A stretch of 63,908 nt of DNA, filler included, from Sandaracinaceae bacterium (GTDB lineage Bacteria > Myxococcota_A > Polyangia > Polyangiales > JADJQN01), in assembly GCA_947483975.1 (NCBI GenBank). It is 3 parts of 3 records of this genome, joined end to end, with 100 filler letters (N's around TTAATTAATTAA, not from the genome) between each part and the next. Parts side by side here need not be neighbours in the genome. Positions count along the whole stretch, not along the records: positions 1 to 23,464 come from CANKOL010000041.1; 2 more parts are not named here. The stretch is one strand, 5' to 3'. Shown in pieces: positions 1-63,908 of this stretch. Under the pieces are notes generated by a model. The model ran no database searches, was not told the origin of the DNA, and saw only the letters and a list, made by a program, of their open reading frames with translations. How positions within the stretch are numbered: the first letter of the stretch is position 1; each line of letters opens with the position of its first letter. Made by a program: the position numbers and the translations under genes.

Positions 1-262
1 CAGAGCCCGCGCTCGACGAGCTCTTCGGGGATCAGCTTCGAGGGCGCGCCCGTCGAGGTGATCCACAGCTGATGCGCGGCGCGCGTCGCGGCGATGTGCA
101 GCAGATGCCGCGCCTCGTCGTCGGCGGGGTACGAGGCGGGGCTTGCCCGCGAGCGGCCCGAGGACGTGCATCGCGAAGTCGATGATCTCCTTGGTCGAGC
201 GGTAGCTGACCTCGAGCGGCTCGACGTCCGTCGACTGCAGGCCGAGGTCGTCGAGCATACCG
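1..262 (-). pseudogene. Duplicated, internally deleted copy of the 3' end of the HelD-like helicase gene
   Basis: 1-139 is identical to 3847-3985; 142-262 matches 4296-4416 with about 5 substitutions; net 308 bp missing between the blocks; the copy runs into the stop codon at the window edge. Confidence 0.93.
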
Positions 263-384
263 TCGTGCCCGCTAACCTCGAGGACGAGGCTGCGCCTCGC
301 CGTTTCGCTGCAGTACCACGCGCGCGGATGCATGCTCGAAGCGCCAGGCGGGGCTTCGGTCGCTGGGGCGCGCGCGCGTGAGCA

Positions 385-735
385 TCACGGCGCAGGCTTG
401 CAATAGGTCGCGAGGCCCGGGCCGGCCACGCACTCCGAGAGGAGCGGGCACCGGGTGTACTCCGGCGCCGGATCGCAGAAGATCTCGCAGTACGACTCGT
501 GGCACGAGGCCGGCCACCCCAGGAGGTCTACCGGCTCGAGCCCGTGGCAGTCGAGGTCGGCCGCGCACGGCGCCGTGCAGCGGCCCGCGACGCAGCTGAG
601 TCTTGACTCGCACTCATTCTCTCCGTCGCACGGCTCCGTCAACAACCGCGGCCGCGGCTCGGGCGCGCAGCCAGCGAGCGCGAGCGCCGAAGAGATGCTG
701 GCCATCACCATCCACGCCGAGATGAAGCTACGCAT
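385..735 (-). CDS. Small Cys-rich lipoprotein
   Basis: MRSFISAW...ALALAGC lipobox; repeated C-x-x-x-x-(D/E)C motifs; AGGAGG RBS just upstream of ATG 735. Confidence 0.7.
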   Translation of the reverse strand: MRSFISAWMVMASISSALALAGCAPEPRPRLLTEPCDGENECESRLSCVAGRCTAPCAADLDCHGLEPVDLLGWPASCHESYCEIFCDPAPEYTRCPLLSECVAGPGLATYCKPAP

Positions 736-775
736 TTCGTCCTCCTGCCGAGTGGATCGGAACCTCTGACGAGCG

Positions 776-1255
776 CTACGGCTCAGGCAAACACCAGTGG
801 TCGCCCCCGTACAGCACGCACTCTTGGGCCAGCGCGCACTGACCAGGTAGCGCAGGATCACAGCGTACGACGCAGACGCCGCCCGTGGGTACGGCGATCG
901 GCAGACAGCTCGCTGTCTGTGGGCCGACCGGCGGGCAATCGCCGTCGACGGTGCACGGCGGCGAGCAACTCGCCCCTGTACGCGTCACGCCGAAGACGTC
1001 GCGCAGCGTGATGTTGACGCACGACTCCCCGACTCCGCAGAGATCCGCCCACGACGGACAGACCTCGTAGGTTGGAAGGTGACCAGCGTCGTTCGTTCCG
1101 AGGTCGGAGGCGGCGAAGTCGCGCAGCATCGCATCGTCGAGTCCGGCGTCGTCAGCGACAGCTCCGTCGAACCTCGGCCTCGGACTCACGCTCGCGGGAC
1201 AGCCTGGCAGCGCCAGTGCCAGCGTGAGCGCGAGTTGCATTCTCGACACTCTCAT
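776..1255 (-). CDS. Cys-rich lipoprotein
   Basis: MQLALTLALALPGC lipobox, D-rich DAG/DLG linker, C-terminal Cys-rich repeats. Confidence 0.7.
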   Translation of the reverse strand: MRVSRMQLALTLALALPGCPASVSPRPRFDGAVADDAGLDDAMLRDFAASDLGTNDAGHLPTYEVCPSWADLCGVGESCVNITLRDVFGVTRTGASCSPPCTVDGDCPPVGPQTASCLPIAVPTGGVCVVRCDPALPGQCALAQECVLYGGDHWCLPEP

Positions 1256-1326
1256 ACAGTGGGCTAACCACGCCTTTGTTGATGCCGACGTTGAGCGCCA
1301 GCCTCTCGAACAGGCATCCACGGTAG

Positions 1327-1881
1327 TCACCGTGTCCCCACTAGGTGCTCTTCGCATATGCTACCCGGCGTGATGAGGGTCCAAGTTCCTTCAAAGCGAA
1401 TCGCGCTCACGAAGCGATACGAAATCTCCGTACTCACTCCTCTGGGTGCCCCCCAGCATGGCGAGGTCCAGCGAGCAAACGACGTGCATTCGGGCGCAGT
1501 CGGCAAGCTCGTCTCGCAGTTCTCTGGGTTACAGCCTGCTTGAGAGCAGACGCCATCCACGAGCACCTGCATGCCGCTGTTTGATAGTTCGATGATCCCA
1601 TTCGTGCCCAGGCAGGAGTGGCTGTACGTCGCGTACCATGCGCCAGCGAGTCTGCTAGGGCATTCAAGCACCATCATGTCGCGCGATGCGTCGCCCGAAT
1701 CTCCTTGGCCTGCGTCAGAGGAGGAGTCGTATGCGTCTGCGTCGACGACGTCGGCATCCTCGGAACCGTCGATTCGAACGCCGAGCGAGTGGCTGCGATA
1801 GCAACCGCTGCCGACCACCACGAGCACGCAGAGAGTCGCGGCGTGAGCGCGTGACACAGTAGCCATGAGAGTGCCGTTCAT
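1327..1881 (-). CDS. Secreted lipoprotein, unknown function
   Basis: Hydrophobic LCVLVVVGSGC lipobox, acidic linker, Cys-containing C-terminal domain. Confidence 0.65.
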   Translation of the reverse strand: MNGTLMATVSRAHAATLCVLVVVGSGCYRSHSLGVRIDGSEDADVVDADAYDSSSDAGQGDSGDASRDMMVLECPSRLAGAWYATYSHSCLGTNGIIELSNSGMQVLVDGVCSQAGCNPENCETSLPTAPECTSFARWTSPCWGAPRGVSTEISYRFVSAIRFEGTWTLITPGSICEEHLVGTR

Positions 1882-1970
1882 TGGACTGCGCTGAGGTGAA
1901 GAAGGTGATACCCGGTCCAGTTGGTCGAGCACGTATGGCCGGCCAACTGGATCGCCAAGAAGTACTCTGT

Positions 1971-3503
1971 CTAGGGGCTCCGCGTGTCGCCGAAGACGTA
2001 CGGGTCGCCCGGCAGTGGCGGATCGAAGAGGTCGATCATATAGCCGGTCTGTGGAGCAGTGGGAACTGGGGTCGGCCGCGCGCAAAGTCCGGCCGTCGCC
2101 AAACTCGGGTAGAGGACGGCGTCGGTCGTGTCCTCGGCGTGTACGATCTCAAGCGCATCTGGTCGAACATAGACCCGCTTGAAGATGGGTAGAATGCGAA
2201 ACGACGACGGCACGAGATTCTTGATCATCGGCGGGATCTGCGCTCGCACTTCGCCGAGAGCGAGGGCTTCGACCTGGGCTTCAGATGCGACGCCGAAGAG
2301 CTGGAGGAAGTAGCCTCCTGCGCTCATCTGGAAGTCGACGGTCGAGCTCGGTTCGACGACGGCGGTCAGATGGCTCGTCGCGTCTGTCTCGATGCGGACG
2401 TCGATGGTGACCGCGAGGGTGCCCACGTAACCGATGGGCGTGTATAGGTAGAAGGTGCCGTAGAGGTGGATCGCGTCGCCACCAGTCGAACGGATCATCG
2501 GGCGGAGCACGATTCGGCTCTGCGGCGTGAGGCTGATCGTGCCGAGACCCGGCACCGTCATGCTCTGAACGGCGGTAGTCAGCGCTGGGACGACGGCCTC
2601 GAGGACGTCGCGCCACGGCATGACGCTGGAACACTCTCCGCGGTCGTACTGGCGGACGATGCGCGTGCCGTTCCAGGGAACGGGTACACCGAGGGATGCT
2701 GCTAGCGCCGCGGGCGAGAAGCTGACGGTCTCCGTGCTGGTGCTCACGCGCGGGTAGTAGATGCGGACCACGTTGGAGCCACCGGGACCGAAGCCGATCG
2801 CAGTCGGAGTCTGGTCGAAGACGTCGATGAAGCTGTCCGCGTCGCCGCGGTAGCCGATCGACGAGGGCACGGAAGAGAAGTACTGCGTGGAGGTGGTGTC
2901 CGGCAGTGGCCGACGCGGGTCCGGCGCGCCGACGCCCACGAGCTCGCGGGGCGGGCACGGGCCACGGCGGCTGCTGAAGGGCGCGTAGTCCGATGTGCAG
3001 ATCGCCGCGGTGTTTCCCGTCGTGCACTCATCGCGGAACTTGGTTACGGAGCCGGCGGGATCGGCGCAGGCGGTCCAGCCTTCCTCGAGGCCATAGAGCG
3101 TGACGTAGCCGGCGCCGTCGGTGCGTGCGCGCACCAGCGCCCGGGCTCCGGTGCGCCCAACCCTCCAGTACGTGCTCGGGACGACCACGCTGGTGGACCA
3201 CGGATACCAGCTGGTGCCGAAGGCCGACGTGAAGCCGCTGCCGCTCGTCGCTGACGCGATGTTCGCGAACACGCCCGTCGCCGGGTTCTGCGCCTCGACG
3301 CGAATGATCGTGGCAGCTGCGTTGTGGTAGCCGTTGAACGGTATCGACGTCGTCCGCGTACCGATGCGCGCGCCGTCCGTCGGACTGCCGATGCATCCGG
3401 TCATCGCCGCAATCATCATCGCTGCGGCGCCGATGCTAGCGGCCGTTAGAAACGAGAAACGAGAAACGAGAAACGAGAAACGAGAAACGAGAAACGATCT
3501 CAT
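1971..3503 (-). CDS. Secreted lipoprotein (510 aa), unknown function, with heptamer repeat in its signal peptide
   Basis: Long ORF with globular composition; AAAMMIAAMTGC lipobox. Confidence 0.75.
   Translation of the reverse strand: MRSFLVSRFSFLVSRFSFLTAASIGAAAMMIAAMTGCIGSPTDGARIGTRTTSIPFNGYHNAAATIIRVEAQNPATGVFANIASATSGSGFTSAFGTSWYPWSTSVVVPSTYWRVGRTGARALVRARTDGAGYVTLYGLEEGWTACADPAGSVTKFRDECTTGNTAAICTSDYAPFSSRRGPCPPRELVGVGAPDPRRPLPDTTSTQYFSSVPSSIGYRGDADSFIDVFDQTPTAIGFGPGGSNVVRIYYPRVSTSTETVSFSPAALAASLGVPVPWNGTRIVRQYDRGECSSVMPWRDVLEAVVPALTTAVQSMTVPGLGTISLTPQSRIVLRPMIRSTGGDAIHLYGTFYLYTPIGYVGTLAVTIDVRIETDATSHLTAVVEPSSTVDFQMSAGGYFLQLFGVASEAQVEALALGEVRAQIPPMIKNLVPSSFRILPIFKRVYVRPDALEIVHAEDTTDAVLYPSLATAGLCARPTPVPTAPQTGYMIDLFDPPLPGDPYVFGDTRSP
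3448..3496. repeat. Perfect heptamer tandem repeat (AGAAACG)x7
   Basis: Counted directly: 7 copies, 49 bp, within the first codons of ORF 1971-3503. Confidence 0.95.
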
Positions 3504-3845
3504 GCGTGCCCCAATTGGCCGACCTGGCCCATCACGAGTGGTACAACATTGCGAACCACCGTACAGATTGGAACTGTCTTCGTCAAGCGCCGTTCGGAGG
3601 TCGGTGGTCGACGCTCTTGTGGTTCGGCGCCTCCCGCTCAGTGCGCGAGCAGGGCTACGTCGCGAACGTGAAGCGAGCCCGGGAAGATGTCGGCGAGCAG
3701 CGCCGCGAGCCGTGGCGACAAGTTCTTATCGAAGAGCAGCTTCGCGCCGCCGGGACCAGGAACAACCGGCGCTCGCGGTCGGCGGCGAAGGCGAGGCGCG
3801 CGCGCAGGTCGTTCCGTGTCAGATCCTCGACGCGCACGCAGCTCT

Positions 3846-6362
3846 TCAGAGCCCGCGCTCGACGAGCTCTTCGGGGATCAGCTTCGAGGGCGCGCCCGTC
3901 GAGGTGATCCACAGCTGATGCGCGGCGCGCGTCGCGGCGATGTGCAGCAGATGCCGCGCCTCGTCGTCGGCGGGGTACGAGGCGGCGCTGACCTCGATCA
4001 GCACGACGTAGTCGAACTCGAGGCCCTTCACTTGGCGCACGTCGGTGACGTCGATGCCCGCCTTGAACGGGAAGTCTTGGTCGGCGATGCGGCGCAGGTT
4101 CGGGACCTCCGCGTTCGCGAGCCCGCGGTAGTAGATGTCGGCCTGCTCGGGGTAGCGCGCGACGATGGCGATCGACGCGAGCGGCTCGGCGCGGACGAGA
4201 TCGCGGAGCGCCTCACCGAGGAAGCCGACCGCGTCGCCGGAGTGCGCAAACCTGAACAGCTCGATCGGCGCGCCCTCGCGCGTCGCCTTGCCGGGCTTGC
4301 CCGCGAGCGGCCCGAGGACGTGCGTCGCGAACTCGATGATCTCCTTGGTCGAGCGGTAGCTGACCTCGAGCGGCTCGACGTCGGTCGACTGCAGGCCGAG
4401 GTCGTCGAGCACGCCGCGCCAGTTCGTGAAGCCGTTGTCCATGTGCAGGCGCTGCGCGACGTCGCCGGCGAGCGTGACGCTCTTCTGCGCGGAGACGGTG
4501 TCGAGCACGACGGACATCTCGACGGGCGAGAGGTCCTGCGCCTCGTCGATCAGGACGTGCTCGTACTGCAGCGCTTCCTTACCGCCGCCGCGCGCGGACC
4601 TGCGCGCCGCGCCTGAGCCGCCCTGCGCGCCGGGCTTCCGGAGCGGGCCGCGCATGCGCTGCCAGAGGCGGAGCAGGAGCGTGTCGTCCTCGTGATCGAG
4701 GGTCGCGCGCGCCTCCTCCTCCTCGTCGCGCCCGTCGATGCCCGTGCGGCGCTCGCGCTCCTCGTCGGGGTCGACCTCGGCCGCCTCCTCCTCCTCGAGC
4801 GACTTGCGGGAGTCGCGCTCTTCCTTCTTTTCTTCGGTGATCCCGGCGCGCGCCTCCATCTCGTTGACGGCGGAGCCGATGCGCATCGCGCACCACTTGT
4901 GCGCCTCGTCGAGGTCCTCGGCCGAGAGCGCGCCCGCGCCGTGCGCCGCGAAGATGGCGCCGAGGGTCGTGCGATCGGTCGTGATGTCGGCGAACGCCGT
5001 GAACACATCGCGCGCGAACTCGCGCATCGACGAGCTCGCGCGGTCGACCGCGTGCCGCACGGGGAGCGGCGGCGCCTTGCTGCCAGCCTCGTCGCCGTTG
5101 GCCCAGAGCGACAGCAGCTCGACGCGCACGGCGAGCGGCTTCTTCGCGCCCTTGCGCCAGCGGCTGAGCGCCTCGTCGCTGCCCGCCGTGCCCGCGAGGG
5201 ACGCGCGCAGCTTCTCCTCGGCGCGGTCCCCGAGCGTGGCGACGTAAGCGTCGATCGCGCGCAGCATCGCCGGGTGCTTCTTCATGCGGACGACGACCGT
5301 CGGCGTCTCGTCGCTGTACTTCCGCGGGACGCGCGGCAGGTGCACGTGCCGGAGCTTCTGCACCCAGGCGTCGTAGGTGACGACGGGCACGCCCTCGACG
5401 CCGAGCGCCGGGAGGACCTTCGAGATGTAGCGAGCGAGCGCCGTGTTGAAGACGACGATCAGCATCTTGTCGACCTTGAAGCGCTTCGGGTCCTCGTAGG
5501 CGAGGTACGCGAGGCGGTGCAGGCCGATGGTCGTCTTGCCGGAGCCCGCGCCGCCTTGGATGACGACGAGGCCGGAGGACGCCTTCGTGATCAGCTCGAA
5601 CTGCCGCGGATCGATCAGCGACGCGATCTCGGGGAGGAACTTGTCCGCGCGCCCGTCGCCGTCGCGCCCGATGCCGAGCTTGCCGGGGCGGTGATAATGG
5701 TCGGGGCGATCGGCCGCGCCGGCGCCGCCGCTGAGCCGCGTGCTCGCGCCCGCGCGCTCCCACTTCTCGCGGCGCTTGAGGAACGTGCCCTGCGGCGAGA
5801 CGATCCGGCGGAGTGAGCCCTCGATGATCGCGAGGCTGCGGCGCGTCAGCACGTTGCCGTGCACCTCTTTGCCGCCGAAATTCTCCTCGTAGTCGTCGCC
5901 CTCGTCGTAGCGATAGAAGAGCCGGCTGACCGGCGCGTCGCGCCAGTCGACGATGCGGATGCCGGTGCGCCCGTCGAGGTACGTGGCCTTGCCGATCAGC
6001 ACCTCGCGCTTGCGGTTCCCCTCCTCGAGGACCATCCGGCCGAAGTACGGCGAGAGCGGGTCGGCGGGCGCGGTCGAGACTTGCGCGCGGCGGTTCGCGA
6101 TCTGCTGCAGGCGCTCCATCTCCTGGATCAGCGGCGGCACATCCTCCATGCGCGCCTCGGAGATCTGGTCGCGGAGCGCGAGCAGGTCCGCGTCGTAGTC
6201 CGTGCCGCCGTTGGACGGCGCGATGCTCTGCGCGGCGAGGTTCTTCTGCACGCGGAGGAGGACACGCTCCTCGTCGGCGGGGATGGCTGTGAGCTCTTCG
6301 TCGTGCGCAGCGTCGGTCGCGGGGGGCTTCGGCGGACTGAGATCGCGCAGGTCTGGCTTCAT
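3846..6362 (-). CDS. helD: HelD-like UvrD/Rep superfamily 1 helicase (RNA polymerase recycling ATPase family)
   Basis: Walker A GGAGSGKTTIGLHRLAYL, IVDWRDAPVSRLFY, DEAQD, GDVAQR, SYRS, KGLEFD, AATRA. Confidence 0.8.
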   Translation of the reverse strand: MKPDLRDLSPPKPPATDAAHDEELTAIPADEERVLLRVQKNLAAQSIAPSNGGTDYDADLLALRDQISEARMEDVPPLIQEMERLQQIANRRAQVSTAPADPLSPYFGRMVLEEGNRKREVLIGKATYLDGRTGIRIVDWRDAPVSRLFYRYDEGDDYEENFGGKEVHGNVLTRRSLAIIEGSLRRIVSPQGTFLKRREKWERAGASTRLSGGAGAADRPDHYHRPGKLGIGRDGDGRADKFLPEIASLIDPRQFELITKASSGLVVIQGGAGSGKTTIGLHRLAYLAYEDPKRFKVDKMLIVVFNTALARYISKVLPALGVEGVPVVTYDAWVQKLRHVHLPRVPRKYSDETPTVVVRMKKHPAMLRAIDAYVATLGDRAEEKLRASLAGTAGSDEALSRWRKGAKKPLAVRVELLSLWANGDEAGSKAPPLPVRHAVDRASSSMREFARDVFTAFADITTDRTTLGAIFAAHGAGALSAEDLDEAHKWCAMRIGSAVNEMEARAGITEEKKEERDSRKSLEEEEAAEVDPDEERERRTGIDGRDEEEEARATLDHEDDTLLLRLWQRMRGPLRKPGAQGGSGAARRSARGGGKEALQYEHVLIDEAQDLSPVEMSVVLDTVSAQKSVTLAGDVAQRLHMDNGFTNWRGVLDDLGLQSTDVEPLEVSYRSTKEIIEFATHVLGPLAGKPGKATREGAPIELFRFAHSGDAVGFLGEALRDLVRAEPLASIAIVARYPEQADIYYRGLANAEVPNLRRIADQDFPFKAGIDVTDVRQVKGLEFDYVVLIEVSAASYPADDEARHLLHIAATRAAHQLWITSTGAPSKLIPEELVERGL

Positions 6363-6462
6363 GGGGGGGGAAGGGTTAGCAGCCTTTGATCGGCGCGGCC
6401 AGGCTTGGGGAAAGCGCCCGCGAGGCGCCCACTGCGCGCGGAGAGCGGGTAGACTCGCGGCC

Positions 6463-7368
6463 ATGCGCCTCCTCTTCACGCTCGTCCTCGCCGGTGCGCT
6501 CGCGGCCTGTGGTGGAACCGACAGCGGCCCGCCGCCGCTCCGTGACCTCGGCCCGCGCGCGGACTCGGGGCCGAGCGATCTCGGCGCGCCGGTCGACGCG
6601 AACGGCTGGGACCTCGGCCCGCAGCCCGACCTCGGCCCCGCGCCGGATCTCGGCACCCTCGACGACGCTGGGCAGCCCGACGATGGCGCCGTCAGCATGG
6701 ACGCGGACGTCGCGGACGCGTCGAGCGACCTCGGCCTCGTGTCGATGCCGTGCACGGCGACGGGCGCCTGCGACCCGTTCGTCACGGACTCGTGCGGCGC
6801 CGGCTTCAGCTGCCGCCCGAACGCGACCGGCATGACCGAGTGCCTCGCCATCGCCGTGGACGCCAAGGTCGAGGGCGCGACCTGCGTCAGCGGCGGCGAC
6901 TGTCAGCCGGGGCTGCTCTGCCTCAACTTCGGCGGCGGCTTCACCTGCAACAAGATGTGCCCGCAGGGCTCGCTCGGCTTCTGCGGCGGTGAGGACCGCT
7001 GCTTCGGCACGATCGGCGACGCGTGCGTGCAGGTCTGCCGCCCGCGCCCCGAGCCCTGCGACATCTACCTGCAGAACTGCCCGCTCCCCGGCGACGCCTG
7101 CTCCCTCGCGACCGACCCCGAGACGCGCGCGCCCTACACCGGCTGCCGCCTCGCCGGCACCGTCGCGCACGGCGACCTCTGTGGCGGCACGGCGGGCGCC
7201 TGCGCGGCTGGGCTGATTTGCATCCGTGAGACCGTCGACGGCGGCTCCGTCTCGACGTGCAAGCAGGTGTGCGGGCCCGACGCCGGCGCACCGATGTGCA
7301 CGTTCGGCGGCGAGGCGTGCACGGGCTTCGCGCGCACCTGGGGCGTCGGCTACTGCCGCACGCCCTGA
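6463..7368 (+). CDS. Cys-rich lipoprotein with DLG-repeat linker
   Basis: MRLLFTLVLAGALAAC lipobox; DLGP repeats; Cys-rich repeats. Confidence 0.8.
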   Translation: MRLLFTLVLAGALAACGGTDSGPPPLRDLGPRADSGPSDLGAPVDANGWDLGPQPDLGPAPDLGTLDDAGQPDDGAVSMDADVADASSDLGLVSMPCTATGACDPFVTDSCGAGFSCRPNATGMTECLAIAVDAKVEGATCVSGGDCQPGLLCLNFGGGFTCNKMCPQGSLGFCGGEDRCFGTIGDACVQVCRPRPEPCDIYLQNCPLPGDACSLATDPETRAPYTGCRLAGTVAHGDLCGGTAGACAAGLICIRETVDGGSVSTCKQVCGPDAGAPMCTFGGEACTGFARTWGVGYCRTP

Positions 7369-7427
7369 CGACGCGCGCGCTGCGCGACGGCCCGCCCATC
7401 GCGACTGCCGCGTGTTACCGTTCGGCC

Positions 7428-9146
7428 ATGCGCGTAGAGCACGGTCCGTCTTTCCTCCGCCTTCCTTCTCTGTCGCTCGCTGTCTTGCCGCTCGTCTGTC
7501 TGCTCGCGCTCTCGGCGTGTGCGACGGGCGAGAGCACGCCGGACGGGGGGCGCCGCGACGGCAGCGTGCTCGCCGACGGGCAGGTCTTGCCGGACGGCAG
7601 CGGCCCGCGACCGCGCTGCGGCACGGTCGGCGGAGGCTGCTGCACCGGGCGCACCTGCGAGCTTGGGCTGAGCTGTGGGCGCGGCGATCAGTGCTGCGCG
7701 ATCCCCGGCGGCGCGCGCTGCAGCGCGGCGAGCGACTGCTGCGTCGGCTACGCCTGCACGGCGGGCGAGTGCGTCGCGCCCGCGGGCTCCGGCTGTCATG
7801 GCTCGAGCGACTGCGCGCACGGCCTCGTCTGCGACGCCGGGCGCTGCGTGTCGCCGCCGACGGATCCGGGCACCGGGATGCCCGCTTGCGGCAGCGTCGG
7901 CGGGACGTGCTGTGCGGGCTTCACCTGCAGCGCGGGCAGCGTGTGCTCGACCGGCACCTGCGCGTCGTGCGGCGACACCGGGCAGCCCTGCTGCGACGGC
8001 GCGACCGGCTGCACTGGCTCCCTCGCGTGCATGGGCGGTAGCTGCGTGGCGCCGACGGCTTGCGGCGACGACGGTCAGCCCTGCTGCGCGCCCGGCGCGA
8101 CCTGCTCGGGCGGGCTCGAGTGCACCGGCGGCACCTGCGGCAGCGTCGCGACGGCCGGCGGGATGGGCGAGCCCTGTCGCCCGCGCAACGTCTGCGACGA
8201 GGGCTTCGTCTGCGACCCGATGATGCGTCAGTGCGTGACCGTCCCGGACACCTGCGGCACCGACGGACAGATGTGCTGCCCGCCCGCGACGGCCGGCACC
8301 TGCTCCGGCGCGCTCTCCTGCGAGAGCGGGGCGTGCTCGACCTGCAAGGGGCCGAGCATCTCCTGCCTGCTCGGCGGGCTCCCCGGCCAAGAGTGCTGCG
8401 CCGGCGCGGTCTGCCGCCCCGCGCCGTTCATCCCGCGCTGCTGTCAGGGCGAGGGCAACCCCTGCACGAACTCGCTCGACTGCTGCGGCTTCATGTCGTG
8501 CACCGACGGGATGTGCACCGCTTCGACCGAGGGCACGTTCTGCATCGACTCGTCGGAGTGCGCGGACGGGCTCGTCTGCGACAGCTTCCAGTGCACGCCC
8601 GGGATGTCGATGTGCGTCGACCCCGGCACGGCGTGCGGCGCGATGGGCGCGGCGGCGTGCTGCGGCGGGCTCTCTTGCCGCGAGATCACGCAGGGCACCG
8701 ACCCGCTCTGCTGCGCCGAGAAGGAAGGCTCCTGCCAGACCTCGACGGACTGCTGCGGCAAGATGCTCTGCACGGACGGCGCGTGCGCCTGCCAGACCGA
8801 GATCCAGACCTGCACCGAGGACGGCGACTGCTGCGACGGGCTGATCTGCGTCGTCGGCTCGTGCACCGTCGACGACGGCTGTCAGCGCGAGCGCACCGAC
8901 TGCATGACCGACAGCCAGTGCTGCGGCCTGCTCGTCTGCGGCCTGCAAGAGGACGGCAACCGCAACTGCTGCGCGAGCGACGCGCAGCCCTGCGTGACGA
9001 CCGAAGACTGCTGCGGCCTCATGCAATGCGTCGAGAGCTCGTGCTCGTGTCGGATGTCGGGCGACCCCTGCGCGGGGGACCGCGACTGCTGCGGCGCGAG
9101 CACGTGCGACAAGACGAGCGGCTCGCTGACAGGCACCTGTTCGTGA
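7428..9146 (+). CDS. Very Cys-rich repeat lipoprotein
   Basis: LLALSAC lipobox followed by many CG..G..CC and C....DCC....C repeats. Confidence 0.8.
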   Translation: MRVEHGPSFLRLPSLSLAVLPLVCLLALSACATGESTPDGGRRDGSVLADGQVLPDGSGPRPRCGTVGGGCCTGRTCELGLSCGRGDQCCAIPGGARCSAASDCCVGYACTAGECVAPAGSGCHGSSDCAHGLVCDAGRCVSPPTDPGTGMPACGSVGGTCCAGFTCSAGSVCSTGTCASCGDTGQPCCDGATGCTGSLACMGGSCVAPTACGDDGQPCCAPGATCSGGLECTGGTCGSVATAGGMGEPCRPRNVCDEGFVCDPMMRQCVTVPDTCGTDGQMCCPPATAGTCSGALSCESGACSTCKGPSISCLLGGLPGQECCAGAVCRPAPFIPRCCQGEGNPCTNSLDCCGFMSCTDGMCTASTEGTFCIDSSECADGLVCDSFQCTPGMSMCVDPGTACGAMGAAACCGGLSCREITQGTDPLCCAEKEGSCQTSTDCCGKMLCTDGACACQTEIQTCTEDGDCCDGLICVVGSCTVDDGCQRERTDCMTDSQCCGLLVCGLQEDGNRNCCASDAQPCVTTEDCCGLMQCVESSCSCRMSGDPCAGDRDCCGASTCDKTSGSLTGTCS

Positions 9147-9151
9147 GCCCG

Positions 9152-10717
9152 ATGCGCCCCTGGCGCATCACCGTCTCCCTCGTCGCCCTGCTGCTCGCGG
9201 CAGGGACCGGGACGGCGCACGCGCAGAGCTGGCCCGTCGCAGATCCGGCCGCGTCGTCCGAGCAGCGCGGCGACGAGGCGCCGGCGACAGAGACGCCGCC
9301 TGCGGTCGAGGTCGCCGATACGCCCCCCGACGCAGCCCCGCGCGCTGAGCAAGCCGCCGCGTCCGTCGTCGCTGCGTCGTCAGCGCCAGCGACCGAGGCT
9401 GACGCCGCCGCCGAGGCGCCCGCCGCCGATGATGGCTTCACGTTCGGCTCCTACGGGCGCGTCGTCGCCGCGAGCGATCTGCGCGGGCGCGCCGGGCGTG
9501 AGGCCGACCTCACCGCGTACAACCCGCGCCTCGACGAGGGCGTCTACACCGAGCTCGAGCTGCGCCATCGCTGGCACGTCGACGGCATGGACACGCTGAT
9601 CGTCGCGACGCTCGGCATCGCGGGGCCGATCTTCCACTACGACGCGAAGTTCGAGGAGTCGTTCGCCGTCCGCAACCTCTTCGCCGAGGTCAACCACGTC
9701 TTCACCGACGGGCTCGCCGTCTGGGCGGGCTCGCGGATGGTGCGCGGCGACGACGTCTATCTCCTGAATTTCTGGCCGCTCGACAACCTCAACATGGTCG
9801 GCGGCGGGCTGCGCTACGCGCTCGCCGAGCAGCTCGAGTTCGCCGCGCACGTCGGCTTCTCGGAGCCGAACGACCCGTTCTATCGGCAGAGCGCCTCGGT
9901 GCCCGCGCGCCTCGGCATCGCGCCCGAGACCATCCTGACGCTCGACCGCCCGCGCCTCGTCGTCGCCGAGAAGGTCACGTATTGGCCCTTCGGGCGCATG
10001 GAGGACCGCGGGCTCAAGGCGATCCTCTACGCCGAGCAGCACGCGCTCCCGAGCGGCACTCGGAACGACGTCTCGGGCGCCCCGGAGGTGCTCCCGCGCC
10101 AAGACGGCTGGGTCCTCGGCGGGCAGATCGGCGGCTGGATCAGCCCCGCGCACGCCTTCGTCAACGTGTTCGCGCGGTACTCGTCGGGGCTCGCGGCGTT
10201 CAACCCGCTCGACGCTCCCTTCCGCACCGGCGGCACGACCATCTCGACGTCGGCCGCGGGCGAGCTGATGCTCGCGCTCAGCGCCAACTGGGAATACGGC
10301 GCGTTCGGCGTGCAGGCGGGCGCGTTCTATCGCCGCTACACCGACCCGTCCGCGACGGCGTTCGGCGGCGGTCAGGTCGCGGAGGGCGTCTTCACGCTCC
10401 GCCCGCAGGTCTCGTTCGGCAAGTACGCCGGGCTCGCCGTCGAGGGCGCGTATCAGGCGCTGCAGACGACGAGCGTCGACGAGACGACGGGCGAGTTCCG
10501 CGGCGGCACCGCGTGGAAGCTCGGCGTGATGCCGTTCATCTCGCCGTTCGGCCGCGGCACCTACACGCGCCCGCAAATACGCCTGATCTATTCGCTGACC
10601 GCGCGCGACGCCCGCTCGCGCAGCCTGTCTCCGGTGGGAGATCCCGGAGCGACCGAGCAGACCGAGCACTTCCTCGGGATCGGAGTCGAGTGGTGGTTCA
10701 ACAGCTCCTATCTATGA
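9152..10717 (+). CDS. Carbohydrate porin, LamB/maltoporin-like
   Basis: Signal peptide AHAQ; FGSYGR N-terminal strand, WAG..M.RGDD.Y, C-terminal GVEWWF; stop overlaps the amylase ATG. Confidence 0.75.
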   Translation: MRPWRITVSLVALLLAAGTGTAHAQSWPVADPAASSEQRGDEAPATETPPAVEVADTPPDAAPRAEQAAASVVAASSAPATEADAAAEAPAADDGFTFGSYGRVVAASDLRGRAGREADLTAYNPRLDEGVYTELELRHRWHVDGMDTLIVATLGIAGPIFHYDAKFEESFAVRNLFAEVNHVFTDGLAVWAGSRMVRGDDVYLLNFWPLDNLNMVGGGLRYALAEQLEFAAHVGFSEPNDPFYRQSASVPARLGIAPETILTLDRPRLVVAEKVTYWPFGRMEDRGLKAILYAEQHALPSGTRNDVSGAPEVLPRQDGWVLGGQIGGWISPAHAFVNVFARYSSGLAAFNPLDAPFRTGGTTISTSAAGELMLALSANWEYGAFGVQAGAFYRRYTDPSATAFGGGQVAEGVFTLRPQVSFGKYAGLAVEGAYQALQTTSVDETTGEFRGGTAWKLGVMPFISPFGRGTYTRPQIRLIYSLTARDARSRSLSPVGDPGATEQTEHFLGIGVEWWFNSSYL

Positions 10718-12531
10718 GAGTCCGCGTCCCCGCGCTGCTGCTCGCGTCGCTCGTCGTCGTCGGCAGCGCCTTCGGCAGCAGCAGCGGCTGCGTCGGCGGC
10801 GACGTGCTCACCGGCGCGCAGGTCCCGATGACGCACCAGGTCGACGACTGGCGCGACGAGGTCGTCTATCAGCTGCTGACTGACCGCTTCGCCGACGGCG
10901 ACCCGCGCAACGACTGGCGCGTCGACCGCAGCGGCATGGCCCGCTATCACGGCGGCGACTACCTCGGCGTCGTCTCGCAGCTCGACTATCTGAGCGAGCT
11001 CGGCGTGACGGCCATCTGGATCAGCCCGATCGTCTTGAACGTCGACACCGACGCTGGCGTGGACGCCTATCACGGGTATTGGGCGGTCGATCTACAGCGC
11101 CTCAATCCGCACTTCGGCGACCTCGGCGCGCTCCGCGAGATGGTGCGTGCGTGCCACGCCCGCGGCATCAAGGTGATCCTCGACATCGTCACGAACCACC
11201 TCGGGCAGGTGTTCTATTACGACATCAACCAGAACGGGCGCCCCGACGACAACGTCTATGGCTCCGGCACCGCGAGCCCGCTGACGCGCCTCACCGAGTA
11301 CGACCCCGACTACGACGGACGCGGGATTCAGTCGTATACGTCGCTCGGCGAGGCGGGCGCGGCGCCGATCAAGTTCTTTCATATGCCGGACGTGTTCCGC
11401 ATGCCGCCGATGCCGGAGATCTTTCAGCACCCGGAGGCGTACAACCGCCGCGGGCGCATCACCGACTATGGGATTCAAGAGCAGGTCGTCTATGGTGACT
11501 TCCCCGGCGGGCTCAAGGACCTGAACACCGCGAATCCCGACGTCCGAGAGGCGCTGATCGCGTCGTATACGGACTGGATCCTCAAGACGGATATCGACGC
11601 CTTCCGCATCGACACGCTCAAGCACGTCGAGCACGAGTTCTGGCAGATCTTCTGTCAGCAGGTGCGCGAGCGGCTCGCGCTCGCGGGCAAGACCAACTTC
11701 TTCATGTTCGGTGAGGCGTTCGACGGCGACGACACGCTGCTCGGCTCGTACACCGCGCCGAACGAGCTCGACGCCGTCTTCTACTTCTCGCAGAAGTTCC
11801 AGGTGTTCGGGGACGTGTTCCTGCACGGGCAGCCGACCAAGAAGGTCGAGGAGCTCTACGGGCAGCGCGCCGCGCACTACGGGCTCACGCCGCAGCCCGG
11901 CGGCATCGGCGTCGCGCCGCGCGACGCGCTCGTGAACTTCCTCGACAACCACGATGTCCCGCGCTTCCTCTACGAGTTCACGGACGGGGCAGAGGGGCAC
12001 TTCGAAGAGGGGCGCGCGCGGCTCAAGGCGGCGCTCGCGTATCTGCTGACCGAAGATGGAATCCCCTGCATCTATTACGGCACTGAGCAGGACTACTCGG
12101 GCGGCAACGACCCCGCGAACCGCGAAGATCTCGCGTGGAGCGGCTACCGCACGGACGGCGACACCTTCCAGTGGATCGCCAAGCTCACGCACCTCCGCCG
12201 GGCATATCCCGCGCTCCGCCGCGGCAACTTCACGCTGCGCTGGACGACCGAGCGAGTCGGCGCGGAGCAAGACGCGGGCCTCGTCGCCTTCGAGCGCGCG
12301 CTCGACGCCGAGTACGCGCTCGTCGTCATCAACACGCGCGACAAGGTGAGCGAGACGAGCGCGACCAGCCTCGGCGGCGGCGCGATGCTCGTCGGCGCAG
12401 CGCCCGGCACCGTCCTCGTCGACGTGCTCGGCAGCGGGCCCGACGTGACGGTGAGCGGCGCGGGACAGGCGACGATCAGCGTCGGACCGTTCGGCGCAGC
12501 GGTCTACGTGCCGAACGCGCAGCGGCGGTGA
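10714..12531 (+). CDS. GH13 alpha-amylase family lipoprotein
   Basis: YQLLTDRFADGD, YHGYW, DIVTNH, FRIDTLKHV, GEAF, FLDNHD, GIPCIYYGTE; SSSGC lipobox. Confidence 0.92.
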   Translation: MRVRVPALLLASLVVVGSAFGSSSGCVGGDVLTGAQVPMTHQVDDWRDEVVYQLLTDRFADGDPRNDWRVDRSGMARYHGGDYLGVVSQLDYLSELGVTAIWISPIVLNVDTDAGVDAYHGYWAVDLQRLNPHFGDLGALREMVRACHARGIKVILDIVTNHLGQVFYYDINQNGRPDDNVYGSGTASPLTRLTEYDPDYDGRGIQSYTSLGEAGAAPIKFFHMPDVFRMPPMPEIFQHPEAYNRRGRITDYGIQEQVVYGDFPGGLKDLNTANPDVREALIASYTDWILKTDIDAFRIDTLKHVEHEFWQIFCQQVRERLALAGKTNFFMFGEAFDGDDTLLGSYTAPNELDAVFYFSQKFQVFGDVFLHGQPTKKVEELYGQRAAHYGLTPQPGGIGVAPRDALVNFLDNHDVPRFLYEFTDGAEGHFEEGRARLKAALAYLLTEDGIPCIYYGTEQDYSGGNDPANREDLAWSGYRTDGDTFQWIAKLTHLRRAYPALRRGNFTLRWTTERVGAEQDAGLVAFERALDAEYALVVINTRDKVSETSATSLGGGAMLVGAAPGTVLVDVLGSGPDVTVSGAGQATISVGPFGAAVYVPNAQRR

Positions 12532-12575
12532 GGCGGGGCTGAGCGCGGGCGAGGGCAGGCAGCGCGAACCTTTGG

Positions 12576-12632
12576 GGCTCGCGCCGGTCGGGGGACGTGC
12601 TCGATGGCTCGCGCCGGTCGGGGGCCGTGCTC
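12576..12632. repeat. 30-bp-period direct repeat x2
   Basis: ggctcgcgccggtcggggg(a/c)cgtgctc at 12576 and 12606. Confidence 0.7.
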
Positions 12633-12756
12633 ATCGGACGGGGCGCGTCTCCTCGCGGAGGGACGTGAGATGACCTTCGAGCGACCCCGGCAAACAACCC
12701 GCTGCGGCGAACGCCCGTCCGCCTGCGCTCGTCCCCCGACCGTCGCTCTGTGTGGA

Positions 12757-13310
12757 GATGGGGACGGCGGCCCCGAGGTCCTGCACCTCCGCGACGTCGC
12801 CTAGGTGGTGTTGCAGCACCTCGTCCTCACGAACGCGGCGATCAATGGCCTCAACATCGACGACGGCGGCACCTTCGACACCCCCGCGCACCACGTCGTG
12901 CTGCGTGACGTCGAGGTGCGCGACATCGGCACGGGCGGCAACAACGACTGCATCAAGCTCTCGGGGCTCGACGACTACTTCGTCCTCGACAGCCGCGCGC
13001 TGCGCTGCAACGCAGGCGACGCGATCGATCACGTCGGCTGCCACCGCGGCTTCATCCACGGCTGCGCCTTCTCGGACTCGAGCGGCGGCGGCATCCAGAT
13101 GAAGGGCGGCTCCTCCGACATCCTCGTGCACGGCAACACGTTCACGGACATCGCCGCGCGCGCCATCAACGCAGGCGGCAGCACCGGACTCCCCTACTTC
13201 CGCCCCGTCGACGCGCCGTCGAGGGCTCCACGGCCGACTTCCAGGCCACGTGCTGGCACCCGACCTCGCCGAGCATCGGCGCCATCCAGGCCACCAGCTG
13301 CACGATCTAA
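12757..13310 (+). pseudogene. Decayed right-handed beta-helix (pectin lyase-like) protein gene
   Basis: NGLNIDDGG, NNDCIKLSG, GDAIDHVGC, GGIQMKGGS beta-helix rungs; no 5' end, in-frame TAG at 12802, then a jump to a C-terminal SIGAIQATSCTI* in another frame. Confidence 0.7.
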
Positions 13311-13390
13311 CCGAGCGAGTCGGCGCGGAGCAAGACGCGGGCGTCGTCGCCTTCGAGCGCGCCGCAGACGCCGAGTACACGCTCGTCGTC
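13310..13390 (+). pseudogene. Second, short copy of the amylase 3' region
   Basis: Matches 12247-12327 (TERVGAEQDAG.VAFERA.DAEY.LVV) with a few substitutions. Confidence 0.88.
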
Positions 13391-13578
13391 GACGCTGACG
13401 GTGACGAGCCTGACTCCCGCGCGCATCGCCGCGCACCAGGGGCGCGTGGGCAGCCTGATGGCGCTCGGGGGCGCGACTGCGCCCTCGTCGACGCTTCGCC
13501 GCGCGCCGTGGCGCGGACGCCGCGGTCCGGCCTCGCGGGGAAGCGTCGGGGGACCCACCTTGCTCCGGCGCGCGCCAC

Positions 13579-13604
13579 GTGACTACAATGTGGCCACACG
13601 GAGG
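13579..13604 (+). promoter_or_regulatory. Putative promoter/operator of mazEF-like operon
   Basis: Imperfect palindrome GTGACTAC-AAT-GTGGCCAC containing a TACAAT -10, followed by GGAGG RBS. Confidence 0.55.
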
Positions 13605-13613
13605 CACGACGCG

Positions 13614-13868
13614 ATGAAGGCTCACATCGTTCGCATCGGCAACTCGCAGGGGCTACGACTCCCGAAGCTCGTCCTCGAGCAGACGGGCCTGTCCGGCGAG
13701 GTGGAGCTCGAGGTGGACGGCAACTGCCTCATCATCCGGTCTCCGAAGCGGACGCGGGAGGGCTGGAGCGAGGCCTTTCAAACGATGCGCGCCAACGGCG
13801 ACGATGCGCTCGTCGACGGCGATGCGGCCTCGGCGACCGCGTGGGACGAGGCAGAGTGGCGTTGGTAG
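13614..13868 (+). CDS. mazE: AbrB/MazE/SpoVT family antitoxin
   Basis: MKAHIVRIGNSQGLRLPK motif; C-terminal WDEAEW.W; overlaps toxin. Confidence 0.9.
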   Translation: MKAHIVRIGNSQGLRLPKLVLEQTGLSGEVELEVDGNCLIIRSPKRTREGWSEAFQTMRANGDDALVDGDAASATAWDEAEWRW

Positions 13869-14185
13869 TGCGTCGCTTCGACGTCGTCCTGGTGAACCTC
13901 GACCCGACGGTCGGCGCCGAGATCCAGAAGACGCGCCCCTGCCTGGTGGTCTCGCCCGACGAGATGAACGCCAACCTTCGCACGGTGCTGGTCGCGCCGA
14001 TGACCACTCGCGGGCGCCCGTACCCGACGCGTATCGCCTGCAAATTCCAGAAGAAGGACGGCACCATCGTGCTCGACCAGCTCCGCACGGTCGACGGAGC
14101 GCGGCTCGTCAAGAAGCTCGGACGCCTCGACGCCAGCACCCAGCGCAAAGTGCTCGCGCTCCTCGCGGAGATGTTCGCGCCGTAG
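13862..14185 (+). CDS. mazF: PemK/MazF family endoribonuclease toxin
   Basis: RFDVVLVNLDPTVGAEIQKTRPCLVVS, APMTT, DQLRTVD. Confidence 0.92.
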   Translation: MVVRRFDVVLVNLDPTVGAEIQKTRPCLVVSPDEMNANLRTVLVAPMTTRGRPYPTRIACKFQKKDGTIVLDQLRTVDGARLVKKLGRLDASTQRKVLALLAEMFAP

Positions 14186-14367
14186 TTGGGTCGCTTCCCT
14201 CTGTGCCCACGCCGCCTGAGACAGGCTTCCGCTCGATATCTTTGTCCTGATAGCTGGAGAATGGCGTCGCCGGCTTCCTACAGGCGACTACGCGCGAGCG
14301 CGGGCAACAGCGGCGCGGTGTCCGTCGACTGGGCCGTGAGGTGCGGATTGACGCTACGCTGAGCCCC

Positions 14368-15372
14368 ATGCGTCTCTGGGTCTCCTTCGCGCTCAGGATG
14401 GCCATCGCGCTCGGACTCACGTCGAGCGCCGCGGCGCAGGCGCGCGGCTGGCGGACGCTCCATCTCGGAGGCGGGCTGCGCGCGACGCGCTATCTGCCGA
14501 CCTCGGTGCGGCCGTGCGACCCACTGCCGCTCATGCTCTTCTTGCACGGCGCGGGCGGTACGCCCGAGGGCTACTACGCGACGCTCGAGGGCGACGCAGA
14601 GGCGCTCGGCGTCGTGCTCGTGCTGCCGCAGGCGACGGGCGCCGGCTGGAGCGACGCGGACGTCCCGACCGTCGCCGCCGCGCTCGACGCGGTGCGCGCG
14701 GAGCTGAACGTTGACGAGACGCGCACGTACTTCGCGGGCCACTCGGCGGGCGGAGCGTTCGCGTATTTGCTCGCGTACGAGGGCACCACGGGCATCGCCG
14801 CGGTCTTCACGATGGCGGCGCCGTTCTACGCCGTCACGGCCCTCGCGGACCCGACCTACGCCGCCGCGATCCACATGTACTACGGGGCCGACGACCCCAA
14901 CTACACGGGCGGCTCTGCGTCACGCCTGCAGGCGCAGTGGACGCGCTTCTCCGTGCCGCAAGAGACGGATCTGCAGGTCGGCTATGGGCACTCGAGCTGG
15001 CCTCCCACGTCGATCCGGGCGGGCTTCGACTTCCTCCTCGCGCACCGATACCCGGGCACGCCGACCGCGTCGATGTGCACGGGCGACGCGGACGCTGGAG
15101 CGCGCTTGGACGCAGGCGAGCCGCTCGACGCGGGCACGTCGCTCGGCGACCTCGGCGCGGCGCGATGGGACGGTGGAGTCCCGAGCGTCGACGGCGGGGG
15201 AGCCACCCGCACGCCGCGCGGGGACCTCTCGAGCGGCTGTGGCTGTCGCATCGCGGAGCCCGCGGTGCGTGGCGCGTGGTCGGCCCCGCTCGCTTGCGCC
15301 GTCCTCGCGCTCGCCGTCGCGCGTCGGCGCGGACGCGCGCGAGCGCTCAAGCGGGCGCGAGCAGCGCGCTGA
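14368..15372 (+). CDS. Secreted alpha/beta-hydrolase (esterase) with C-terminal MYXO-CTERM sorting signal
   Basis: Signal peptide; LHGAGG, GHSAGG nucleophile elbow, GYGH; C-terminal SSGCGCR...hydrophobic...RRR. Confidence 0.8.
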   Translation: MRLWVSFALRMAIALGLTSSAAAQARGWRTLHLGGGLRATRYLPTSVRPCDPLPLMLFLHGAGGTPEGYYATLEGDAEALGVVLVLPQATGAGWSDADVPTVAAALDAVRAELNVDETRTYFAGHSAGGAFAYLLAYEGTTGIAAVFTMAAPFYAVTALADPTYAAAIHMYYGADDPNYTGGSASRLQAQWTRFSVPQETDLQVGYGHSSWPPTSIRAGFDFLLAHRYPGTPTASMCTGDADAGARLDAGEPLDAGTSLGDLGAARWDGGVPSVDGGGATRTPRGDLSSGCGCRIAEPAVRGAWSAPLACAVLALAVARRRGRARALKRARAAR

Positions 15373-15396
15373 GCTCGCGCTGCAGCGGCGTCGTGA

Positions 15397-15954
15397 CCTG
15401 ACGACAACGTCTACGGCTCGGGCACCGCGAGCCCGCTGACGCGCCTCACCGCGTACGACCCCGACTACGACTCACGCGGGATTCAGTCGTATACCTTGTT
15501 TGGTGAGGCGGGCGCGGCGCCGATCAAGTTCTTCCACATGCCGGACGTGTTCCGGATGCCGCTACGGGCTCACACCGCAGCCCGGCGGCATCGGCGTCGC
15601 GCCGCGCGATGCGCTCGTGAACTTCCTCGACAACCACGATGTGCCGCGCTTCCTCTACGAGTTCACGGACGGCGCAGAGGGGCACTTCGAAGAGGGCCGC
15701 GCGCGCCTCAAGGCGGCGCTCGCGTATCTGCTGACCGAAGACGGCATTCCTTGCATCTACTGCGGCACTGAGCAGGACTACTCGGGCCGCGACGACCCCG
15801 CGAACCGCGAAGACCTCGCGTGGAGCGGCTACCGCACGGACGGCGACACCTTCCAGTGGATCGCCAAGCTCACGCACCTGCGCCGCGCAGATCCCGCGCT
15901 CCGCCGCGGCAACTTCACGCTGCGCTGGACGACCGAGGGCGCAGCGGCGGTGAG
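15397..15954 (+). pseudogene. Third copy of the amylase 3' part, with two internal deletions, ending at the stop codon
   Basis: 15397-15561 = 11242-11406; 15562-15937 = 11877-12252; 15939-15954 = 12517-12532 (includes TGA). Confidence 0.93.
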
Positions 15955-16034
15955 TGTCAGCGCGCCCCGACTCGAGCGGTCCCGCAAGTGGGCGCCTGGC
16001 TCGCCGCGGCAGTCAGAGTGGTATCGTGGCCCGC

Positions 16035-16574
16035 ATGAACCGCGTCGCGCTCGGGCTGACCATCGCTCTCGCCACGTCGGGGTGCACGAGGGGCCCAGCG
16101 CCCGCGTCCCCGACTCCCCCGCTCGCTGTGACGGTGAGCGCGGCCCCGCCCACCGCGGCCCCGCCCATCGCGGCCCCGCCCATCGCGGCCCCGCCCGTCG
16201 CGGCGGTTCCGCCGGCGGTCGTCGCGGAGAACGTCCCGGAGGACCCACCCGATGCGGCGCCTGCGAGCGGCGACGCGATCGACAGGCTGGTGGCCTACCT
16301 CCGCACGACGGGCGGCATGTGGGTCAATGGGCTGTCGCCGACCCTCCACCTACCCGCGACGGCCACGCCCGACGAGGTGGCCGCGCGAGCGCTGCGAGGC
16401 TACGACGGGCTGAGGACTACCCACGTCGTGCTCGTGCGCCACGTGGACCTCGGCGACAGCGATATCCGCGACACGGCCGCTTTGGTGGACACCAACCTCG
16501 GCCAGCGCATCGTGCTGATGGGCTTTGACCGAGCGCGCGGGTGGGACACGAAGGTATTCGACACCAGTCGATAG
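16035..16574 (+). CDS. Lipoprotein with Pro/Ala 15-bp repeat linker
   Basis: MNRVALGLTIALATSGC lipobox; AAPP(T/I/V) repeats. Confidence 0.65.
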   Translation: MNRVALGLTIALATSGCTRGPAPASPTPPLAVTVSAAPPTAAPPIAAPPIAAPPVAAVPPAVVAENVPEDPPDAAPASGDAIDRLVAYLRTTGGMWVNGLSPTLHLPATATPDEVAARALRGYDGLRTTHVVLVRHVDLGDSDIRDTAALVDTNLGQRIVLMGFDRARGWDTKVFDTSR

Positions 16575-16773
16575 GCGAGCGCCGCGCGCCCCGCGACCCG
16601 AGCGAGGATGGCTTCCGCGTCGACGCTCGGCGCGGCATCCTTCGCCGTATCCGCAGCAACGCCGAGATTGTGCTGCGGCCCACCCTCGCATAGGGTCCCT
16701 CTGTGCGTGAAGTGGGGACTGCCACATGGAGAGGCGACGCGTCGCGCGTTCGGAGGGCCACGCGCCGCCGCCC

Positions 16774-17583
16774 ATGAATGACCCCGCCGCCCACTCGCTC
16801 CCCGAGCGCGACGAGCCCCTCCTCGCCCGGCTCGCGGAGGTCGCCGACAAGCTCTTCAGGCCTTATTTCCGCGCCGACGTTCGCGGCCTCGAGCGGATCC
16901 CGCGGGGCGCCGCTCTCTTCGTCGGCAACCACAACGCCGGTCTGCTCGCGCCCGAGGCGTTTCTGCTCTTCGGGGCGCTGCGGCACCGCGCGCTCTCCGA
17001 CGTTCCCTACGCGCTGACCGGGGATCTCCTCGTCGCGGTGCCGGCGTTGGAGCGCGCGGCGGCGAAGCTCGGCCTCGTGCGCGCGCGACCGGAGGTGGCG
17101 CTCCGACTGCTCGCGGGCGACGCGAAGGTGCTCGTCTACCCAGGCGGGGACGTGGAGTCCATGCGGCCCTACGCGGACCGGGATCGCATCGTGTTCGGGG
17201 GACGGCGCGGCTACATCCGCCTCGCGCTCCGCGCCGGGGTCCCGAGCGTCCCCGTGGTCGCGGCGGGCGCCCACTCGACGTTCATCGTGCTCTCCGACGG
17301 GCGGCGACTCCTCCGGGCGCTCGGAGTCGGCTCGCGTCTGCGGCTGACCACCTGGCCGATCTCGCTGTGCTTGCCGTGGGGCGTCGCGATTGGGCCCGTG
17401 CAGGTGCACCTGCCATGGCCCACACGAATCCTCGAGGAGGTGCTCCCCCCAATTCGCTTCGAGCGCACCGGAGAGGCGGCCGCGTCCGACGCCGAGTACG
17501 TGCGCGCCTGCGCCGAGCAGGTCGAGTCGACGATGCAGCTCGCGCTGACGAGACTCGCCCACGAGCGGGCAGGGTGGAAGTGA
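16774..17583 (+). CDS. Lysophospholipid/diacylglycerol acyltransferase family protein
   Basis: GLERIP, VGNHNAG, VYPGG, FGGRRGYIRLAL. Confidence 0.85.
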   Translation: MNDPAAHSLPERDEPLLARLAEVADKLFRPYFRADVRGLERIPRGAALFVGNHNAGLLAPEAFLLFGALRHRALSDVPYALTGDLLVAVPALERAAAKLGLVRARPEVALRLLAGDAKVLVYPGGDVESMRPYADRDRIVFGGRRGYIRLALRAGVPSVPVVAAGAHSTFIVLSDGRRLLRALGVGSRLRLTTWPISLCLPWGVAIGPVQVHLPWPTRILEEVLPPIRFERTGEAAASDAEYVRACAEQVESTMQLALTRLAHERAGWK

Positions 17584-17688
17584 GCGTCCAAATCCACCAC
17601 CCATCGGTCGCGCCCCGCGCCTTTCGTCCGCGAGCGCTGTGCTGTGAGCTCGAGGAGCTGTTCCTGAAAGGCGCGTAGGTGCCGGTCC

Positions 17689-17994
17689 TCACCCCCAGAG
17701 CTCGGCCAGCTTCCACTCGATCGCCTCGAAAGGCTCGACGCGCGCCACGTCGTCATCGCTCCACACGCCGAGCTCGGCGAGCGCGACGCCTGGCGCCGCG
17801 ACGGTCCACCAGCCGCCGGGCGCGCCGCCGTCGCCGAACTGATAGCCGCCTTGCACGCGGCCGCCGACGCGCGTCGTCGAGGTGGCGTGCCGCGGTCGCG
17901 CGTGGAGCACGCCCTGGATCAGCTCGCCGCAGACGCCCGCCGGGAGTGCCTCGAGGTCGACCCGCGTCGCGCGCCTGGTGGCGGGGACGGTCAC
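17689..17994 (-). pseudogene. Uma2 family endonuclease remnant
   Basis: N-terminal DLEALP..GELI.G.L..RP and GG.PGGWW, C-terminal ARVEPFEAIE..L..LW; central PD..EV catalytic core absent. Confidence 0.7.
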
Positions 17995-18135
17995 GCGTCG
18001 GGCATAGCGCGCCTCGCGCGGGTCGTCTCGACCGCGGCCGTGAAGCGCGAGGTCAGTCGAGCCTGGACGCGCTCACATGTGCCGGCAAGAAGCTCGTCAA
18101 GGACCGGCACGGCGAGCATCACCCGCAGGGGTGGC

Positions 18136-18422
18136 GAGCAATCTGCGGTGCTTGCCGGGAAGGCCCGCGGCATTGGGGAGCAATCTGCGGTGCTTGCCGG
18201 GAAGGCCCGCGGCATTGGGGAGCAATCTGCGGTGCTTGCCGGGAAGGGCCGCGGCATTGGGGAGCAATCTGCGGTGCTTGCCGGGAAGGGCCGCGGCATT
18301 GGGAAGCAATCTGCGGTGCTTGCCGGGAAGGCCCGCGGTATTGGGGAGCAATCTGCGGTGCTTGCCGGGAAGGCCTGCGGTATTGGGGAGCAATCTGCCG
18401 GGCTTGCCGGGAAGGCCTGCGG
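18136..18422. repeat. 42-bp tandem repeat x7 with two palindromes per unit
   Basis: Unit gagcaatctgcggtgcttgccgggaaggcccgcggcattggg starting at 18136, 18178, 18220, 18262, 18304, 18346, 18388. Confidence 0.95.
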
Positions 18423-18485
18423 CCTTGCGGCGCAACTTGCCTCCGCGGCGCGCAGGCCTCGACGCGGCGGACCGTCGGTGGCGGT

Positions 18486-18875
18486 CTACGAGCGCCGCGC
18501 GAACATCCAGGCGAGCCAGGCGATGCCGAGCACCTGGCCGGCGTTCCGGGCGGCAGGCAGCGCCGCGCCGCGGAGGCGCTGCACCGGGTGGATGCCGAAG
18601 ACGTTGCGCATCCGCTGCGCAGGACCGTCAGGCACGCCCGAGAAGACGAGCCGCGCGTGCGCTTCCCCGGCGACCGCCCGGATGGTCGCGCGCTCGAGCT
18701 TCGTCCGCTCCGCGACGTCCGCGAGCCCCTCGAACAGCCCCGGCGGGATGCGCCCCCGCACGAGCAGCGTCCGCCCGTTGCGCACGGAGAGGCAGAACAG
18801 CTCGTTCGACCGCGTGTAGACGAAGTACGCGAGCCCGAAGCCGAGCGCGACGGCGAGGAGGGTCAGGGGGCTCAT
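18486..18875 (-). CDS. DUF3634-like small membrane protein
   Basis: N-terminal TM, R.NELF...VR.G....VRGR.P, AQRMRNV. Confidence 0.65.
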   Translation of the reverse strand: MSPLTLLAVALGFGLAYFVYTRSNELFCLSVRNGRTLLVRGRIPPGLFEGLADVAERTKLERATIRAVAGEAHARLVFSGVPDGPAQRMRNVFGIHPVQRLRGAALPAARNAGQVLGIAWLAWMFARRS

Positions 18876-19005
18876 GCGCGCAGAGGATACGCGAAGGGGA
18901 GCGTCGGGCTTCCTCCCCTCGGGGCTGCGCAGGCGAGGCGTGGTTGGTTCGGAGGTCCTACGCGTCGCTCTCCCGCCGCGCCCGCGTCGGCCGGGCCCTC
19001 TCGGC

Positions 19006-19146
19006 TCAGTCCTCAGGTGGCTTCGGCGCTGGCTTCGACTCCGGCGCGCGTAGCCATCGCGCCACCATCACGGCGAACGCGACGTGCAGCGCCACCGTGA
19101 GCCCGATGAGGACGACCCAGAGCGGGTTCTGAAGGAGCAGCTCCAT
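19006..19146 (-). CDS. Small single-TM protein
   Basis: MELLLQNPLWVVLIGLTVALHVAFAVMVARWL. Confidence 0.45.
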   Translation of the reverse strand: MELLLQNPLWVVLIGLTVALHVAFAVMVARWLRAPESKPAPKPPED

Positions 19147-19268
19147 CGGCGCGAAGCTTAGTGGAGATGGTCGTGATTCACCCGTCGGCGTCCGCGCGAC
19201 GTGCTCCCCCTGACGGCCGGCGGCCCCCACCGGCGGTCCGCGGCACGGCACCCGTCCGCTGAGGCGCG

Positions 19269-19982
19269 TCAGGTGTCGAGCGAGAACGGCGTGAAGTTCG
19301 TGTCGCGGTCGAAGAAGTCCTCGTGCTCACGCGCCTTGAGGAAGGCGACCACGCGGTAGGTGAGGGGGGTCGCGACGACCTCCCAGCCGACCTTGAGGGC
19401 GTAGTTGGCCAGCATCACCCGCAGCAACAGGTCGGTGCTCCAAGTCCCGGCGAACGCGAGCGGATAGAAGATGAGGGTGTCCGCGGCCTCGCCGACGACG
19501 GTCGAGCCGATCGTTCGCACCCAGAGGAAGCGCCCCCCGGTGCGGACCTTGAGCTTCGCCAGCGTGTAGGAGTTCGCGAACTCGCCGCACGCGTAGCCGA
19601 TGAGCGACGAGAGCGCGATGCGCCACGTCGAGCCGAAGGACGCCTCGAGCGCGTCTTGGCCGTGCCAGCCGGCCGCGGGCGGGAGGTGCACGACGACGAA
19701 GGCCATCAGCGACGCGAACGCCAGCGCGCCGAAGCCCGCCCAGACCACCTTGCGCGAGCGGGCGTAGCCGTAGACCTCCGTGAGGACGTCGCCGAACAGG
19801 TAGCTGATGGGGAAGAACAGGTTGCCCGCGCCGAAGGTGACGCCGCCGACGGTCGCGACCTTGCTCACGCCGATGAGGTTCGCGCAGAGCAGCACGCACA
19901 CGAAGGCAGCCATGATCAGGTCGTAATAGCGGTAGCTACGCGGACTGGACTGGCTGGGAGCGTTGACGGGGGGATTCGACAC
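19269..19982 (-). CDS. yhhQ: Queuosine precursor transporter (VUT/YhhQ family)
   Basis: GNLFFPISYLFGDVLTEVYGY.RSRKVVW.GF, RTIGST.VGE, TPLTY. Confidence 0.9.
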   Translation of the reverse strand: MSNPPVNAPSQSSPRSYRYYDLIMAAFVCVLLCANLIGVSKVATVGGVTFGAGNLFFPISYLFGDVLTEVYGYARSRKVVWAGFGALAFASLMAFVVVHLPPAAGWHGQDALEASFGSTWRIALSSLIGYACGEFANSYTLAKLKVRTGGRFLWVRTIGSTVVGEAADTLIFYPLAFAGTWSTDLLLRVMLANYALKVGWEVVATPLTYRVVAFLKAREHEDFFDRDTNFTPFSLDT

Positions 19983-20133
19983 GGACCGATCCGCTAACAC
20001 TGATGAGTCACCCGCGCACGCGGGACGCGCGACCAGGCCCCGCGCACGACAGACCTCCGCGACCCTCCCCGCGCGCTCGACGCGACGCGGAAGACGGCGG
20101 TGAAGGGGCGAGCGCGCGGCGAGCGCTCATCCG

Positions 20134-20445
20134 CTACGCCTCTTCCAGCCCGAGCGCGAAGCGCAGCGCGTCGTCGAGCGCGCGCAGCTTGTGCTCCGAG
20201 AGGGCGCCGGCGCGCTCCAGTAGATCGGACTTCGGCACCGTGACGAGCCAGTCGCAGTTCACCACGCCGCTCTTCGGCAGTCCCTCCCGGCGCCCGACCT
20301 TCACCTCGACGGCGTAGCCGCGGACGGTCGTGGACACGGGCGCGACGATGACCAGCGCGCGCACCGCGTAGGCCTCCTGGCGCGAGACGAGCACGACAGG
20401 GCGCCGCTTGTCGACGTTCGCCCACCAGATCTCGCCGCGGTTCAC
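20134..20445 (-). CDS. PemK/MazF family toxin
   Basis: RGEIWWA..DKRRPVVLVSR, APVSTTVRG, NCD, L..AL.FALGL. Confidence 0.88.
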   Translation of the reverse strand: MNRGEIWWANVDKRRPVVLVSRQEAYAVRALVIVAPVSTTVRGYAVEVKVGRREGLPKSGVVNCDWLVTVPKSDLLERAGALSEHKLRALDDALRFALGLEEA

Positions 20446-20708
20446 TCGTCGTCCCAGGCGAGCGCCGACAGCGTCCTGCGCGCCGAGGCTCTCGCGCTGC
20501 GCTCGTCCGCGGCCGTCTCCGGTGCGCGCTCGTAGGCCCGGACGTACTCCTCCACCTGACGCGCGCGCCCTTCGGCCCGCAGCAGGAGCCTGAGCGCACG
20601 CCCCAAGAGCGCGCTGCGGCTCTCGCCGGTGGAGGTCCTCAAGCGCTCCGCGCGGACGAGCAGCTCGTGGTCCACGCTGATCGCGATCTTGTCTGCGTTC
20701 CTCGCCAC
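20442..20708 (-). CDS. Ribbon-helix-helix (CopG-like) antitoxin
   Basis: KIAISVD..LL...E....GESRSAL; GTGA overlap with toxin. Confidence 0.8.
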   Translation of the reverse strand: MARNADKIAISVDHELLVRAERLRTSTGESRSALLGRALRLLLRAEGRARQVEEYVRAYERAPETAADERSARASARRTLSALAWDDE

Positions 20709-20727
20709 GGTATGAACTTGTCCTACC
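20709..20727. promoter_or_regulatory. Putative RHH antitoxin operator
   Basis: Inverted repeat GGTATGA-ACTTG-TCCTACC immediately upstream of the antitoxin start. Confidence 0.5.
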
Positions 20728-21322
20728 GGCGCGCGACAATCAAGGCCGAGCGCTGCTGTGGCGCAGTCCTCGCGCGCGAGCACGGCGCGAGAACATCCAA
20801 CCTGGTGACTGTTTCGCCCGCGTGGCTCACCGGCGGGCGCCAGCGAGTGAAGGCGATCGCTCGCGAGGCCAGCGTGGCGCCGAAGCAGCAGCGCGCGTTG
20901 ACCTTCGCGCTGCGCGGAGACCTGCTGCTCAACGTCGGCGGCGTGCTGCTGAGGACGGCGCTGCTCGAAGGCTATCGTTTCCGCGAGGGCGCGCGGCATC
21001 CCCCACGGGAAGACCGGGACCTGCGGGCGGCGTGGAGCGGCACGAGGCGGATGATCGGCCGAGAGTACGAGGGTATGGGGCAGCCCACTCCCACTCCGTC
21101 GAGCGTGCCGCTGAGCGGCTGCGCCGAGCGTCGGCGCCTGCCCGCGGCTGACTACGCGTGCGGCGGGGGGACGTGCTGGGTGGGCTGGTTCGTGGCGCTC
21201 CGGCAGTCCGAGACGCTGATCGTCGCGCCGCGGGCGCGCGGCACGATGAGGCTCTACAAGCACAACTGTGTGCGCGGGGGTGGAGTGAAGCGACTCCGGC
21301 GGTCGTGGGCACCCCGCGCGCG

Positions 21323-21604
21323 TCAGCCGTCGATGAGCTCGAAGTCGGCCTCGGCGGCGATGTACGGCACATAGCGGAAGTCGCGAATCGAGCTCACGCG
21401 ACCGTCCTCGAAGTCGAGCAGGATGAAGGACGCGGGGACGGCGGCGCCAGCGACGTAGGCGGCGCACGCGAGTCGTCCCTCGAGGCGTACGAGCCGGAGC
21501 GCGACGTTCTCCTTGTCTCTGTACGCCAGATAGTCAGAGGTCCCCGGCGGCGTCTTCAGCTCCCACGGCGCTTCCGCGGTGCCCTTGCCTTTGACCTTGC
21601 TCAT
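21323..21604 (-). pseudogene. Chimeric deletion remnant: DUF6855-like N-terminus fused to ECF-sigma SnoaL-like C-terminus
   Basis: GT...PW.LKTPPGTS.Y..YRD start joined to F.LL....G.V..IRDFRY.PY end. Confidence 0.5.
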
Positions 21605-22071
21605 GTCGCCTTCCCCTCCGCTGCGCGCTTCAGATCCTCTGCATAGGCCTCGAACACGGGCCCGAAGTCCGGGAGCGAGCCCTTGATCATGGGGAGCATC
21701 ACGCCCGCGAATTCTTCTCGCATGGCGAACTCGGTGATGCCGTCGGCCTTCGGCGTCAGCGTGAAGGTGCGTACGCCCTTGAACATCGGCGCCATTCCGT
21801 CGCTCCACGTCATCGTGCGCCCGGCCTCGACGTTCGAGACCTTGGGCGTGAACACGCGATCCTTGGCCGACGGCACCTTGAGCTTCAGCGTGCGTCCCGC
21901 GGCGATCTCCCCTTCGATGCTCGTCACCGTCGAGTTCCAGCTGGGGAATCCGGCCGCGTCGGTGAGCAGCGCCCAGATCCTCTCGGGGCTCGCGTGGATG
22001 GAGATCGTGATCGCGCAGTCCATCCGAAACGCGCTGCCCGTCTTCGTCGCCTTGGCTTTGGTGCTTTCCAT
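21601..22071 (-). CDS. SRPBCC/START (polyketide cyclase-like) protein
   Basis: I.I.ASPERIWALLTD...FPSWNS, C-terminal LKRAAE. Confidence 0.85.
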   Translation of the reverse strand: MESTKAKATKTGSAFRMDCAITISIHASPERIWALLTDAAGFPSWNSTVTSIEGEIAAGRTLKLKVPSAKDRVFTPKVSNVEAGRTMTWSDGMAPMFKGVRTFTLTPKADGITEFAMREEFAGVMLPMIKGSLPDFGPVFEAYAEDLKRAAEGKAT

Positions 22072-22336
22072 GGTCTCCCCGCAGTGACGACGATCGGGCC
22101 GCCGAAATAGATGCGCGGCGTCTCTCAGAATCCGTCGGCGACCCGAACGGCGATGCGTCCGCCAGCTCTCTGGAGCTGAGCGAGCCCTCGGGCAATCCCT
22201 CGCACGGGGATGGTCTCTGCGAGGGGAACCTCGAGGCCTTGCTCGAGCCAGCTCGCGAGCCGCTGGAGATCCGCCGGGCGCGCTGAGCGGGCGGCTCTCC
22301 GACGGCGGACGACCTCGACCCCGGCGAGCCGCCCGC

Positions 22337-23464
22337 TCAGCGCGCCGCGGCGGGGCGAGGAACGTCGAGCGTCACGTCCTGGATCGCCTCGTTGAGGCGT
22401 ACGCGAAGCTCGCTGAGGCTCGTCTGCGCGTCGACGATCGTGCGGGTCAGCGCGGCGATGTTCGCGTCGAGGTCGGCGAGGCGACGCACCAGGCGCTGCC
22501 GCAGGTCGGCGGCGCTCGCGACGGTGCGGATCGCCTCGAGGTTGTCGCGCGTCTCCTGCGAGGCGTTCTGCAGCTCGTCACGCTCGGTCGAGGCCGTCTG
22601 CGCGCGGGTCTGCGCGTCGACGAGCTGAGCACGAAGCGCCAGCGCGCGCTGGAGCGCCGGGCCCTGCGCGGCGTCGACGGCCGGCCCGCTGAGGTAGAGC
22701 GCGACCGCCTCGGCCGCGAAGTCGCTCACGAACTCGACGGTGCGCTGGACGGGCGTGCGGTCGACGACGCTGACCTCCGCGTCGCCGTGCGCGGGGACTT
22801 GAATCGGCACGAGCGCGGTCGCGTCGGTCGTCTCGAGATTGACCCCCGGCGCGCTGAGCTCGGCGCCTGCGATGCGCGCGTGGCGCACGTAGACCTTCAC
22901 CGCCGCGGCGCCTCCGTTTCGCGCCTTGTAGACGGTCGTACGTTGGCTGAAGCGCTCGACCGTGACGTTGCCGTGCGAGATGCGCACGAGGCGTCCTTCC
23001 GCCTCACCCATCTGCACGTTCGACTCGACGGCGACCGTGCGATCGACGGCGAACGGCACGAACGAGGTCGCGTCGCGCGGCAGCGTCTCGAGCACGCCTT
23101 GGCCGAGGAACGAGCCGCGCCCGAGCACCGAGATCGGACCGCGTTCGAGCATCGCGCCAGTGCCGTTCACGATCCGCACGACGCGGAATGGGTGGGTCCT
23201 CGAGAGAGGCACGCCGTCGTCCGGCGCGAAGAGGTCGACCTCCTCGCCCGCGACGAGGGTCGACAAGATCGCCACCATCGTCGAGCCGCCGTCCGGGACC
23301 GTGACGCGGTGATCGAGGTCGTAGCTCGTCACGCCCTCGCCGAGCTCTGCGACGGCGGCCATCGTGCGGACGCTCTGCTGCAGCGCCTCCGTCGTGAACG
23401 CCGGAGCTTCCATCATCGGCGCGCTGCGCCGGGAGGGGCGCGGCATGGCGGCCGGAGCGGGAGC
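22337..23464 (-). CDS. DUF4139-domain protein (5' truncated by gap)
   Basis: Y.L...VTVPDGGSTMV, NGT...LERGPISV, C-terminal coiled coil. Confidence 0.7.
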   Translation of the reverse strand, partial: APAPAAMPRPSRRSAPMMEAPAFTTEALQQSVRTMAAVAELGEGVTSYDLDHRVTVPDGGSTMVAILSTLVAGEEVDLFAPDDGVPLSRTHPFRVVRIVNGTGAMLERGPISVLGRGSFLGQGVLETLPRDATSFVPFAVDRTVAVESNVQMGEAEGRLVRISHGNVTVERFSQRTTVYKARNGGAAAVKVYVRHARIAGAELSAPGVNLETTDATALVPIQVPAHGDAEVSVVDRTPVQRTVEFVSDFAAEAVALYLSGPAVDAAQGPALQRALALRAQLVDAQTRAQTASTERDELQNASQETRDNLEAIRTVASAADLRQRLVRRLADLDANIAALTRTIVDAQTSLSELRVRLNEAIQDVTLDVPRPAAAR

Positions 23465-23564
23465 NNNNNNNNNNNNNNNNNNNNNNNNNNNNNNNNNNNN
23501 NNNNNNNNTTAATTAATTAANNNNNNNNNNNNNNNNNNNNNNNNNNNNNNNNNNNNNNNNNNNN
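23465..23564. other. Artificial contig-joining linker
   Basis: 44 N + TTAATTAATTAA (stops in six frames) + 44 N. Confidence 0.97.
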
Positions 23565-25410
23565 CGAGACGGTCGCGACTCCGCCGTTCGACGCTGCGCT
23601 CGGAGGCGCGCGCGCGTCGGTGCGCCGGGCGCTCGGCGCGACGCTCTCGGCGCGCACGGCGGGCATCACCCGCGCCCTCGTGCTCGGCGACGGCGACGCG
23701 GTCGACGACGACGCCAACCGCGCGGTGCGCAACGCTGGGCTCGCGCACGTGCTCGCGGTGTCGGGCTTGCACGTCGTCATCTTGGTCGGGCTGCTCGTGT
23801 TCGGGCTGAGGCGCGCGCTCGCGTATGTGCCCGCGCTCGCCGCCCGCCTCGATGTATCGCGCGTCGCCGCGGCGCTCGGCGTGCCGCTCGCGCTGCTCTA
23901 CGCGGCGTTCGCTGGGGGCGCGCCGAGCGCGTGGCGGTCAGCGGTCGCGGCGGCGCTGTCGTATGGGCTCGTCGCGTGCGGACGGCGCCCCCGCGGGGGT
24001 CCCATCGCCGCGCTCGCCGCCGTCGTGCTCGCCGCGTGGTCCCCGGAGGAGGCGATGCGCCCCGCGCTGCTCCTCTCGGTGCTCGCGACGGCGGCGCTCC
24101 TCACGGGCGGACGGCACGCAGAGCACGCGACCGCGGACAGCGCCCTACTCCCCCGCGACAGCGTGCGCGCCTTGCTCCGCGAGGTGGTCACGGCGAGCGT
24201 GCGCACGACGCTCGCGACAGCGCCGCTCGTGGTGTGGTGCTTCGAGGGAGTGCCGCTCGTCGGCGTGCTCGCGAACGTCGCGCTCGTGCCGATCGGCTCG
24301 TTCGTGCTGCTGCCGCTCGCCGCGCTGCACGCGCTCGTCGCGACGCTGCTGCCTTGGCTCGCTCCGCTGACCGCCGCGCCGCTCGAGACCTGCACGCGCG
24401 CGTTCATCGCGGCCTGCGAGGCCTTCGCCGCGGTGCCGCTCGGCCGCGGTCTGCCCCCGCTCTCGGTCACCGAAGGGCTCGCGCTGACGGCGTGCTGCGC
24501 GCTCCTCTTCGCCGTGCGGAGTTGGCGCGCGCGGCTCGCGGTGGTCGCGGGCGGCGCGCTCGTGCTGTGCGCGGCGGAGGCACACCTGCGCGCGAGCGAG
24601 GTGCCGCACGGCGTGCTCCGCGTGACGTTCCTCGACGTCGCGCAAGGCGACGCAGCGCTGGTGGATCTGCCCGATGGCTCGCTGCTCCTCGTGGACGCGG
24701 GCGGCGCGCCGCGCGGCGGAGCGGACCCGGGGGCGCGGGTGATCGTGCCGCTCCTGCGCGCGCGGCGACGCAGCACGATCGACACCCTCGTCATCACGCA
24801 CCCGCATCCCGACCACTACCTCGGCGCGCGCGCCGTGCTCGACGCGGTGAAGGTGCGCGAGGTCTGGGACGGCGGCCAAGGCGAAGCCGAGTCCCCGGAG
24901 GGCGACGAGACGCAGCTCCTCGCGGGCGCGCGACGACGCGGCATCCCCGTGCGCCGCCCGTCGGACCTCTGCGGCAAGCCGCGGCACTACGGCGGAGCGC
25001 GCGTCGACATTCTCTGGCCGTGCCCCAGGTTCGATACGCTCCTCGACCCGAACGACAACTCGCTCGTGCTGCGCCTCTCGTTCGGCGAGCGCGCGCTCTT
25101 GCTCGCGGGCGACATCGAGCACGAAGCCGAGAAGACGCTCGTCCGCACGGAGCGCGCGCGCCTCCGCGCCGACCTGCTCAAGGTGCCGCACCACGGCTCG
25201 CGCACCTCGTCCGGAGCGGCGCTGCTCCGCGCCGTGGGGGCGCGCTACGCGGTCATCAGCGCGGGGCGCGGCAACGCGTTCGGGCATCCGAACCCCGGCG
25301 TGCTCGAGCGCCTCGCCGCGAGCGGCGCGCGCGCGCTGCGCCTCGATCTGCTCGGCGGCGTGATGGTGACGACCGACGGGCACTCCCTCGAGGTCACGCC
25401 GACCGAGTGA
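23565..25410 (+). CDS. comEC: ComEC/Rec2 competence protein (5' truncated)
   Basis: GLAHVLAVSGLHV, FLDVAQGDA, THPHPDH, NDNSLVL, KVPHHGSRTSS, GRGNAFGHP. Confidence 0.93.
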
Positions 25411-25436
25411 GCCCCTCGACGCGCCCCGCACCAGCG

Positions 25437-25461
25437 AAAACGGCCACCCGGAGGTGGCCGT
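25437..25461 (-). terminator. Intrinsic terminator downstream of fusA
   Basis: Stem ACGGCCACC-CGGA-GGTGGCCGT with short T-run on the minus strand, between convergent comEC and fusA. Confidence 0.6.
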
Positions 25462-25524
25462 CGTCGTCAGTGATTGCCGCGCGCGTTCGTTGCTAGTCCA
25501 ACGAACTCGAGCGCCGCGGGGAGG

Positions 25525-27645
25525 CTACTTCAGGCCGGCCTTGGCGATGATCTGCTCGGCGATCGCGTTCGGCACCGACTCGTAGTGGCTGAACTCCATC
25601 GTGTAGCTCGCGCGGCCCTGCGTGCGGCTGCGGACCGAGTTCGCGTAGCCGAACATCTCGGCGAGCGGGACGTTGGCGGTGATGACCTTCATGCCCGCGC
25701 GGTCGTCCATGCCCTGGACCTGACCACGGCGCGAGTTCAGGTCGCCGATGACGTCGCCCATCCAGTCGTCAGGGGTGACGACCTCGACCTTCATCAGCGG
25801 CTCGAGGATGATCGGGCCGGCCTTGCGGGCGGCCTCTTGGAACGCCTGCGAGGCGCAGATCTCGAACGCGCGCGCGTCCGAGTCGACGGCGTGGAAGCCG
25901 CCGTCCGTGAGCGAGACCTTGACGTCCACGACCGGATAGCCAGCGCGGATGCCGCGGGTGAGCGCCCCGAAGACGCCCTTCTCGACGGCCGGGACGAACT
26001 CCTTCGGCACGGTGCCACCGACCGTATCGTTGATGAACTCGAAGCCCTTCCCGGACTCGTTCGGCTCGATGACGATCGTGATCTTCGCGTACTGGCCCTT
26101 GCCGCCAGTCTGCTTCTTGTAGGTGTTCTCTTCCTCTTGCGTCTTCGTGATCGTCTCGCGGTAAGCGACCTGCGGCTTACCGATGTTGATCTCGACGTTG
26201 AACTCACGCTTGAGGCGGTCGACGATGATCTCGAGGTGCAGCTCGCCCATGCCGGCGATGGTCGTCTGCCCCGTCTCTTCGTCGGTCTTGAGGCGAAGGG
26301 ACGGATCCTCGGCGGCGAGGCGCGCGAGGCCGATGCCCATCTTCTCCTGGTCGAGCTTGGTCTTCGGCTCGATGGCGAGCGTGACGACCGCGGGCGGCAC
26401 CGTGAGGCGCTCGAGCACGACGGGGTTGTCCTCGTCGCAGAAGGTGTCGCCGGTGACGCACTCGACGCCCATCGCCGCGCAGATGTTGCCCGCGTAGCAC
26501 TCCTCGATCTCGTTGCGCTTGTCCGCATGCATCAGCACGAGACGACCGAGGCGCACGCGCTTGCCCGTGCGCGCGTTCAGCACGGTCATGCCCTTCTTCA
26601 GCACGCCCGAGTAGACGCGGATGAAGGTGAGCAGGCCGAACTTGTCGTTGAGCAGCTTGAACGCGAGCGCCGTGAGCGGCTCGGAGTCGTTCGCGGTGCG
26701 CACGATGATGTGCTTCTCGTCGTGCAGGTCCTTGGCGTTGACCGGCGGGATGTCGATCGGCGACGGGAGGTAGTCGAGGACCGAGTCGAGCAGGTACTGC
26801 ACGCCCTTGTTCTTGAAGGACGAGCCGCAGAAGGTCGGCACGAGCTTCAAGGCGATGGTCGCCTTGCGGAGCGCCGCGACGAGCTCCTCTTCGCCGACCT
26901 CCTGCCCCTCGAGGTACTTCTCGGCGATCCCGTCGTCGAAGTCACCGCACTGCGAGAGCAGCTTGTCGCGCCACTCAGCCGCCTGCTCGGCGTACTCCGC
27001 GGGGATCGGGCCGAGCTGGTACTCGGAGCCCATGTCCTCGTTCGACCAGTTGATCGACTTCATGCGGACGAGGTCGATGAGCCCGGTGAACGTGTGCTCG
27101 TTGCCGATCGGCAGCGTCATCACGGCGGGCTTGGCCTTGAGGCGCTCGACGATCATGTCGACGCAGCGGAAGAAGTTCGCGCCCGTGCGGTCGAGCTTGT
27201 TGACGTAACACATGCGCGGAACGCCGTAGCGGTCGGCCTGACGCCACACGGTCTCGGACTGCGGCTCGACGCCCGCGACGCCGTCGAACACGACGCACGC
27301 ACCGTCGAGGACGCGCAGCGAGCGCTCGACCTCGATGGTGAAGTCGACGTGCCCGGGGGTGTCGATGATGTTGATGCGGAACTCGGGGTTCTGCTTCGAG
27401 TCGAACCCCTCTTGGCCGATGCGGCGACGCCAGGAACACGTGACGGCGGCCGACGTGATCGTGATGCCGCGCTCGCGCTCTTGCTCCATGTAGTCGGTCG
27501 TCGTGGCGCCGTCGTGCACCTCGCCGATCCGGTGGGTCATACCGGCGTAGTAAAGGATGCGCTCCGTCGTCGTCGTCTTACCGGCGTCGATGTGGGCGAT
27601 GATGCCGATGTTACGGGTACGCTCCAGGGGGAACTCGCGGGCCAT
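25525..27645 (-). CDS. fusA: Elongation factor G
   Basis: [49 protein letters not shown]. Confidence 0.97.
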
Positions 27646-27869
27646 GACAGTGCTCCAAGTTTCTCTGCTGCACAGTTGCAGCGTTTTCACTTCAGTTTGC
27701 GGTGCGTCGAGAGCGTCTCGCGGCCAGCCTCACCCTCGCGCCGAGCCTGAACGGCACGCACCCGAGGGAACAGGACTGAGCGCGCGGACCTCCGTGCGCG
27801 GGCGGAGGCTGCCGGAACAGCCGAGGCGAGTCAACGGGACGCTGCTCACCTTCGTCCGGAAGGCTTCGT

Positions 27870-29678
27870 TCACTCGGCCGCGTCGGCGGCCTTGATGCGG
27901 ACCTGAACGAGCTTGCCGTCGAGCTTCTCCTCGTGAACGCGCTGCGCGGCCGGCGCGTCGACGACGTCGCTGTGACAGCCGGCCTTGCTGCCGACCGCCG
28001 CGCCGACGGCCTGCTTCGTCTTCTGCGCGAGGCGATGAAGCTCCTCGGGCGGGAGCACGCCGCGCTTCTCGAGGATCAGCGCCTGCTCGGGCGTCAGCGC
28101 CGCCGAGACGACGGCCTTGCCGCGCACGAAGCCCTCGGCCTTGCCCGAGGCGAACTCGACGATCTCCTTGCTGATGCGCACCGAGCACCAGTCGTGCCCG
28201 CACATCGCGCAGAAGTCGGTGTCGACGTCGAGGTCCTCGTCGTGGAAGGCGCGCGCCGTGTCGCCGTCGAAGGCGAGCTCGAAGTGCTTCTCCCAGTTGA
28301 GCGCCGCGCGCGCCTTGGTCAGGTCGTCGTCCCAGTCGCGGGTGCCCGGGATGCCGAGCGCGACGTCCGCCGCGTGCGCCGCGATCTTGTAGGCGATGCA
28401 GCCCTGCTTGACGTCGTCCTGCTTGGGCAGCCCGACGTGCTCCTTCGGCGTCACGTAGCAGAGCATCGCGGCGCCGTGATAGGCGGCGGCCGTCGCGCCG
28501 ATGCACGAGGTGATGTGGTCGTAGCCGGGGAAGACGTCGGTGACGAGCGGCCCGAGCACGTAGAACGGCGCGCCGTGACAGACGGTGCGCTGCAGCTTCA
28601 TGTTGAATTCGATCTGATCGAACGGGACGTGCCCCGGGCCCTCGACCATCACCTGACAGCCCTTGCGCCAGGCGCGCTCGGTCAGCTCACCGAGCGTGTA
28701 GAGCTCCGCGAGCTGCGCCTCGTCCGACGCATCGGCGAGCCCACCGGGGCGCAGTCCGTCGCCGAGCGAGAACGAGACATCGTGCTCGCGCATCAGGTCG
28801 CAGATCTCGTCGAACCACTGGTACATCGGGTTCTCTTCGCCGTGCACGAGCATCCACTTCGCGAGGAGCGAGCCGCCGCGCGAGACGATGCCGATCAGGC
28901 GCTTCTGCACGAACGCGAGGTGCGCGCGCAGCAAGCCCGCGTGGATCGTGAAGTAGTCGACGCCCTGCTCTGCCTGGTGGCGGAGCTCGGTCAGCACGGC
29001 CTCTTTGGTGAGGTCCTCGATCTTGCGGCCGATGATCATGGCGTAGATCGGCACGGTGCCGATCGGCACGGTGCTCGCCGCGATGATCGCGCCGCGCGTC
29101 GCGTTCAAGTCGCCGCCCGTCGAGAGGTCCATGACGGTGTCGGCGCCCCAGCGCTTGGCGAAGTGCATCTTCGCGACCTCCTCGTCGAGCGACGAGGAGA
29201 CGGGCGAGGCGCCCATGTTCGCGTTGACCTTCGTGCGCGTCGCGCGCCCGATCGCCATCGGCTCGAGGCGATGCGCGAGGTGGTTCGTGTTCGCGGGGAT
29301 GATCGTGCGCCCGGCGGCGATCTCGACGCGCAGCTGCTCCGCCGTGAGGTGCGGCTCGCGCGACGCGACGTGCAGCATCTCCTTCGTCACGAGGCCGAGG
29401 CGTGCGGACTCGAGCTGAGTCACCGGCACGAAGCCCGCGGGCGCGACGGCGATCGTGCGCCCCTGCGCGTCGGTCGTCGTCGACCAGCCGTCCGGCAGGA
29501 AGTCCCACGCGGTCTTCGTCGACGGCTGCGGCATCCCCGGTGTGTCGGGTGACGAGTAGCTCAGCGGACCGCCGAGATCAGGCGCGTTCGCGAAGGAGCC
29601 GGGGTTCGTACCGTCGCCGCGCGTGCTCGGGTTCGGAGCGCCGTGACGGGGGAGCTTGTGCTGAATGCGGTCGGTCAT
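27870..29678 (-). CDS. thiC: Phosphomethylpyrimidine synthase ThiC
   Basis: [60 protein letters not shown]. Confidence 0.96.
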
Positions 29679-29733
29679 CGGGCCCTCTGTCGAGTCATGA
29701 GGGCGCGAGCGCAAGGGTGAAGCCCCGTGCCGC

Positions 29734-29832
29734 GTCGCCTTCCCTCCGCCGGTGCTAGCCGGGTCAGGTTCCACGGGTACTTCTCAGCGAGGCTCACCTG
29801 CGTGATCCCCGCGCCCCGAGCGAGGCGGCGAC
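29734..29832 (-). ncRNA. TPP riboswitch
   Basis: Minus strand reads GGGG...GCTGAGAAGTACCCGTGGAACCTGACCCGGCTAGCACCGGCGGAGGGA directly upstream of thiC. Confidence 0.93.
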
Positions 29833-29960
29833 GCTAGCACGCGCAGGGGGGGCGGGTCATCGCGGGCGGCGACCTCCGCCTGGGTCGCGGACCCGTCCGC
29901 GCAGTCCGCCGCCGACGCGCGAGCACTCGCGGCGCCAGCCTCATGCCGCATACTGCGGGC

Positions 29961-30197
29961 ATGAAGCTCGAGCGTCTCCCCGCCTGGGTGGTCGACAATG
30001 CGACGTCGGTTCGTCGCGAAGCCGAGCCGTACCGAGCGATGACGCCCGCGGCGCGCTGGGAGATCACCCACCGTTGCTGCCGCGCGGCGCTCTCCCTCCT
30101 GCGTCGGAGCCCGTACGCGGAGAGGGCGCTCACGCTCGTGGACCCGCTGCCGCCGAGCACGATCGAGGCGCTGGCGCGCCTGCGGGCACTTCGATGA
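29961..30197 (+). CDS. Small putative antitoxin partner of the nucleotidyltransferase
   Basis: 78-aa helical protein (YRAMTPAARW) with ATGA overlap to the downstream NTase. Confidence 0.6.
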   Translation: MKLERLPAWVVDNATSVRREAEPYRAMTPAARWEITHRCCRAALSLLRRSPYAERALTLVDPLPPSTIEALARLRALR

Positions 30198-30766
30198 TGC
30201 CGGCGCTCGACGCGGCCGAAGCCGGGACGCGAATCGCTCGCGCGCTCGACGCGGCGGGCATCGCGCACGCGATCGGCGGCGCCTTGGCGCTGGGCGTGCA
30301 CGGCGTGCCGCGCGGCACGCTCGACGTCGATCTCAACGTGTTCGTCTCTGAGGAGGGCCTCGGCGCCGTGTTCGACGTGCTGCGCAGCGTCGGGGTGACG
30401 CTCGACCCCGTGAGCGCGCTCAGCGCCGCGCGCACGCAGGGGATGTTCATCGGTGACCTCGACGGTATGCGCATCGATGTGTTCGTCCCGAGCATCCCGT
30501 TCTCCGACGAGGCCGGTCGCACGCGCGTGCGGATCGCGAGCCCTGACGGCGGAGCCGACTGGTTCCTCTCCGCCGAGGCGCTCGCGGTGTTCAAGCTGCT
30601 CTTCGCGCGCCCGAAAGACTTCGTCGATCTCGAACGTCTCCTCGCGGTGCAGGGCGCCGCCCTCGATCGAGCCTACGTACGACGGTGGATCGCCGAGATG
30701 ATGGGCGACGACGAGCGCGTTCGGCGCTGGGACGCGCTCGTACGCGAGGCGGGCGGCGCTACGTAG
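30194..30766 (+). CDS. Nucleotidyltransferase (AbiEii/MenT-like)
   Basis: HAIGGALAL..HG.PRGTLDVD, E.L.VFKL...RPKD..D.E.L. Confidence 0.8.
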   Translation: MMPALDAAEAGTRIARALDAAGIAHAIGGALALGVHGVPRGTLDVDLNVFVSEEGLGAVFDVLRSVGVTLDPVSALSAARTQGMFIGDLDGMRIDVFVPSIPFSDEAGRTRVRIASPDGGADWFLSAEALAVFKLLFARPKDFVDLERLLAVQGAALDRAYVRRWIAEMMGDDERVRRWDALVREAGGAT

Positions 30767-30812
30767 CGGGGCGACCTCGACCTGGCCCGCCCCATTGAAC
30801 GCGGCGAAGGGG

Positions 30813-31367
30813 CTACGGCTGCAGGACGTCGCAGCCCGCGTACTCGAGCTCGCCGTTCAGCGCTGCGGCGTCCGCGCCGGTGCCGACGAGGTGGCAAGCG
30901 GTCAGCGTCAGCACCGCGTAGGCCGCGTCTGCGTCGTAGTCGAGCGCGAGCGTGCAGGTCGCGCCGGGGCCGCCCGCGAAGGTCTCGCTCGCGCCGAAGG
31001 TCGCGGTGACGACGCCGCGCGGGACGCTCGGATCGTCGATCTGCACGGACAGCTCGCGGAGCCCGCGGTCGCCCGCCGGGACGGCGCCGGTGCGCGACAC
31101 GCCGAGGCCGATCACGTCCGGGGTGCCCGCGGCGCCGACGCGGATCGTGCAGTGACCCGCCGTCGCACCCGAGGTCGGCGCGACGCGGTCGTCGTAGAGG
31201 CGCGTCTCGGTCGCGAAGGTGAACGAGCTCTCACCCCCCGCGAGCGTGCCGACGAGCTGCCCGCGCACGGTGAGCCCGGGGTCTTCACTGCTGCCGCAGC
31301 CGACGCCGACCAAGGCGAGCGCGGTGAGGACGACGGGGACCAAGCAGGTGCGGCAGAAGCGGGTCAT
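30813..31367 (-). CDS. Lipoprotein, unknown function
   Basis: VLTALALVGVGC lipobox. Confidence 0.65.
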   Translation of the reverse strand: MTRFCRTCLVPVVLTALALVGVGCGSSEDPGLTVRGQLVGTLAGGESSFTFATETRLYDDRVAPTSGATAGHCTIRVGAAGTPDVIGLGVSRTGAVPAGDRGLRELSVQIDDPSVPRGVVTATFGASETFAGGPGATCTLALDYDADAAYAVLTLTACHLVGTGADAAALNGELEYAGCDVLQP

Positions 31368-31566
31368 GGCGGTTCTCTCGGGGTGGGAGTCTCGGAGCAC
31401 GAGTCGAACGTTGAGCGAGAAGCGTGCCAGGGGCCGAGGCCCACGATCTTCGCACGATCCGTGGGTCGGCGACAGCGTGAGGCGCCGCGCGTTCACGCCC
31501 GACGCGCGGCCGTGTGACCGCGCGTTCACGTCCGCTGCGCCGCGGCCCGTGCTAAGCGTCCGCGCT

Positions 31567-33126
31567 GTGAGCGACCGCCCCCCGAGCAAGAACGCCCCGA
31601 CCGACGTGGCCCCAGGCACGCCTCTGAACGCGCGCATCGAGGCGGCGATCACCCTGCTCGACTCGCTGATCGAGGACCGCGCGCTGCTCGTCAACGTCCC
31701 CGAAGACCTGCGACAGCGGCTCCTGATGTCCGCCGGCCGCGTCTCACGCCCGGTGCGAGGCGAGGCGCGCAAGCTCGCCAAGGCGTTCCGCAAGAAGGAG
31801 CGCGGCGACGTCCGCGCCGAGGACGAGGCGGTGCTCGACTCGACCGAGATCCGCACGCTGCGCCGCGCGCCGATCTTCCCGACGCCTGCGCTCGCGTCCC
31901 CCGCGCCTATCCGCGCGCTCGGCGGCGGCACGGGCGCCCGCAACGCCCCGCCCTCGCCCCACGACGCGAGCGGCGATCCGACGCGCGCGCTCCACGAGCC
32001 GCGCAAGTGCTACGTGTGCAAAGCGCCGTTTCAGCACGTGCACTTCTTCTACGATCAGCTCTGCGCCAAGTGCGCCGAGCTGAACTGGGAGAAGCGGCAG
32101 CAGACGGCGGACTGCCGCGGGCGCGTCGCCATCGTCACCGGGGCGCGCGTGAAGATCGGCTATCAGGCGTCGATCCTGTTGCTGCGCGCGGGCGCCGAGG
32201 TGCTCGCGACGACGCGCTTCCCGCAGGACGCCGCCGCGCGCTATGCGCGGGAGTCGGACTACGCCGAGTGGAAGGACAGAATCCACGTCTATGGCCTCGA
32301 TCTGCGGCACACGCCGAGCGTCGAGGCGTTCGCCAAGCACGTGAACGACACGTACGAGCGGCTCGACTTCATCGTGCACAACGCGTGTCAGACCGTGCGT
32401 CGCCCGCCGGGCTTCTACACGCACCTGATGGACGCCGAGAAGGCCCCGCTCACGGCGCTCCCCGCGACCGAGCAGCGCGTGCTCGCGGGGCACGCGGCGC
32501 TGCTCGCGCGGCGCGAGCACCGGCACGACGCGGCGGCGCTCTCGCAGGTCCCGCTGCTCGACGAGGATCACGCGCCGACGGCGCTGCTCTTCCCCGAAGG
32601 GCAGCTCGATCAGGACCTGCAGCAGATCGACCTGCGCGCGGCCAACTCGTGGCGCCTCACGCTCGCGGACGTGCCGACGATCGAGCTGCTCGAGGTGCAG
32701 CTCGTCAACTCCATCGCGCCCTTCGTGCTGAGCGCGCGCCTCAAGCCGCTGATGCTGCGACACCGCACCTTCGACAAGCACATCGTCAACGTCTCGGCGA
32801 TGGAGGGGCAGTTCTACCGCGAGCACAAGACGGACAAACACCCGCACACGAACATGGCCAAGGCCGCGCTCAACATGCTGACGCGCACGTCGGCGCCCGA
32901 CTACGTGCAAGACGGCATTCACATGAACAGCGTGGACACGGGCTGGGTCACCGACGAGGACGCCGCCGCGCTCGCGGAGCGCAAGGTCGAGGTCCACGGC
33001 TTTCATCCGCCGCTCGACATCGTGGACGGGGCGGCGCGGATCATCGATCCGATCTTCCACGGCCTGAACACGGGCGAGCACCTCTGGGGCCTCTTCTTGA
33101 AGGACTACCGCGCCATTCCGTGGTGA
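31567..33126 (+). CDS. SDR family oxidoreductase with N-terminal CxxC...CxxC region
   Basis: CYVCK/LCAKC, VTGARVKIG, HNACQT, VNVSAMEG, HTNMAKAALN, SVDTGWV. Confidence 0.85.
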   Translation: MSDRPPSKNAPTDVAPGTPLNARIEAAITLLDSLIEDRALLVNVPEDLRQRLLMSAGRVSRPVRGEARKLAKAFRKKERGDVRAEDEAVLDSTEIRTLRRAPIFPTPALASPAPIRALGGGTGARNAPPSPHDASGDPTRALHEPRKCYVCKAPFQHVHFFYDQLCAKCAELNWEKRQQTADCRGRVAIVTGARVKIGYQASILLLRAGAEVLATTRFPQDAAARYARESDYAEWKDRIHVYGLDLRHTPSVEAFAKHVNDTYERLDFIVHNACQTVRRPPGFYTHLMDAEKAPLTALPATEQRVLAGHAALLARREHRHDAAALSQVPLLDEDHAPTALLFPEGQLDQDLQQIDLRAANSWRLTLADVPTIELLEVQLVNSIAPFVLSARLKPLMLRHRTFDKHIVNVSAMEGQFYREHKTDKHPHTNMAKAALNMLTRTSAPDYVQDGIHMNSVDTGWVTDEDAAALAERKVEVHGFHPPLDIVDGAARIIDPIFHGLNTGEHLWGLFLKDYRAIPW

Positions 33127-33202
33127 GTTCCGGCGCGCGAAGGCGCTTGCCTTCGGCAGCGCGCCGTGCGCTCCTTTCCCCCTCACCAGCAAGGGGAAAT
33201 GC

Positions 33203-34600
33203 ATGGCACGGCAGATGGCGACGACGAACACCGGGCTTCCTGTCAACGTGACGGACGGCGGGCATCGCTTCATGGTCGGCGGGGACGCTTGCCACGCCTC
33301 GCTCGCGTGGACCGATCTCGACGGGGATGGCTGCATCGACCTCGTCGCCATCGCCACCGAGTCGGGCAACTACGAGGACACCGACCACGAGCTCGTCGCG
33401 ATCCACGTGCCGACTGGCAACGTCGGCTGGCGCGCGCTGCCGGGTGAAGTCTCCAAGCGCGTCGCCTTCGTCGACGGCGTGATCGTCGCCTCCACGCGCT
33501 CGGCGGAGCGCCTCGTCGGGCTCGAGCCGCGCACGGGCGCGAAGCTCTGGGACGTCGAGCTGTCCGACCGCCTCGAGGAGGACAACTTCGACGACGACGA
33601 CTGCGCGCGCTCGATCCAGCCCCTCGGCGGAAACTACGCGGCGCTCCAGTGCAAGGACGACACCTATCACCTGCTCGACGCGCGCACGGGCCAGATGGTC
33701 AAGAGCGGCGAGGGCAAGTGGAAGGCGCTCGGCGGCGGCGTCCCCGGCGTCGTCGGGCTCGAGTTCGAGGACGACCGCCTCGAGATCTGGGACATCCCGC
33801 GCCTGACGAAGCTTACCGAGCTCAAGGACAGCTCCTCGGCGCGCATCGTGCCTGGCCCGGGATACTTCGCGCTGCTCCGGCACGGCGCCATCAGCAAGAA
33901 CGGCGCGTATGGGCACGAGGCGCGCATCTTCGACAACGCGACGCTGAAGGAGCTCGGGCGCGCCACGCTCGTGCACGGCGGCGGGCCCGCCAAGCGCAGC
34001 GGCGACGACGACGACGACGACGGCGGGAGCATCAACCTCGGCAGCGGCGAGTTCGACGTGATCGGCGGCTGCATTCTCCCAGGAAATCGCCTGATCTTCG
34101 GCTCGCGCTACCACGACGAGGCGTACGTCGTCGACCTCGCCTCGGGCAAGACCTGCAAGACGCGCACGTTCCCGCCGCCGAAGCCGGGCTTCAAGTTTCG
34201 CTCGCTCGCCTACGTCGCGCCGGCGCTCGTCAGCGTGTGGGAGAAGGACAAGGGCACGTCCAAGCTGATCGCCGTCGGCCACGATCCGAACACGCTCAAT
34301 CCCGTGTGGACTGCCGAGGATCTCGGCGGTCGCTCCGTAGATAAGGCGCTGCACGTCACCGACACTGCCGTGCTCATCCCGCGCAATCCGGGGAGCGACC
34401 AGAACGAGTATCACGCGCAGCTGAATCCGTGCGCGATTCGGCACCTCGACCCGAGCACGGGCGCGGTGATCACCGAGTATCCCGTCGAGGACGTGGAGTG
34501 CGTCGAGCTGCACGGGCACTTCCTCTGCGGCGCGCCCACCTACTTCAGCGGTGGACTGCCGATCGTCCACGACACGTACAACCGCACTCGCGTGCTCTGA
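33203..34600 (+). CDS. PQQ-like beta-propeller repeat protein
   Basis: Repeated L..(D/E)..TG...W blades; DLDGDG..DL motif; no signal peptide. Confidence 0.7.
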   Translation: MARQMATTNTGLPVNVTDGGHRFMVGGDACHASLAWTDLDGDGCIDLVAIATESGNYEDTDHELVAIHVPTGNVGWRALPGEVSKRVAFVDGVIVASTRSAERLVGLEPRTGAKLWDVELSDRLEEDNFDDDDCARSIQPLGGNYAALQCKDDTYHLLDARTGQMVKSGEGKWKALGGGVPGVVGLEFEDDRLEIWDIPRLTKLTELKDSSSARIVPGPGYFALLRHGAISKNGAYGHEARIFDNATLKELGRATLVHGGGPAKRSGDDDDDDGGSINLGSGEFDVIGGCILPGNRLIFGSRYHDEAYVVDLASGKTCKTRTFPPPKPGFKFRSLAYVAPALVSVWEKDKGTSKLIAVGHDPNTLNPVWTAEDLGGRSVDKALHVTDTAVLIPRNPGSDQNEYHAQLNPCAIRHLDPSTGAVITEYPVEDVECVELHGHFLCGAPTYFSGGLPIVHDTYNRTRVL

Positions 34601-34623
34601 GCGCGGAAGTCGGAGGCGCTGCC

Positions 34624-35532
34624 ATGTGGGTCCGACGCGTTCGCTGTCATGTCTGCGGGGGACCGAAGGTCACGCCCTCGCGGACGGCCCACGATCACTG
34701 CTCGTGGTGCGGGGCGTTCGCGGACTGGAACCACGCCGTCGCCTACGCGACGCGCGGCTCGATGCTGCCCGGCCCGCGCTACGAGGCGCTGCGCACCTAT
34801 CTGCAACCGCAGCTCGAGGAGGCGCGGCGACGGGGGCATTTCGCCAACCTGACGACCGCGTATCGGCAGCTCTATGCGCTCCACGTGACGGACTGCCCGG
34901 CGGCGTACTCCCCGCGCATCTCGGATCCCGTCTACCGCGCGGCCGTCGTCGAATACCACGCGATGCGCGACGCGGCGCGGCTCGTCGACGCGCCCGCGAT
35001 GAAGCTCGAGGCGGAGATGGCGCGCGTCTCGCGCACGATGTTCTACGTCGACCGACCCGAGGGGCGCTTCGTGCGCTCGGACCGCTTCTTCGCGGTGTTG
35101 CAGGCGTTCTTGCCGCTGCAAGAGCGCCTCGACTCGCTCCTGCGCGTCGTCGGCGCCATCGAGGTGCACCCCGACGCGCCGCCGCTCTCGCTCCTCCAGA
35201 AGATCGGGCGCTCGGCGTTCGTGCAGGAGTGGATGCCGCTGCTCGAGCACGAGACGGGGCTCGCAGCGCTCGAGTCCACCGGGCTCAAAGACCAATACGA
35301 AGAGCTGCACGACTTCGTCGTCCGCGCGCACGAGTGCCCGCATTGCCACGCCGAGGTGCCCGTCGTCGACGGCGCGCGCGCCGTGCTCTGCGAGGGCTGC
35401 GGCACGCTCGTCGGCGGCGAGCGCGTCGTGCGCTGCGGCGGCTGCGGCGGCGGGTTCACGCCGACGCCGGGCGCCCTCGAGCTCGCTTGCCCGTATTGCC
35501 AGCGAGTCGTGGACGCGTCGGCGCTGCGGTGA
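34624..35532 (+). CDS. Multi-zinc-ribbon protein
   Basis: CHVC, CSWC at N-terminus; CPHC, CEGC, CGGC, CPYC at C-terminus. Confidence 0.7.
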   Translation: MWVRRVRCHVCGGPKVTPSRTAHDHCSWCGAFADWNHAVAYATRGSMLPGPRYEALRTYLQPQLEEARRRGHFANLTTAYRQLYALHVTDCPAAYSPRISDPVYRAAVVEYHAMRDAARLVDAPAMKLEAEMARVSRTMFYVDRPEGRFVRSDRFFAVLQAFLPLQERLDSLLRVVGAIEVHPDAPPLSLLQKIGRSAFVQEWMPLLEHETGLAALESTGLKDQYEELHDFVVRAHECPHCHAEVPVVDGARAVLCEGCGTLVGGERVVRCGGCGGGFTPTPGALELACPYCQRVVDASALR

Positions 35533-35695
35533 GCGCTGCGGTGAGCGCGGGTGGAGCGGTGATCGAGGAGCTTCCGCGACCGTCGAAGCGCGGGTTGGCG
35601 CGTCTCGAGGCCGAGCTCGCCGCACCGCTCGCGGCTCCGCGCGCCGCGGTGTAGGCGTACCCGTCCGCCGCCGACGTTGTGTGGAACAACGCAAA

Positions 35696-36003
35696 CCTCG
35701 CCAGCAAGCAACGCGGATTCGCCGCCAACCTGCGGAGCCTTGCCAGCAAGCAACGCGGATTCGCCGCCAACCTACGGACCCTTGCCGGCACGCCTTCCCG
35801 TATCGGGAATGATTCCGCCGGGCTTGCTGACAAGGGCCCTTCGATTCGCGGGCAACTCGGGGCGCCTTGCCAGCAAGGCAGCGCACCTTGGATTCCAATC
35901 GCCGCGCCTTGCCAGCAAGGGCGCGCACATTGGATTCCAATCGCCGCGCCTTCCCGGCAAGCCCTCAGGATTGGTTTCCAATCGCCGCGCCTTGCTGGCA
36001 AGG
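35696..36003. repeat. Degenerate ~42-bp repeat array, 8 palindromic cores
   Basis: Core CTTGC-NN-GCAAG recurring about every 42 bp; later units also carry ATTGG-NNN-CCAAT. Confidence 0.88.
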
Positions 36004-36330
36004 GCAGCGGCGTGCGCCGAAGTGTCTCGCTCCCCACCCGACGGCTCGACCAGCGCGCCTTCCTCGACATCGCCTTCAGCAGCGACGGGTGGGGGACGAG
36101 CGCAGCGCCCGTGCGCTCGACGAGCGACACCCGCGGCTCACGCTCGACCGCCTTGCGCAGCACCTCGCGAGTGGATGCGCCACGGGTGTCGAGCACGTCC
36201 CCTACCCGGCGCGGTCACCAGGGCCTTGCGTCTCTTCGGAGCCCCTCTCCTCGGTCCTCTCCCCGCATGGACGCGGGGCGCGGAGGACGGAAGGCGCTTT
36301 CACCCAGAGCTCTCGCAGCCGCGCGAGCGC

Positions 36331-37314
36331 TCAGAGCCAGCCCTCGGCCCGGTACCAGGCGACGGTCTTGCGGGAGCCTTCGGCGAAGCTCATCTCGGGC
36401 TTCCAGCCGAGCTCGCGGCGGATCTTCTCGGAGCTGATGACGAGGTTCGGCGCGCGCAGAATGCCCACCTTCTCGCGCGTCACGATCTGCGGCTTCTTCG
36501 TCAGCTTCATCGAGAGCTCGGACAACACGGCGACCGCCTGCACGGCGAAGCGCGGGATCTCGAAGCGCAGCAAGGTCCGGCGCCCGATCGCGCCCTCGAC
36601 GATGCCGATCGCCTCGTGCCAGGTGTAGACGTTGCCGTCCGTGACGAAGTAGATCGAGCCCGACTCGTGCTCGACGTCGAAGGACGCGAGCACCGCCGAC
36701 GCGCAGTCTGGCCCATAGACCATCGTGAAGCGGCTCGAGCGGCTGTTGATCAGCGGCATCAAGCCGCGATTCGCGATGGCGAAGAGCTGCAGAATCTCCG
36801 TGTCGCGCGGGCCGTAGATGCCTGTCGGGCGCAGCACGGTGACCGGGAAGTCGGCCTTCGCCGCGAGCACGTGCTTCTCGCCCGCGAGCTTGCTGCGGCC
36901 GTACATCGTGATCGGCCGCGCCTCCATGTCCTCGGTCGGCATGACGCCGGGCGCAGCCGGTCCCCAGGCCTCGTGCGAGGAGATGTAGACGAAGCGCTTG
37001 ATGGGCGTCGTCACCCGGCGCGCGGCCTCCACGAGGTGCTTGGTGCCCCCCTCGTTCACCTCGTGAAAGCCGCCCTCGTCGAGCGCCTTGACGACGCCCG
37101 CGCAGTGCACGATGGCGTCGACTCCCTCGAGCGCGGAGTCGAGGCCTTCGCCCTTCTCGAGGTTGGCATACGCGAGCTCGGCACCGAGCTTCTCGAGGTG
37201 ATCGACCTTCGATGAGCGGCGCACGAGCGCGCGGACTCGGTCCCCACGCGCTGCGAGTTGTTCCGCTACATGAGAGCCGAGAAAGCCGGTCGCGCCGGTG
37301 ACGAGGACGCGCAC
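36331..37314 (-). CDS. NAD-dependent epimerase/dehydratase
   Basis: TGATGFLG, YGRSK, LRPTGIYGP, ELGWKP. Confidence 0.92.
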   Translation of the reverse strand: MRVLVTGATGFLGSHVAEQLAARGDRVRALVRRSSKVDHLEKLGAELAYANLEKGEGLDSALEGVDAIVHCAGVVKALDEGGFHEVNEGGTKHLVEAARRVTTPIKRFVYISSHEAWGPAAPGVMPTEDMEARPITMYGRSKLAGEKHVLAAKADFPVTVLRPTGIYGPRDTEILQLFAIANRGLMPLINSRSSRFTMVYGPDCASAVLASFDVEHESGSIYFVTDGNVYTWHEAIGIVEGAIGRRTLLRFEIPRFAVQAVAVLSELSMKLTKKPQIVTREKVGILRAPNLVISSEKIRRELGWKPEMSFAEGSRKTVAWYRAEGWL

Positions 37315-37315
37315 T

Positions 37316-38719
<1,404 letters not shown>

Positions 38720-38783
38720 GTTGGACCTCCGTTGGCGGCGCGATCTACCAGACACGCGCGGCGATCGCACGCGCAGCGGGCGC

Positions 38784-39302
38784 TCAGCTCGGCGCGAAGG
38801 CGTCGCGGAGCGCTGCGGCGCGCTCGGGCGTGACGCCGAGGCGCGCGGCGAGGAGGCCATAAGTGCCCCGCTCAGCCTCCGCGAGCTCGCCGTCGGCGTT
38901 CGCGAGCTCCCACGCGAGCACGAGCAGCAGCTCGCGCAGCACCGGGTGCTCGAGGCGCGCGACGATCGCGTCGAGCTCACCCGGCTCGTGGTCGATCGCC
39001 TCGCGCATCGCCCGCAGGTGCGCGCCGTCGAGGCGGCTCGCGTCGATCAGCAGCCGCAGCTGCGTGCGCTCGGCGTCGGTGACGACGCGGTCGGCGTGCA
39101 CCATCGCGATGCAGCCCTCGATCACGGCGCACTCGGTCGTCTGTCGCTCGGCCGTCGAGTGCGCGGCGAACCACTCGCGCAAGCCCCCGAGGGCGTCCTC
39201 GCCCACGATGCGCGCGGCCGCGATGGCGGCGGTTTCGTCGGTGTCGTCGCGCAGGACACCCGTCGAGAGAATTCCGAGCCAGCGTTCGACCGAGGCGTGC
39301 AT
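38784..39302 (-). CDS. TerB-like protein
   Basis: AMVHADR.V...ER and LANADG.L...ER motifs. Confidence 0.7.
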
Positions 39303-39349
39303 CGGCGGAGGATAAGCCGCGTCTTGCTCCCGTGGTAGCGTCTGCGGAC

Positions 39350-40210
39350 ATGAATTCGCGCGCGCTCGGGGTCGCCTTCGTCGTCTGTCTGCTCGTCGGT
39401 TTCGCTGCGCAGCGCGCCGCCGCGCAGAGCGCGCCCGCGGCGCCGGATCTCGTGCGCTTGCGGGATGGCGGCCTCCTCCGCGGGACCATCGCGGAGCTGG
39501 CCCCGGGCGACCACGTGACGCTCGTGCTCTTGACCGGTGAGACGAGGCGCGTCGCGGCGAGCGACTTCAGCTTCGCAGGCCCCGCAGAGGAGGCGCCGCA
39601 CGTCGTCGCGAGCGGCGCGACGGCCATCCCGACGGCTCCCGCGACGGATACGACTCCGCCGACCAACGCAGCAGCGACGGCGACCTCCGTCGAGGTGAGC
39701 GCGCCGCCTGCAGGCCGGGCGCGGGTGCGCTTTCGAGGGGAGGACGGCGAGCGGCTCGTGGTCGACGCCGCGAGCGAGACGAGCGGAACGCCCGCGTTCG
39801 CCAGGGTCTGCACGACGCCCTGCTCCCTCCTCATGCCGATCGGCACCTATCACGTCGCGCTGACGGCGAGCGGCAAGCCGCGCCTGACGGTCGAGCACCT
39901 CGTGCCGATCGAGGACCGCGACCTCGTCACGGTGGAGTACGAGACGCGCGGCGGCACGCGCGCCGGAGGCTTCGTCGTCATCGGGCTGACGGGCGCGCTC
40001 GGGATTGGCGTGGGGCTCTCCCCGCTGGCGGTCGACGCCCGCGCACGGGACGGCGCGATCCTCCCCGCGATCGTGGGCGGAGTCGCCGTCGCCGCGCTCG
40101 GCACGCTGATCGGGCTCCTGATGCACGGCACCGACGACGCCGCGCACTCGGTCGTCACGCACCACGAAGATCAGAGCGAGGACGACTCGAGCGACGACGG
40201 CGACGACTGA
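39350..40210 (+). CDS. Secreted/membrane protein, unknown function
   Basis: Signal peptide AAAQ, DLVRLRDGG.LRG.I.E, two C-terminal TM segments. Confidence 0.7.
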   Translation: MNSRALGVAFVVCLLVGFAAQRAAAQSAPAAPDLVRLRDGGLLRGTIAELAPGDHVTLVLLTGETRRVAASDFSFAGPAEEAPHVVASGATAIPTAPATDTTPPTNAAATATSVEVSAPPAGRARVRFRGEDGERLVVDAASETSGTPAFARVCTTPCSLLMPIGTYHVALTASGKPRLTVEHLVPIEDRDLVTVEYETRGGTRAGGFVVIGLTGALGIGVGLSPLAVDARARDGAILPAIVGGVAVAALGTLIGLLMHGTDDAAHSVVTHHEDQSEDDSSDDGDD

Positions 40211-40265
40211 CGCGAGCCGCGCACCCGGCGAACTCGAGAGCGCCTGTGCGCGCGGCTCGAAGGGC

Positions 40266-41477
40266 TCAGTTGTAGGCCTCTTCGCCATGACAGGCGGTGT
40301 CGAGTCCCTCGCGCTCGGCAGGCTCGTCGACGCGGAGCCCCATCGTCGCCCGGAGCCCATAGAGGAGCACGAAGCTGACGACACCCGCATAGGCGCACGC
40401 GGCCGTGACGCCGAGCGCCTGAACGCCTAGCTGATGGGCGTTGCCGTAGAGCAGGCCGTCTTGCCCAGCAGGGTTGAGGACTTTGCTCGCGAAGACGCCC
40501 GTCGCGAGCGCGCCGAAGATCCCGCCGACGCCGTGCACGCCAAACGCATCGAGCGCGTCGTCGTAGCCGCCGCGGTTCTTGAAGATCACCGCGCCGTAGC
40601 AGATCAGCCCCGCGAGAAAGCCGATGAGCAGCGCGGACAGAGGCGAAACAAAACCCGCGCCGGGCGTGATCGCGACGAGGCCCGCGACGAGGCCCGACGC
40701 GCAGCCGAGCATGCTCGGCTTCTTGTGGCGCACCCACTCGGCGAGGGACCACGAGAGTCCGCCCGCCGCCGCGGCGAGCCAGGTGGTGACGACCGCGAGC
40801 GCGGCAGTCCCGTTCGCGGCGAGCGCGCTGCCGCCGTTGAAGCCGATCCAGCCGAAGAGCAGCAGCGCGGTGCCGATCGCCATCATCGGCAGATCGTGCG
40901 GGGTGAAGCGCTCTCGACCGAAGCCGAGGCGAGGACCGACCATCTTCGCGAACACGAGGGCGGTCACGCCGCTGATGGCGTGTACGACGGTGCCGCCCGC
41001 GAAGTCGAGCGCGCCCGCGCGGTAGAGCCAGCCGCCCTCCGCCCACACCCAGTGCGCGACGGGCGCGTAGACCAGCGTGCTCCAGAGGAAGATGAACACG
41101 GCATACGTCGAGAACTTCACGCGCTCAGCCACTGAGCCACTGATCAGCGCGGGAGTGATCACCGCGAACATCCCTTGATAGGCGGCGAAGAGCAGGTGTG
41201 GAATCTCGCCCTTCGCCTGGAGACCGACGCCCGAGAAGCCGACGTATTCGAGCCCGCCGATCAGCCCGCCGTGGTCCCTGCCGAAGGCGAGCGTGTAGCC
41301 GATCAGCACCCACTGCACCGAGAGGAGCGCGAGCGCGAAGAACGAGTGCATCAGCGACGACAGCACGTTCTTGCGGCGCACCATCCCGCCGTAGAAGAGC
41401 GCGAGCCCCGGAGTCATCAGCAAGACCATCGCCGTCGCGACGATCATCCAAGCGGTGCTACCCGAGTTGATCTGCAT
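40266..41477 (-). CDS. amtB: Ammonium transporter
   Basis: MTPGLALFYGG, DFAGGTVVH, FGWIGFNGGS, GLVAITP, DDALDAFGVHG. Confidence 0.96.
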   Translation of the reverse strand: MQINSGSTAWMIVATAMVLLMTPGLALFYGGMVRRKNVLSSLMHSFFALALLSVQWVLIGYTLAFGRDHGGLIGGLEYVGFSGVGLQAKGEIPHLLFAAYQGMFAVITPALISGSVAERVKFSTYAVFIFLWSTLVYAPVAHWVWAEGGWLYRAGALDFAGGTVVHAISGVTALVFAKMVGPRLGFGRERFTPHDLPMMAIGTALLLFGWIGFNGGSALAANGTAALAVVTTWLAAAAGGLSWSLAEWVRHKKPSMLGCASGLVAGLVAITPGAGFVSPLSALLIGFLAGLICYGAVIFKNRGGYDDALDAFGVHGVGGIFGALATGVFASKVLNPAGQDGLLYGNAHQLGVQALGVTAACAYAGVVSFVLLYGLRATMGLRVDEPAEREGLDTACHGEEAYN

Positions 41478-41611
41478 CGGCGTCGTTGTGCCCTGGAGCG
41501 ACGCACCGCGTCGAGCCCCGAGTAGGCTCGACGCGCGAAGTTACGGGGCCGTTCCCCAGCCCGTCGCGCGCGCGAAACACGGACGAAATGCGCGCACGTT
41601 TTGGCCGAGGA

Positions 41612-43885
41612 TCAGGGCGTGATCGCGGCGCAGACGCCTGGCGTCGGCGTCGCCTGCGCGCGCCAGGTGCCTGCCGCGGGCGCGCCGAAGCGCTCGATGG
41701 ACCGACCGGCGGCGACCGCGGCGACGCTCGGCGCGGCGAACACAGCGCCGGCGGGCGAGAGCAGCAGCGGGGTGCCCACGCCGTAGACGACCGCGTCCAG
41801 GGGCACGCTCGTCGCGGTGAGGGTCGGCGTCGTGAAGAGGCCGAGTCCGGGGACTCCCGTGCCCGTCGTGTTCAGCAGATCAGGAGTGAAGTTGGTGCCG
41901 ACTCCACACACGGTGCCGCTGCAATCCGTGGGTCCGCCGATCACGAGACACTCGCCCGGCGCCACGAGCCGCGAGGGGAGCGCGGGGGTGACCGCGGAAT
42001 ACGACGCCGCGCCACTGCCGAGCGTGAAGCAGCCGAGCTGCGCGGGCGCCGCGCCGGTGTTGAGCACCTCGACCCACTCCTTGCCGTCGTCGGTGCTGAC
42101 GGCGTCGTAGAGGACCTCGGAGAGCACGAGCGCGCCGGAGCAAGTCGGAACGACACAGCAGTCGAGATCGGCGCAGTCCGCGACCCCGTCGACGTCGTCG
42201 TCGACGCCGTTCGTGCAGAGCGCGACGGTCGTCTCGTGCGGCACGCGCACGACGTCGTCCACGGAGCGCGGCGTGAGCTGATAGTTGCCATTCGCCGAGT
42301 CGATGACGCCGACCAGCGAGCCGAGGCGCTCACCCGAGGCGGGCGGGGGCGTCGCGGCGTAGAGGTCATCGTCGACGCGCATGCTGCCAGTGACGCGCCA
42401 CTCGCCAAACGGGCCCGGCGCGGCGGTTACGTCGACGCCGCGCAGTTCGACGAGCACGCCCTCGTAGGGCTCTCCCGTGCCCGCCTCGAGCGGGACGTTG
42501 CCCGCGAGCGTCGCCGGGTCCGCGACGAGCACGGGCGACGGCATCGGCCCGGCCGACACGCACGCGACCGTGCCCGCGACGAGCTCCGTCAGCGTGCCGA
42601 CCGAGAGCGACGGCGGGTCGCCCGCGTACTCGTCGTAGCGCCCCGCGACATACACCTGATCACCCACCGCGAGGGGCGCCGCGCCGCAGCCGAAGGTCGT
42701 CGGGAGAAACACCAGCACGCCCGAATACGCGGCAGTCGCGGCCGCCATATCCTGCACATAGACGTTGCCGACAGTGCCAGTCCCAGCGGCCTCGGCGAAG
42801 GCGTCGATCGCGGTCACGACGAGCGGACCGGCGAGCGCGACGCGCGTGCCCGAGGCCGGATGCGCTGCGCTCGTGGGATCTTGCACGTCCTGCACGCGCA
42901 GGTGCGTCGGCGCGCTGACGCAGAAGCCCGAGCGCGAGCAGTCTGGGTCGGCGCAGTCGATGAGCCCGTCGCCATCCGAGTCGGCGCCGTCGGTGCACGC
43001 CCAGGCGCCCGCGAGGTCCTCGAGGGGACGCGGCACATCGAGCACGACGTCCGCTGCGTCGCGCGGCAGAAGGCGCACGCGCCCGAACGCGTAGTGCACG
43101 ATCCCGGCGAGCTCGAGGAAGCGGTCCCGACGCGACACCGGGTGCGCATAGAGGGAGTCGTCGACGAGCGCCTCGCCGCTGACGGCAAAGGAGCCGAACA
43201 TGTCGGCGAGCTCGAGCGCGTCGACGCTCGTCAGCACGACGGGCGTGCCCTCGTACGGCTCCGCGGTCGCCGCGACGGCGAGCACGGTGGAGTCCGGCAG
43301 CGCGTGCGGCACCGGGAGCGCGCCGGCGGCGGACGCGGGCGTGACGCAGGTGACGAGGGCGCCGATCAGCTCCGTGACGGTGTCGCCGCTCGTGTCGCTC
43401 GGTACGGCGAATTCGGTGACGACGCCGTCGACGGTGACGACGTCTCCGCGGGCGAGGGCCGTCGCCGCGCCGCAGGGTACGACGGTCGGCTGAAAGACCT
43501 GCACGCCTGAGAAGAGGCCTGCCGCGCTCTCTTGAATCCACACATCGCCCGTGCCCCCGATGCCCGCCTCCGCGAAGGTGTCGACCGCCGTGACGCGGAC
43601 GGACTCGATGCGTACGAGAGTGCCGGCCGACACGTGGGTGGCGCGCGAGACGTCCTGTACGTCGTAGACGGTGACCGTCGTGCTCGCCGCGCCGTCGAGG
43701 CCGCCATCCTCGGCCGAAGCGGCGTCGTCGGGGCCGAGGTCGCTGGGCCCGAGGTCTGCAGAGCCGAGGTCTGCGGTCCCGGCGTCGGGGAGCGCGCGTG
43801 ACCCGCCCTCACTGCCGCAGGCCCCTGCGGTGAGGGCGAGCAGGAGCGTGGTCGCGACGGCGAGGGAGCGTTGCAGGGTAGGCAT
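41612..43885 (-). CDS. Lipoprotein with duplicated OB-fold-like modules and a C-terminal lamin-tail domain
   Basis: TAGAC lipobox; two repeats beginning V.DVQD; two C.(D/N)G.D.D.DG..DCAD.DC motifs; LVLSEVLYD...EWVEVLN. Confidence 0.75.
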   Translation of the reverse strand: MPTLQRSLAVATTLLLALTAGACGSEGGSRALPDAGTADLGSADLGPSDLGPDDAASAEDGGLDGAASTTVTVYDVQDVSRATHVSAGTLVRIESVRVTAVDTFAEAGIGGTGDVWIQESAAGLFSGVQVFQPTVVPCGAATALARGDVVTVDGVVTEFAVPSDTSGDTVTELIGALVTCVTPASAAGALPVPHALPDSTVLAVAATAEPYEGTPVVLTSVDALELADMFGSFAVSGEALVDDSLYAHPVSRRDRFLELAGIVHYAFGRVRLLPRDAADVVLDVPRPLEDLAGAWACTDGADSDGDGLIDCADPDCSRSGFCVSAPTHLRVQDVQDPTSAAHPASGTRVALAGPLVVTAIDAFAEAAGTGTVGNVYVQDMAAATAAYSGVLVFLPTTFGCGAAPLAVGDQVYVAGRYDEYAGDPPSLSVGTLTELVAGTVACVSAGPMPSPVLVADPATLAGNVPLEAGTGEPYEGVLVELRGVDVTAAPGPFGEWRVTGSMRVDDDLYAATPPPASGERLGSLVGVIDSANGNYQLTPRSVDDVVRVPHETTVALCTNGVDDDVDGVADCADLDCCVVPTCSGALVLSEVLYDAVSTDDGKEWVEVLNTGAAPAQLGCFTLGSGAASYSAVTPALPSRLVAPGECLVIGGPTDCSGTVCGVGTNFTPDLLNTTGTGVPGLGLFTTPTLTATSVPLDAVVYGVGTPLLLSPAGAVFAAPSVAAVAAGRSIERFGAPAAGTWRAQATPTPGVCAAITP

Positions 43886-43961
43886 AGCCCGCCACGCTAA
43901 CGCGGCCGGGCAGCGCCCGGCAACTCGCAACTCGGCGAGCGCGCTCCGCTTCGGGCGTACG

Positions 43962-46321
43962 TCAGTGCAGGTAGCGCACGCTGCGGCCGCCGAGCGCGAT
44001 GGTCAGCGCGGCGCGGCGCACGGTCAGCGTCGTGGTGCCGTCGAGCGCGTCGACGAGCGCGCGCCCCTCCGCCGCGACCTCGCTCGGCACGGGCACGGTG
44101 ATGGTCTGCGCGCTCGCGCCGCGGTTGAGCGCGACGAGCACGAGGTCGGCGCCCTCGCCTCGCGCGACGACCCAGAGGTCGTCCGTGACGAGCAGCGTGC
44201 GATAGGCGTGGCTGCGTAGCCCCGGGAGCGCGGCGCGCGCGCGGCCGAGGGCGCTCACGCGAGCGCGCTGCGCCGTCTCGAGCGGGGTCAAGTCAGCGGC
44301 GAGGCGCATGACGCGGCGGTTGTCGGGGTCGGCGCCGCCTGGCTCACCGTGCTCGTCCCCGTAGTAGAGGAGCGGCGCGCCGGGGAGCGACATCAGCCAG
44401 CCGAACGCGAGGTACATACGGTCGTAGGGCTCGCTCGTCGTCGGCGTGGACGGGTAGTTGTCCCACTGGTTGTTGGCGCGCCCAGGATCGGATTGCAGCG
44501 ACAAGAACCGTGAGGTGTCGTGCGAGCCGAGATAGGGAGTCATGATGGCGCCGGCGGGATAGCGCCACTGGCTCGCGCGGGTCCAGTAGTCGATGTGCTG
44601 CATTCCGCGTCCGGGCGCATCCCCGAGGAACTGCAGCGCTCCGGCGTAATACAGGGGAAAATCGAACTGCCCGTCGAGCGCGTGCGGGCCGATGTACTGG
44701 CTGATCGTGTCGTAGTTCCCGACGTTGCCGCCCTCCGTCGGGCCTGCGCTCGAGTCCCACCCCATCGCCGTCTCGCCCATCAGGAACACGGGGGTTCCCG
44801 CCGTCTCGAAGCGCTCGCGCACGCGCACGGAGAGGTCCGTCACGGCGGACGAGTCCACGTGCTTCACGGCGTCGACGCGGAAGCCGTCGAGGTCGTAGTC
44901 CTCCATCCACGCGAGCGAGTCCGCGAGGAGCTGCTCCTGCGCGGCGGGCACCCGCCAATTGACGTCGGGCATATACGGGCGGAACAAGCAGTCGAGTCGC
45001 CGCTCGGTCCAGTCGCAGCCGGGCGAGCCACAGAGACAACCCGCGCTGAACCAGTCCGGATGCTCGGTGTAATACGGATGATCTTCGTGCACATGATTGA
45101 CGACGAAGTCCATCAACACCCGCACTCCGCGCGCGTGCGCGGCGGCGACCATCGCCCGCAATGCGTCGGGGCCGCCGAGGCGCGGATCGACGTCGCGCGG
45201 CGACACGGGCCAATAGCCGTGATAGCCCGCGACGTGGTGCACGTCGTCGGCGGCGAGGTAGGTATTCGCGGGGTTGGTGTTGAAGGGTGAGATCCAGAGG
45301 GCGCCCGCGCCGAGATCCGTGATCGAACCGTCCTCGAGCGCGGCGGTGATGCCCTCGAGGTCGCCGCCCGCCCAGCCTGCGCCGGGGCTGGCGTCAGCGG
45401 AGGTGCCGTCGTTCGACGGGTCTCCGTTGCGGTAGCGGTCGGCCATGATCATGTAGAGGAGCGTGCCGTCCCAGGAGAAGCGCTGCGCCTCGATCCACAC
45501 GGGCAGGAGCACGCTCTCGCTGGCCGCGCCGCGGGCGTCGGCCGCGGTGACGCGCGCCGTGTATTTCCCGTCTACGAGGCCGCTGACGTGCACCTCGACG
45601 CCGGTGGCCGTGCGGGTGAGTTCGCTCGCGGTGAGGGGGCGCCAGGTCGTGCCGACTCGGAGGTCACCGCTCGTCGAGGCGAGCGCGCCGGCGTGCCGCG
45701 CGTCGTAGCGCAGCACGGCGTCGAGGTGCCCCTCGCCGACTCCGGCGCGCGCGCCCGCCGCCGACACGACGGTGAGCGCGGGGAGCGAACAATCCGGGAC
45801 GCGCAACCCCGAGTTCTCGACCCCGTCGGACCAGACTCGATAGGCGTTCCCCGGGTCGAGGCGCCACGGTTCGCCGCCATCGCCGTCGACGTAGAGCTTG
45901 TAGGGATAGAGCCCCGGCGCGAGGAGGAGCGTGCGCCGATAGGTGCCAGTCCCGTCGTCGAGCAATTCATCGGCGCTCGACGAGAAGGTGTTGAAGCTGC
46001 CCGCGAGGAACACGCGCGGCGCGCTGCCGCTCGCGTGATAGACGACCTCGGCCTCACAGCGCAGCCCCGCGGGCGCCCCGTCGCGCGTACCGCCGTCGAC
46101 GCTGACCGCGTCGTCGTCGCCGCAGCCGAGCGCGAACATCGTGAGCAGCGCGAGCAGCGCGACGACGCTCGAAGTCAGGGCTCCGCGCCGCCTCCGCGCG
46201 AGCGCGATCAGCAGGAACAGCCCCGCGCCCGCGAGCCCGAGCGGGGCACCGTGGGGAGACGCGCCCGGCGCCGTGCAGCCGCAGCTGCTGTCGCCCCCGC
46301 CGCACGCTGCGCCGACGCACG
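43962..46321 (-). CDS. GH13 alpha-amylase with CBM48; frame open to the gap (5' truncated) with internal MYXO-CTERM and lipobox
   Basis: V.LAGSFN..., G.Y.YK..VDG (CBM48); YHGYW, DFVVNH, GFRVDAVKH, GE, SHD; upstream of ATG 46139 the same frame reads CVGAACGGGDSSCGCTAPG...[33 protein letters not shown] with no stop. Confidence 0.88.
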
Positions 46322-46421
46322 NNNNNNNNNNNNNNNNNNNNNNNNNNNNNNNNNNNNNNNNNNNNTTAATTAATTAANNNNNNNNNNNNNNNNNNNNNNN
46401 NNNNNNNNNNNNNNNNNNNNN
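46322..46421. other. Artificial contig-joining linker
   Basis: 44 N + TTAATTAATTAA + 44 N. Confidence 0.97.
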
Positions 46422-46681
46422 CCCGCGTCCTCTTGCCGCGCCCGCTGCCGCTCCCCGATCCGCCGACGCTCCCCGACGACCCGTGGCCCGGCCCCGGCGC
46501 GCAGGGCCCCGTCGTGCGCCTCTCGGGGCCGCACCGCGTGAGCGGCGGCTGGTGGGGCACGCGCACCGCGGCGGCGATCGAGCGCGATTACTACTGGGCC
46601 GAGACGCGCCGCGGGGACCTGCTCTGGGTCTTCTACGACCGCCCGCGTCGCCGGTGGTTCCTGCAGGGGCGCGCAGATTGA
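46422..46681 (+). CDS. imuB: C-terminus of ImuB (Y-family polymerase-like), 5' truncated
   Basis: GP.R.SGGWW, RDYY.AE...G.LLWVF, W.LQG; dnaE2 lies 2 kb downstream. Confidence 0.8.
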
Positions 46682-46804
46682 GCAAGGAGCGCGTCGGCGC
46701 GCTGATTGAGCAAGGAGCGCGTCGGCGCGCAGACTGAGCAAGGAGCGCGTCGGCGCGCAGACTGAGCAAGGAGCGCGTCGGCGCGCTGATTGAGCAAGGA
46801 GCGC
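46669..46804. repeat. 28-bp tandem repeat (4 full plus partial units) with a hairpin per unit
   Basis: gagcaaggagcgcgtcggcgcgc(tgatt/agact); GCGCG-TCGG-CGCGC stem; overlaps the imuB stop. Confidence 0.9.
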
Positions 46805-46896
46805 GGCTCGTGAACCGACGTGCCTCCGGCTCAAGTCGCTCGAGACTCCATGCGCCCCCCTCAAGAATTCTACGAGAGCCACCGATTTAGACTCTG

Positions 46897-47610
46897 ATGG
46901 GTTTTCTGCGCGACACGCTTGGGGCGACGGCCCTCGTGCTCGCTGCCGGCCTCGTGCTGACGGCGTCGATCGCGCTTGCCGATGACTCCCGCGACGACAG
47001 CCGCAGTGAAGACAGCCGCAGTGAAGACAGCAGCGACGACGACTCGCCCTCGCCTTGGCACTTCGACGTCGACCTCGGCTATGGGCGCAGCGAGGTGCGC
47101 TTCGCAGTCCCGGCGTCGTATGCGGGCGCTTGCGACGCGGTGACGGTCCTGCCGCCGGACACGCCGCCCGAGCTCGTGCCGGCGCCGCCCGTCGCGTGCG
47201 CGCTGCCGAACACCACCGTCGACGTGATGCGCGGCACGCTCGGCGTCGGGAACGGCGGCTTCACCTTCGAGGCGTCGCTCGTCGTCGACCGCAGCGTCTT
47301 CGACGGCAGCGGCAGCACGAGCGAGCCGTACCTCGCGTGGTCCGGCGGCGTGCGCCTCGACACCTCGTGGACGGGCGTCTTCGCGTTCCAATTCCGCTTC
47401 GCCTACGTGCGGCGTGAGAGCACCGGCATCGCGGGCGAGGGCGGCCGCGCGGGGATGGGCCTCATCGTGCGCCTCGTGCCCTGGCTCGTGCTCTACGGCG
47501 AGGCGTCGATCGACCTGACCACCGTCCCCGCGTGGATGAGCGACGGCGGCGCGCTCTTCTCCTACACGAGCTGGTACGGCGGCGGGCTGCGCTTCGAGTT
47601 CGGACACTGA
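46897..47610 (+). CDS. Putative outer-membrane beta-barrel protein
   Basis: Signal peptide ALA-D, alternating beta strands, C-terminal GGGLRFEF. Confidence 0.65.
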   Translation: MGFLRDTLGATALVLAAGLVLTASIALADDSRDDSRSEDSRSEDSSDDDSPSPWHFDVDLGYGRSEVRFAVPASYAGACDAVTVLPPDTPPELVPAPPVACALPNTTVDVMRGTLGVGNGGFTFEASLVVDRSVFDGSGSTSEPYLAWSGGVRLDTSWTGVFAFQFRFAYVRRESTGIAGEGGRAGMGLIVRLVPWLVLYGEASIDLTTVPAWMSDGGALFSYTSWYGGGLRFEFGH

Positions 47611-47637
47611 GCGTCGCGCCGGAGCCGCGCGGCGGGC

Positions 47638-48657
47638 TCAGCGCACCATCAACATTCCGCCGTGCCCATCCATCGTGCCGCTGATGTCGCAGCTGCTGTT
47701 GGTCAGCGTCATGTCGACGCCGCGCAGCCCGGTGTCGGCGAGCGCCGCCGAGCCGCCGAAGAAGAAGTGGTCGGTCGCGCTGGTGTAGCCGGTGTACGCG
47801 AGCATCGTCGGTGAGCCACCGACGGGCGCGCAGGTTCCCTGCACGACGGTGAGCCCGGTGATCGGGTACGCCGCGCTCGAGTACGCCGCGACGAAGCCGA
47901 CCGGCACCGAGAACTGGAACACCGGATTCGCCCCCCAATCCTTGGCGCTGCCGCGCCGCCCGACGAGCACCTCCGTGAAGACGAGCGCGCTGCCGAGGCC
48001 GAGCGCGTAGGGATCGTTGTCCACGTCCGGCGCGCCCGAAGGCGTCGTCCAGCCGAACGTCGCCTCCACGTTGTCCGTCCGCCCGACGAGCGTCCAGCCG
48101 CCCCCGGCGATCGCCATATCGCAGTAGACCCGCACCGGCGCGCTGGGCCCGAGGCCGTCGACGTCGATCGTGTAGAGGCCGCTCGCGAGCGGGCCGAGGC
48201 AAGGGTCGTCGCGCAGCTCCCGACAGGAGCGGTGATTTGCATAGCCGAGGTCAGCGCACGACGGCGGCCCGAGGTCCGTCACGCCGAGGTCCGCGGCGCC
48301 GAGGTCCGCGATGCCCAGGTCGACGCCGAGATCTGCGCCCAGATCCGCCGCGCCGAGGTCGGTGACGCCGAGGTCCGACCCGAGATCCGCCAGACCGAGG
48401 TCGCCACTGCCGAGGTCGCCGCTGCCGAGGTCGTCGCTGCCGAGGTCGGTGACGCCGAGGTCGGTGACGCCGAGGTCCACCCCGCCGAGGTCGTCGCTGC
48501 CGAGGTCGCTCCCGGCGAGATCTGGCGCAGGGCCATCGGCGCGGCCCCCATCGACCGGCGGTGTTCCGCCTTCCCCGACGCTGAGCCCCGTGCGCTCGAC
48601 GGCGCAGGCCGAGACCGCGAGCACCGCGCCGAGGAGCACGACAGCAGGGACACGCAT
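47638..48657 (-). CDS. Lipoprotein with long DLG-repeat linker and fibrinogen-like C-terminal domain
   Basis: AVSAC lipobox; SC.E.....SGLYTID.DG.GP....VYCDM...GGGWTLV. Confidence 0.8.
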   Translation of the reverse strand: MRVPAVVLLGAVLAVSACAVERTGLSVGEGGTPPVDGGRADGPAPDLAGSDLGSDDLGGVDLGVTDLGVTDLGSDDLGSGDLGSGDLGLADLGSDLGVTDLGAADLGADLGVDLGIADLGAADLGVTDLGPPSCADLGYANHRSCRELRDDPCLGPLASGLYTIDVDGLGPSAPVRVYCDMAIAGGGWTLVGRTDNVEATFGWTTPSGAPDVDNDPYALGLGSALVFTEVLVGRRGSAKDWGANPVFQFSVPVGFVAAYSSAAYPITGLTVVQGTCAPVGGSPTMLAYTGYTSATDHFFFGGSAALADTGLRGVDMTLTNSSCDISGTMDGHGGMLMVR

Positions 48658-48687
48658 CAGCCGAGGATACGCGCGAGACGCGAGACG

Positions 48688-48711
48688 TTGACACCTGCTG
48701 CTATGTTCAGT
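48688..48711 (+). promoter_or_regulatory. Putative dnaE2 promoter with LexA-like box
   Basis: TTGACA at 48688 followed by CTG-N7-GTTCAG, a partial match to the Myxococcus LexA box. Confidence 0.4.
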
Positions 48712-48739
48712 ATCGATCGCCTCCCCGGGAGGTCCGCTG

Positions 48740-51700
48740 ATGTCGTCCTCGTACGTGCCCCTCTGGGTGAAGTCGTGCTTCAGCTTCCTCGAGGGCGCGA
48801 GCCATCCCGAAGAGCTCGTCGAAGCCGCGCACAAGCTCGGGCTGCCCGCCATCGCGCTCGCCGATCGGGACGGCGTCTACGGGCTCGTGCGCGCGCACGT
48901 GAAGGCGCAGGAGCTCGGGCAGCCGCTACTGATCGGCACCGAGCTGACCGTCGTCGCCCGCGCCTCGCTCGAGGACGACAGCGCAGTGCCCGAGCACGTC
49001 GTCTTGCTCGCCGGCTCGCGTGAGGGCTACGCGGCGATGTGCAAGCTGGTCTCGCGTGCGCGCCTGCGCTGTGAAAAAGGGCGTGCGCGCGCGAGCCGCG
49101 AGGAGCTGTGTCTCGCGGGGCAGGAGTCCGCGGGCGGGCTCGTCGCGCTCGTGCCTCGACCCGCGCTGCTCGCGCCGCTGCGCGAGGCTTTCGGAGGCGC
49201 GCTCTATGCGCTCGTCGCGCGGCACCGCGTCGCGGGCGAGGACGAGCTCGAGGCGCTGCTGCGCCGCGAGGCCAAGCGCGTCGGTGCGCCCGTCGTCGCG
49301 TCGAACGAGGTGCTCTATCACTCGCCCTCGCGCCGCCCGTTGCAGGACGTGCTCACCTGTATTCGACACGGCACGACGCTGCGCGCGGCGGGCACGCTCC
49401 TGCGCCCGAACGCCGAGCATGGGCTCCACAGCGACGCCGCGATGCGCGCGCTCTTCGCCGACGATCTCGCGTCTCTCTCGCGCACGCACGAGGTGGCCGA
49501 GCGCACGCGCTTCTCGCTCGCGGAGATTCGCTATCGCTATCCGTCCGAGCGCCTGCCCGAGCCGTATGGCGAGATCGATTGGCTCCGCGAGCTGACCTAT
49601 CGCGGGGCGCGCGTTCGCTACGACGGGGAGCCGCCCGACGCGGTGTGCGCGCAGCTCGACAAGGAGCTCGCGCTGATCGCGGAGCTCGACTTCGGCGGGT
49701 ACTTCCTGACGATGTGGGAGATCGTCGAGGAGTGCCGCCGCCGCCGGATCCTCTGCCAAGGGCGCGGCAGCGCGGCGAACAGCGCGGTCTGCTTTTGCCT
49801 GGGGATCACGGCGATCGACCCCGTGAAGATGGACCTGCTCTTCGAGCGCTTTCTCTCGCGTGAGCGCGCCGAGCCGCCGGACATCGACCTCGACATGGAG
49901 CACGAGCGCCGCGAGGAGATATTGCAGTGGGTCTACGAGCGCTATGGGCGCAGGCACGCCGCGATGGTGGCCAATCTGATCCGCTATCGCACCAAGAGCG
50001 CAGTCCGCGACGTCGGCAAGGCGCTCGGCTTGCCGGTGACGGCGATGGACCATCTCTCGAAGCTGCTCAGCTATCGAGAGGGGCTCACCGACGAGGCGCT
50101 GCGCACGGCGGGGCTCGACCCCGAGTCGCCGACGATCACCCTGCTCACCGAGCTGTCTTCGCAAATCCTCGACTTCCCGCGGCACCTCTCGATCCACCCG
50201 GGCGGCTTTCTGCTCGGGCACGAGCCTGTCGACACGCTCGTGCCGATCGAGCCCGCGACGATGGAGGGGCGCACCGTCATTCAGTGGGACAAATACGACG
50301 TCGAGGCGCTCGGACTCTTCAAGGTGGATCTGCTCGCGCTCGGCTCGCTCACCGTCGTCGAGCGCTGCTTTCAGATGCTGCGCGTGCATCACGGCGTCGA
50401 CCTCGACATGGCGCGCGTGCCACAAGAGGACGCCGACACCTATACGATGTGCGCGCGCGGCGACACGATCGGCGTCTTTCAGATCGAGAGTCGCGCGCAG
50501 ATGTCGATGCTGCCGCGCCTCAAGCCGCGCACGTTCTATGACCTCGTGATTCAGGTCGCGATCGTGCGCCCGGGGCCGATTCAGGGGGATATGGTGCACC
50601 CTTATCTGCGGCGCAGAGATGGACTCGAGCCCGTCGAGTTGCCGCACCCCGATCTCGAGCGCGTGCTGATGCGCACGCTCGGAGTGCCCATCTTTCAAGA
50701 GCAGGTGATGAAGCTCGCCGTCGTCGTCGGGGGATATACCGGCGGTGAGGCGGATCAGCTGCGCAGGGACATGGCCGCGTGGAAGTCCTCGGGGCGCATC
50801 GAGGCCCACCACGATCTGCTCGTGTCGCGCATGATCGAACACGGCATCACGGAGGACTTCGCAGAGCGGGTGTTCTCGCAGATTCGTGGGTTTGGCGAGT
50901 ACGGCTTTCCGGAGTCGCACGCGGCGAGCTTTGCGCTGATCGCCTATGTGACCGCGTGGCTCAAGCGGCATTATCCGGCGGCGTTCGCGTGTGGGTTGCT
51001 CAACGCGCAGCCGATGGGCTTCTACGCGCCGTCGACGATCCTCGAGGACGCCAAACGACACGGGCTCGAGGTGCGCCCGATCGCGATCGACGCGAGCGAG
51101 TGGGACTGCACGCTCGAGAGCGCCGAGCGGCCGATGAGCATTCGCGCAGACGGCGCGCGCGTGCGTGGCGGACCGGCGATTCGTATGGGCTTGCGCTACG
51201 TACGGGGACTCGGGAGCCGTGAGCGCGAACAGCTCGAGTCGGCGCGCGTCGATGGGCCATTTCACGACGTCGAGGAGGTCGCGCGGCGCACGGGCCTCAA
51301 CTCGCGTGCGATGCTCGCGCTCAGCGAATCGGGCGCCTTCGAGCCCTTCGGCGTCGGGCGGCGCGACGCGCTCTGGACGGCGCGAGGCTTCGCGTCGAAG
51401 AAGGACGACGCGCTCGCGCTGCCTGACGCGAGCGACGCGCAGTTCGGGGAGCTCTCGCGGGGCGAGGAGATCGTCTGGGACTACCGCGTCAGCTCGCACA
51501 GCACGCGCGGGCACCCGATGGCGCGCTTTCGCGGCGCGCTCTCCGCGCGGCGCATCCCGAGCGCGAGCGAGGTCGTGCGCCTTGCGGACGGCGCGCACAC
51601 CTCGTACGTCGGCTACGTGATCTGCCGACAGCGCCCCGGCACAGCGAGCGGCGTCGTCTTCTACACGCTCGAGGACGAGACGGGCTTCGTCAACGCCGTG

Positions 51701-51880
51701 GTGTGGTCGACCGTCTTCGCGCAATACGAGGCGCTCGCGAAGACCGCGAGCCTACTCGGGATGACGGGGCGTATTCAGTCGCAGCACGGCGTCGTGCACT
51801 TGGTCGCAGAGACGCTGTTTTTGCCGGAGCTGTCGGCGCCGAAGGAAGGGAGTGTCGTGCGCTCGAGGGACTTTCATTGA
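48740..51880 (+). CDS. dnaE2: Error-prone DNA polymerase DnaE2
   Basis: FSFLEGASHPEEL, QGRGSAANS, EPPDIDLD, PRHLSIHPGG, FGEYGFPESH, QPMGFY, QRPGTA.GV.F.TLEDETG, C-terminal SRDFH. Confidence 0.96.
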   Translation: MSSSYVPLWVKSCFSFLEGASHPEELVEAAHKLGLPAIALADRDGVYGLVRAHVKAQELGQPLLIGTELTVVARASLEDDSAVPEHVVLLAGSREGYAAMCKLVSRARLRCEKGRARASREELCLAGQESAGGLVALVPRPALLAPLREAFGGALYALVARHRVAGEDELEALLRREAKRVGAPVVASNEVLYHSPSRRPLQDVLTCIRHGTTLRAAGTLLRPNAEHGLHSDAAMRALFADDLASLSRTHEVAERTRFSLAEIRYRYPSERLPEPYGEIDWLRELTYRGARVRYDGEPPDAVCAQLDKELALIAELDFGGYFLTMWEIVEECRRRRILCQGRGSAANSAVCFCLGITAIDPVKMDLLFERFLSRERAEPPDIDLDMEHERREEILQWVYERYGRRHAAMVANLIRYRTKSAVRDVGKALGLPVTAMDHLSKLLSYREGLTDEALRTAGLDPESPTITLLTELSSQILDFPRHLSIHPGGFLLGHEPVDTLVPIEPATMEGRTVIQWDKYDVEALGLFKVDLLALGSLTVVERCFQMLRVHHGVDLDMARVPQEDADTYTMCARGDTIGVFQIESRAQMSMLPRLKPRTFYDLVIQVAIVRPGPIQGDMVHPYLRRRDGLEPVELPHPDLERVLMRTLGVPIFQEQVMKLAVVVGGYTGGEADQLRRDMAAWKSSGRIEAHHDLLVSRMIEHGITEDFAERVFSQIRGFGEYGFPESHAASFALIAYVTAWLKRHYPAAFACGLLNAQPMGFYAPSTILEDAKRHGLEVRPIAIDASEWDCTLESAERPMSIRADGARVRGGPAIRMGLRYVRGLGSREREQLESARVDGPFHDVEEVARRTGLNSRAMLALSESGAFEPFGVGRRDALWTARGFASKKDDALALPDASDAQFGELSRGEEIVWDYRVSSHSTRGHPMARFRGALSARRIPSASEVVRLADGAHTSYVGYVICRQRPGTASGVVFYTLEDETGFVNAVVWSTVFAQYEALAKTASLLGMTGRIQSQHGVVHLVAETLFLPELSAPKEGSVVRSRDFH

Positions 51881-51915
51881 GAGGATGGCGCGATGTCGCG
51901 TTGGATCCGGCGTTG

Positions 51916-53389
51916 GATCCGACCAATGTTGATTTTGGGCCGGGGGGGCGACTTGGCCTGGTCGCCGGCATTCGAACACTGTAGGCGAATGCACTGGCGA
52001 ACGCACCAATGTTGGGTTTCCATCCGATGCTCGAGTCTGCGCCATGGTCAGTCTTCGAGGGGCGTTTCTGTTTGGTCAGTCCTTACTCAAGGCCCCCCCC
52101 GCGTGGCTGGCTGCACGTCGAATAGCCCACTGGAGCCTCAATTCCAGCCCGCCGCGCGGCCCTGCGCATCTCTCGCGCGCACCGCTCCCTCGGCGCGCTC
52201 TGCGCACGCCCGCTCCGTCGCGACGTCGCTCTGCGCCAGCCTACGCGGCGACGACCACGGCGTGCCAGCGCACCATCCACCAAGTGCCGATGGGGAACAC
52301 CGTGTCGCGCACCCCCGCGCGCCACCGCTCCAGCGCCGCGTCGTACGCCGCGCGGAACTCGCGCAATGCCTTCACTGCAGCCGCGTACGCAGCCGCGACG
52401 GCGCCCACTGCGAACGTCGGATTGCGCGACACGAGCGGCTCGAAGCTCGTCGCACGCTCGTACGGCGACACCTTCTCCGCGCGGTCAGCACCGAGGAACT
52501 TCCACCCGTTCGCGGCGACCTCGGCGCGGCCGCGCGTCTCGTGCTCAGCGACCGTCGCGCGCACCGCCTCTCGCCACGCGTCGGCGTCCGCGGGCGCAAC
52601 CTCGGGCGGCAGAGTGAACTCGAGCTCCGCGTAGTCCGGCCAGCCTCCGTGCTCGGCGTCGAAGTAGACGCGCGGCCGCGCCGCCCGCACGCGCCCGCCG
52701 CCGAGCTCTTGCACGCGGCTCTTTGCGCCGGGCCAGTCGCGCGCATAGCGCACGAGCCCTGACGCGACCGGATTCGCCAGCGTGTAGCCGATCTTGTCGA
52801 TGACGGCCTCCGGAGTCGTCAGCCGCACCAGCGACGTCTGCCGGTGGTCCCAAGTGCTGCCCTCCCACTTGCGCAGCACCTGTGTCCCGAGCGCCGTGAT
52901 GCGATGAAAATGTGCCAGGAAGTCCGGCAATTCGCCGCGCGTGTCGGTCACGACGAGGTGCATGTGCGTCGACATCGCGCAGAACGCGTGCACCGCGACG
53001 CCGTACCGCTCGGCCGAGGTCGCGAGCGCGTAGGTGAGCAGCTCGCGCATCTCCGTATCGGGGCGCAGCAGGAAGTGCCGGCGTAACGTGCGGCGTGTGA
53101 CGAGGTAGGTCGAGCCTGGAAGGATCTGTCGTGGTCGAGACATTTGCCGCTGTAGAGCAGGAGCCGTGCCGACAGATCGCGGCTTGTGATTTCAATAGGT
53201 TGCGGCGGCATGGACGCGGTTTCCGCCGTCGGCCGCCTGTCGGCCGCCTGTCGGCCGCCACCCCGTGAGGCGTCGAGCAGACGAGCGAGCGATGCGGCCG
53301 TGGCCGGCCGGAAGCTCAACATCGGTCGGGTCTCAACATGGTCTCAACATCGTGCGGTTCGCGCCTTGATGCTCAACCTGGGTCGGGTC
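51916..53389. mobile_element. RAYT locus bounded by inverted short repeats
   Basis: Left GATCCGACCAATGTTGA (51916-51932) matches the reverse complement of right TCAACATCGGTCGGGTC (53316-53332) at 15/17; further copies at about 52003, 53332, 53343 and 53372. Confidence 0.6.
52241..53143 (-). CDS. REP-associated tyrosine transposase (RAYT, HUH/Y1 family)
   Basis: MSRPR..PG.TY.VT.R, F..MSTHMHLV (HUH), Y...NPV..GLV....WP. Confidence 0.88.
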   Translation of the reverse strand: MSRPRQILPGSTYLVTRRTLRRHFLLRPDTEMRELLTYALATSAERYGVAVHAFCAMSTHMHLVVTDTRGELPDFLAHFHRITALGTQVLRKWEGSTWDHRQTSLVRLTTPEAVIDKIGYTLANPVASGLVRYARDWPGAKSRVQELGGGRVRAARPRVYFDAEHGGWPDYAELEFTLPPEVAPADADAWREAVRATVAEHETRGRAEVAANGWKFLGADRAEKVSPYERATSFEPLVSRNPTFAVGAVAAAYAAAVKALREFRAAYDAALERWRAGVRDTVFPIGTWWMVRWHAVVVAA

Positions 53390-53433
53390 GTCTCCGCGGA
53401 ACCAGCCGCCTCCGCCGTTCGCGTCGAGCCGGC

Positions 53434-54198
53434 TCAAAGGTAGATCATGCAGGTCATCGCGGGCTGCGGCGCGAGCACCGTGACCTTGCAGATCTCGGCG
53501 ACCTAGGCTGCATCGAGCGTCGATGGGCCGCTCGGCGAGCGGTACGCGCAGGTCCAGCCGGGGCAGCCGCTCTCCGGCGTCGCGGAGCAGGTGAAGCGCG
53601 CCGAGGCGGCCATGACGGCCATCGCCGCGAGCTCACCGTCGACGCACGCGAAGACGTCGTCGCAGAGCTGACCAAGGTTGAGCGATCCGCCCGACGGGAA
53701 CGCGATCGCGGACGGTGCGCAGGCGCCCGCGTCGGACCCCACGCCCGCGTCGCCACCCCCCGCATCGCTCGCCCCGCCGTCCGCCCCGCCCGTGCGCCCG
53801 AGCGTCACCTCGCGCGACACGGAGCCTCCGCACGCGCAGCAACCCGCGCCCGGGGGCGCGAGCGTGAACGTCAGCGTCTCGGGGTCGTGCCCGGCGGCTG
53901 AGAGCGTCAGCGCGTAGGTGCCCGCCCCAACGCTCCCCGAGCTGCAATAGAAGGAGCCGTCGCCCCCCGCGCTGCACGTGACACCCGCGACGCCCGCCGC
54001 GCTGACCTCGCCGAGCGCTGGGTCGGCGAGGTGCACGCGGACCTCCACCGGCTGCGGGCACGGGCCGCAGCGGACGCCGGTGCAGGCGTCTCCGCCGAGC
54101 TTCGCGCAGCCAGCGACTGCGAACGCGACGAAGAGGACGGCCGTCGCAGCGAGCGAGTAGACGAAAGAGATCGCAGAGAACGATGGGCGGGCGCGCAT
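53434..54198 (-). pseudogene. Cys-rich lipoprotein with apparent premature TAG near the C-terminus
   Basis: AVAGC lipobox; TAG at 53503 followed in frame by VAEICKVTVLAPQPAMTCMIYL-TGA. Confidence 0.55.
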
Positions 54199-54266
54199 CG
54201 GCGAAGTGTACGCAGCTCCCCTGCGCGGCGTAGTCGACGAGCGGCGCGCGCAGGGCCCCGCCCGCG

Positions 54267-54758
54267 TCAGAGCCGCGTCAAACCCTCGTCGAACACCACC
54301 GCAATCGGCGAACCTTGGTCGTCCTCGACCTCGTAGCGGACGTCGGCGGCGTACGCCTGCGCGGCGCCTGCGTCCTCGAAGTCGCGATGGTGCACCCGAC
54401 CATCCGGCTCGAGCACGACGACCCTGAGCTGCCCTCGCGCGAGCGGCCCGGCTGCGCGCGCGAACGCCGTCGTCGGCGCGAGCAGGACCTCGAAGTGCGT
54501 GAGCACCGCCTCGAGCAGCGCGTCCGGGCAGCGCGGATCCGCCACGAAGAACCACCACTCGCCGTGCTGGTCGTTGAGCGAGAACGCGTGCTCGCGCCAA
54601 GTCCACTCGAGCCACGCCTCCGTGACGTCGTCGGTGACGAAGCGCGTGAGCGCCGCGCCCGGCAGCGTCTCGAGGTGCGCGCGCAGACGATGCCACTGAG
54701 GGCTCTCCGTGTCGTACGTCTCTGGCAGCGAGCCGAAGTGCCGCGACCCGTCGTTCAT
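54267..54758 (-). CDS. Hypothetical protein
   Basis: Globular composition: MNDGSRHF..LP, TD.VTEAW, NDQHGEWWFFV.DP.CP. Confidence 0.65.
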   Translation of the reverse strand: MNDGSRHFGSLPETYDTESPQWHRLRAHLETLPGAALTRFVTDDVTEAWLEWTWREHAFSLNDQHGEWWFFVADPRCPDALLEAVLTHFEVLLAPTTAFARAAGPLARGQLRVVVLEPDGRVHHRDFEDAGAAQAYAADVRYEVEDDQGSPIAVVFDEGLTRL

Positions 54759-54937
54759 GCGCAGATCGTAGACCGTCGGCCCGGACCCCACGCGCGCATC
54801 GGCTGTCTGGCCCACCGCTCGAAGCTGCTGGACGGCCCCCACGAAGTCAAAGTCGGCGCAGACGACGTGCCCCGCGACGCACCCCCGCGAAAAGCCGCTA
54901 CGATTTTTCGGCGCTCGGTACTACGCTGCGCGACACC

Positions 54938-56011
54938 ATGAGCGCCCTCAAGCTGCCCCCCGGAATCGTCACTGGCAACGCCCTCAACGACCTCTACGCG
55001 TACTGCAAGAGCGCCGAGTGCGCCCTCCCTGCCGTCAACGTCATCGGCAGCCACACCGCGAACGCCGCGCTCGCCGCGGCGAAGCAGGCGAAGAGCCCGA
55101 TCATCATCCAGTACTCGCACGGCGGCGCGCAGTTCAACGCCGGCAAGTCCCTCGACAACGCGACGAACGTCGCCTCGATCGCGGGCTCCGTCGCGGGCGC
55201 GCACCACATCCGCATCCTCGCGGAGGCGTACGGCGTGCCCGTCGTCCTCAACACCGATCACTGCGCGAAGAAGCTGCTCCCGTGGGTCGATGGCGTGCTC
55301 GCCGCCGGCGAGGCTTGGCACGCGGCGCGCGGCGTGCCGCTCTACAGCTCACACATGCTCGACCTCTCGGAGGAGCCGCTTGCGCACAACCTCGAGCTCT
55401 GTCAGCAGTACCTCACGCGCATGGCGAAGCTCGACATGACGCTCGAGATCGAGCTCGGCGTGACGGGCGGCGAAGAGGACGGCGTCGACAACGCGGGCGT
55501 CGAGAATTCCAAGCTCTACACGCAGCCCGAGGACGTGCTCGCCACCTACGACGCGCTCTCGCCGATCGGCTCGTTCATCGTCGCCGCGTCGTTCGGTAAC
55601 ACGCACGGCGTGTACGCGCCGGGCAACGTGAAGCTCACGCCGAGCATCCTCAAGAACAGCCAGCAGCGCGTGCAGGCCGACCGCAAGACGGGCGAGAAGC
55701 CCGTCACCTTCGTGTTCCACGGCGGCTCCGGCTCGAGCCCCGAGGAGATCCGCGAGGCGGTCTCGTACGGCGTCGTGAAGATGAACATCGACACCGACAC
55801 TCAGTGGGCGTTCACCCAGCCGATCAAGAAGTACATGGACGACAAGAGCGCCTATCTGCAGAGCCAGCTCGGCAACCCCGAGGGCGCGGACAAGCCGAAC
55901 AAGAAGCACATCGACCCGCGCGGCTGGCTCTACCTCGGCGAGAAGGGCATGACCGCCCGCCTCGTCCAGGCGTTCCAGGACCTCGGCGCGGTCGGCAAGT
56001 TCGAAATCTGA
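54938..56011 (+). CDS. fbaA: Fructose-bisphosphate aldolase class II
   Basis: TDHCAKKLLPW, SSHMLDLSEE, EIELGVTGGEEDG, FGNTHGVY, FHGGSGS, KMNIDTD. Confidence 0.96.
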   Translation: MSALKLPPGIVTGNALNDLYAYCKSAECALPAVNVIGSHTANAALAAAKQAKSPIIIQYSHGGAQFNAGKSLDNATNVASIAGSVAGAHHIRILAEAYGVPVVLNTDHCAKKLLPWVDGVLAAGEAWHAARGVPLYSSHMLDLSEEPLAHNLELCQQYLTRMAKLDMTLEIELGVTGGEEDGVDNAGVENSKLYTQPEDVLATYDALSPIGSFIVAASFGNTHGVYAPGNVKLTPSILKNSQQRVQADRKTGEKPVTFVFHGGSGSSPEEIREAVSYGVVKMNIDTDTQWAFTQPIKKYMDDKSAYLQSQLGNPEGADKPNKKHIDPRGWLYLGEKGMTARLVQAFQDLGAVGKFEI

Positions 56012-56014
56012 GTC

Positions 56015-56109
56015 GCCCTCACCGACGTGGTGCGCGCTCGCCGTCAACGCCCTCTCCAGCGGCCGTGGGAGAGGGTACCCGGCGCAGCCCGTACGACGAG
56101 GGTGAGGGC
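56015..56109. repeat. Nested palindromic REP-like element between convergent genes
   Basis: Outer GCCCTCACC...GGTGAGGGC; inner CCCTCTCC...GGAGAGGG hairpin. Confidence 0.6.
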
Positions 56110-56170
56110 AGGGCAGAGCCCCCGCCCTCAGGCGCGGAGAGCGCGATTGCCCTGGCTCCGAGCCCTCGCC

Positions 56171-56398
56171 TCAGCTCATCCCGCAGCCGCGCGGACCGCC
56201 GCCGTACTCACAGGAGCCGCAGCCGCCCTCCGCGGGCGCCGCGCTCGCCGCGCCCTTGCTCTTGCCGACCGTCGGCGTGCTCATCAGCTTCTGCAGCTTG
56301 GTCGCCGCGCAGCTAGGGCACTTCGGCGTGTCGCGCGCGAAGACCAGCTCTTCGAACTCGTGCTGACAGCTCTCGCAGCGGTATTCGTAGATCGGCAT
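56171..56398 (-). CDS. FmdB family zinc-ribbon protein
   Basis: MPIYEYRCESC..EFE, CPSC. Confidence 0.9.
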   Translation of the reverse strand: MPIYEYRCESCQHEFEELVFARDTPKCPSCAATKLQKLMSTPTVGKSKGAASAAPAEGGCGSCEYGGGPRGCGMS

Positions 56399-56469
56399 CG
56401 GGAGACTCTGACCGACGCCGTCGCGCTGTCCAGCGCCGCCCGCGCTCGCTCGCCGTGAGTCCGTGCGCC

Positions 56470-56733
56470 CTACACGCCGAGGTCGGCGAGCTGATTGAGC
56501 ACGCGCTGCGTCAGCGAGACGACGCCCGGGTGACGCGCCTCGAAGTGATGGAGCGCGCTGCGCAGGCGCCCGCTCAGCGAGGAGTTCGCGTCCGCGTCGG
56601 GGGCGCTGAGGGCGCGCTCGAGGTCGACGCGCACGTCGGCGACGAGGGCGCGCGTCTCTTCATCGAGCGCTTCGTGTTGCTCGAGCGCCTCGTGCAGCTC
56701 TCGAAGCAGCGTGGGCAGGTCGCGGTCGGTCAT
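56470..56733 (-). CDS. DUF4404-like small protein
   Basis: L..LH..L......D.E....., FEARHP........L..LGV. Confidence 0.7.
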   Translation of the reverse strand: MTDRDLPTLLRELHEALEQHEALDEETRALVADVRVDLERALSAPDADANSSLSGRLRSALHHFEARHPGVVSLTQRVLNQLADLGV

Positions 56734-57815
56734 GCGTTGGAAGTATGCACGGCGGCGGCCGCGCCATCGTCTTCCGTCATGTCGTCCGGGAACGCCGCGA
56801 GCTCCTTCGCCATCTTGCGGAGCATGCTCTGCTTGATGTGGAAGGGGAGGAACGCCGCCTTCATCCCGTTGAGCAGGATGTGCTTGATGTCCGAGAGGCT
56901 GAAGCCCATCTGCGTGTGCGTGAGCCAGAGCTCTTTCGACACGGTGGTGTCCGTGACGAGGCGGTTGTCGGTGTTGACCGTCACGCGCAGCCCGAGGTCG
57001 TAATAGAGCTTGAGCGGGTGGCTCGCGAGGTCGCGCACGGCGCCCGTCTGCACGTTGCTCGAGGGGCAGCACTCGAGCGCGATGCGGTGATCGTTGACGT
57101 AGTGGAGGAGATCGCCGTCCTCGCGGAGGCGGCAGCCGTGCCCGATGCGGTGCGCGCCGCAGACGTGGATGGCCTGCGCGATCGACTCGGGGCCGTACGC
57201 CTCGCCCGCGTGGATCGTGACGTTGATGTTGTTGTCGCGGACGAGCTGGAACGAGTCGCGGTGGTGCTTGGCCGGGTGATCGTACTCGGCGCCCGCGAGG
57301 TCGAAGGCGACGACGCCCCGGTTTTTGTAAGCGACGGCGAGCTGCGCCATCTCGAGCGAGGACTCGGGCGAGATGTTGCGGATCCCGCACACGATCACGT
57401 TCGACTCGATGCCGTGGTCCTTCTCGGCGGCGCGCAGGCCCGTCAGCACGGACTCGACGACGGTCGTCAGGCGCAGCCCGTTCCGCGTGTGGAGCATCGG
57501 CGCGTAGCGCACCTCCATGTAGCGGACGTTCTCCTTCGCGGCGTCCTCGGCGAGCTCGTAGGCGATGCGCGTGAGCGCCTCCTCCGTCTGCATCACGCGC
57601 AGCGTGACGTCGAACGCCTTCAGGTACTCGACGAGCGAGCCCGTCATCGCGCCGACGTTCATGGCCTTGCGGAGGCCGTCCACGTCGTTCGCGGGCAGCG
57701 CGATCTTGTCGCGCGCGGCGAGCTCGAGGATCGTCTCGACGCGGAGCGAGCCGTCCAAGTGGACGTGCAGATCGGTCTTCGGGAGTCGTTCGAACAGCGA
57801 GAGGGGGAGCGCCAT
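56730..57815 (-). CDS. add: Adenosine deaminase
   Basis: PKTDLHVHLDGS, FDLAGAE, HAGE, RIGHG, ECCPSSN, NTDN. Confidence 0.93.
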   Translation of the reverse strand: MALPLSLFERLPKTDLHVHLDGSLRVETILELAARDKIALPANDVDGLRKAMNVGAMTGSLVEYLKAFDVTLRVMQTEEALTRIAYELAEDAAKENVRYMEVRYAPMLHTRNGLRLTTVVESVLTGLRAAEKDHGIESNVIVCGIRNISPESSLEMAQLAVAYKNRGVVAFDLAGAEYDHPAKHHRDSFQLVRDNNINVTIHAGEAYGPESIAQAIHVCGAHRIGHGCRLREDGDLLHYVNDHRIALECCPSSNVQTGAVRDLASHPLKLYYDLGLRVTVNTDNRLVTDTTVSKELWLTHTQMGFSLSDIKHILLNGMKAAFLPFHIKQSMLRKMAKELAAFPDDMTEDDGAAAAVHTSNA

Positions 57816-57946
57816 GGCGCGATCTAGCACGCCGGCGCGGGCGCGCGACAGCGTCGAGCAGTCGACCCACGGACTGTCGTTCGTCGCCTCCGCGGGGCGC
57901 GCGGCGAACTTCCGCGCTTTGGCCGCCTGAACTAGAGTCCGCCGCC

Positions 57947-60400
57947 ATGACGGAACCGTCGCTCGCCTCGTCGCCCGCGCAGAGGCCGTTCCTCCTCGGG
58001 CTCTTCGTCGTCACCGCCGTCACGCTCGCGCTCGAGGTGCTGGTGACGCGGCTGCTCTCCGTCATCACCTGGTATTCGCTGGCGTTCCTCGTGATCGGGA
58101 TGGGGCTCTTCGGGCTGACGGCCGGCGCCGTGCGCGTGTACCTTCGCCCCGAGCGCTACGCGCCCGCCGTGCTCGGGGCGCAGCTGGCGCGCGACGCGCT
58201 CTGGCTCGCGGTCGCCATCCCGGTCAGCTACGTGCTCCTCCTCGTCGTGCCGCTGCGGGTCGAGCCCGTCGCGACGACGGTCGTGCTCTTCGTGCTGTTT
58301 GCGGCGACGATCTCGCTGCCGTTCATCGCCGCGGGCGCGATCGTCGCGGCGAGCCTCACGCGCTCGGGGCTGCCCGTCGGGCGCATCTACGCCGTCGACC
58401 TCGCGGGCGCAGCGCTCGGCGCGCCGCTCGTGCCCGCGCTCCTCGAGCGCCTCGACGCGGGCTCCGCGATCCTCGCGATGTCGGTCCTCGCGGCGCTCGC
58501 GTCGGTCGCGTACGCGCGCTCGGGGCGCGACCTCGCTGGAGTGCGCCGCGGGTTGGTCGTCGCGCTGGTGCTCGCGGGCGTCACGGCGGCCAACGCGTCG
58601 GGCACGCACGGCCTCGTACCGCTCTGGGTCAAGGGGCACTCCGAGGAGCGCTCGAAGCTCGCGCTCGAGGCGTGGAACAGCCACTCGCGCATCCAGATCT
58701 TCAAGGAATGGACCGGCCCCGCGGTGTTCTGGGGCCGCGGGACTTGCCCCGCGGAGGAGGTCCGGCAGCGCTGGATCACGATCGACGGCGACGCGGGGAC
58801 GGCCCTCTATCGCGCCGATCCGGACATCGCGTCGATGCGCTTTCTCGCGTGCGATGTGACCGCCGCGGTGCATCAGCTTCGCCCGCGCGGGTCGATGGCG
58901 ATCATCGGCGTCGGCGGCTCGCGCGACCTGCAGACGGCGCTGATGTTCGGGCACACGCCGGTGACGGGCATCGAGCTGAACGGGCGCCTGCTCGACATCT
59001 TGCGCAGCCCGCTCGGCGCGCCGGCGCGCATCGCCGAGCGCGCCGATGTGCGGCTGATCCACGACGATGGGCGCAGCTGGATGGCGCGCACCGACGAGAA
59101 GTTCGCGGTGATCCAGATGTCGCTCGTGGACACCTGGGCGTCGACGGGCGCGGGCGCGCACGCGCTCGGTGAGAACGGCCTCTACACCGTCGAGGCGTGG
59201 AAGACGTTCCTCTCGCGCCTCGAGCCGGGCGGCATCTTCAGCGTCTCGCGCTGGCATCAGGGCGGCACCGAGGACGAGACGACGCGCCTCGTCGCGCTCG
59301 CGACGGCGGCGCTGCTCGAGCGCGGCGTCAGCAACCCGCGGCGGCACATCGCGCTCGTCGCGATCGGGCTCGTCGCGACGATCTTGGTCAGCGTCGATCC
59401 GCTGACGGACGCGGACGTCGCGCGCCTCGACAACGTGCAGCAGCGGCTCGGCTACGAGGTGCTCCTCGCGCCCGGACCGCACGGCCCGCTCGGCGCCGCG
59501 GCCGAGGTGCTCGCGCCGATCGTCAGCAGCCGCACGCGCGCGGAGCTCGACGCGCGCACGCTCGGCCCGATCTTCGACCTGCGCCCGCCGACCGACGATC
59601 GCCCGTTCTTCTTCAATCTGCTGCGCACCCGCGCGTGGTTCTACGACCTGCCCGAGGAGGCGGGCGGCACCATCGAGGGCAACCGCCGCGCGACGATGAC
59701 GCTCGCGCTCGCGTTCTTCGCGTCGCTGCTGCTCGTCGCCGTCGCCATCGTCGTGCCGATCGCGCTGCGCCGCCGCGCAGAGCGCGCGAGCGCGGTCGAA
59801 GCGCGCAGGCCCAATCCCTCGCTCGTCGCGGCGGGCATCGCGTACTTCGCGACCATCGGCGTCGCGTTCATGCTCGCGGAGATCGGGCTCCTGCAGCGCC
59901 TCGGCATCGTGCTCGGGCACCCCATCTACAGCCTCGTCGTCGTGCTCGCGAGCCTCGTCGGCGCGGCGGGCGTCGGCTCGTGGCTCTCGGATCATCTCCC
60001 GCTCCATCGCGCGCCGTACTGCTTCGTGTTCCCCGTCGTCACGGCGTGTCTGCTCGCGGGGCTAGGGCACTTTCTCCCGCAGTGGTCGCCCGTGCTCGCC
60101 GCGGCGCCGCTGACCGAGCGCATCGCGTTCTCGGCGGGCATCTCGTCGGTGCTCGGGCTGGCGCTCGGCATGGCGTTCCCGAGCGGGATGCGCATCTTCG
60201 GCCCGACGCTCGCCGAGGAGACCCCGTGGCTCTGGGGCATCAACGGCGTCGGCGGTGTGCTGGCGTCGAGCGGCGGGATCATCCTCGCGCACGAGTACGG
60301 GCTGAGCTGGCTCTTCGTCGCGTCGGCGGTCGGCTATCTGCTGCTGCTGCCGCTGATCGCGCGCGGACTCCGGGCGCAGAGGCCCGCTGCGACGAGCTGA
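57947..60400 (+). CDS. Membrane protein fused to a spermidine-synthase-like SAM-dependent domain
   Basis: N- and C-terminal TM bundles, YAVDLAGA, IIGVGGSRD, DDGRS, LYTVEA, TDDRPFFF. Confidence 0.82.
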   Translation: MTEPSLASSPAQRPFLLGLFVVTAVTLALEVLVTRLLSVITWYSLAFLVIGMGLFGLTAGAVRVYLRPERYAPAVLGAQLARDALWLAVAIPVSYVLLLVVPLRVEPVATTVVLFVLFAATISLPFIAAGAIVAASLTRSGLPVGRIYAVDLAGAALGAPLVPALLERLDAGSAILAMSVLAALASVAYARSGRDLAGVRRGLVVALVLAGVTAANASGTHGLVPLWVKGHSEERSKLALEAWNSHSRIQIFKEWTGPAVFWGRGTCPAEEVRQRWITIDGDAGTALYRADPDIASMRFLACDVTAAVHQLRPRGSMAIIGVGGSRDLQTALMFGHTPVTGIELNGRLLDILRSPLGAPARIAERADVRLIHDDGRSWMARTDEKFAVIQMSLVDTWASTGAGAHALGENGLYTVEAWKTFLSRLEPGGIFSVSRWHQGGTEDETTRLVALATAALLERGVSNPRRHIALVAIGLVATILVSVDPLTDADVARLDNVQQRLGYEVLLAPGPHGPLGAAAEVLAPIVSSRTRAELDARTLGPIFDLRPPTDDRPFFFNLLRTRAWFYDLPEEAGGTIEGNRRATMTLALAFFASLLLVAVAIVVPIALRRRAERASAVEARRPNPSLVAAGIAYFATIGVAFMLAEIGLLQRLGIVLGHPIYSLVVVLASLVGAAGVGSWLSDHLPLHRAPYCFVFPVVTACLLAGLGHFLPQWSPVLAAAPLTERIAFSAGISSVLGLALGMAFPSGMRIFGPTLAEETPWLWGINGVGGVLASSGGIILAHEYGLSWLFVASAVGYLLLLPLIARGLRAQRPAATS

Positions 60401-60424
60401 GCGCGTCGGGCCGAGGCGCCGCCG

Positions 60425-61249
60425 CTACGGCAGCGCGATCGTGCCCGGCCCGAGGTTGCCGACGAAGGGGGCGAGCGGCTCGGGCTGCGCGAGGAAGACG
60501 ATCGCGATCACCGCCGCCGCGACGACGAGCACGCCGACGCCGCTGCCGACCCAGACCCACGGCGAGACGCCGCTCTCGGCCAGACGCGCCGCCTCGGCGG
60601 CGGCTGCTGCGTCTGCGGCGAGGCGCGCGGTCTCTTCGGGCGAGGGCGGACACGTCGCGTCGAGCTCGACGTCGGAGGAGCCGCCCTCGCTCAGGCGGAT
60701 CGCGCGGCGCGCGCAGCTGCGGATCCCGCGGCGCACGTCGACGATGTGCGTGCCCGGGTCGACCGGCACCGCGAGGCCGAGCCCCTCGCGCGCGATCAGC
60801 GTGTCGTCGATGCGCACCTCGTCGCCGTCCTGCAGGTTGCGCGCGCTGATCGTCACGCTCGCGAGGCGTCGCTCGAGGCCCGCGAGGGCCCAGCGCGCGT
60901 CGGCCCCGTGCCGCGTCTCCATGTCGGCGTCAGCGCGCGCGAGGAAGCGCCGATAGGCCTCCGCGGCCGCGACGAGCTTGCCCGCGTCGGCGAGCACGAC
61001 GGCGAGGTTGAGCAGCGTGACCTCGCGCGCCGAGAGCGCATACGAGCGCTCGAACGCCGCGCGCGCGTCCTCGAGGCGGTGCTCCTCCGCGGCGCGCACG
61101 CCGTCCGCGAAGAGCCTGCGCGCGAGCGCGACCTGGCTCGCCGAGGGCTCTGCGCCCGCCGCGTCTTGCGCGAGCGCTGGTCGCACGTCGAGCGTCATGA
61201 GCAGCGTGAGCGAGAGCGCGACGAGGAACGCGGGCGACGTGCGAGTCAT
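60425..61249 (-). CDS. TPR + PEGA-like domain protein with C-terminal TM anchor
   Basis: Signal peptide ALAQ, AR.LF..G, AF.RSY.L, VDPG.H, PWVWVG. Confidence 0.75.
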   Translation of the reverse strand: MTRTSPAFLVALSLTLLMTLDVRPALAQDAAGAEPSASQVALARRLFADGVRAAEEHRLEDARAAFERSYALSAREVTLLNLAVVLADAGKLVAAAEAYRRFLARADADMETRHGADARWALAGLERRLASVTISARNLQDGDEVRIDDTLIAREGLGLAVPVDPGTHIVDVRRGIRSCARRAIRLSEGGSSDVELDATCPPSPEETARLAADAAAAAEAARLAESGVSPWVWVGSGVGVLVVAAAVIAIVFLAQPEPLAPFVGNLGPGTIALP

Positions 61250-62871
61250 GGACACGCGTAGGGCGGGAGGGTGATGGTCGAGATGCCGCCCCACGAGACG
61301 CGCACGCCGTTCTCGAAGGGGAACGTCGTGCTCACCGCGTCGCAGCCGATGCCGGGTCCGCCGGTGCCGGGGGTCGCGCGCACGTCCATCGAGCGCTCCA
61401 CGATGGTCGTGAACGCGCTGAGGATCGCGTCGTTGAACGGCGTGCCGGGGCAGATGCCGAGGTCGTGGATGTACATGAGCAGGTCGCTCTCGGACCAGCG
61501 TCCGGTGACGAGGATGTTCGTGAGCGCGGTGCCCGAGCCCACCAATTGCGCGCTGAGGCGGCACTCCGTCAGGCGAGCGCGCACCGTGCCGCGCTGCCCG
61601 GGGAGGTCGATGTCGGCGCGGTCGGGGAGGCGCGCGACGAGCCTGCCGCCCGTGACGTAGGCGTTGTCGTCGAGCAGGAGCGGGCGCCCGCCGCCGCCGA
61701 ACGCGGACGCGCTCAGGTACGCGACGTCGGTGCCGTCCCAGAGGGGCGGGGGCAGCATATTGGTCTCGGTGACGCCGCCGTCGGGGACCGGCGTGTCCGC
61801 GCGGAGGATGTCGATCGCGTAGCCGAGCGAGACGGCGACGCGCGGGTCGTCGGGCTGCCCGTTCCAGCCGTCCAGCGTGACGACCGGGACGTTCGAGCCG
61901 CTCGCGAGCGACATCGCCGTCTCGGTGGCGATGGCCGGCGAAAACAGCAGGAACTGCGAGACGATCTGCGCGCCGAACGCGTTGTCGCGGCCGTCGATTC
62001 CGTCGGTCGGCGCGGGCGCGGAGGGCGGCGTGCACTCGCTCACCGGCGTCGCCGCGAGGGCGTCCGTGCAGTCGCCGTCCATGTCCCAGCCGAGCGTGCG
62101 CCAGCGGTCGCCGCTCTGATCGATGAGCACGTCGCGCAGCCCGAAGTGCAGCGTGCCGATGGTCGTGCCGTCGTCCGCGCAGATCGGCCGAACGCCGGGG
62201 CGCGCCGGCATACAGCCGAGCGGCGCGCCGACCACGCCCGAGTCGCCCTGCTCGCAGCCTCCGCTCGCGTCCGGCCGGTCGGCGTCCACGTCGCCGGCGT
62301 CCTGCGGCCCCGCGTCGAGCGGACCTGCGTCACGCGGCCCGAGGTCGACGTGCCCCGCGTCGAACGGCGGCGCGTCGACGCCGAGGTCGAGCGACGAGAG
62401 CGGCGGCAGCAGCGAAGGATCGACGAACACGTCTCGGCAGAGCCCATCGCGGCAGGTCGTGTCCGCGTCGGGGCAGACGGTGCCGACGCAGTCCGCCGTC
62501 AGGCGGATCAGCAGCACGCGCCGCTCACCCGGGATGAAGCGCGTCGAGACGGAGGTGCGCAGGCGCTCGCTGCCGCGCAGCAGCCCGCGGACGACGACGG
62601 TGAACGCCGTGTCGCTGTCGGACTCGGACCGCAGGCCGAGCGTCAGCGGGAGGTGCTGCGCGCTCGCGCCGGTGAGCGGAGCGTCGAGCCCAGGGACCAT
62701 CCGCCCGCTCGCGTTCACGCGCACCTCGATCGCGTCGAGGGCGTCCGGCACCCGCAGGTCCGACTCGACGACGACCACGACCTCGGTGATCTTGGCGGCG
62801 CAGCCGGTGAGCAGCAGGGCGCACGCGAGCGCCGCGAGCGCCAGAGCGCGGTGTTCAGATCGACGGGCCAT
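61246..62871 (-). CDS. Large lipoprotein, unknown function
   Basis: LLTGC lipobox, TEVVVVVESDL.VP, DAG linker, GWDMDG.CT, DG.DG.DN.FG. Confidence 0.75.
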   Translation of the reverse strand: MARRSEHRALALAALACALLLTGCAAKITEVVVVVESDLRVPDALDAIEVRVNASGRMVPGLDAPLTGASAQHLPLTLGLRSESDSDTAFTVVVRGLLRGSERLRTSVSTRFIPGERRVLLIRLTADCVGTVCPDADTTCRDGLCRDVFVDPSLLPPLSSLDLGVDAPPFDAGHVDLGPRDAGPLDAGPQDAGDVDADRPDASGGCEQGDSGVVGAPLGCMPARPGVRPICADDGTTIGTLHFGLRDVLIDQSGDRWRTLGWDMDGDCTDALAATPVSECTPPSAPAPTDGIDGRDNAFGAQIVSQFLLFSPAIATETAMSLASGSNVPVVTLDGWNGQPDDPRVAVSLGYAIDILRADTPVPDGGVTETNMLPPPLWDGTDVAYLSASAFGGGGRPLLLDDNAYVTGGRLVARLPDRADIDLPGQRGTVRARLTECRLSAQLVGSGTALTNILVTGRWSESDLLMYIHDLGICPGTPFNDAILSAFTTIVERSMDVRATPGTGGPGIGCDAVSTTFPFENGVRVSWGGISTITLPPYACP

Positions 62872-62942
62872 CGTGGGCCAGCGTACCAGCGTTCCGGGCG
62901 CAGTGTGTTGGAGCTTCGCGACGGCCACTGTAGGCTGTGCTC

Positions 62943-63908
62943 GTGGAACCGCGCAGCGGCGACCGGCTCGGCCGGTACCAGATACTCTGCCCGATCGCCT
63001 CCGGCGGGATGGCGACCGTGTACGCGGCGCGCGTGCTCGGCGAGGGCGCGTTCCAAAAGCCCGTCGCGCTCAAGCTGATGCTCGGGCACCTCGCGCGGGA
63101 CGAGAAGTTCGTCGCGATGTTCATGGACGAGGCGGCGCTCGCGGCGAACATCCAGAGCCCGCACGTCGTCGCGACGTACGACCTCGGGCGTGAGGGCGAG
63201 GACACGCTCTACATGGCGCTCGAGCTCGTGCTCGGGCGCACGCTGCGCGAGCTAGGCGACGCGGCGGAGGCGACGCCCGGGGCGATGCCGCTCGACGTCG
63301 CGCTGACGATCCTCGTGCAGGCCGCGCGCGGGCTCGAGGACGCCCATCGCGCGAAGAATTCGCAGGGCGAGCCGCTCGACCTCGTGCACCGCGACGTCTC
63401 GCCGCACAACGTGCTCGTCGGGCTCGACGGGCGCGCGCGCATCTCGGACTTCGGCGTCGCCCGCGCCATCGCGCGCACCTCGCAGACCGAGACCGGCGAG
63501 CTCAAGGGCAAGCTCGCGTACTTCTCGCCGGAGCAGCTTCGCGGGCAGCCGCTCGATCAGCGGAGCGACGTCTTCGCGCTCGGCATCGTGATGTGGGAGG
63601 CGCTCGCCGGGAAGCGCCTGTTCGAGGCGGACAACCCGCTCGCGCTCGCGGACCGCATCGCCAACGCGCCGATCCGGCACCTCGACACGCTCCGCAAAGA
63701 CCTGCCGCCCGGCGTCGCGAGCGCCATCGCCGCCGCGCTCGTCCGCGACCCCGAGAAGCGCCTCTCGTCGGCGGGCGCGCTCGCCGATCACCTCGTCGCG
63801 GCGATGTCCGCGGGGGGCCTCGCGCAGGCGTCGCCGGGGCGCGTCGGCGAGGTCGTGCGCGCGCTCGGCGGCCAGAAATTGCACGCGCTCGAGCAGCGCA
63901 TCGCGACC
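62943..63908 (+). CDS. Hanks-type Ser/Thr protein kinase (3' truncated; absent from the ORF track)
   Basis: GRY.....IASGGMATVY, VALK, MFMDEA, VHRDVSPHN, DFGVA, KGKLAYFSPEQ, SDVFALG. Confidence 0.93.
   Translation, partial: MEPRSGDRLGRYQILCPIASGGMATVYAARVLGEGAFQKPVALKLMLGHLARDEKFVAMFMDEAALAANIQSPHVVATYDLGREGEDTLYMALELVLGRTLRELGDAAEATPGAMPLDVALTILVQAARGLEDAHRAKNSQGEPLDLVHRDVSPHNVLVGLDGRARISDFGVARAIARTSQTETGELKGKLAYFSPEQLRGQPLDQRSDVFALGIVMWEALAGKRLFEADNPLALADRIANAPIRHLDTLRKDLPPGVASAIAAALVRDPEKRLSSAGALADHLVAAMSAGGLAQASPGRVGEVVRALGGQKLHALEQRIAT

Follow-up and report, generated by a model that had tools for sequence, protein, structure and literature searches.

Accessory cassettes and eroded gene-tail copies behind ordinary genes of a freshwater myxobacterium: probable scars of homologous-crossover integration

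The closest described counterparts of the arrangement analyzed here are the complex class 1 integrons of ISCR1, in which an anchor is followed by cargo and then by its own truncated copy in direct orientation. Their IS91-like ends lack inverted repeats, and a model of circle formation followed by homologous recombination accounts for the arrays (Toleman et al. 2006, as summarized in PMC7707992 and PMC3575428); truncated flank copies in ISCR arrays are already described (PMC7707992). Adjacent DNA is likewise mobilized in gene-fragment capture by Helitrons and, according to PMC13181058, in the one-ended transposition of IS91 and IS1294 (Y2-HUH transposase family), which occurs when termination fails, as it does in 1–10% of IS91 events. 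Long target duplications without an integrase have also been described (Furuta, Abe, Kobayashi 2010, PMC2853133), and in E. coli gene-end duplications of 109–950 bp arise by RecA-dependent single crossover from trimmed, re-circularized incoming DNA (Amarir-Bouhram et al. 2011, PMC3240628).

Here, these systems are compared with a window of 63,908 nucleotides (filler included) from a Sandaracinaceae genome, G000, whose assembly is 81% complete. In this freshwater myxobacterium, cassettes behind ordinary genes, each with an eroded copy of the gene tail, are probably a real scar of homologous-crossover integration. At some of the sites a decayed rolling-circle transposon probably assisted, as it does in resistance-gene arrays on clinical plasmids. 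The order of parts, the ends and the circle model resemble those of ISCR1 complex integrons, whereas the anchors are many chromosomal genes (in the window, helD-like and GH13 tails) rather than the qacEdelta1-sul1 3'-CS of the cited summaries; no intI, resistance cargo or locus transposase is seen, and element ends occur at only three of eight loci. Compared with the cases in PMC2853133, inserts below 20 kb, imperfect direct repeats above 30 bp (46 to ~420 bp there) and the lack of an integrase are shared, whereas here toxin-antitoxin and lipoprotein genes make up the cargo, not restriction-modification genes (none among the cargo ORFs scanned), and the repeats are coding tails of up to 1.3 kb with internal deletions and, at some loci, element ends. 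Trimmed, re-circularized DNA also duplicates a gene end in the HFIR study, although that work concerned a laboratory plasmid in E. coli and HFIR usually deletes, whereas the duplications here are natural, repeated and polymorphic. Compared with those of IS91 and IS1294 (PMC13181058), the termini, cleavage and activity of the element here are putative.

The arrangement varies known processes on a chromosome and does not amount to a new integron. The new integron-like system proposed in the initial annotation is not supported as stated: there is no sign of ordered cassette addition or of a shared promoter, an IntI tyrosine recombinase is absent from the 20 ORFs scanned, and the component processes are all published; searches of an open-access library listed no title about such cases in myxobacteria or across a chromosome. 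The arrangement represents a route for small accessory cassettes into a chromosome without integrase, att sites or breakage of the target gene, and it suggests that the ISCR mechanism of resistance plasmids acts on ordinary chromosomal genes in an environmental myxobacterium.

Two gene tails, their cargo and their copies

The initial annotation described two genes, helD and a GH13 amylase, each followed by cargo and then by a 5'-truncated direct copy of its own tail, and BLASTN bears this out (E-values of 1e-27 to 1e-171). The helD locus comprises:

1..257, minus strand: helD tail copy, 5'-truncated, equal to gene positions 4411 to 3847, with a 308-nt internal deletion and cut by the contig edge (BLASTN)
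258..3845, minus strand: cargo of three short Cys-rich lipoprotein-like ORFs, a 482-aa ORF and a broken toxin-antitoxin remnant (ORF listing, Pfam)
3846..6362, minus strand: intact HelD-like UvrD-family helicase gene, the first anchor (Pfam UvrD/UvrD_C)

The helicase gene is matched in all 41 genomes searched, and its best NCBIfam model, HelD_BACSU, scores 184 bits, under the cut-off of 419. Positions 1–139 of the copy correspond to 3847–3985 (100%) and 139–257 to 4293–4411 (97.5%), with a 1-nt overlap at the deletion; the insert is 3.6 kb, the repeat was originally 566 nt, and no homologue was found for 258–384 at the 5' junction. The toxin-antitoxin remnant lies directly 3' of the helD stop (DUF5615 fragment at 3641–3742, E 1.6e-6), the 482-aa ORF has no Pfam match, and the cargo's GC content is 0.62–0.70. 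The contig starts, at window position 1, 1 nt inside the stop codon of the copy, and therefore the end of the helD copy is not demonstrable from the window alone; no contig end overlapping that position was found. Of the earlier statement that copies of about 0.57 and 1.3 kb end at the stop codon, the spans (566 and 1290 nt) and the amylase stop stand.

In the second locus, a LamB-like porin gene (Pfam LamB) precedes the anchor:

10714..12531, plus strand: intact GH13 alpha-amylase-family gene, the second anchor (Pfam Alpha-amylase, E 9e-55)
12609..12748, plus strand: IS91/ISCR-like 5' end region, putative terIS side (17 matches in this genome; family alignment)
12790..13214, plus strand: truncated beta-helix gene, cargo (Pfam Beta_helix, E 1.5e-5)
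13310..13390, plus strand: second amylase piece, 81 nt, equal to 12247–12327 (92.6%, BLASTN), absent from the initial annotation
13614..14185, plus strand: mazE/mazF-type toxin-antitoxin pair, cargo (Pfam MazE_antitoxin, PemK_toxin)
14197..14264, no strand assigned: end remnant of another insertion sequence (82–84% to the terminus of an rve-transposase IS, multi-copy in the same-genus genome G001)
14368..15372, plus strand: secreted alpha/beta-hydrolase (PHB-depolymerase-like esterase) gene, cargo (Pfam, NCBIfam)
15335..15397, minus strand: 64-nt tail of an M24 peptidase gene with stop codon (92% to C36:23016–23079; Peptidase_M24)
15397..15954, plus strand: amylase tail copy, 5'-truncated, equal to gene positions 11242 to 12532, ending at the stop (BLASTN, outer junctions in run X5)
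16026..16574, plus strand: Pro-rich lipoprotein-like ORF behind the copy (gene call), with no Pfam or NCBIfam match found
16651..16766, plus strand: IS91/ISCR-like 3' end, putative oriIS (similarity downstream of the G001 transposase)

The amylase copy retains three segments, 15397–15562 (11242–11407, 91.6%), 15562–15937 (11877–12252, 95.2%) and, by eye in the alignment, 15939–15954 (12517–12532, stop included); deletions of 470 and 264 nt reduced an original span of 1.29 kb, and the insert is 2.9 kb. The 81-nt piece is almost entirely part of what the main copy has lost. Back to back with the 5' junction of the copy lies the peptidase tail, whose source gene is on contig C36. The block 3846–12544, which holds both anchors, is colinear in G001 at 81% identity; G001 has one copy of each anchor tail with other genes behind both; the helD cargo does not lie behind helD there, and for neither locus is an empty site shown.

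Recurrence in the genome and IS91/ISCR-like ends

Self-comparison of the genome supports the recurrence that had been proposed: eight curated same-contig loci (helD, amylase, C37, C131, C26, C102, C287 and C451) carry a tail copy downstream against one with a head copy upstream (one-sided p 0.02), and the copies, 38–1290 nt long, come from eight unrelated genes and have no common core. Curation left out C175 and C238, whose repeats we take to be retroelement template/variable repeats, C169 and C423 (presumably tandem Rpn-like genes), C21 and C362 for internal repeats, the integrase-linked C30, the intergenic C302, C211 with a head copy downstream, C361 with its copy upstream, and rows in which neither copy falls in a gene. 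Junctions and deletions overlap by just 0–2 nt. Paralogous lipoproteins lie behind both gene and copy at C287, and C489 carries a chain of back-to-back gene fragments.

The earlier statement that no integrase or transposase is visible in 1–23464 holds for proteins, with neither family found by Pfam among 20 ORFs (out of 141 listed, covering most of the 22 called genes), and fails for the non-coding ends at 12609–12748, 16651–16766 and 14197–14264. The view that no mobile element is involved is not supported as stated: the amylase cargo and copy are bracketed by both ends of a transposase-less IS91/ISCR-like element and such ends adjoin other copies; inside the helD insert no other mobile element is seen. 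The 5' end region starts 78 nt past the amylase stop, with a partial tandem start at 12580–12603. In 11 other copies in this genome its 140-nt family, which folds, overlaps the region upstream of the transposase gene as delimited by the intact G001 element, which contains only the second half of the family (E 5e-4); no cleavage site was identified in the family, and its terIS role is putative. The 3' end resembles what lies downstream of the G001 transposase that is intact (82.8% over 116 nt, E 1e-25) and shares with the rest of 16 aligned copies a sharp boundary ~230 nt past the transposase stop, consistent with an oriIS role. In the window the parts run 5' end, cargo, copy, ori, an order that the ISCR model accommodates only with additional deletions.

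The G001 ORF L085:3479–4933 matches Y2_Tnp and Zn_Tnp_IS91 above cut-off and is thus a Y2 HUH transposase with a zinc-binding domain, below the ISCR clade Ia cut-off (NF052416, 290.9 bits against a cut-off of 925; NF033538, 81.6 against 125). In the 81% complete G000 assembly no intact IS91-type transposase was found, and the fragments present (57–100% identical, longest 184 aa) all lie outside the window.

Besides the amylase stop, IS91-like 5' ends lie 67 nt from the end of the C131 copy and 47 nt from the start of the C37 copy, so that three of the eight loci have an adjacent end, compared with 8 of 3482 genes whose stop has such an end no more than 250 nt away; the copies themselves served to train the profile for these ends, and because hotspots draw elements and cargo alike the genome-wide null overstates the association. 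Half of the 22 ends (11) come after a stop on the same strand, whereas 26% of intergenic points drawn at random do so, and most of the 22 have no tail copy. No IS91 trace was found near the other five loci (helD, C26, C102, C287, C451), of which the helD and C451 copies sit at contig edges. Ends directly adjoin copies at C37, C131, C51 and contig C2 of G001, where the tail of a coiled-coil gene is present three times next to IS91 remnants; on G001 contig C6 an intact IS91-type transposase has a Uma2 tail copy upstream of it. The truncated flank copy is on the element's putative ter side at C131, C37 and both G001 contigs, indirectly so at the amylase locus, and not at helD and four other loci. 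At C37, G001 has an empty site, and past the 38-nt copy the sequence continues into the ancestral neighbor.

Elsewhere, there was no tail copy in eight regions taken for other reasons, no amylase tail copy or element end at 24 amylase-matching loci (flanks up to 10 kb), and no tail copy outside G000 in 53 relative loci (1.5-kb flanks), and these last two comparisons do not support a hotspot conserved across the order. A metagenome scan gave one contig, 79% identical, reaching 410 nt behind helD and without a repeat; a phage scan gave one contig that has the ori motif but lacks repeats, which is uninformative.

How the cassettes may have arrived

The reading we favor, at odds somewhat better than even (roughly 55%), is single-crossover integration of tail-bearing circles, some of them made by IS91-type read-through. 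Related-strain DNA with that gene's 3' part and neighboring accessory genes would form a circle, which would recombine through the gene tail in a Campbell-type, RecA-dependent single crossover, leaving the gene intact, the cargo behind it, and a second, promoterless tail to be eroded by deletions. At the amylase and several other loci, the circles probably came from an IS91/ISCR-like rolling-circle element that ran past its terminator into the gene tail next to it, using a transposase provided in trans. The initial annotation's view of homology-driven insertion behind gene tails is supported.

The substitutions bear on the origin of the copies. Of 31 differences between amylase copy and gene, 22 are synonymous, against 39% expected from duplication with immediate decay (p 3e-4; the count omits the final 15-nt segment, 13 rows), as are 10 of 17 on the copy branch against 24% expected (p 0.002), with 11 synonymous changes on the gene branch. 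Because its differences are mostly synonymous, the amylase copy is probably an allele of another lineage and not a fresh tandem duplicate. Pooling the other copies gives 21 of 41 (p 0.07); for the helD copy the figure is 1 of 4. Later replacement of the intact amylase gene by another allele is a possible alternative source of the synonymous excess. Reverse-transcribed copies are ruled out, as the differences are mostly synonymous and show no adenine bias, and a GC3 dip (0.83–0.90) was rejected as the mark of a donor segment, such dips occurring also before the duplicated part of the amylase gene.

A possible, if rather doubtful, account dispenses with the element: linear related-strain DNA would be trimmed, re-circularized and inserted by single crossover, or attached through homology on one side and by illegitimate joining on the other, the IS91 ends being passengers of a hotspot. 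This unites the mechanism of the initial annotation with insertion with long target duplication. It accords with the five loci lacking element traces, the minimal overlaps, the unrelated fragments set back to back (the peptidase tail at 15335–15397, the C489 chain), the ComEC/Rec2 gene in the window (above cut-off) and DprA in G001–G003, and 56 of 60 recombinants analyzed in E. coli were gene-end duplications (PMC3240628). Against it stand the ends that directly adjoin copies with an orientation bias, the deletions rather than duplications that classical HFIR yields in the same source, and the failure to find Ku in G000 or G001, or DprA in G000 (81% complete). Local tandem duplication of a tail with its downstream DNA, followed by complementary deletions and a later allele swap of the intact gene, would explain the 81-nt piece and the C287 paralogues, and the ~3% difference between run X11 and the window in the amylase region means that alleles for swapping are available; it is nevertheless quite unlikely given that neither window locus has duplicated cargo, tails outnumber heads 8:1, C37 documents an insertion, and synonymous changes fall on both amylase branches. 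Highly improbable are integrase islands that replaced gene 3' ends and lost their integrase, or chimeric assembly. The 38-nt C37 copy is of att-like size and C30 has an integrase with a 28-nt repeat, whereas copy sizes without a common core and the 20 ORFs free of integrase families argue against the former; assembly artefact is rejected on junction-spanning contigs from other studies.

Variation among populations

Comparison of assembled contigs from four sequencing runs, among them X5, X11 and X1, the last possibly the source run, indicates that lake populations are polymorphic at these loci, so that birth, erosion and loss of the duplications are open to study with long reads. In run X5 (study P3), contigs 13313–15450 and 15908–17315 cross the outer junctions of the amylase copy. 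In run X11 (study P4), one contig joins 3846–4292 to 139–3477, an undeleted 566-nt helD copy attached to its cargo; deleted and undeleted copies both occur, which supports the erosion of spent tails by deletion. The variable cargo that had been anticipated is also present in X11, where the beta-helix gene continues with different sequence and 331 other letters replace mazE/mazF. The esterase cargo is there while the amylase copy has no coverage at flank depth (15341–16520 being an uncovered stretch, not a spanned joint), and the cargo is thus able to stand alone.

A broader interpretation, speculative and rather unlikely, is that the lineage hosts a largely non-autonomous IS91/ISCR family behind stop codons, terminator toward the gene, with Helitron-style tail capture, so that many chromosomal genes would serve as RecA landing pads where toxin-antitoxin and lipoprotein cassettes still loop in and out among lake populations, a traffic of cassettes that would be genome-wide and integrase-free. 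If true, live amplification and loss would be visible in the depth of the helD cargo, which is 131–134 against 98–101 for the flank in X11 (~1.3x, a weak hint of excess only, given the lower GC of the cargo, 1.1–1.2x in run X1, and summed contig depths) and 7–9 against 21–26 for flanking genes in X5 (~0.35x).

Gene-tail duplications and their variation in freshwater populations

The first contig of the window (positions 1-23464; C41 of the assembly studied, G000, which comprises 5.29 Mb in 524 contigs and is 81% complete) had been described in the initial annotation as carrying two genes, each followed by accessory cargo and a 5'-truncated direct copy of its own 3' part. Self-BLAST confirms both duplications, one of a HelD-like helicase gene (helD) and one of a GH13 alpha-amylase-family gene. 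Genes were predicted with our own hexamer-based caller.

Features of the two loci (window positions; duplications from self-BLAST)
6362 to 3846, minus strand: helD gene
1-257: helD tail copy, matching gene positions 4411-4293 and 3985-3847, with 308 nt deleted between the two segments
10714-12531: GH13 amylase gene
12609-12748: putative 5' end of an IS91-like element, of a 140-nt family in which 11 other copies continue into the element's upstream region
13310-13390: separate 81-nt amylase piece
15397-15954: amylase tail copy, matching gene positions 11242-11407 and 11877-12252, followed by the final 15 nt and one further base
16651-16766: 3' end of the element (82.8%, E 1e-25 to the 3' end of the element in G001, a related genome of the same genus)

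The block from amylase to helD is colinear in G001 at 81%, with other genes downstream, and this colinear block holds no tail copy of either gene. Within the amylase cargo lie 64 nt from the tail of a peptidase gene located on C36.

Of the 22 listed sequencing runs, 14 contain half or more of the words from window 1-10000, all 14 being lake or freshwater metagenomes (four possibly the source); four runs were compared with the window, all as assembled contigs. In X11 (study P4), a 3780-nt contig whose first letter is the final base of the stop codon runs through 3846-4292 and then 139-3477, so that the undeleted helD copy is seen whole at 566 nt, the length deduced in the initial annotation. 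The helD cargo has a depth of 7-9 in X5 (study P3) as against 21-26 for the flanking genes, indicating its presence in only part of that population. In X11, 331 other letters replace window 13215-14197, and because 15341-16520 has little cover the amylase copy is probably absent there, with the esterase probably kept. The proposed erosion of spent tails and variability of cargo are thus observed directly, as deleted and full helD copies and as differing cargo.

Recurrence across the genome

A direct-repeat scan of all 524 contigs returned 692 pairs on 114 contigs, from which hand curation identified eight loci with a tail copy downstream of its own gene (C26, C37, two on C41, C102, C131, C287, C451) versus one in the mirror-image form, a head copy in front of its gene (C51; one-sided p 0.02). 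This genome-wide self-comparison, the check proposed in the initial annotation, upholds the recurrence of the arrangement, but the integron-like character ascribed to it is not supported; the system is not an integron. Three further candidates split by contig ends (C334/C428, C23/C44, C289/C489) could be strain forks. The five single-copy fragments located on another contig and outside genes all lie 46 nt or less from the end of a gene, which in one case is only a contig edge. At C37 insertion is demonstrated: G001 has the empty site, and past the copy the sequence continues into C192, the ancestral neighbour. Toxin-antitoxin or nucleotidyltransferase genes are frequent among the cargo.

One copy does not fit the tail pattern: at C211:7024-7098, 75 nt from the start of a gene recur downstream of it. 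At C489:1651-2306, pieces of three loci are joined end to end, with a lipoprotein gene behind them; the pieces are a C51 gene piece (88%), a second C51 piece (96.5%) and an argB-like tail (100%). At C361:3183-5264, a chimeric pseudogene built from two paralogues (the DUF2961 gene of C361 and one from C133) has internal deletions and two adjoining IS91-like 5' ends. C238 and C175 carry genes for a reverse transcriptase, an accessory protein and a target, with template/variable repeats, that resemble diversity-generating retroelements.

Ends of an IS91-like element beside some of the copies

The picture of cassette addition without a mobile element is not supported at the amylase locus, where the 5' and 3' ends of an IS91-like element bracket cargo and copy in the right order, the transposase being absent. 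An IS91-type transposase of 484 aa (Y2_Tnp, Zn_Tnp_IS91) occurs intact twice in G001, and its scores do not reach the NCBIfam cut-offs for ISCR and IS91; of 121 genomes searched in the order, 73 yielded the family. Remnants occur on 28 of the 524 G000 contigs, with no intact transposase copy among them at 81% completeness. Eleven of 22 IS91-like 5' ends sit at most 250 nt behind a same-strand stop, compared with 26% of random intergenic points, and at three of the eight tail loci a 5' end lies 80 nt or less from the stop or from the edge of a copy. By comparison, 8 of 3482 genes have a 5' end within 250 nt of their stop; the association with tail loci (p about 2e-5) is overstated, since hotspots attract both elements and cargo. 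Nine G001 regions chosen by IS91 matches were compared with eight others: on C2 three tail copies from a coiled-coil gene adjoin IS91 remnants, and a Uma2 tail copy lies upstream of an intact element on C6 with another IS between, whereas the regions chosen for other reasons held none (0/8).

Direct 1.6-kb repeats on G001 C2 (L090:4849-6449, 17606-19206 and 20275-21426; 99.6%) consist of an IS91 mini-element plus a captured gene tail, and bracket 11 kb of other genes in an ISCR-like array. On G000 C37 (L064:8341-9651) a group II intron maturase is inserted in the IS91-like transposase; the 12.6-kb island that holds them also contains higBA and a fragment of cas1. Another 5' end, at window 36055-36215 (G000 C42:12491-12651), follows a stop on its own strand at a distance of 116 nt; no tail copy was found for it.

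Origin of the copies and rival routes

In an alignment of 538 sites the amylase gene and its copy differ at 31, of which 22 are third-position and all 22 synonymous, exceeding the 39% synonymous share predicted by duplication with immediate decay (p 3e-4); on the copy's own branch, polarised on G001, 10 of 17 are synonymous versus 24% under neutrality (p 0.002). This excess suggests that the copy evolved mostly as a working allele of another lineage, or that the intact gene was replaced later. The signal is weaker in the other copies pooled (21/41, p 0.07), and one of four differences is synonymous in the helD copy.

A circle carrying a gene tail and cargo yields, by single crossover into the gene, the series gene, cargo and tail. 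This outcome is established in E. coli, where 56 of the 60 recombinants analysed had lacZ-end duplications, with lengths of 109-950 bp in the 14 that were sequenced (PMC3240628). Other work reports IS91-type termination failure in 1-10% of events, mobilising adjacent DNA (PMC13181058), and an ISCR1 model in which circles re-enter via homologous recombination in a duplicated flank (PMC7707992, PMC3575428). If the element sat within a gene tail or just after a stop codon, it would pick up tails that differ in length, as seen at C131 and C37. We favour, at a probability of about 0.55, single-crossover integration of tail-bearing circles, some made by an IS91-type element; the order at the amylase locus would fit the element only with extra deletions.

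No element trace was found at helD, C26, C102, C287 or C451, and no tail copy beside most of the 22 5' ends, which counts against the element step. A route that dispenses with the element altogether we regard as possible and clearly less probable. Tandem duplication we consider unlikely; self-BLAST detected no duplication of cargo at the helD or amylase locus. An integrase or an assembly artefact is very improbable. X5 contigs cross both the 5' junction (13313-15450) and the 3' end (15908-17315) of the amylase copy. As to recombination functions, recA and pilT-like motifs are present in G000; a profile search found ComEC, and neither Ku nor DprA was found in this 81% complete assembly.

The phenomenon is real and a variant of known processes. 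Its way of working resembles that of ISCR1 complex integrons and of insertion with long target duplication (PMC2853133), but it falls outside both classes, having no clade Ia transposase, no 3'-CS and no restriction-modification cargo. IS91 circles and duplications have already been reported from a plasmid of an environmental bacterium (PMC5737581); the present analysis adds a count over the whole genome, an allelic signature, adjacency of the element in two genomes, and erosion seen as population polymorphism.

Elsewhere in the window, a 7-nt unit is repeated seven times at 3448-3497, at the start of the 482-aa cargo ORF, where contigs break in three runs, and is a candidate for slippage or phase variation. 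A second MazF-type toxin-antitoxin pair lies at 20134-20708, and a ComEC/Rec2 gene at 23620-25410 on the next contig. Tandem arrays of 42-nt period at 18132-18435 and about 35696-36003 are mutually related in inverted orientation.
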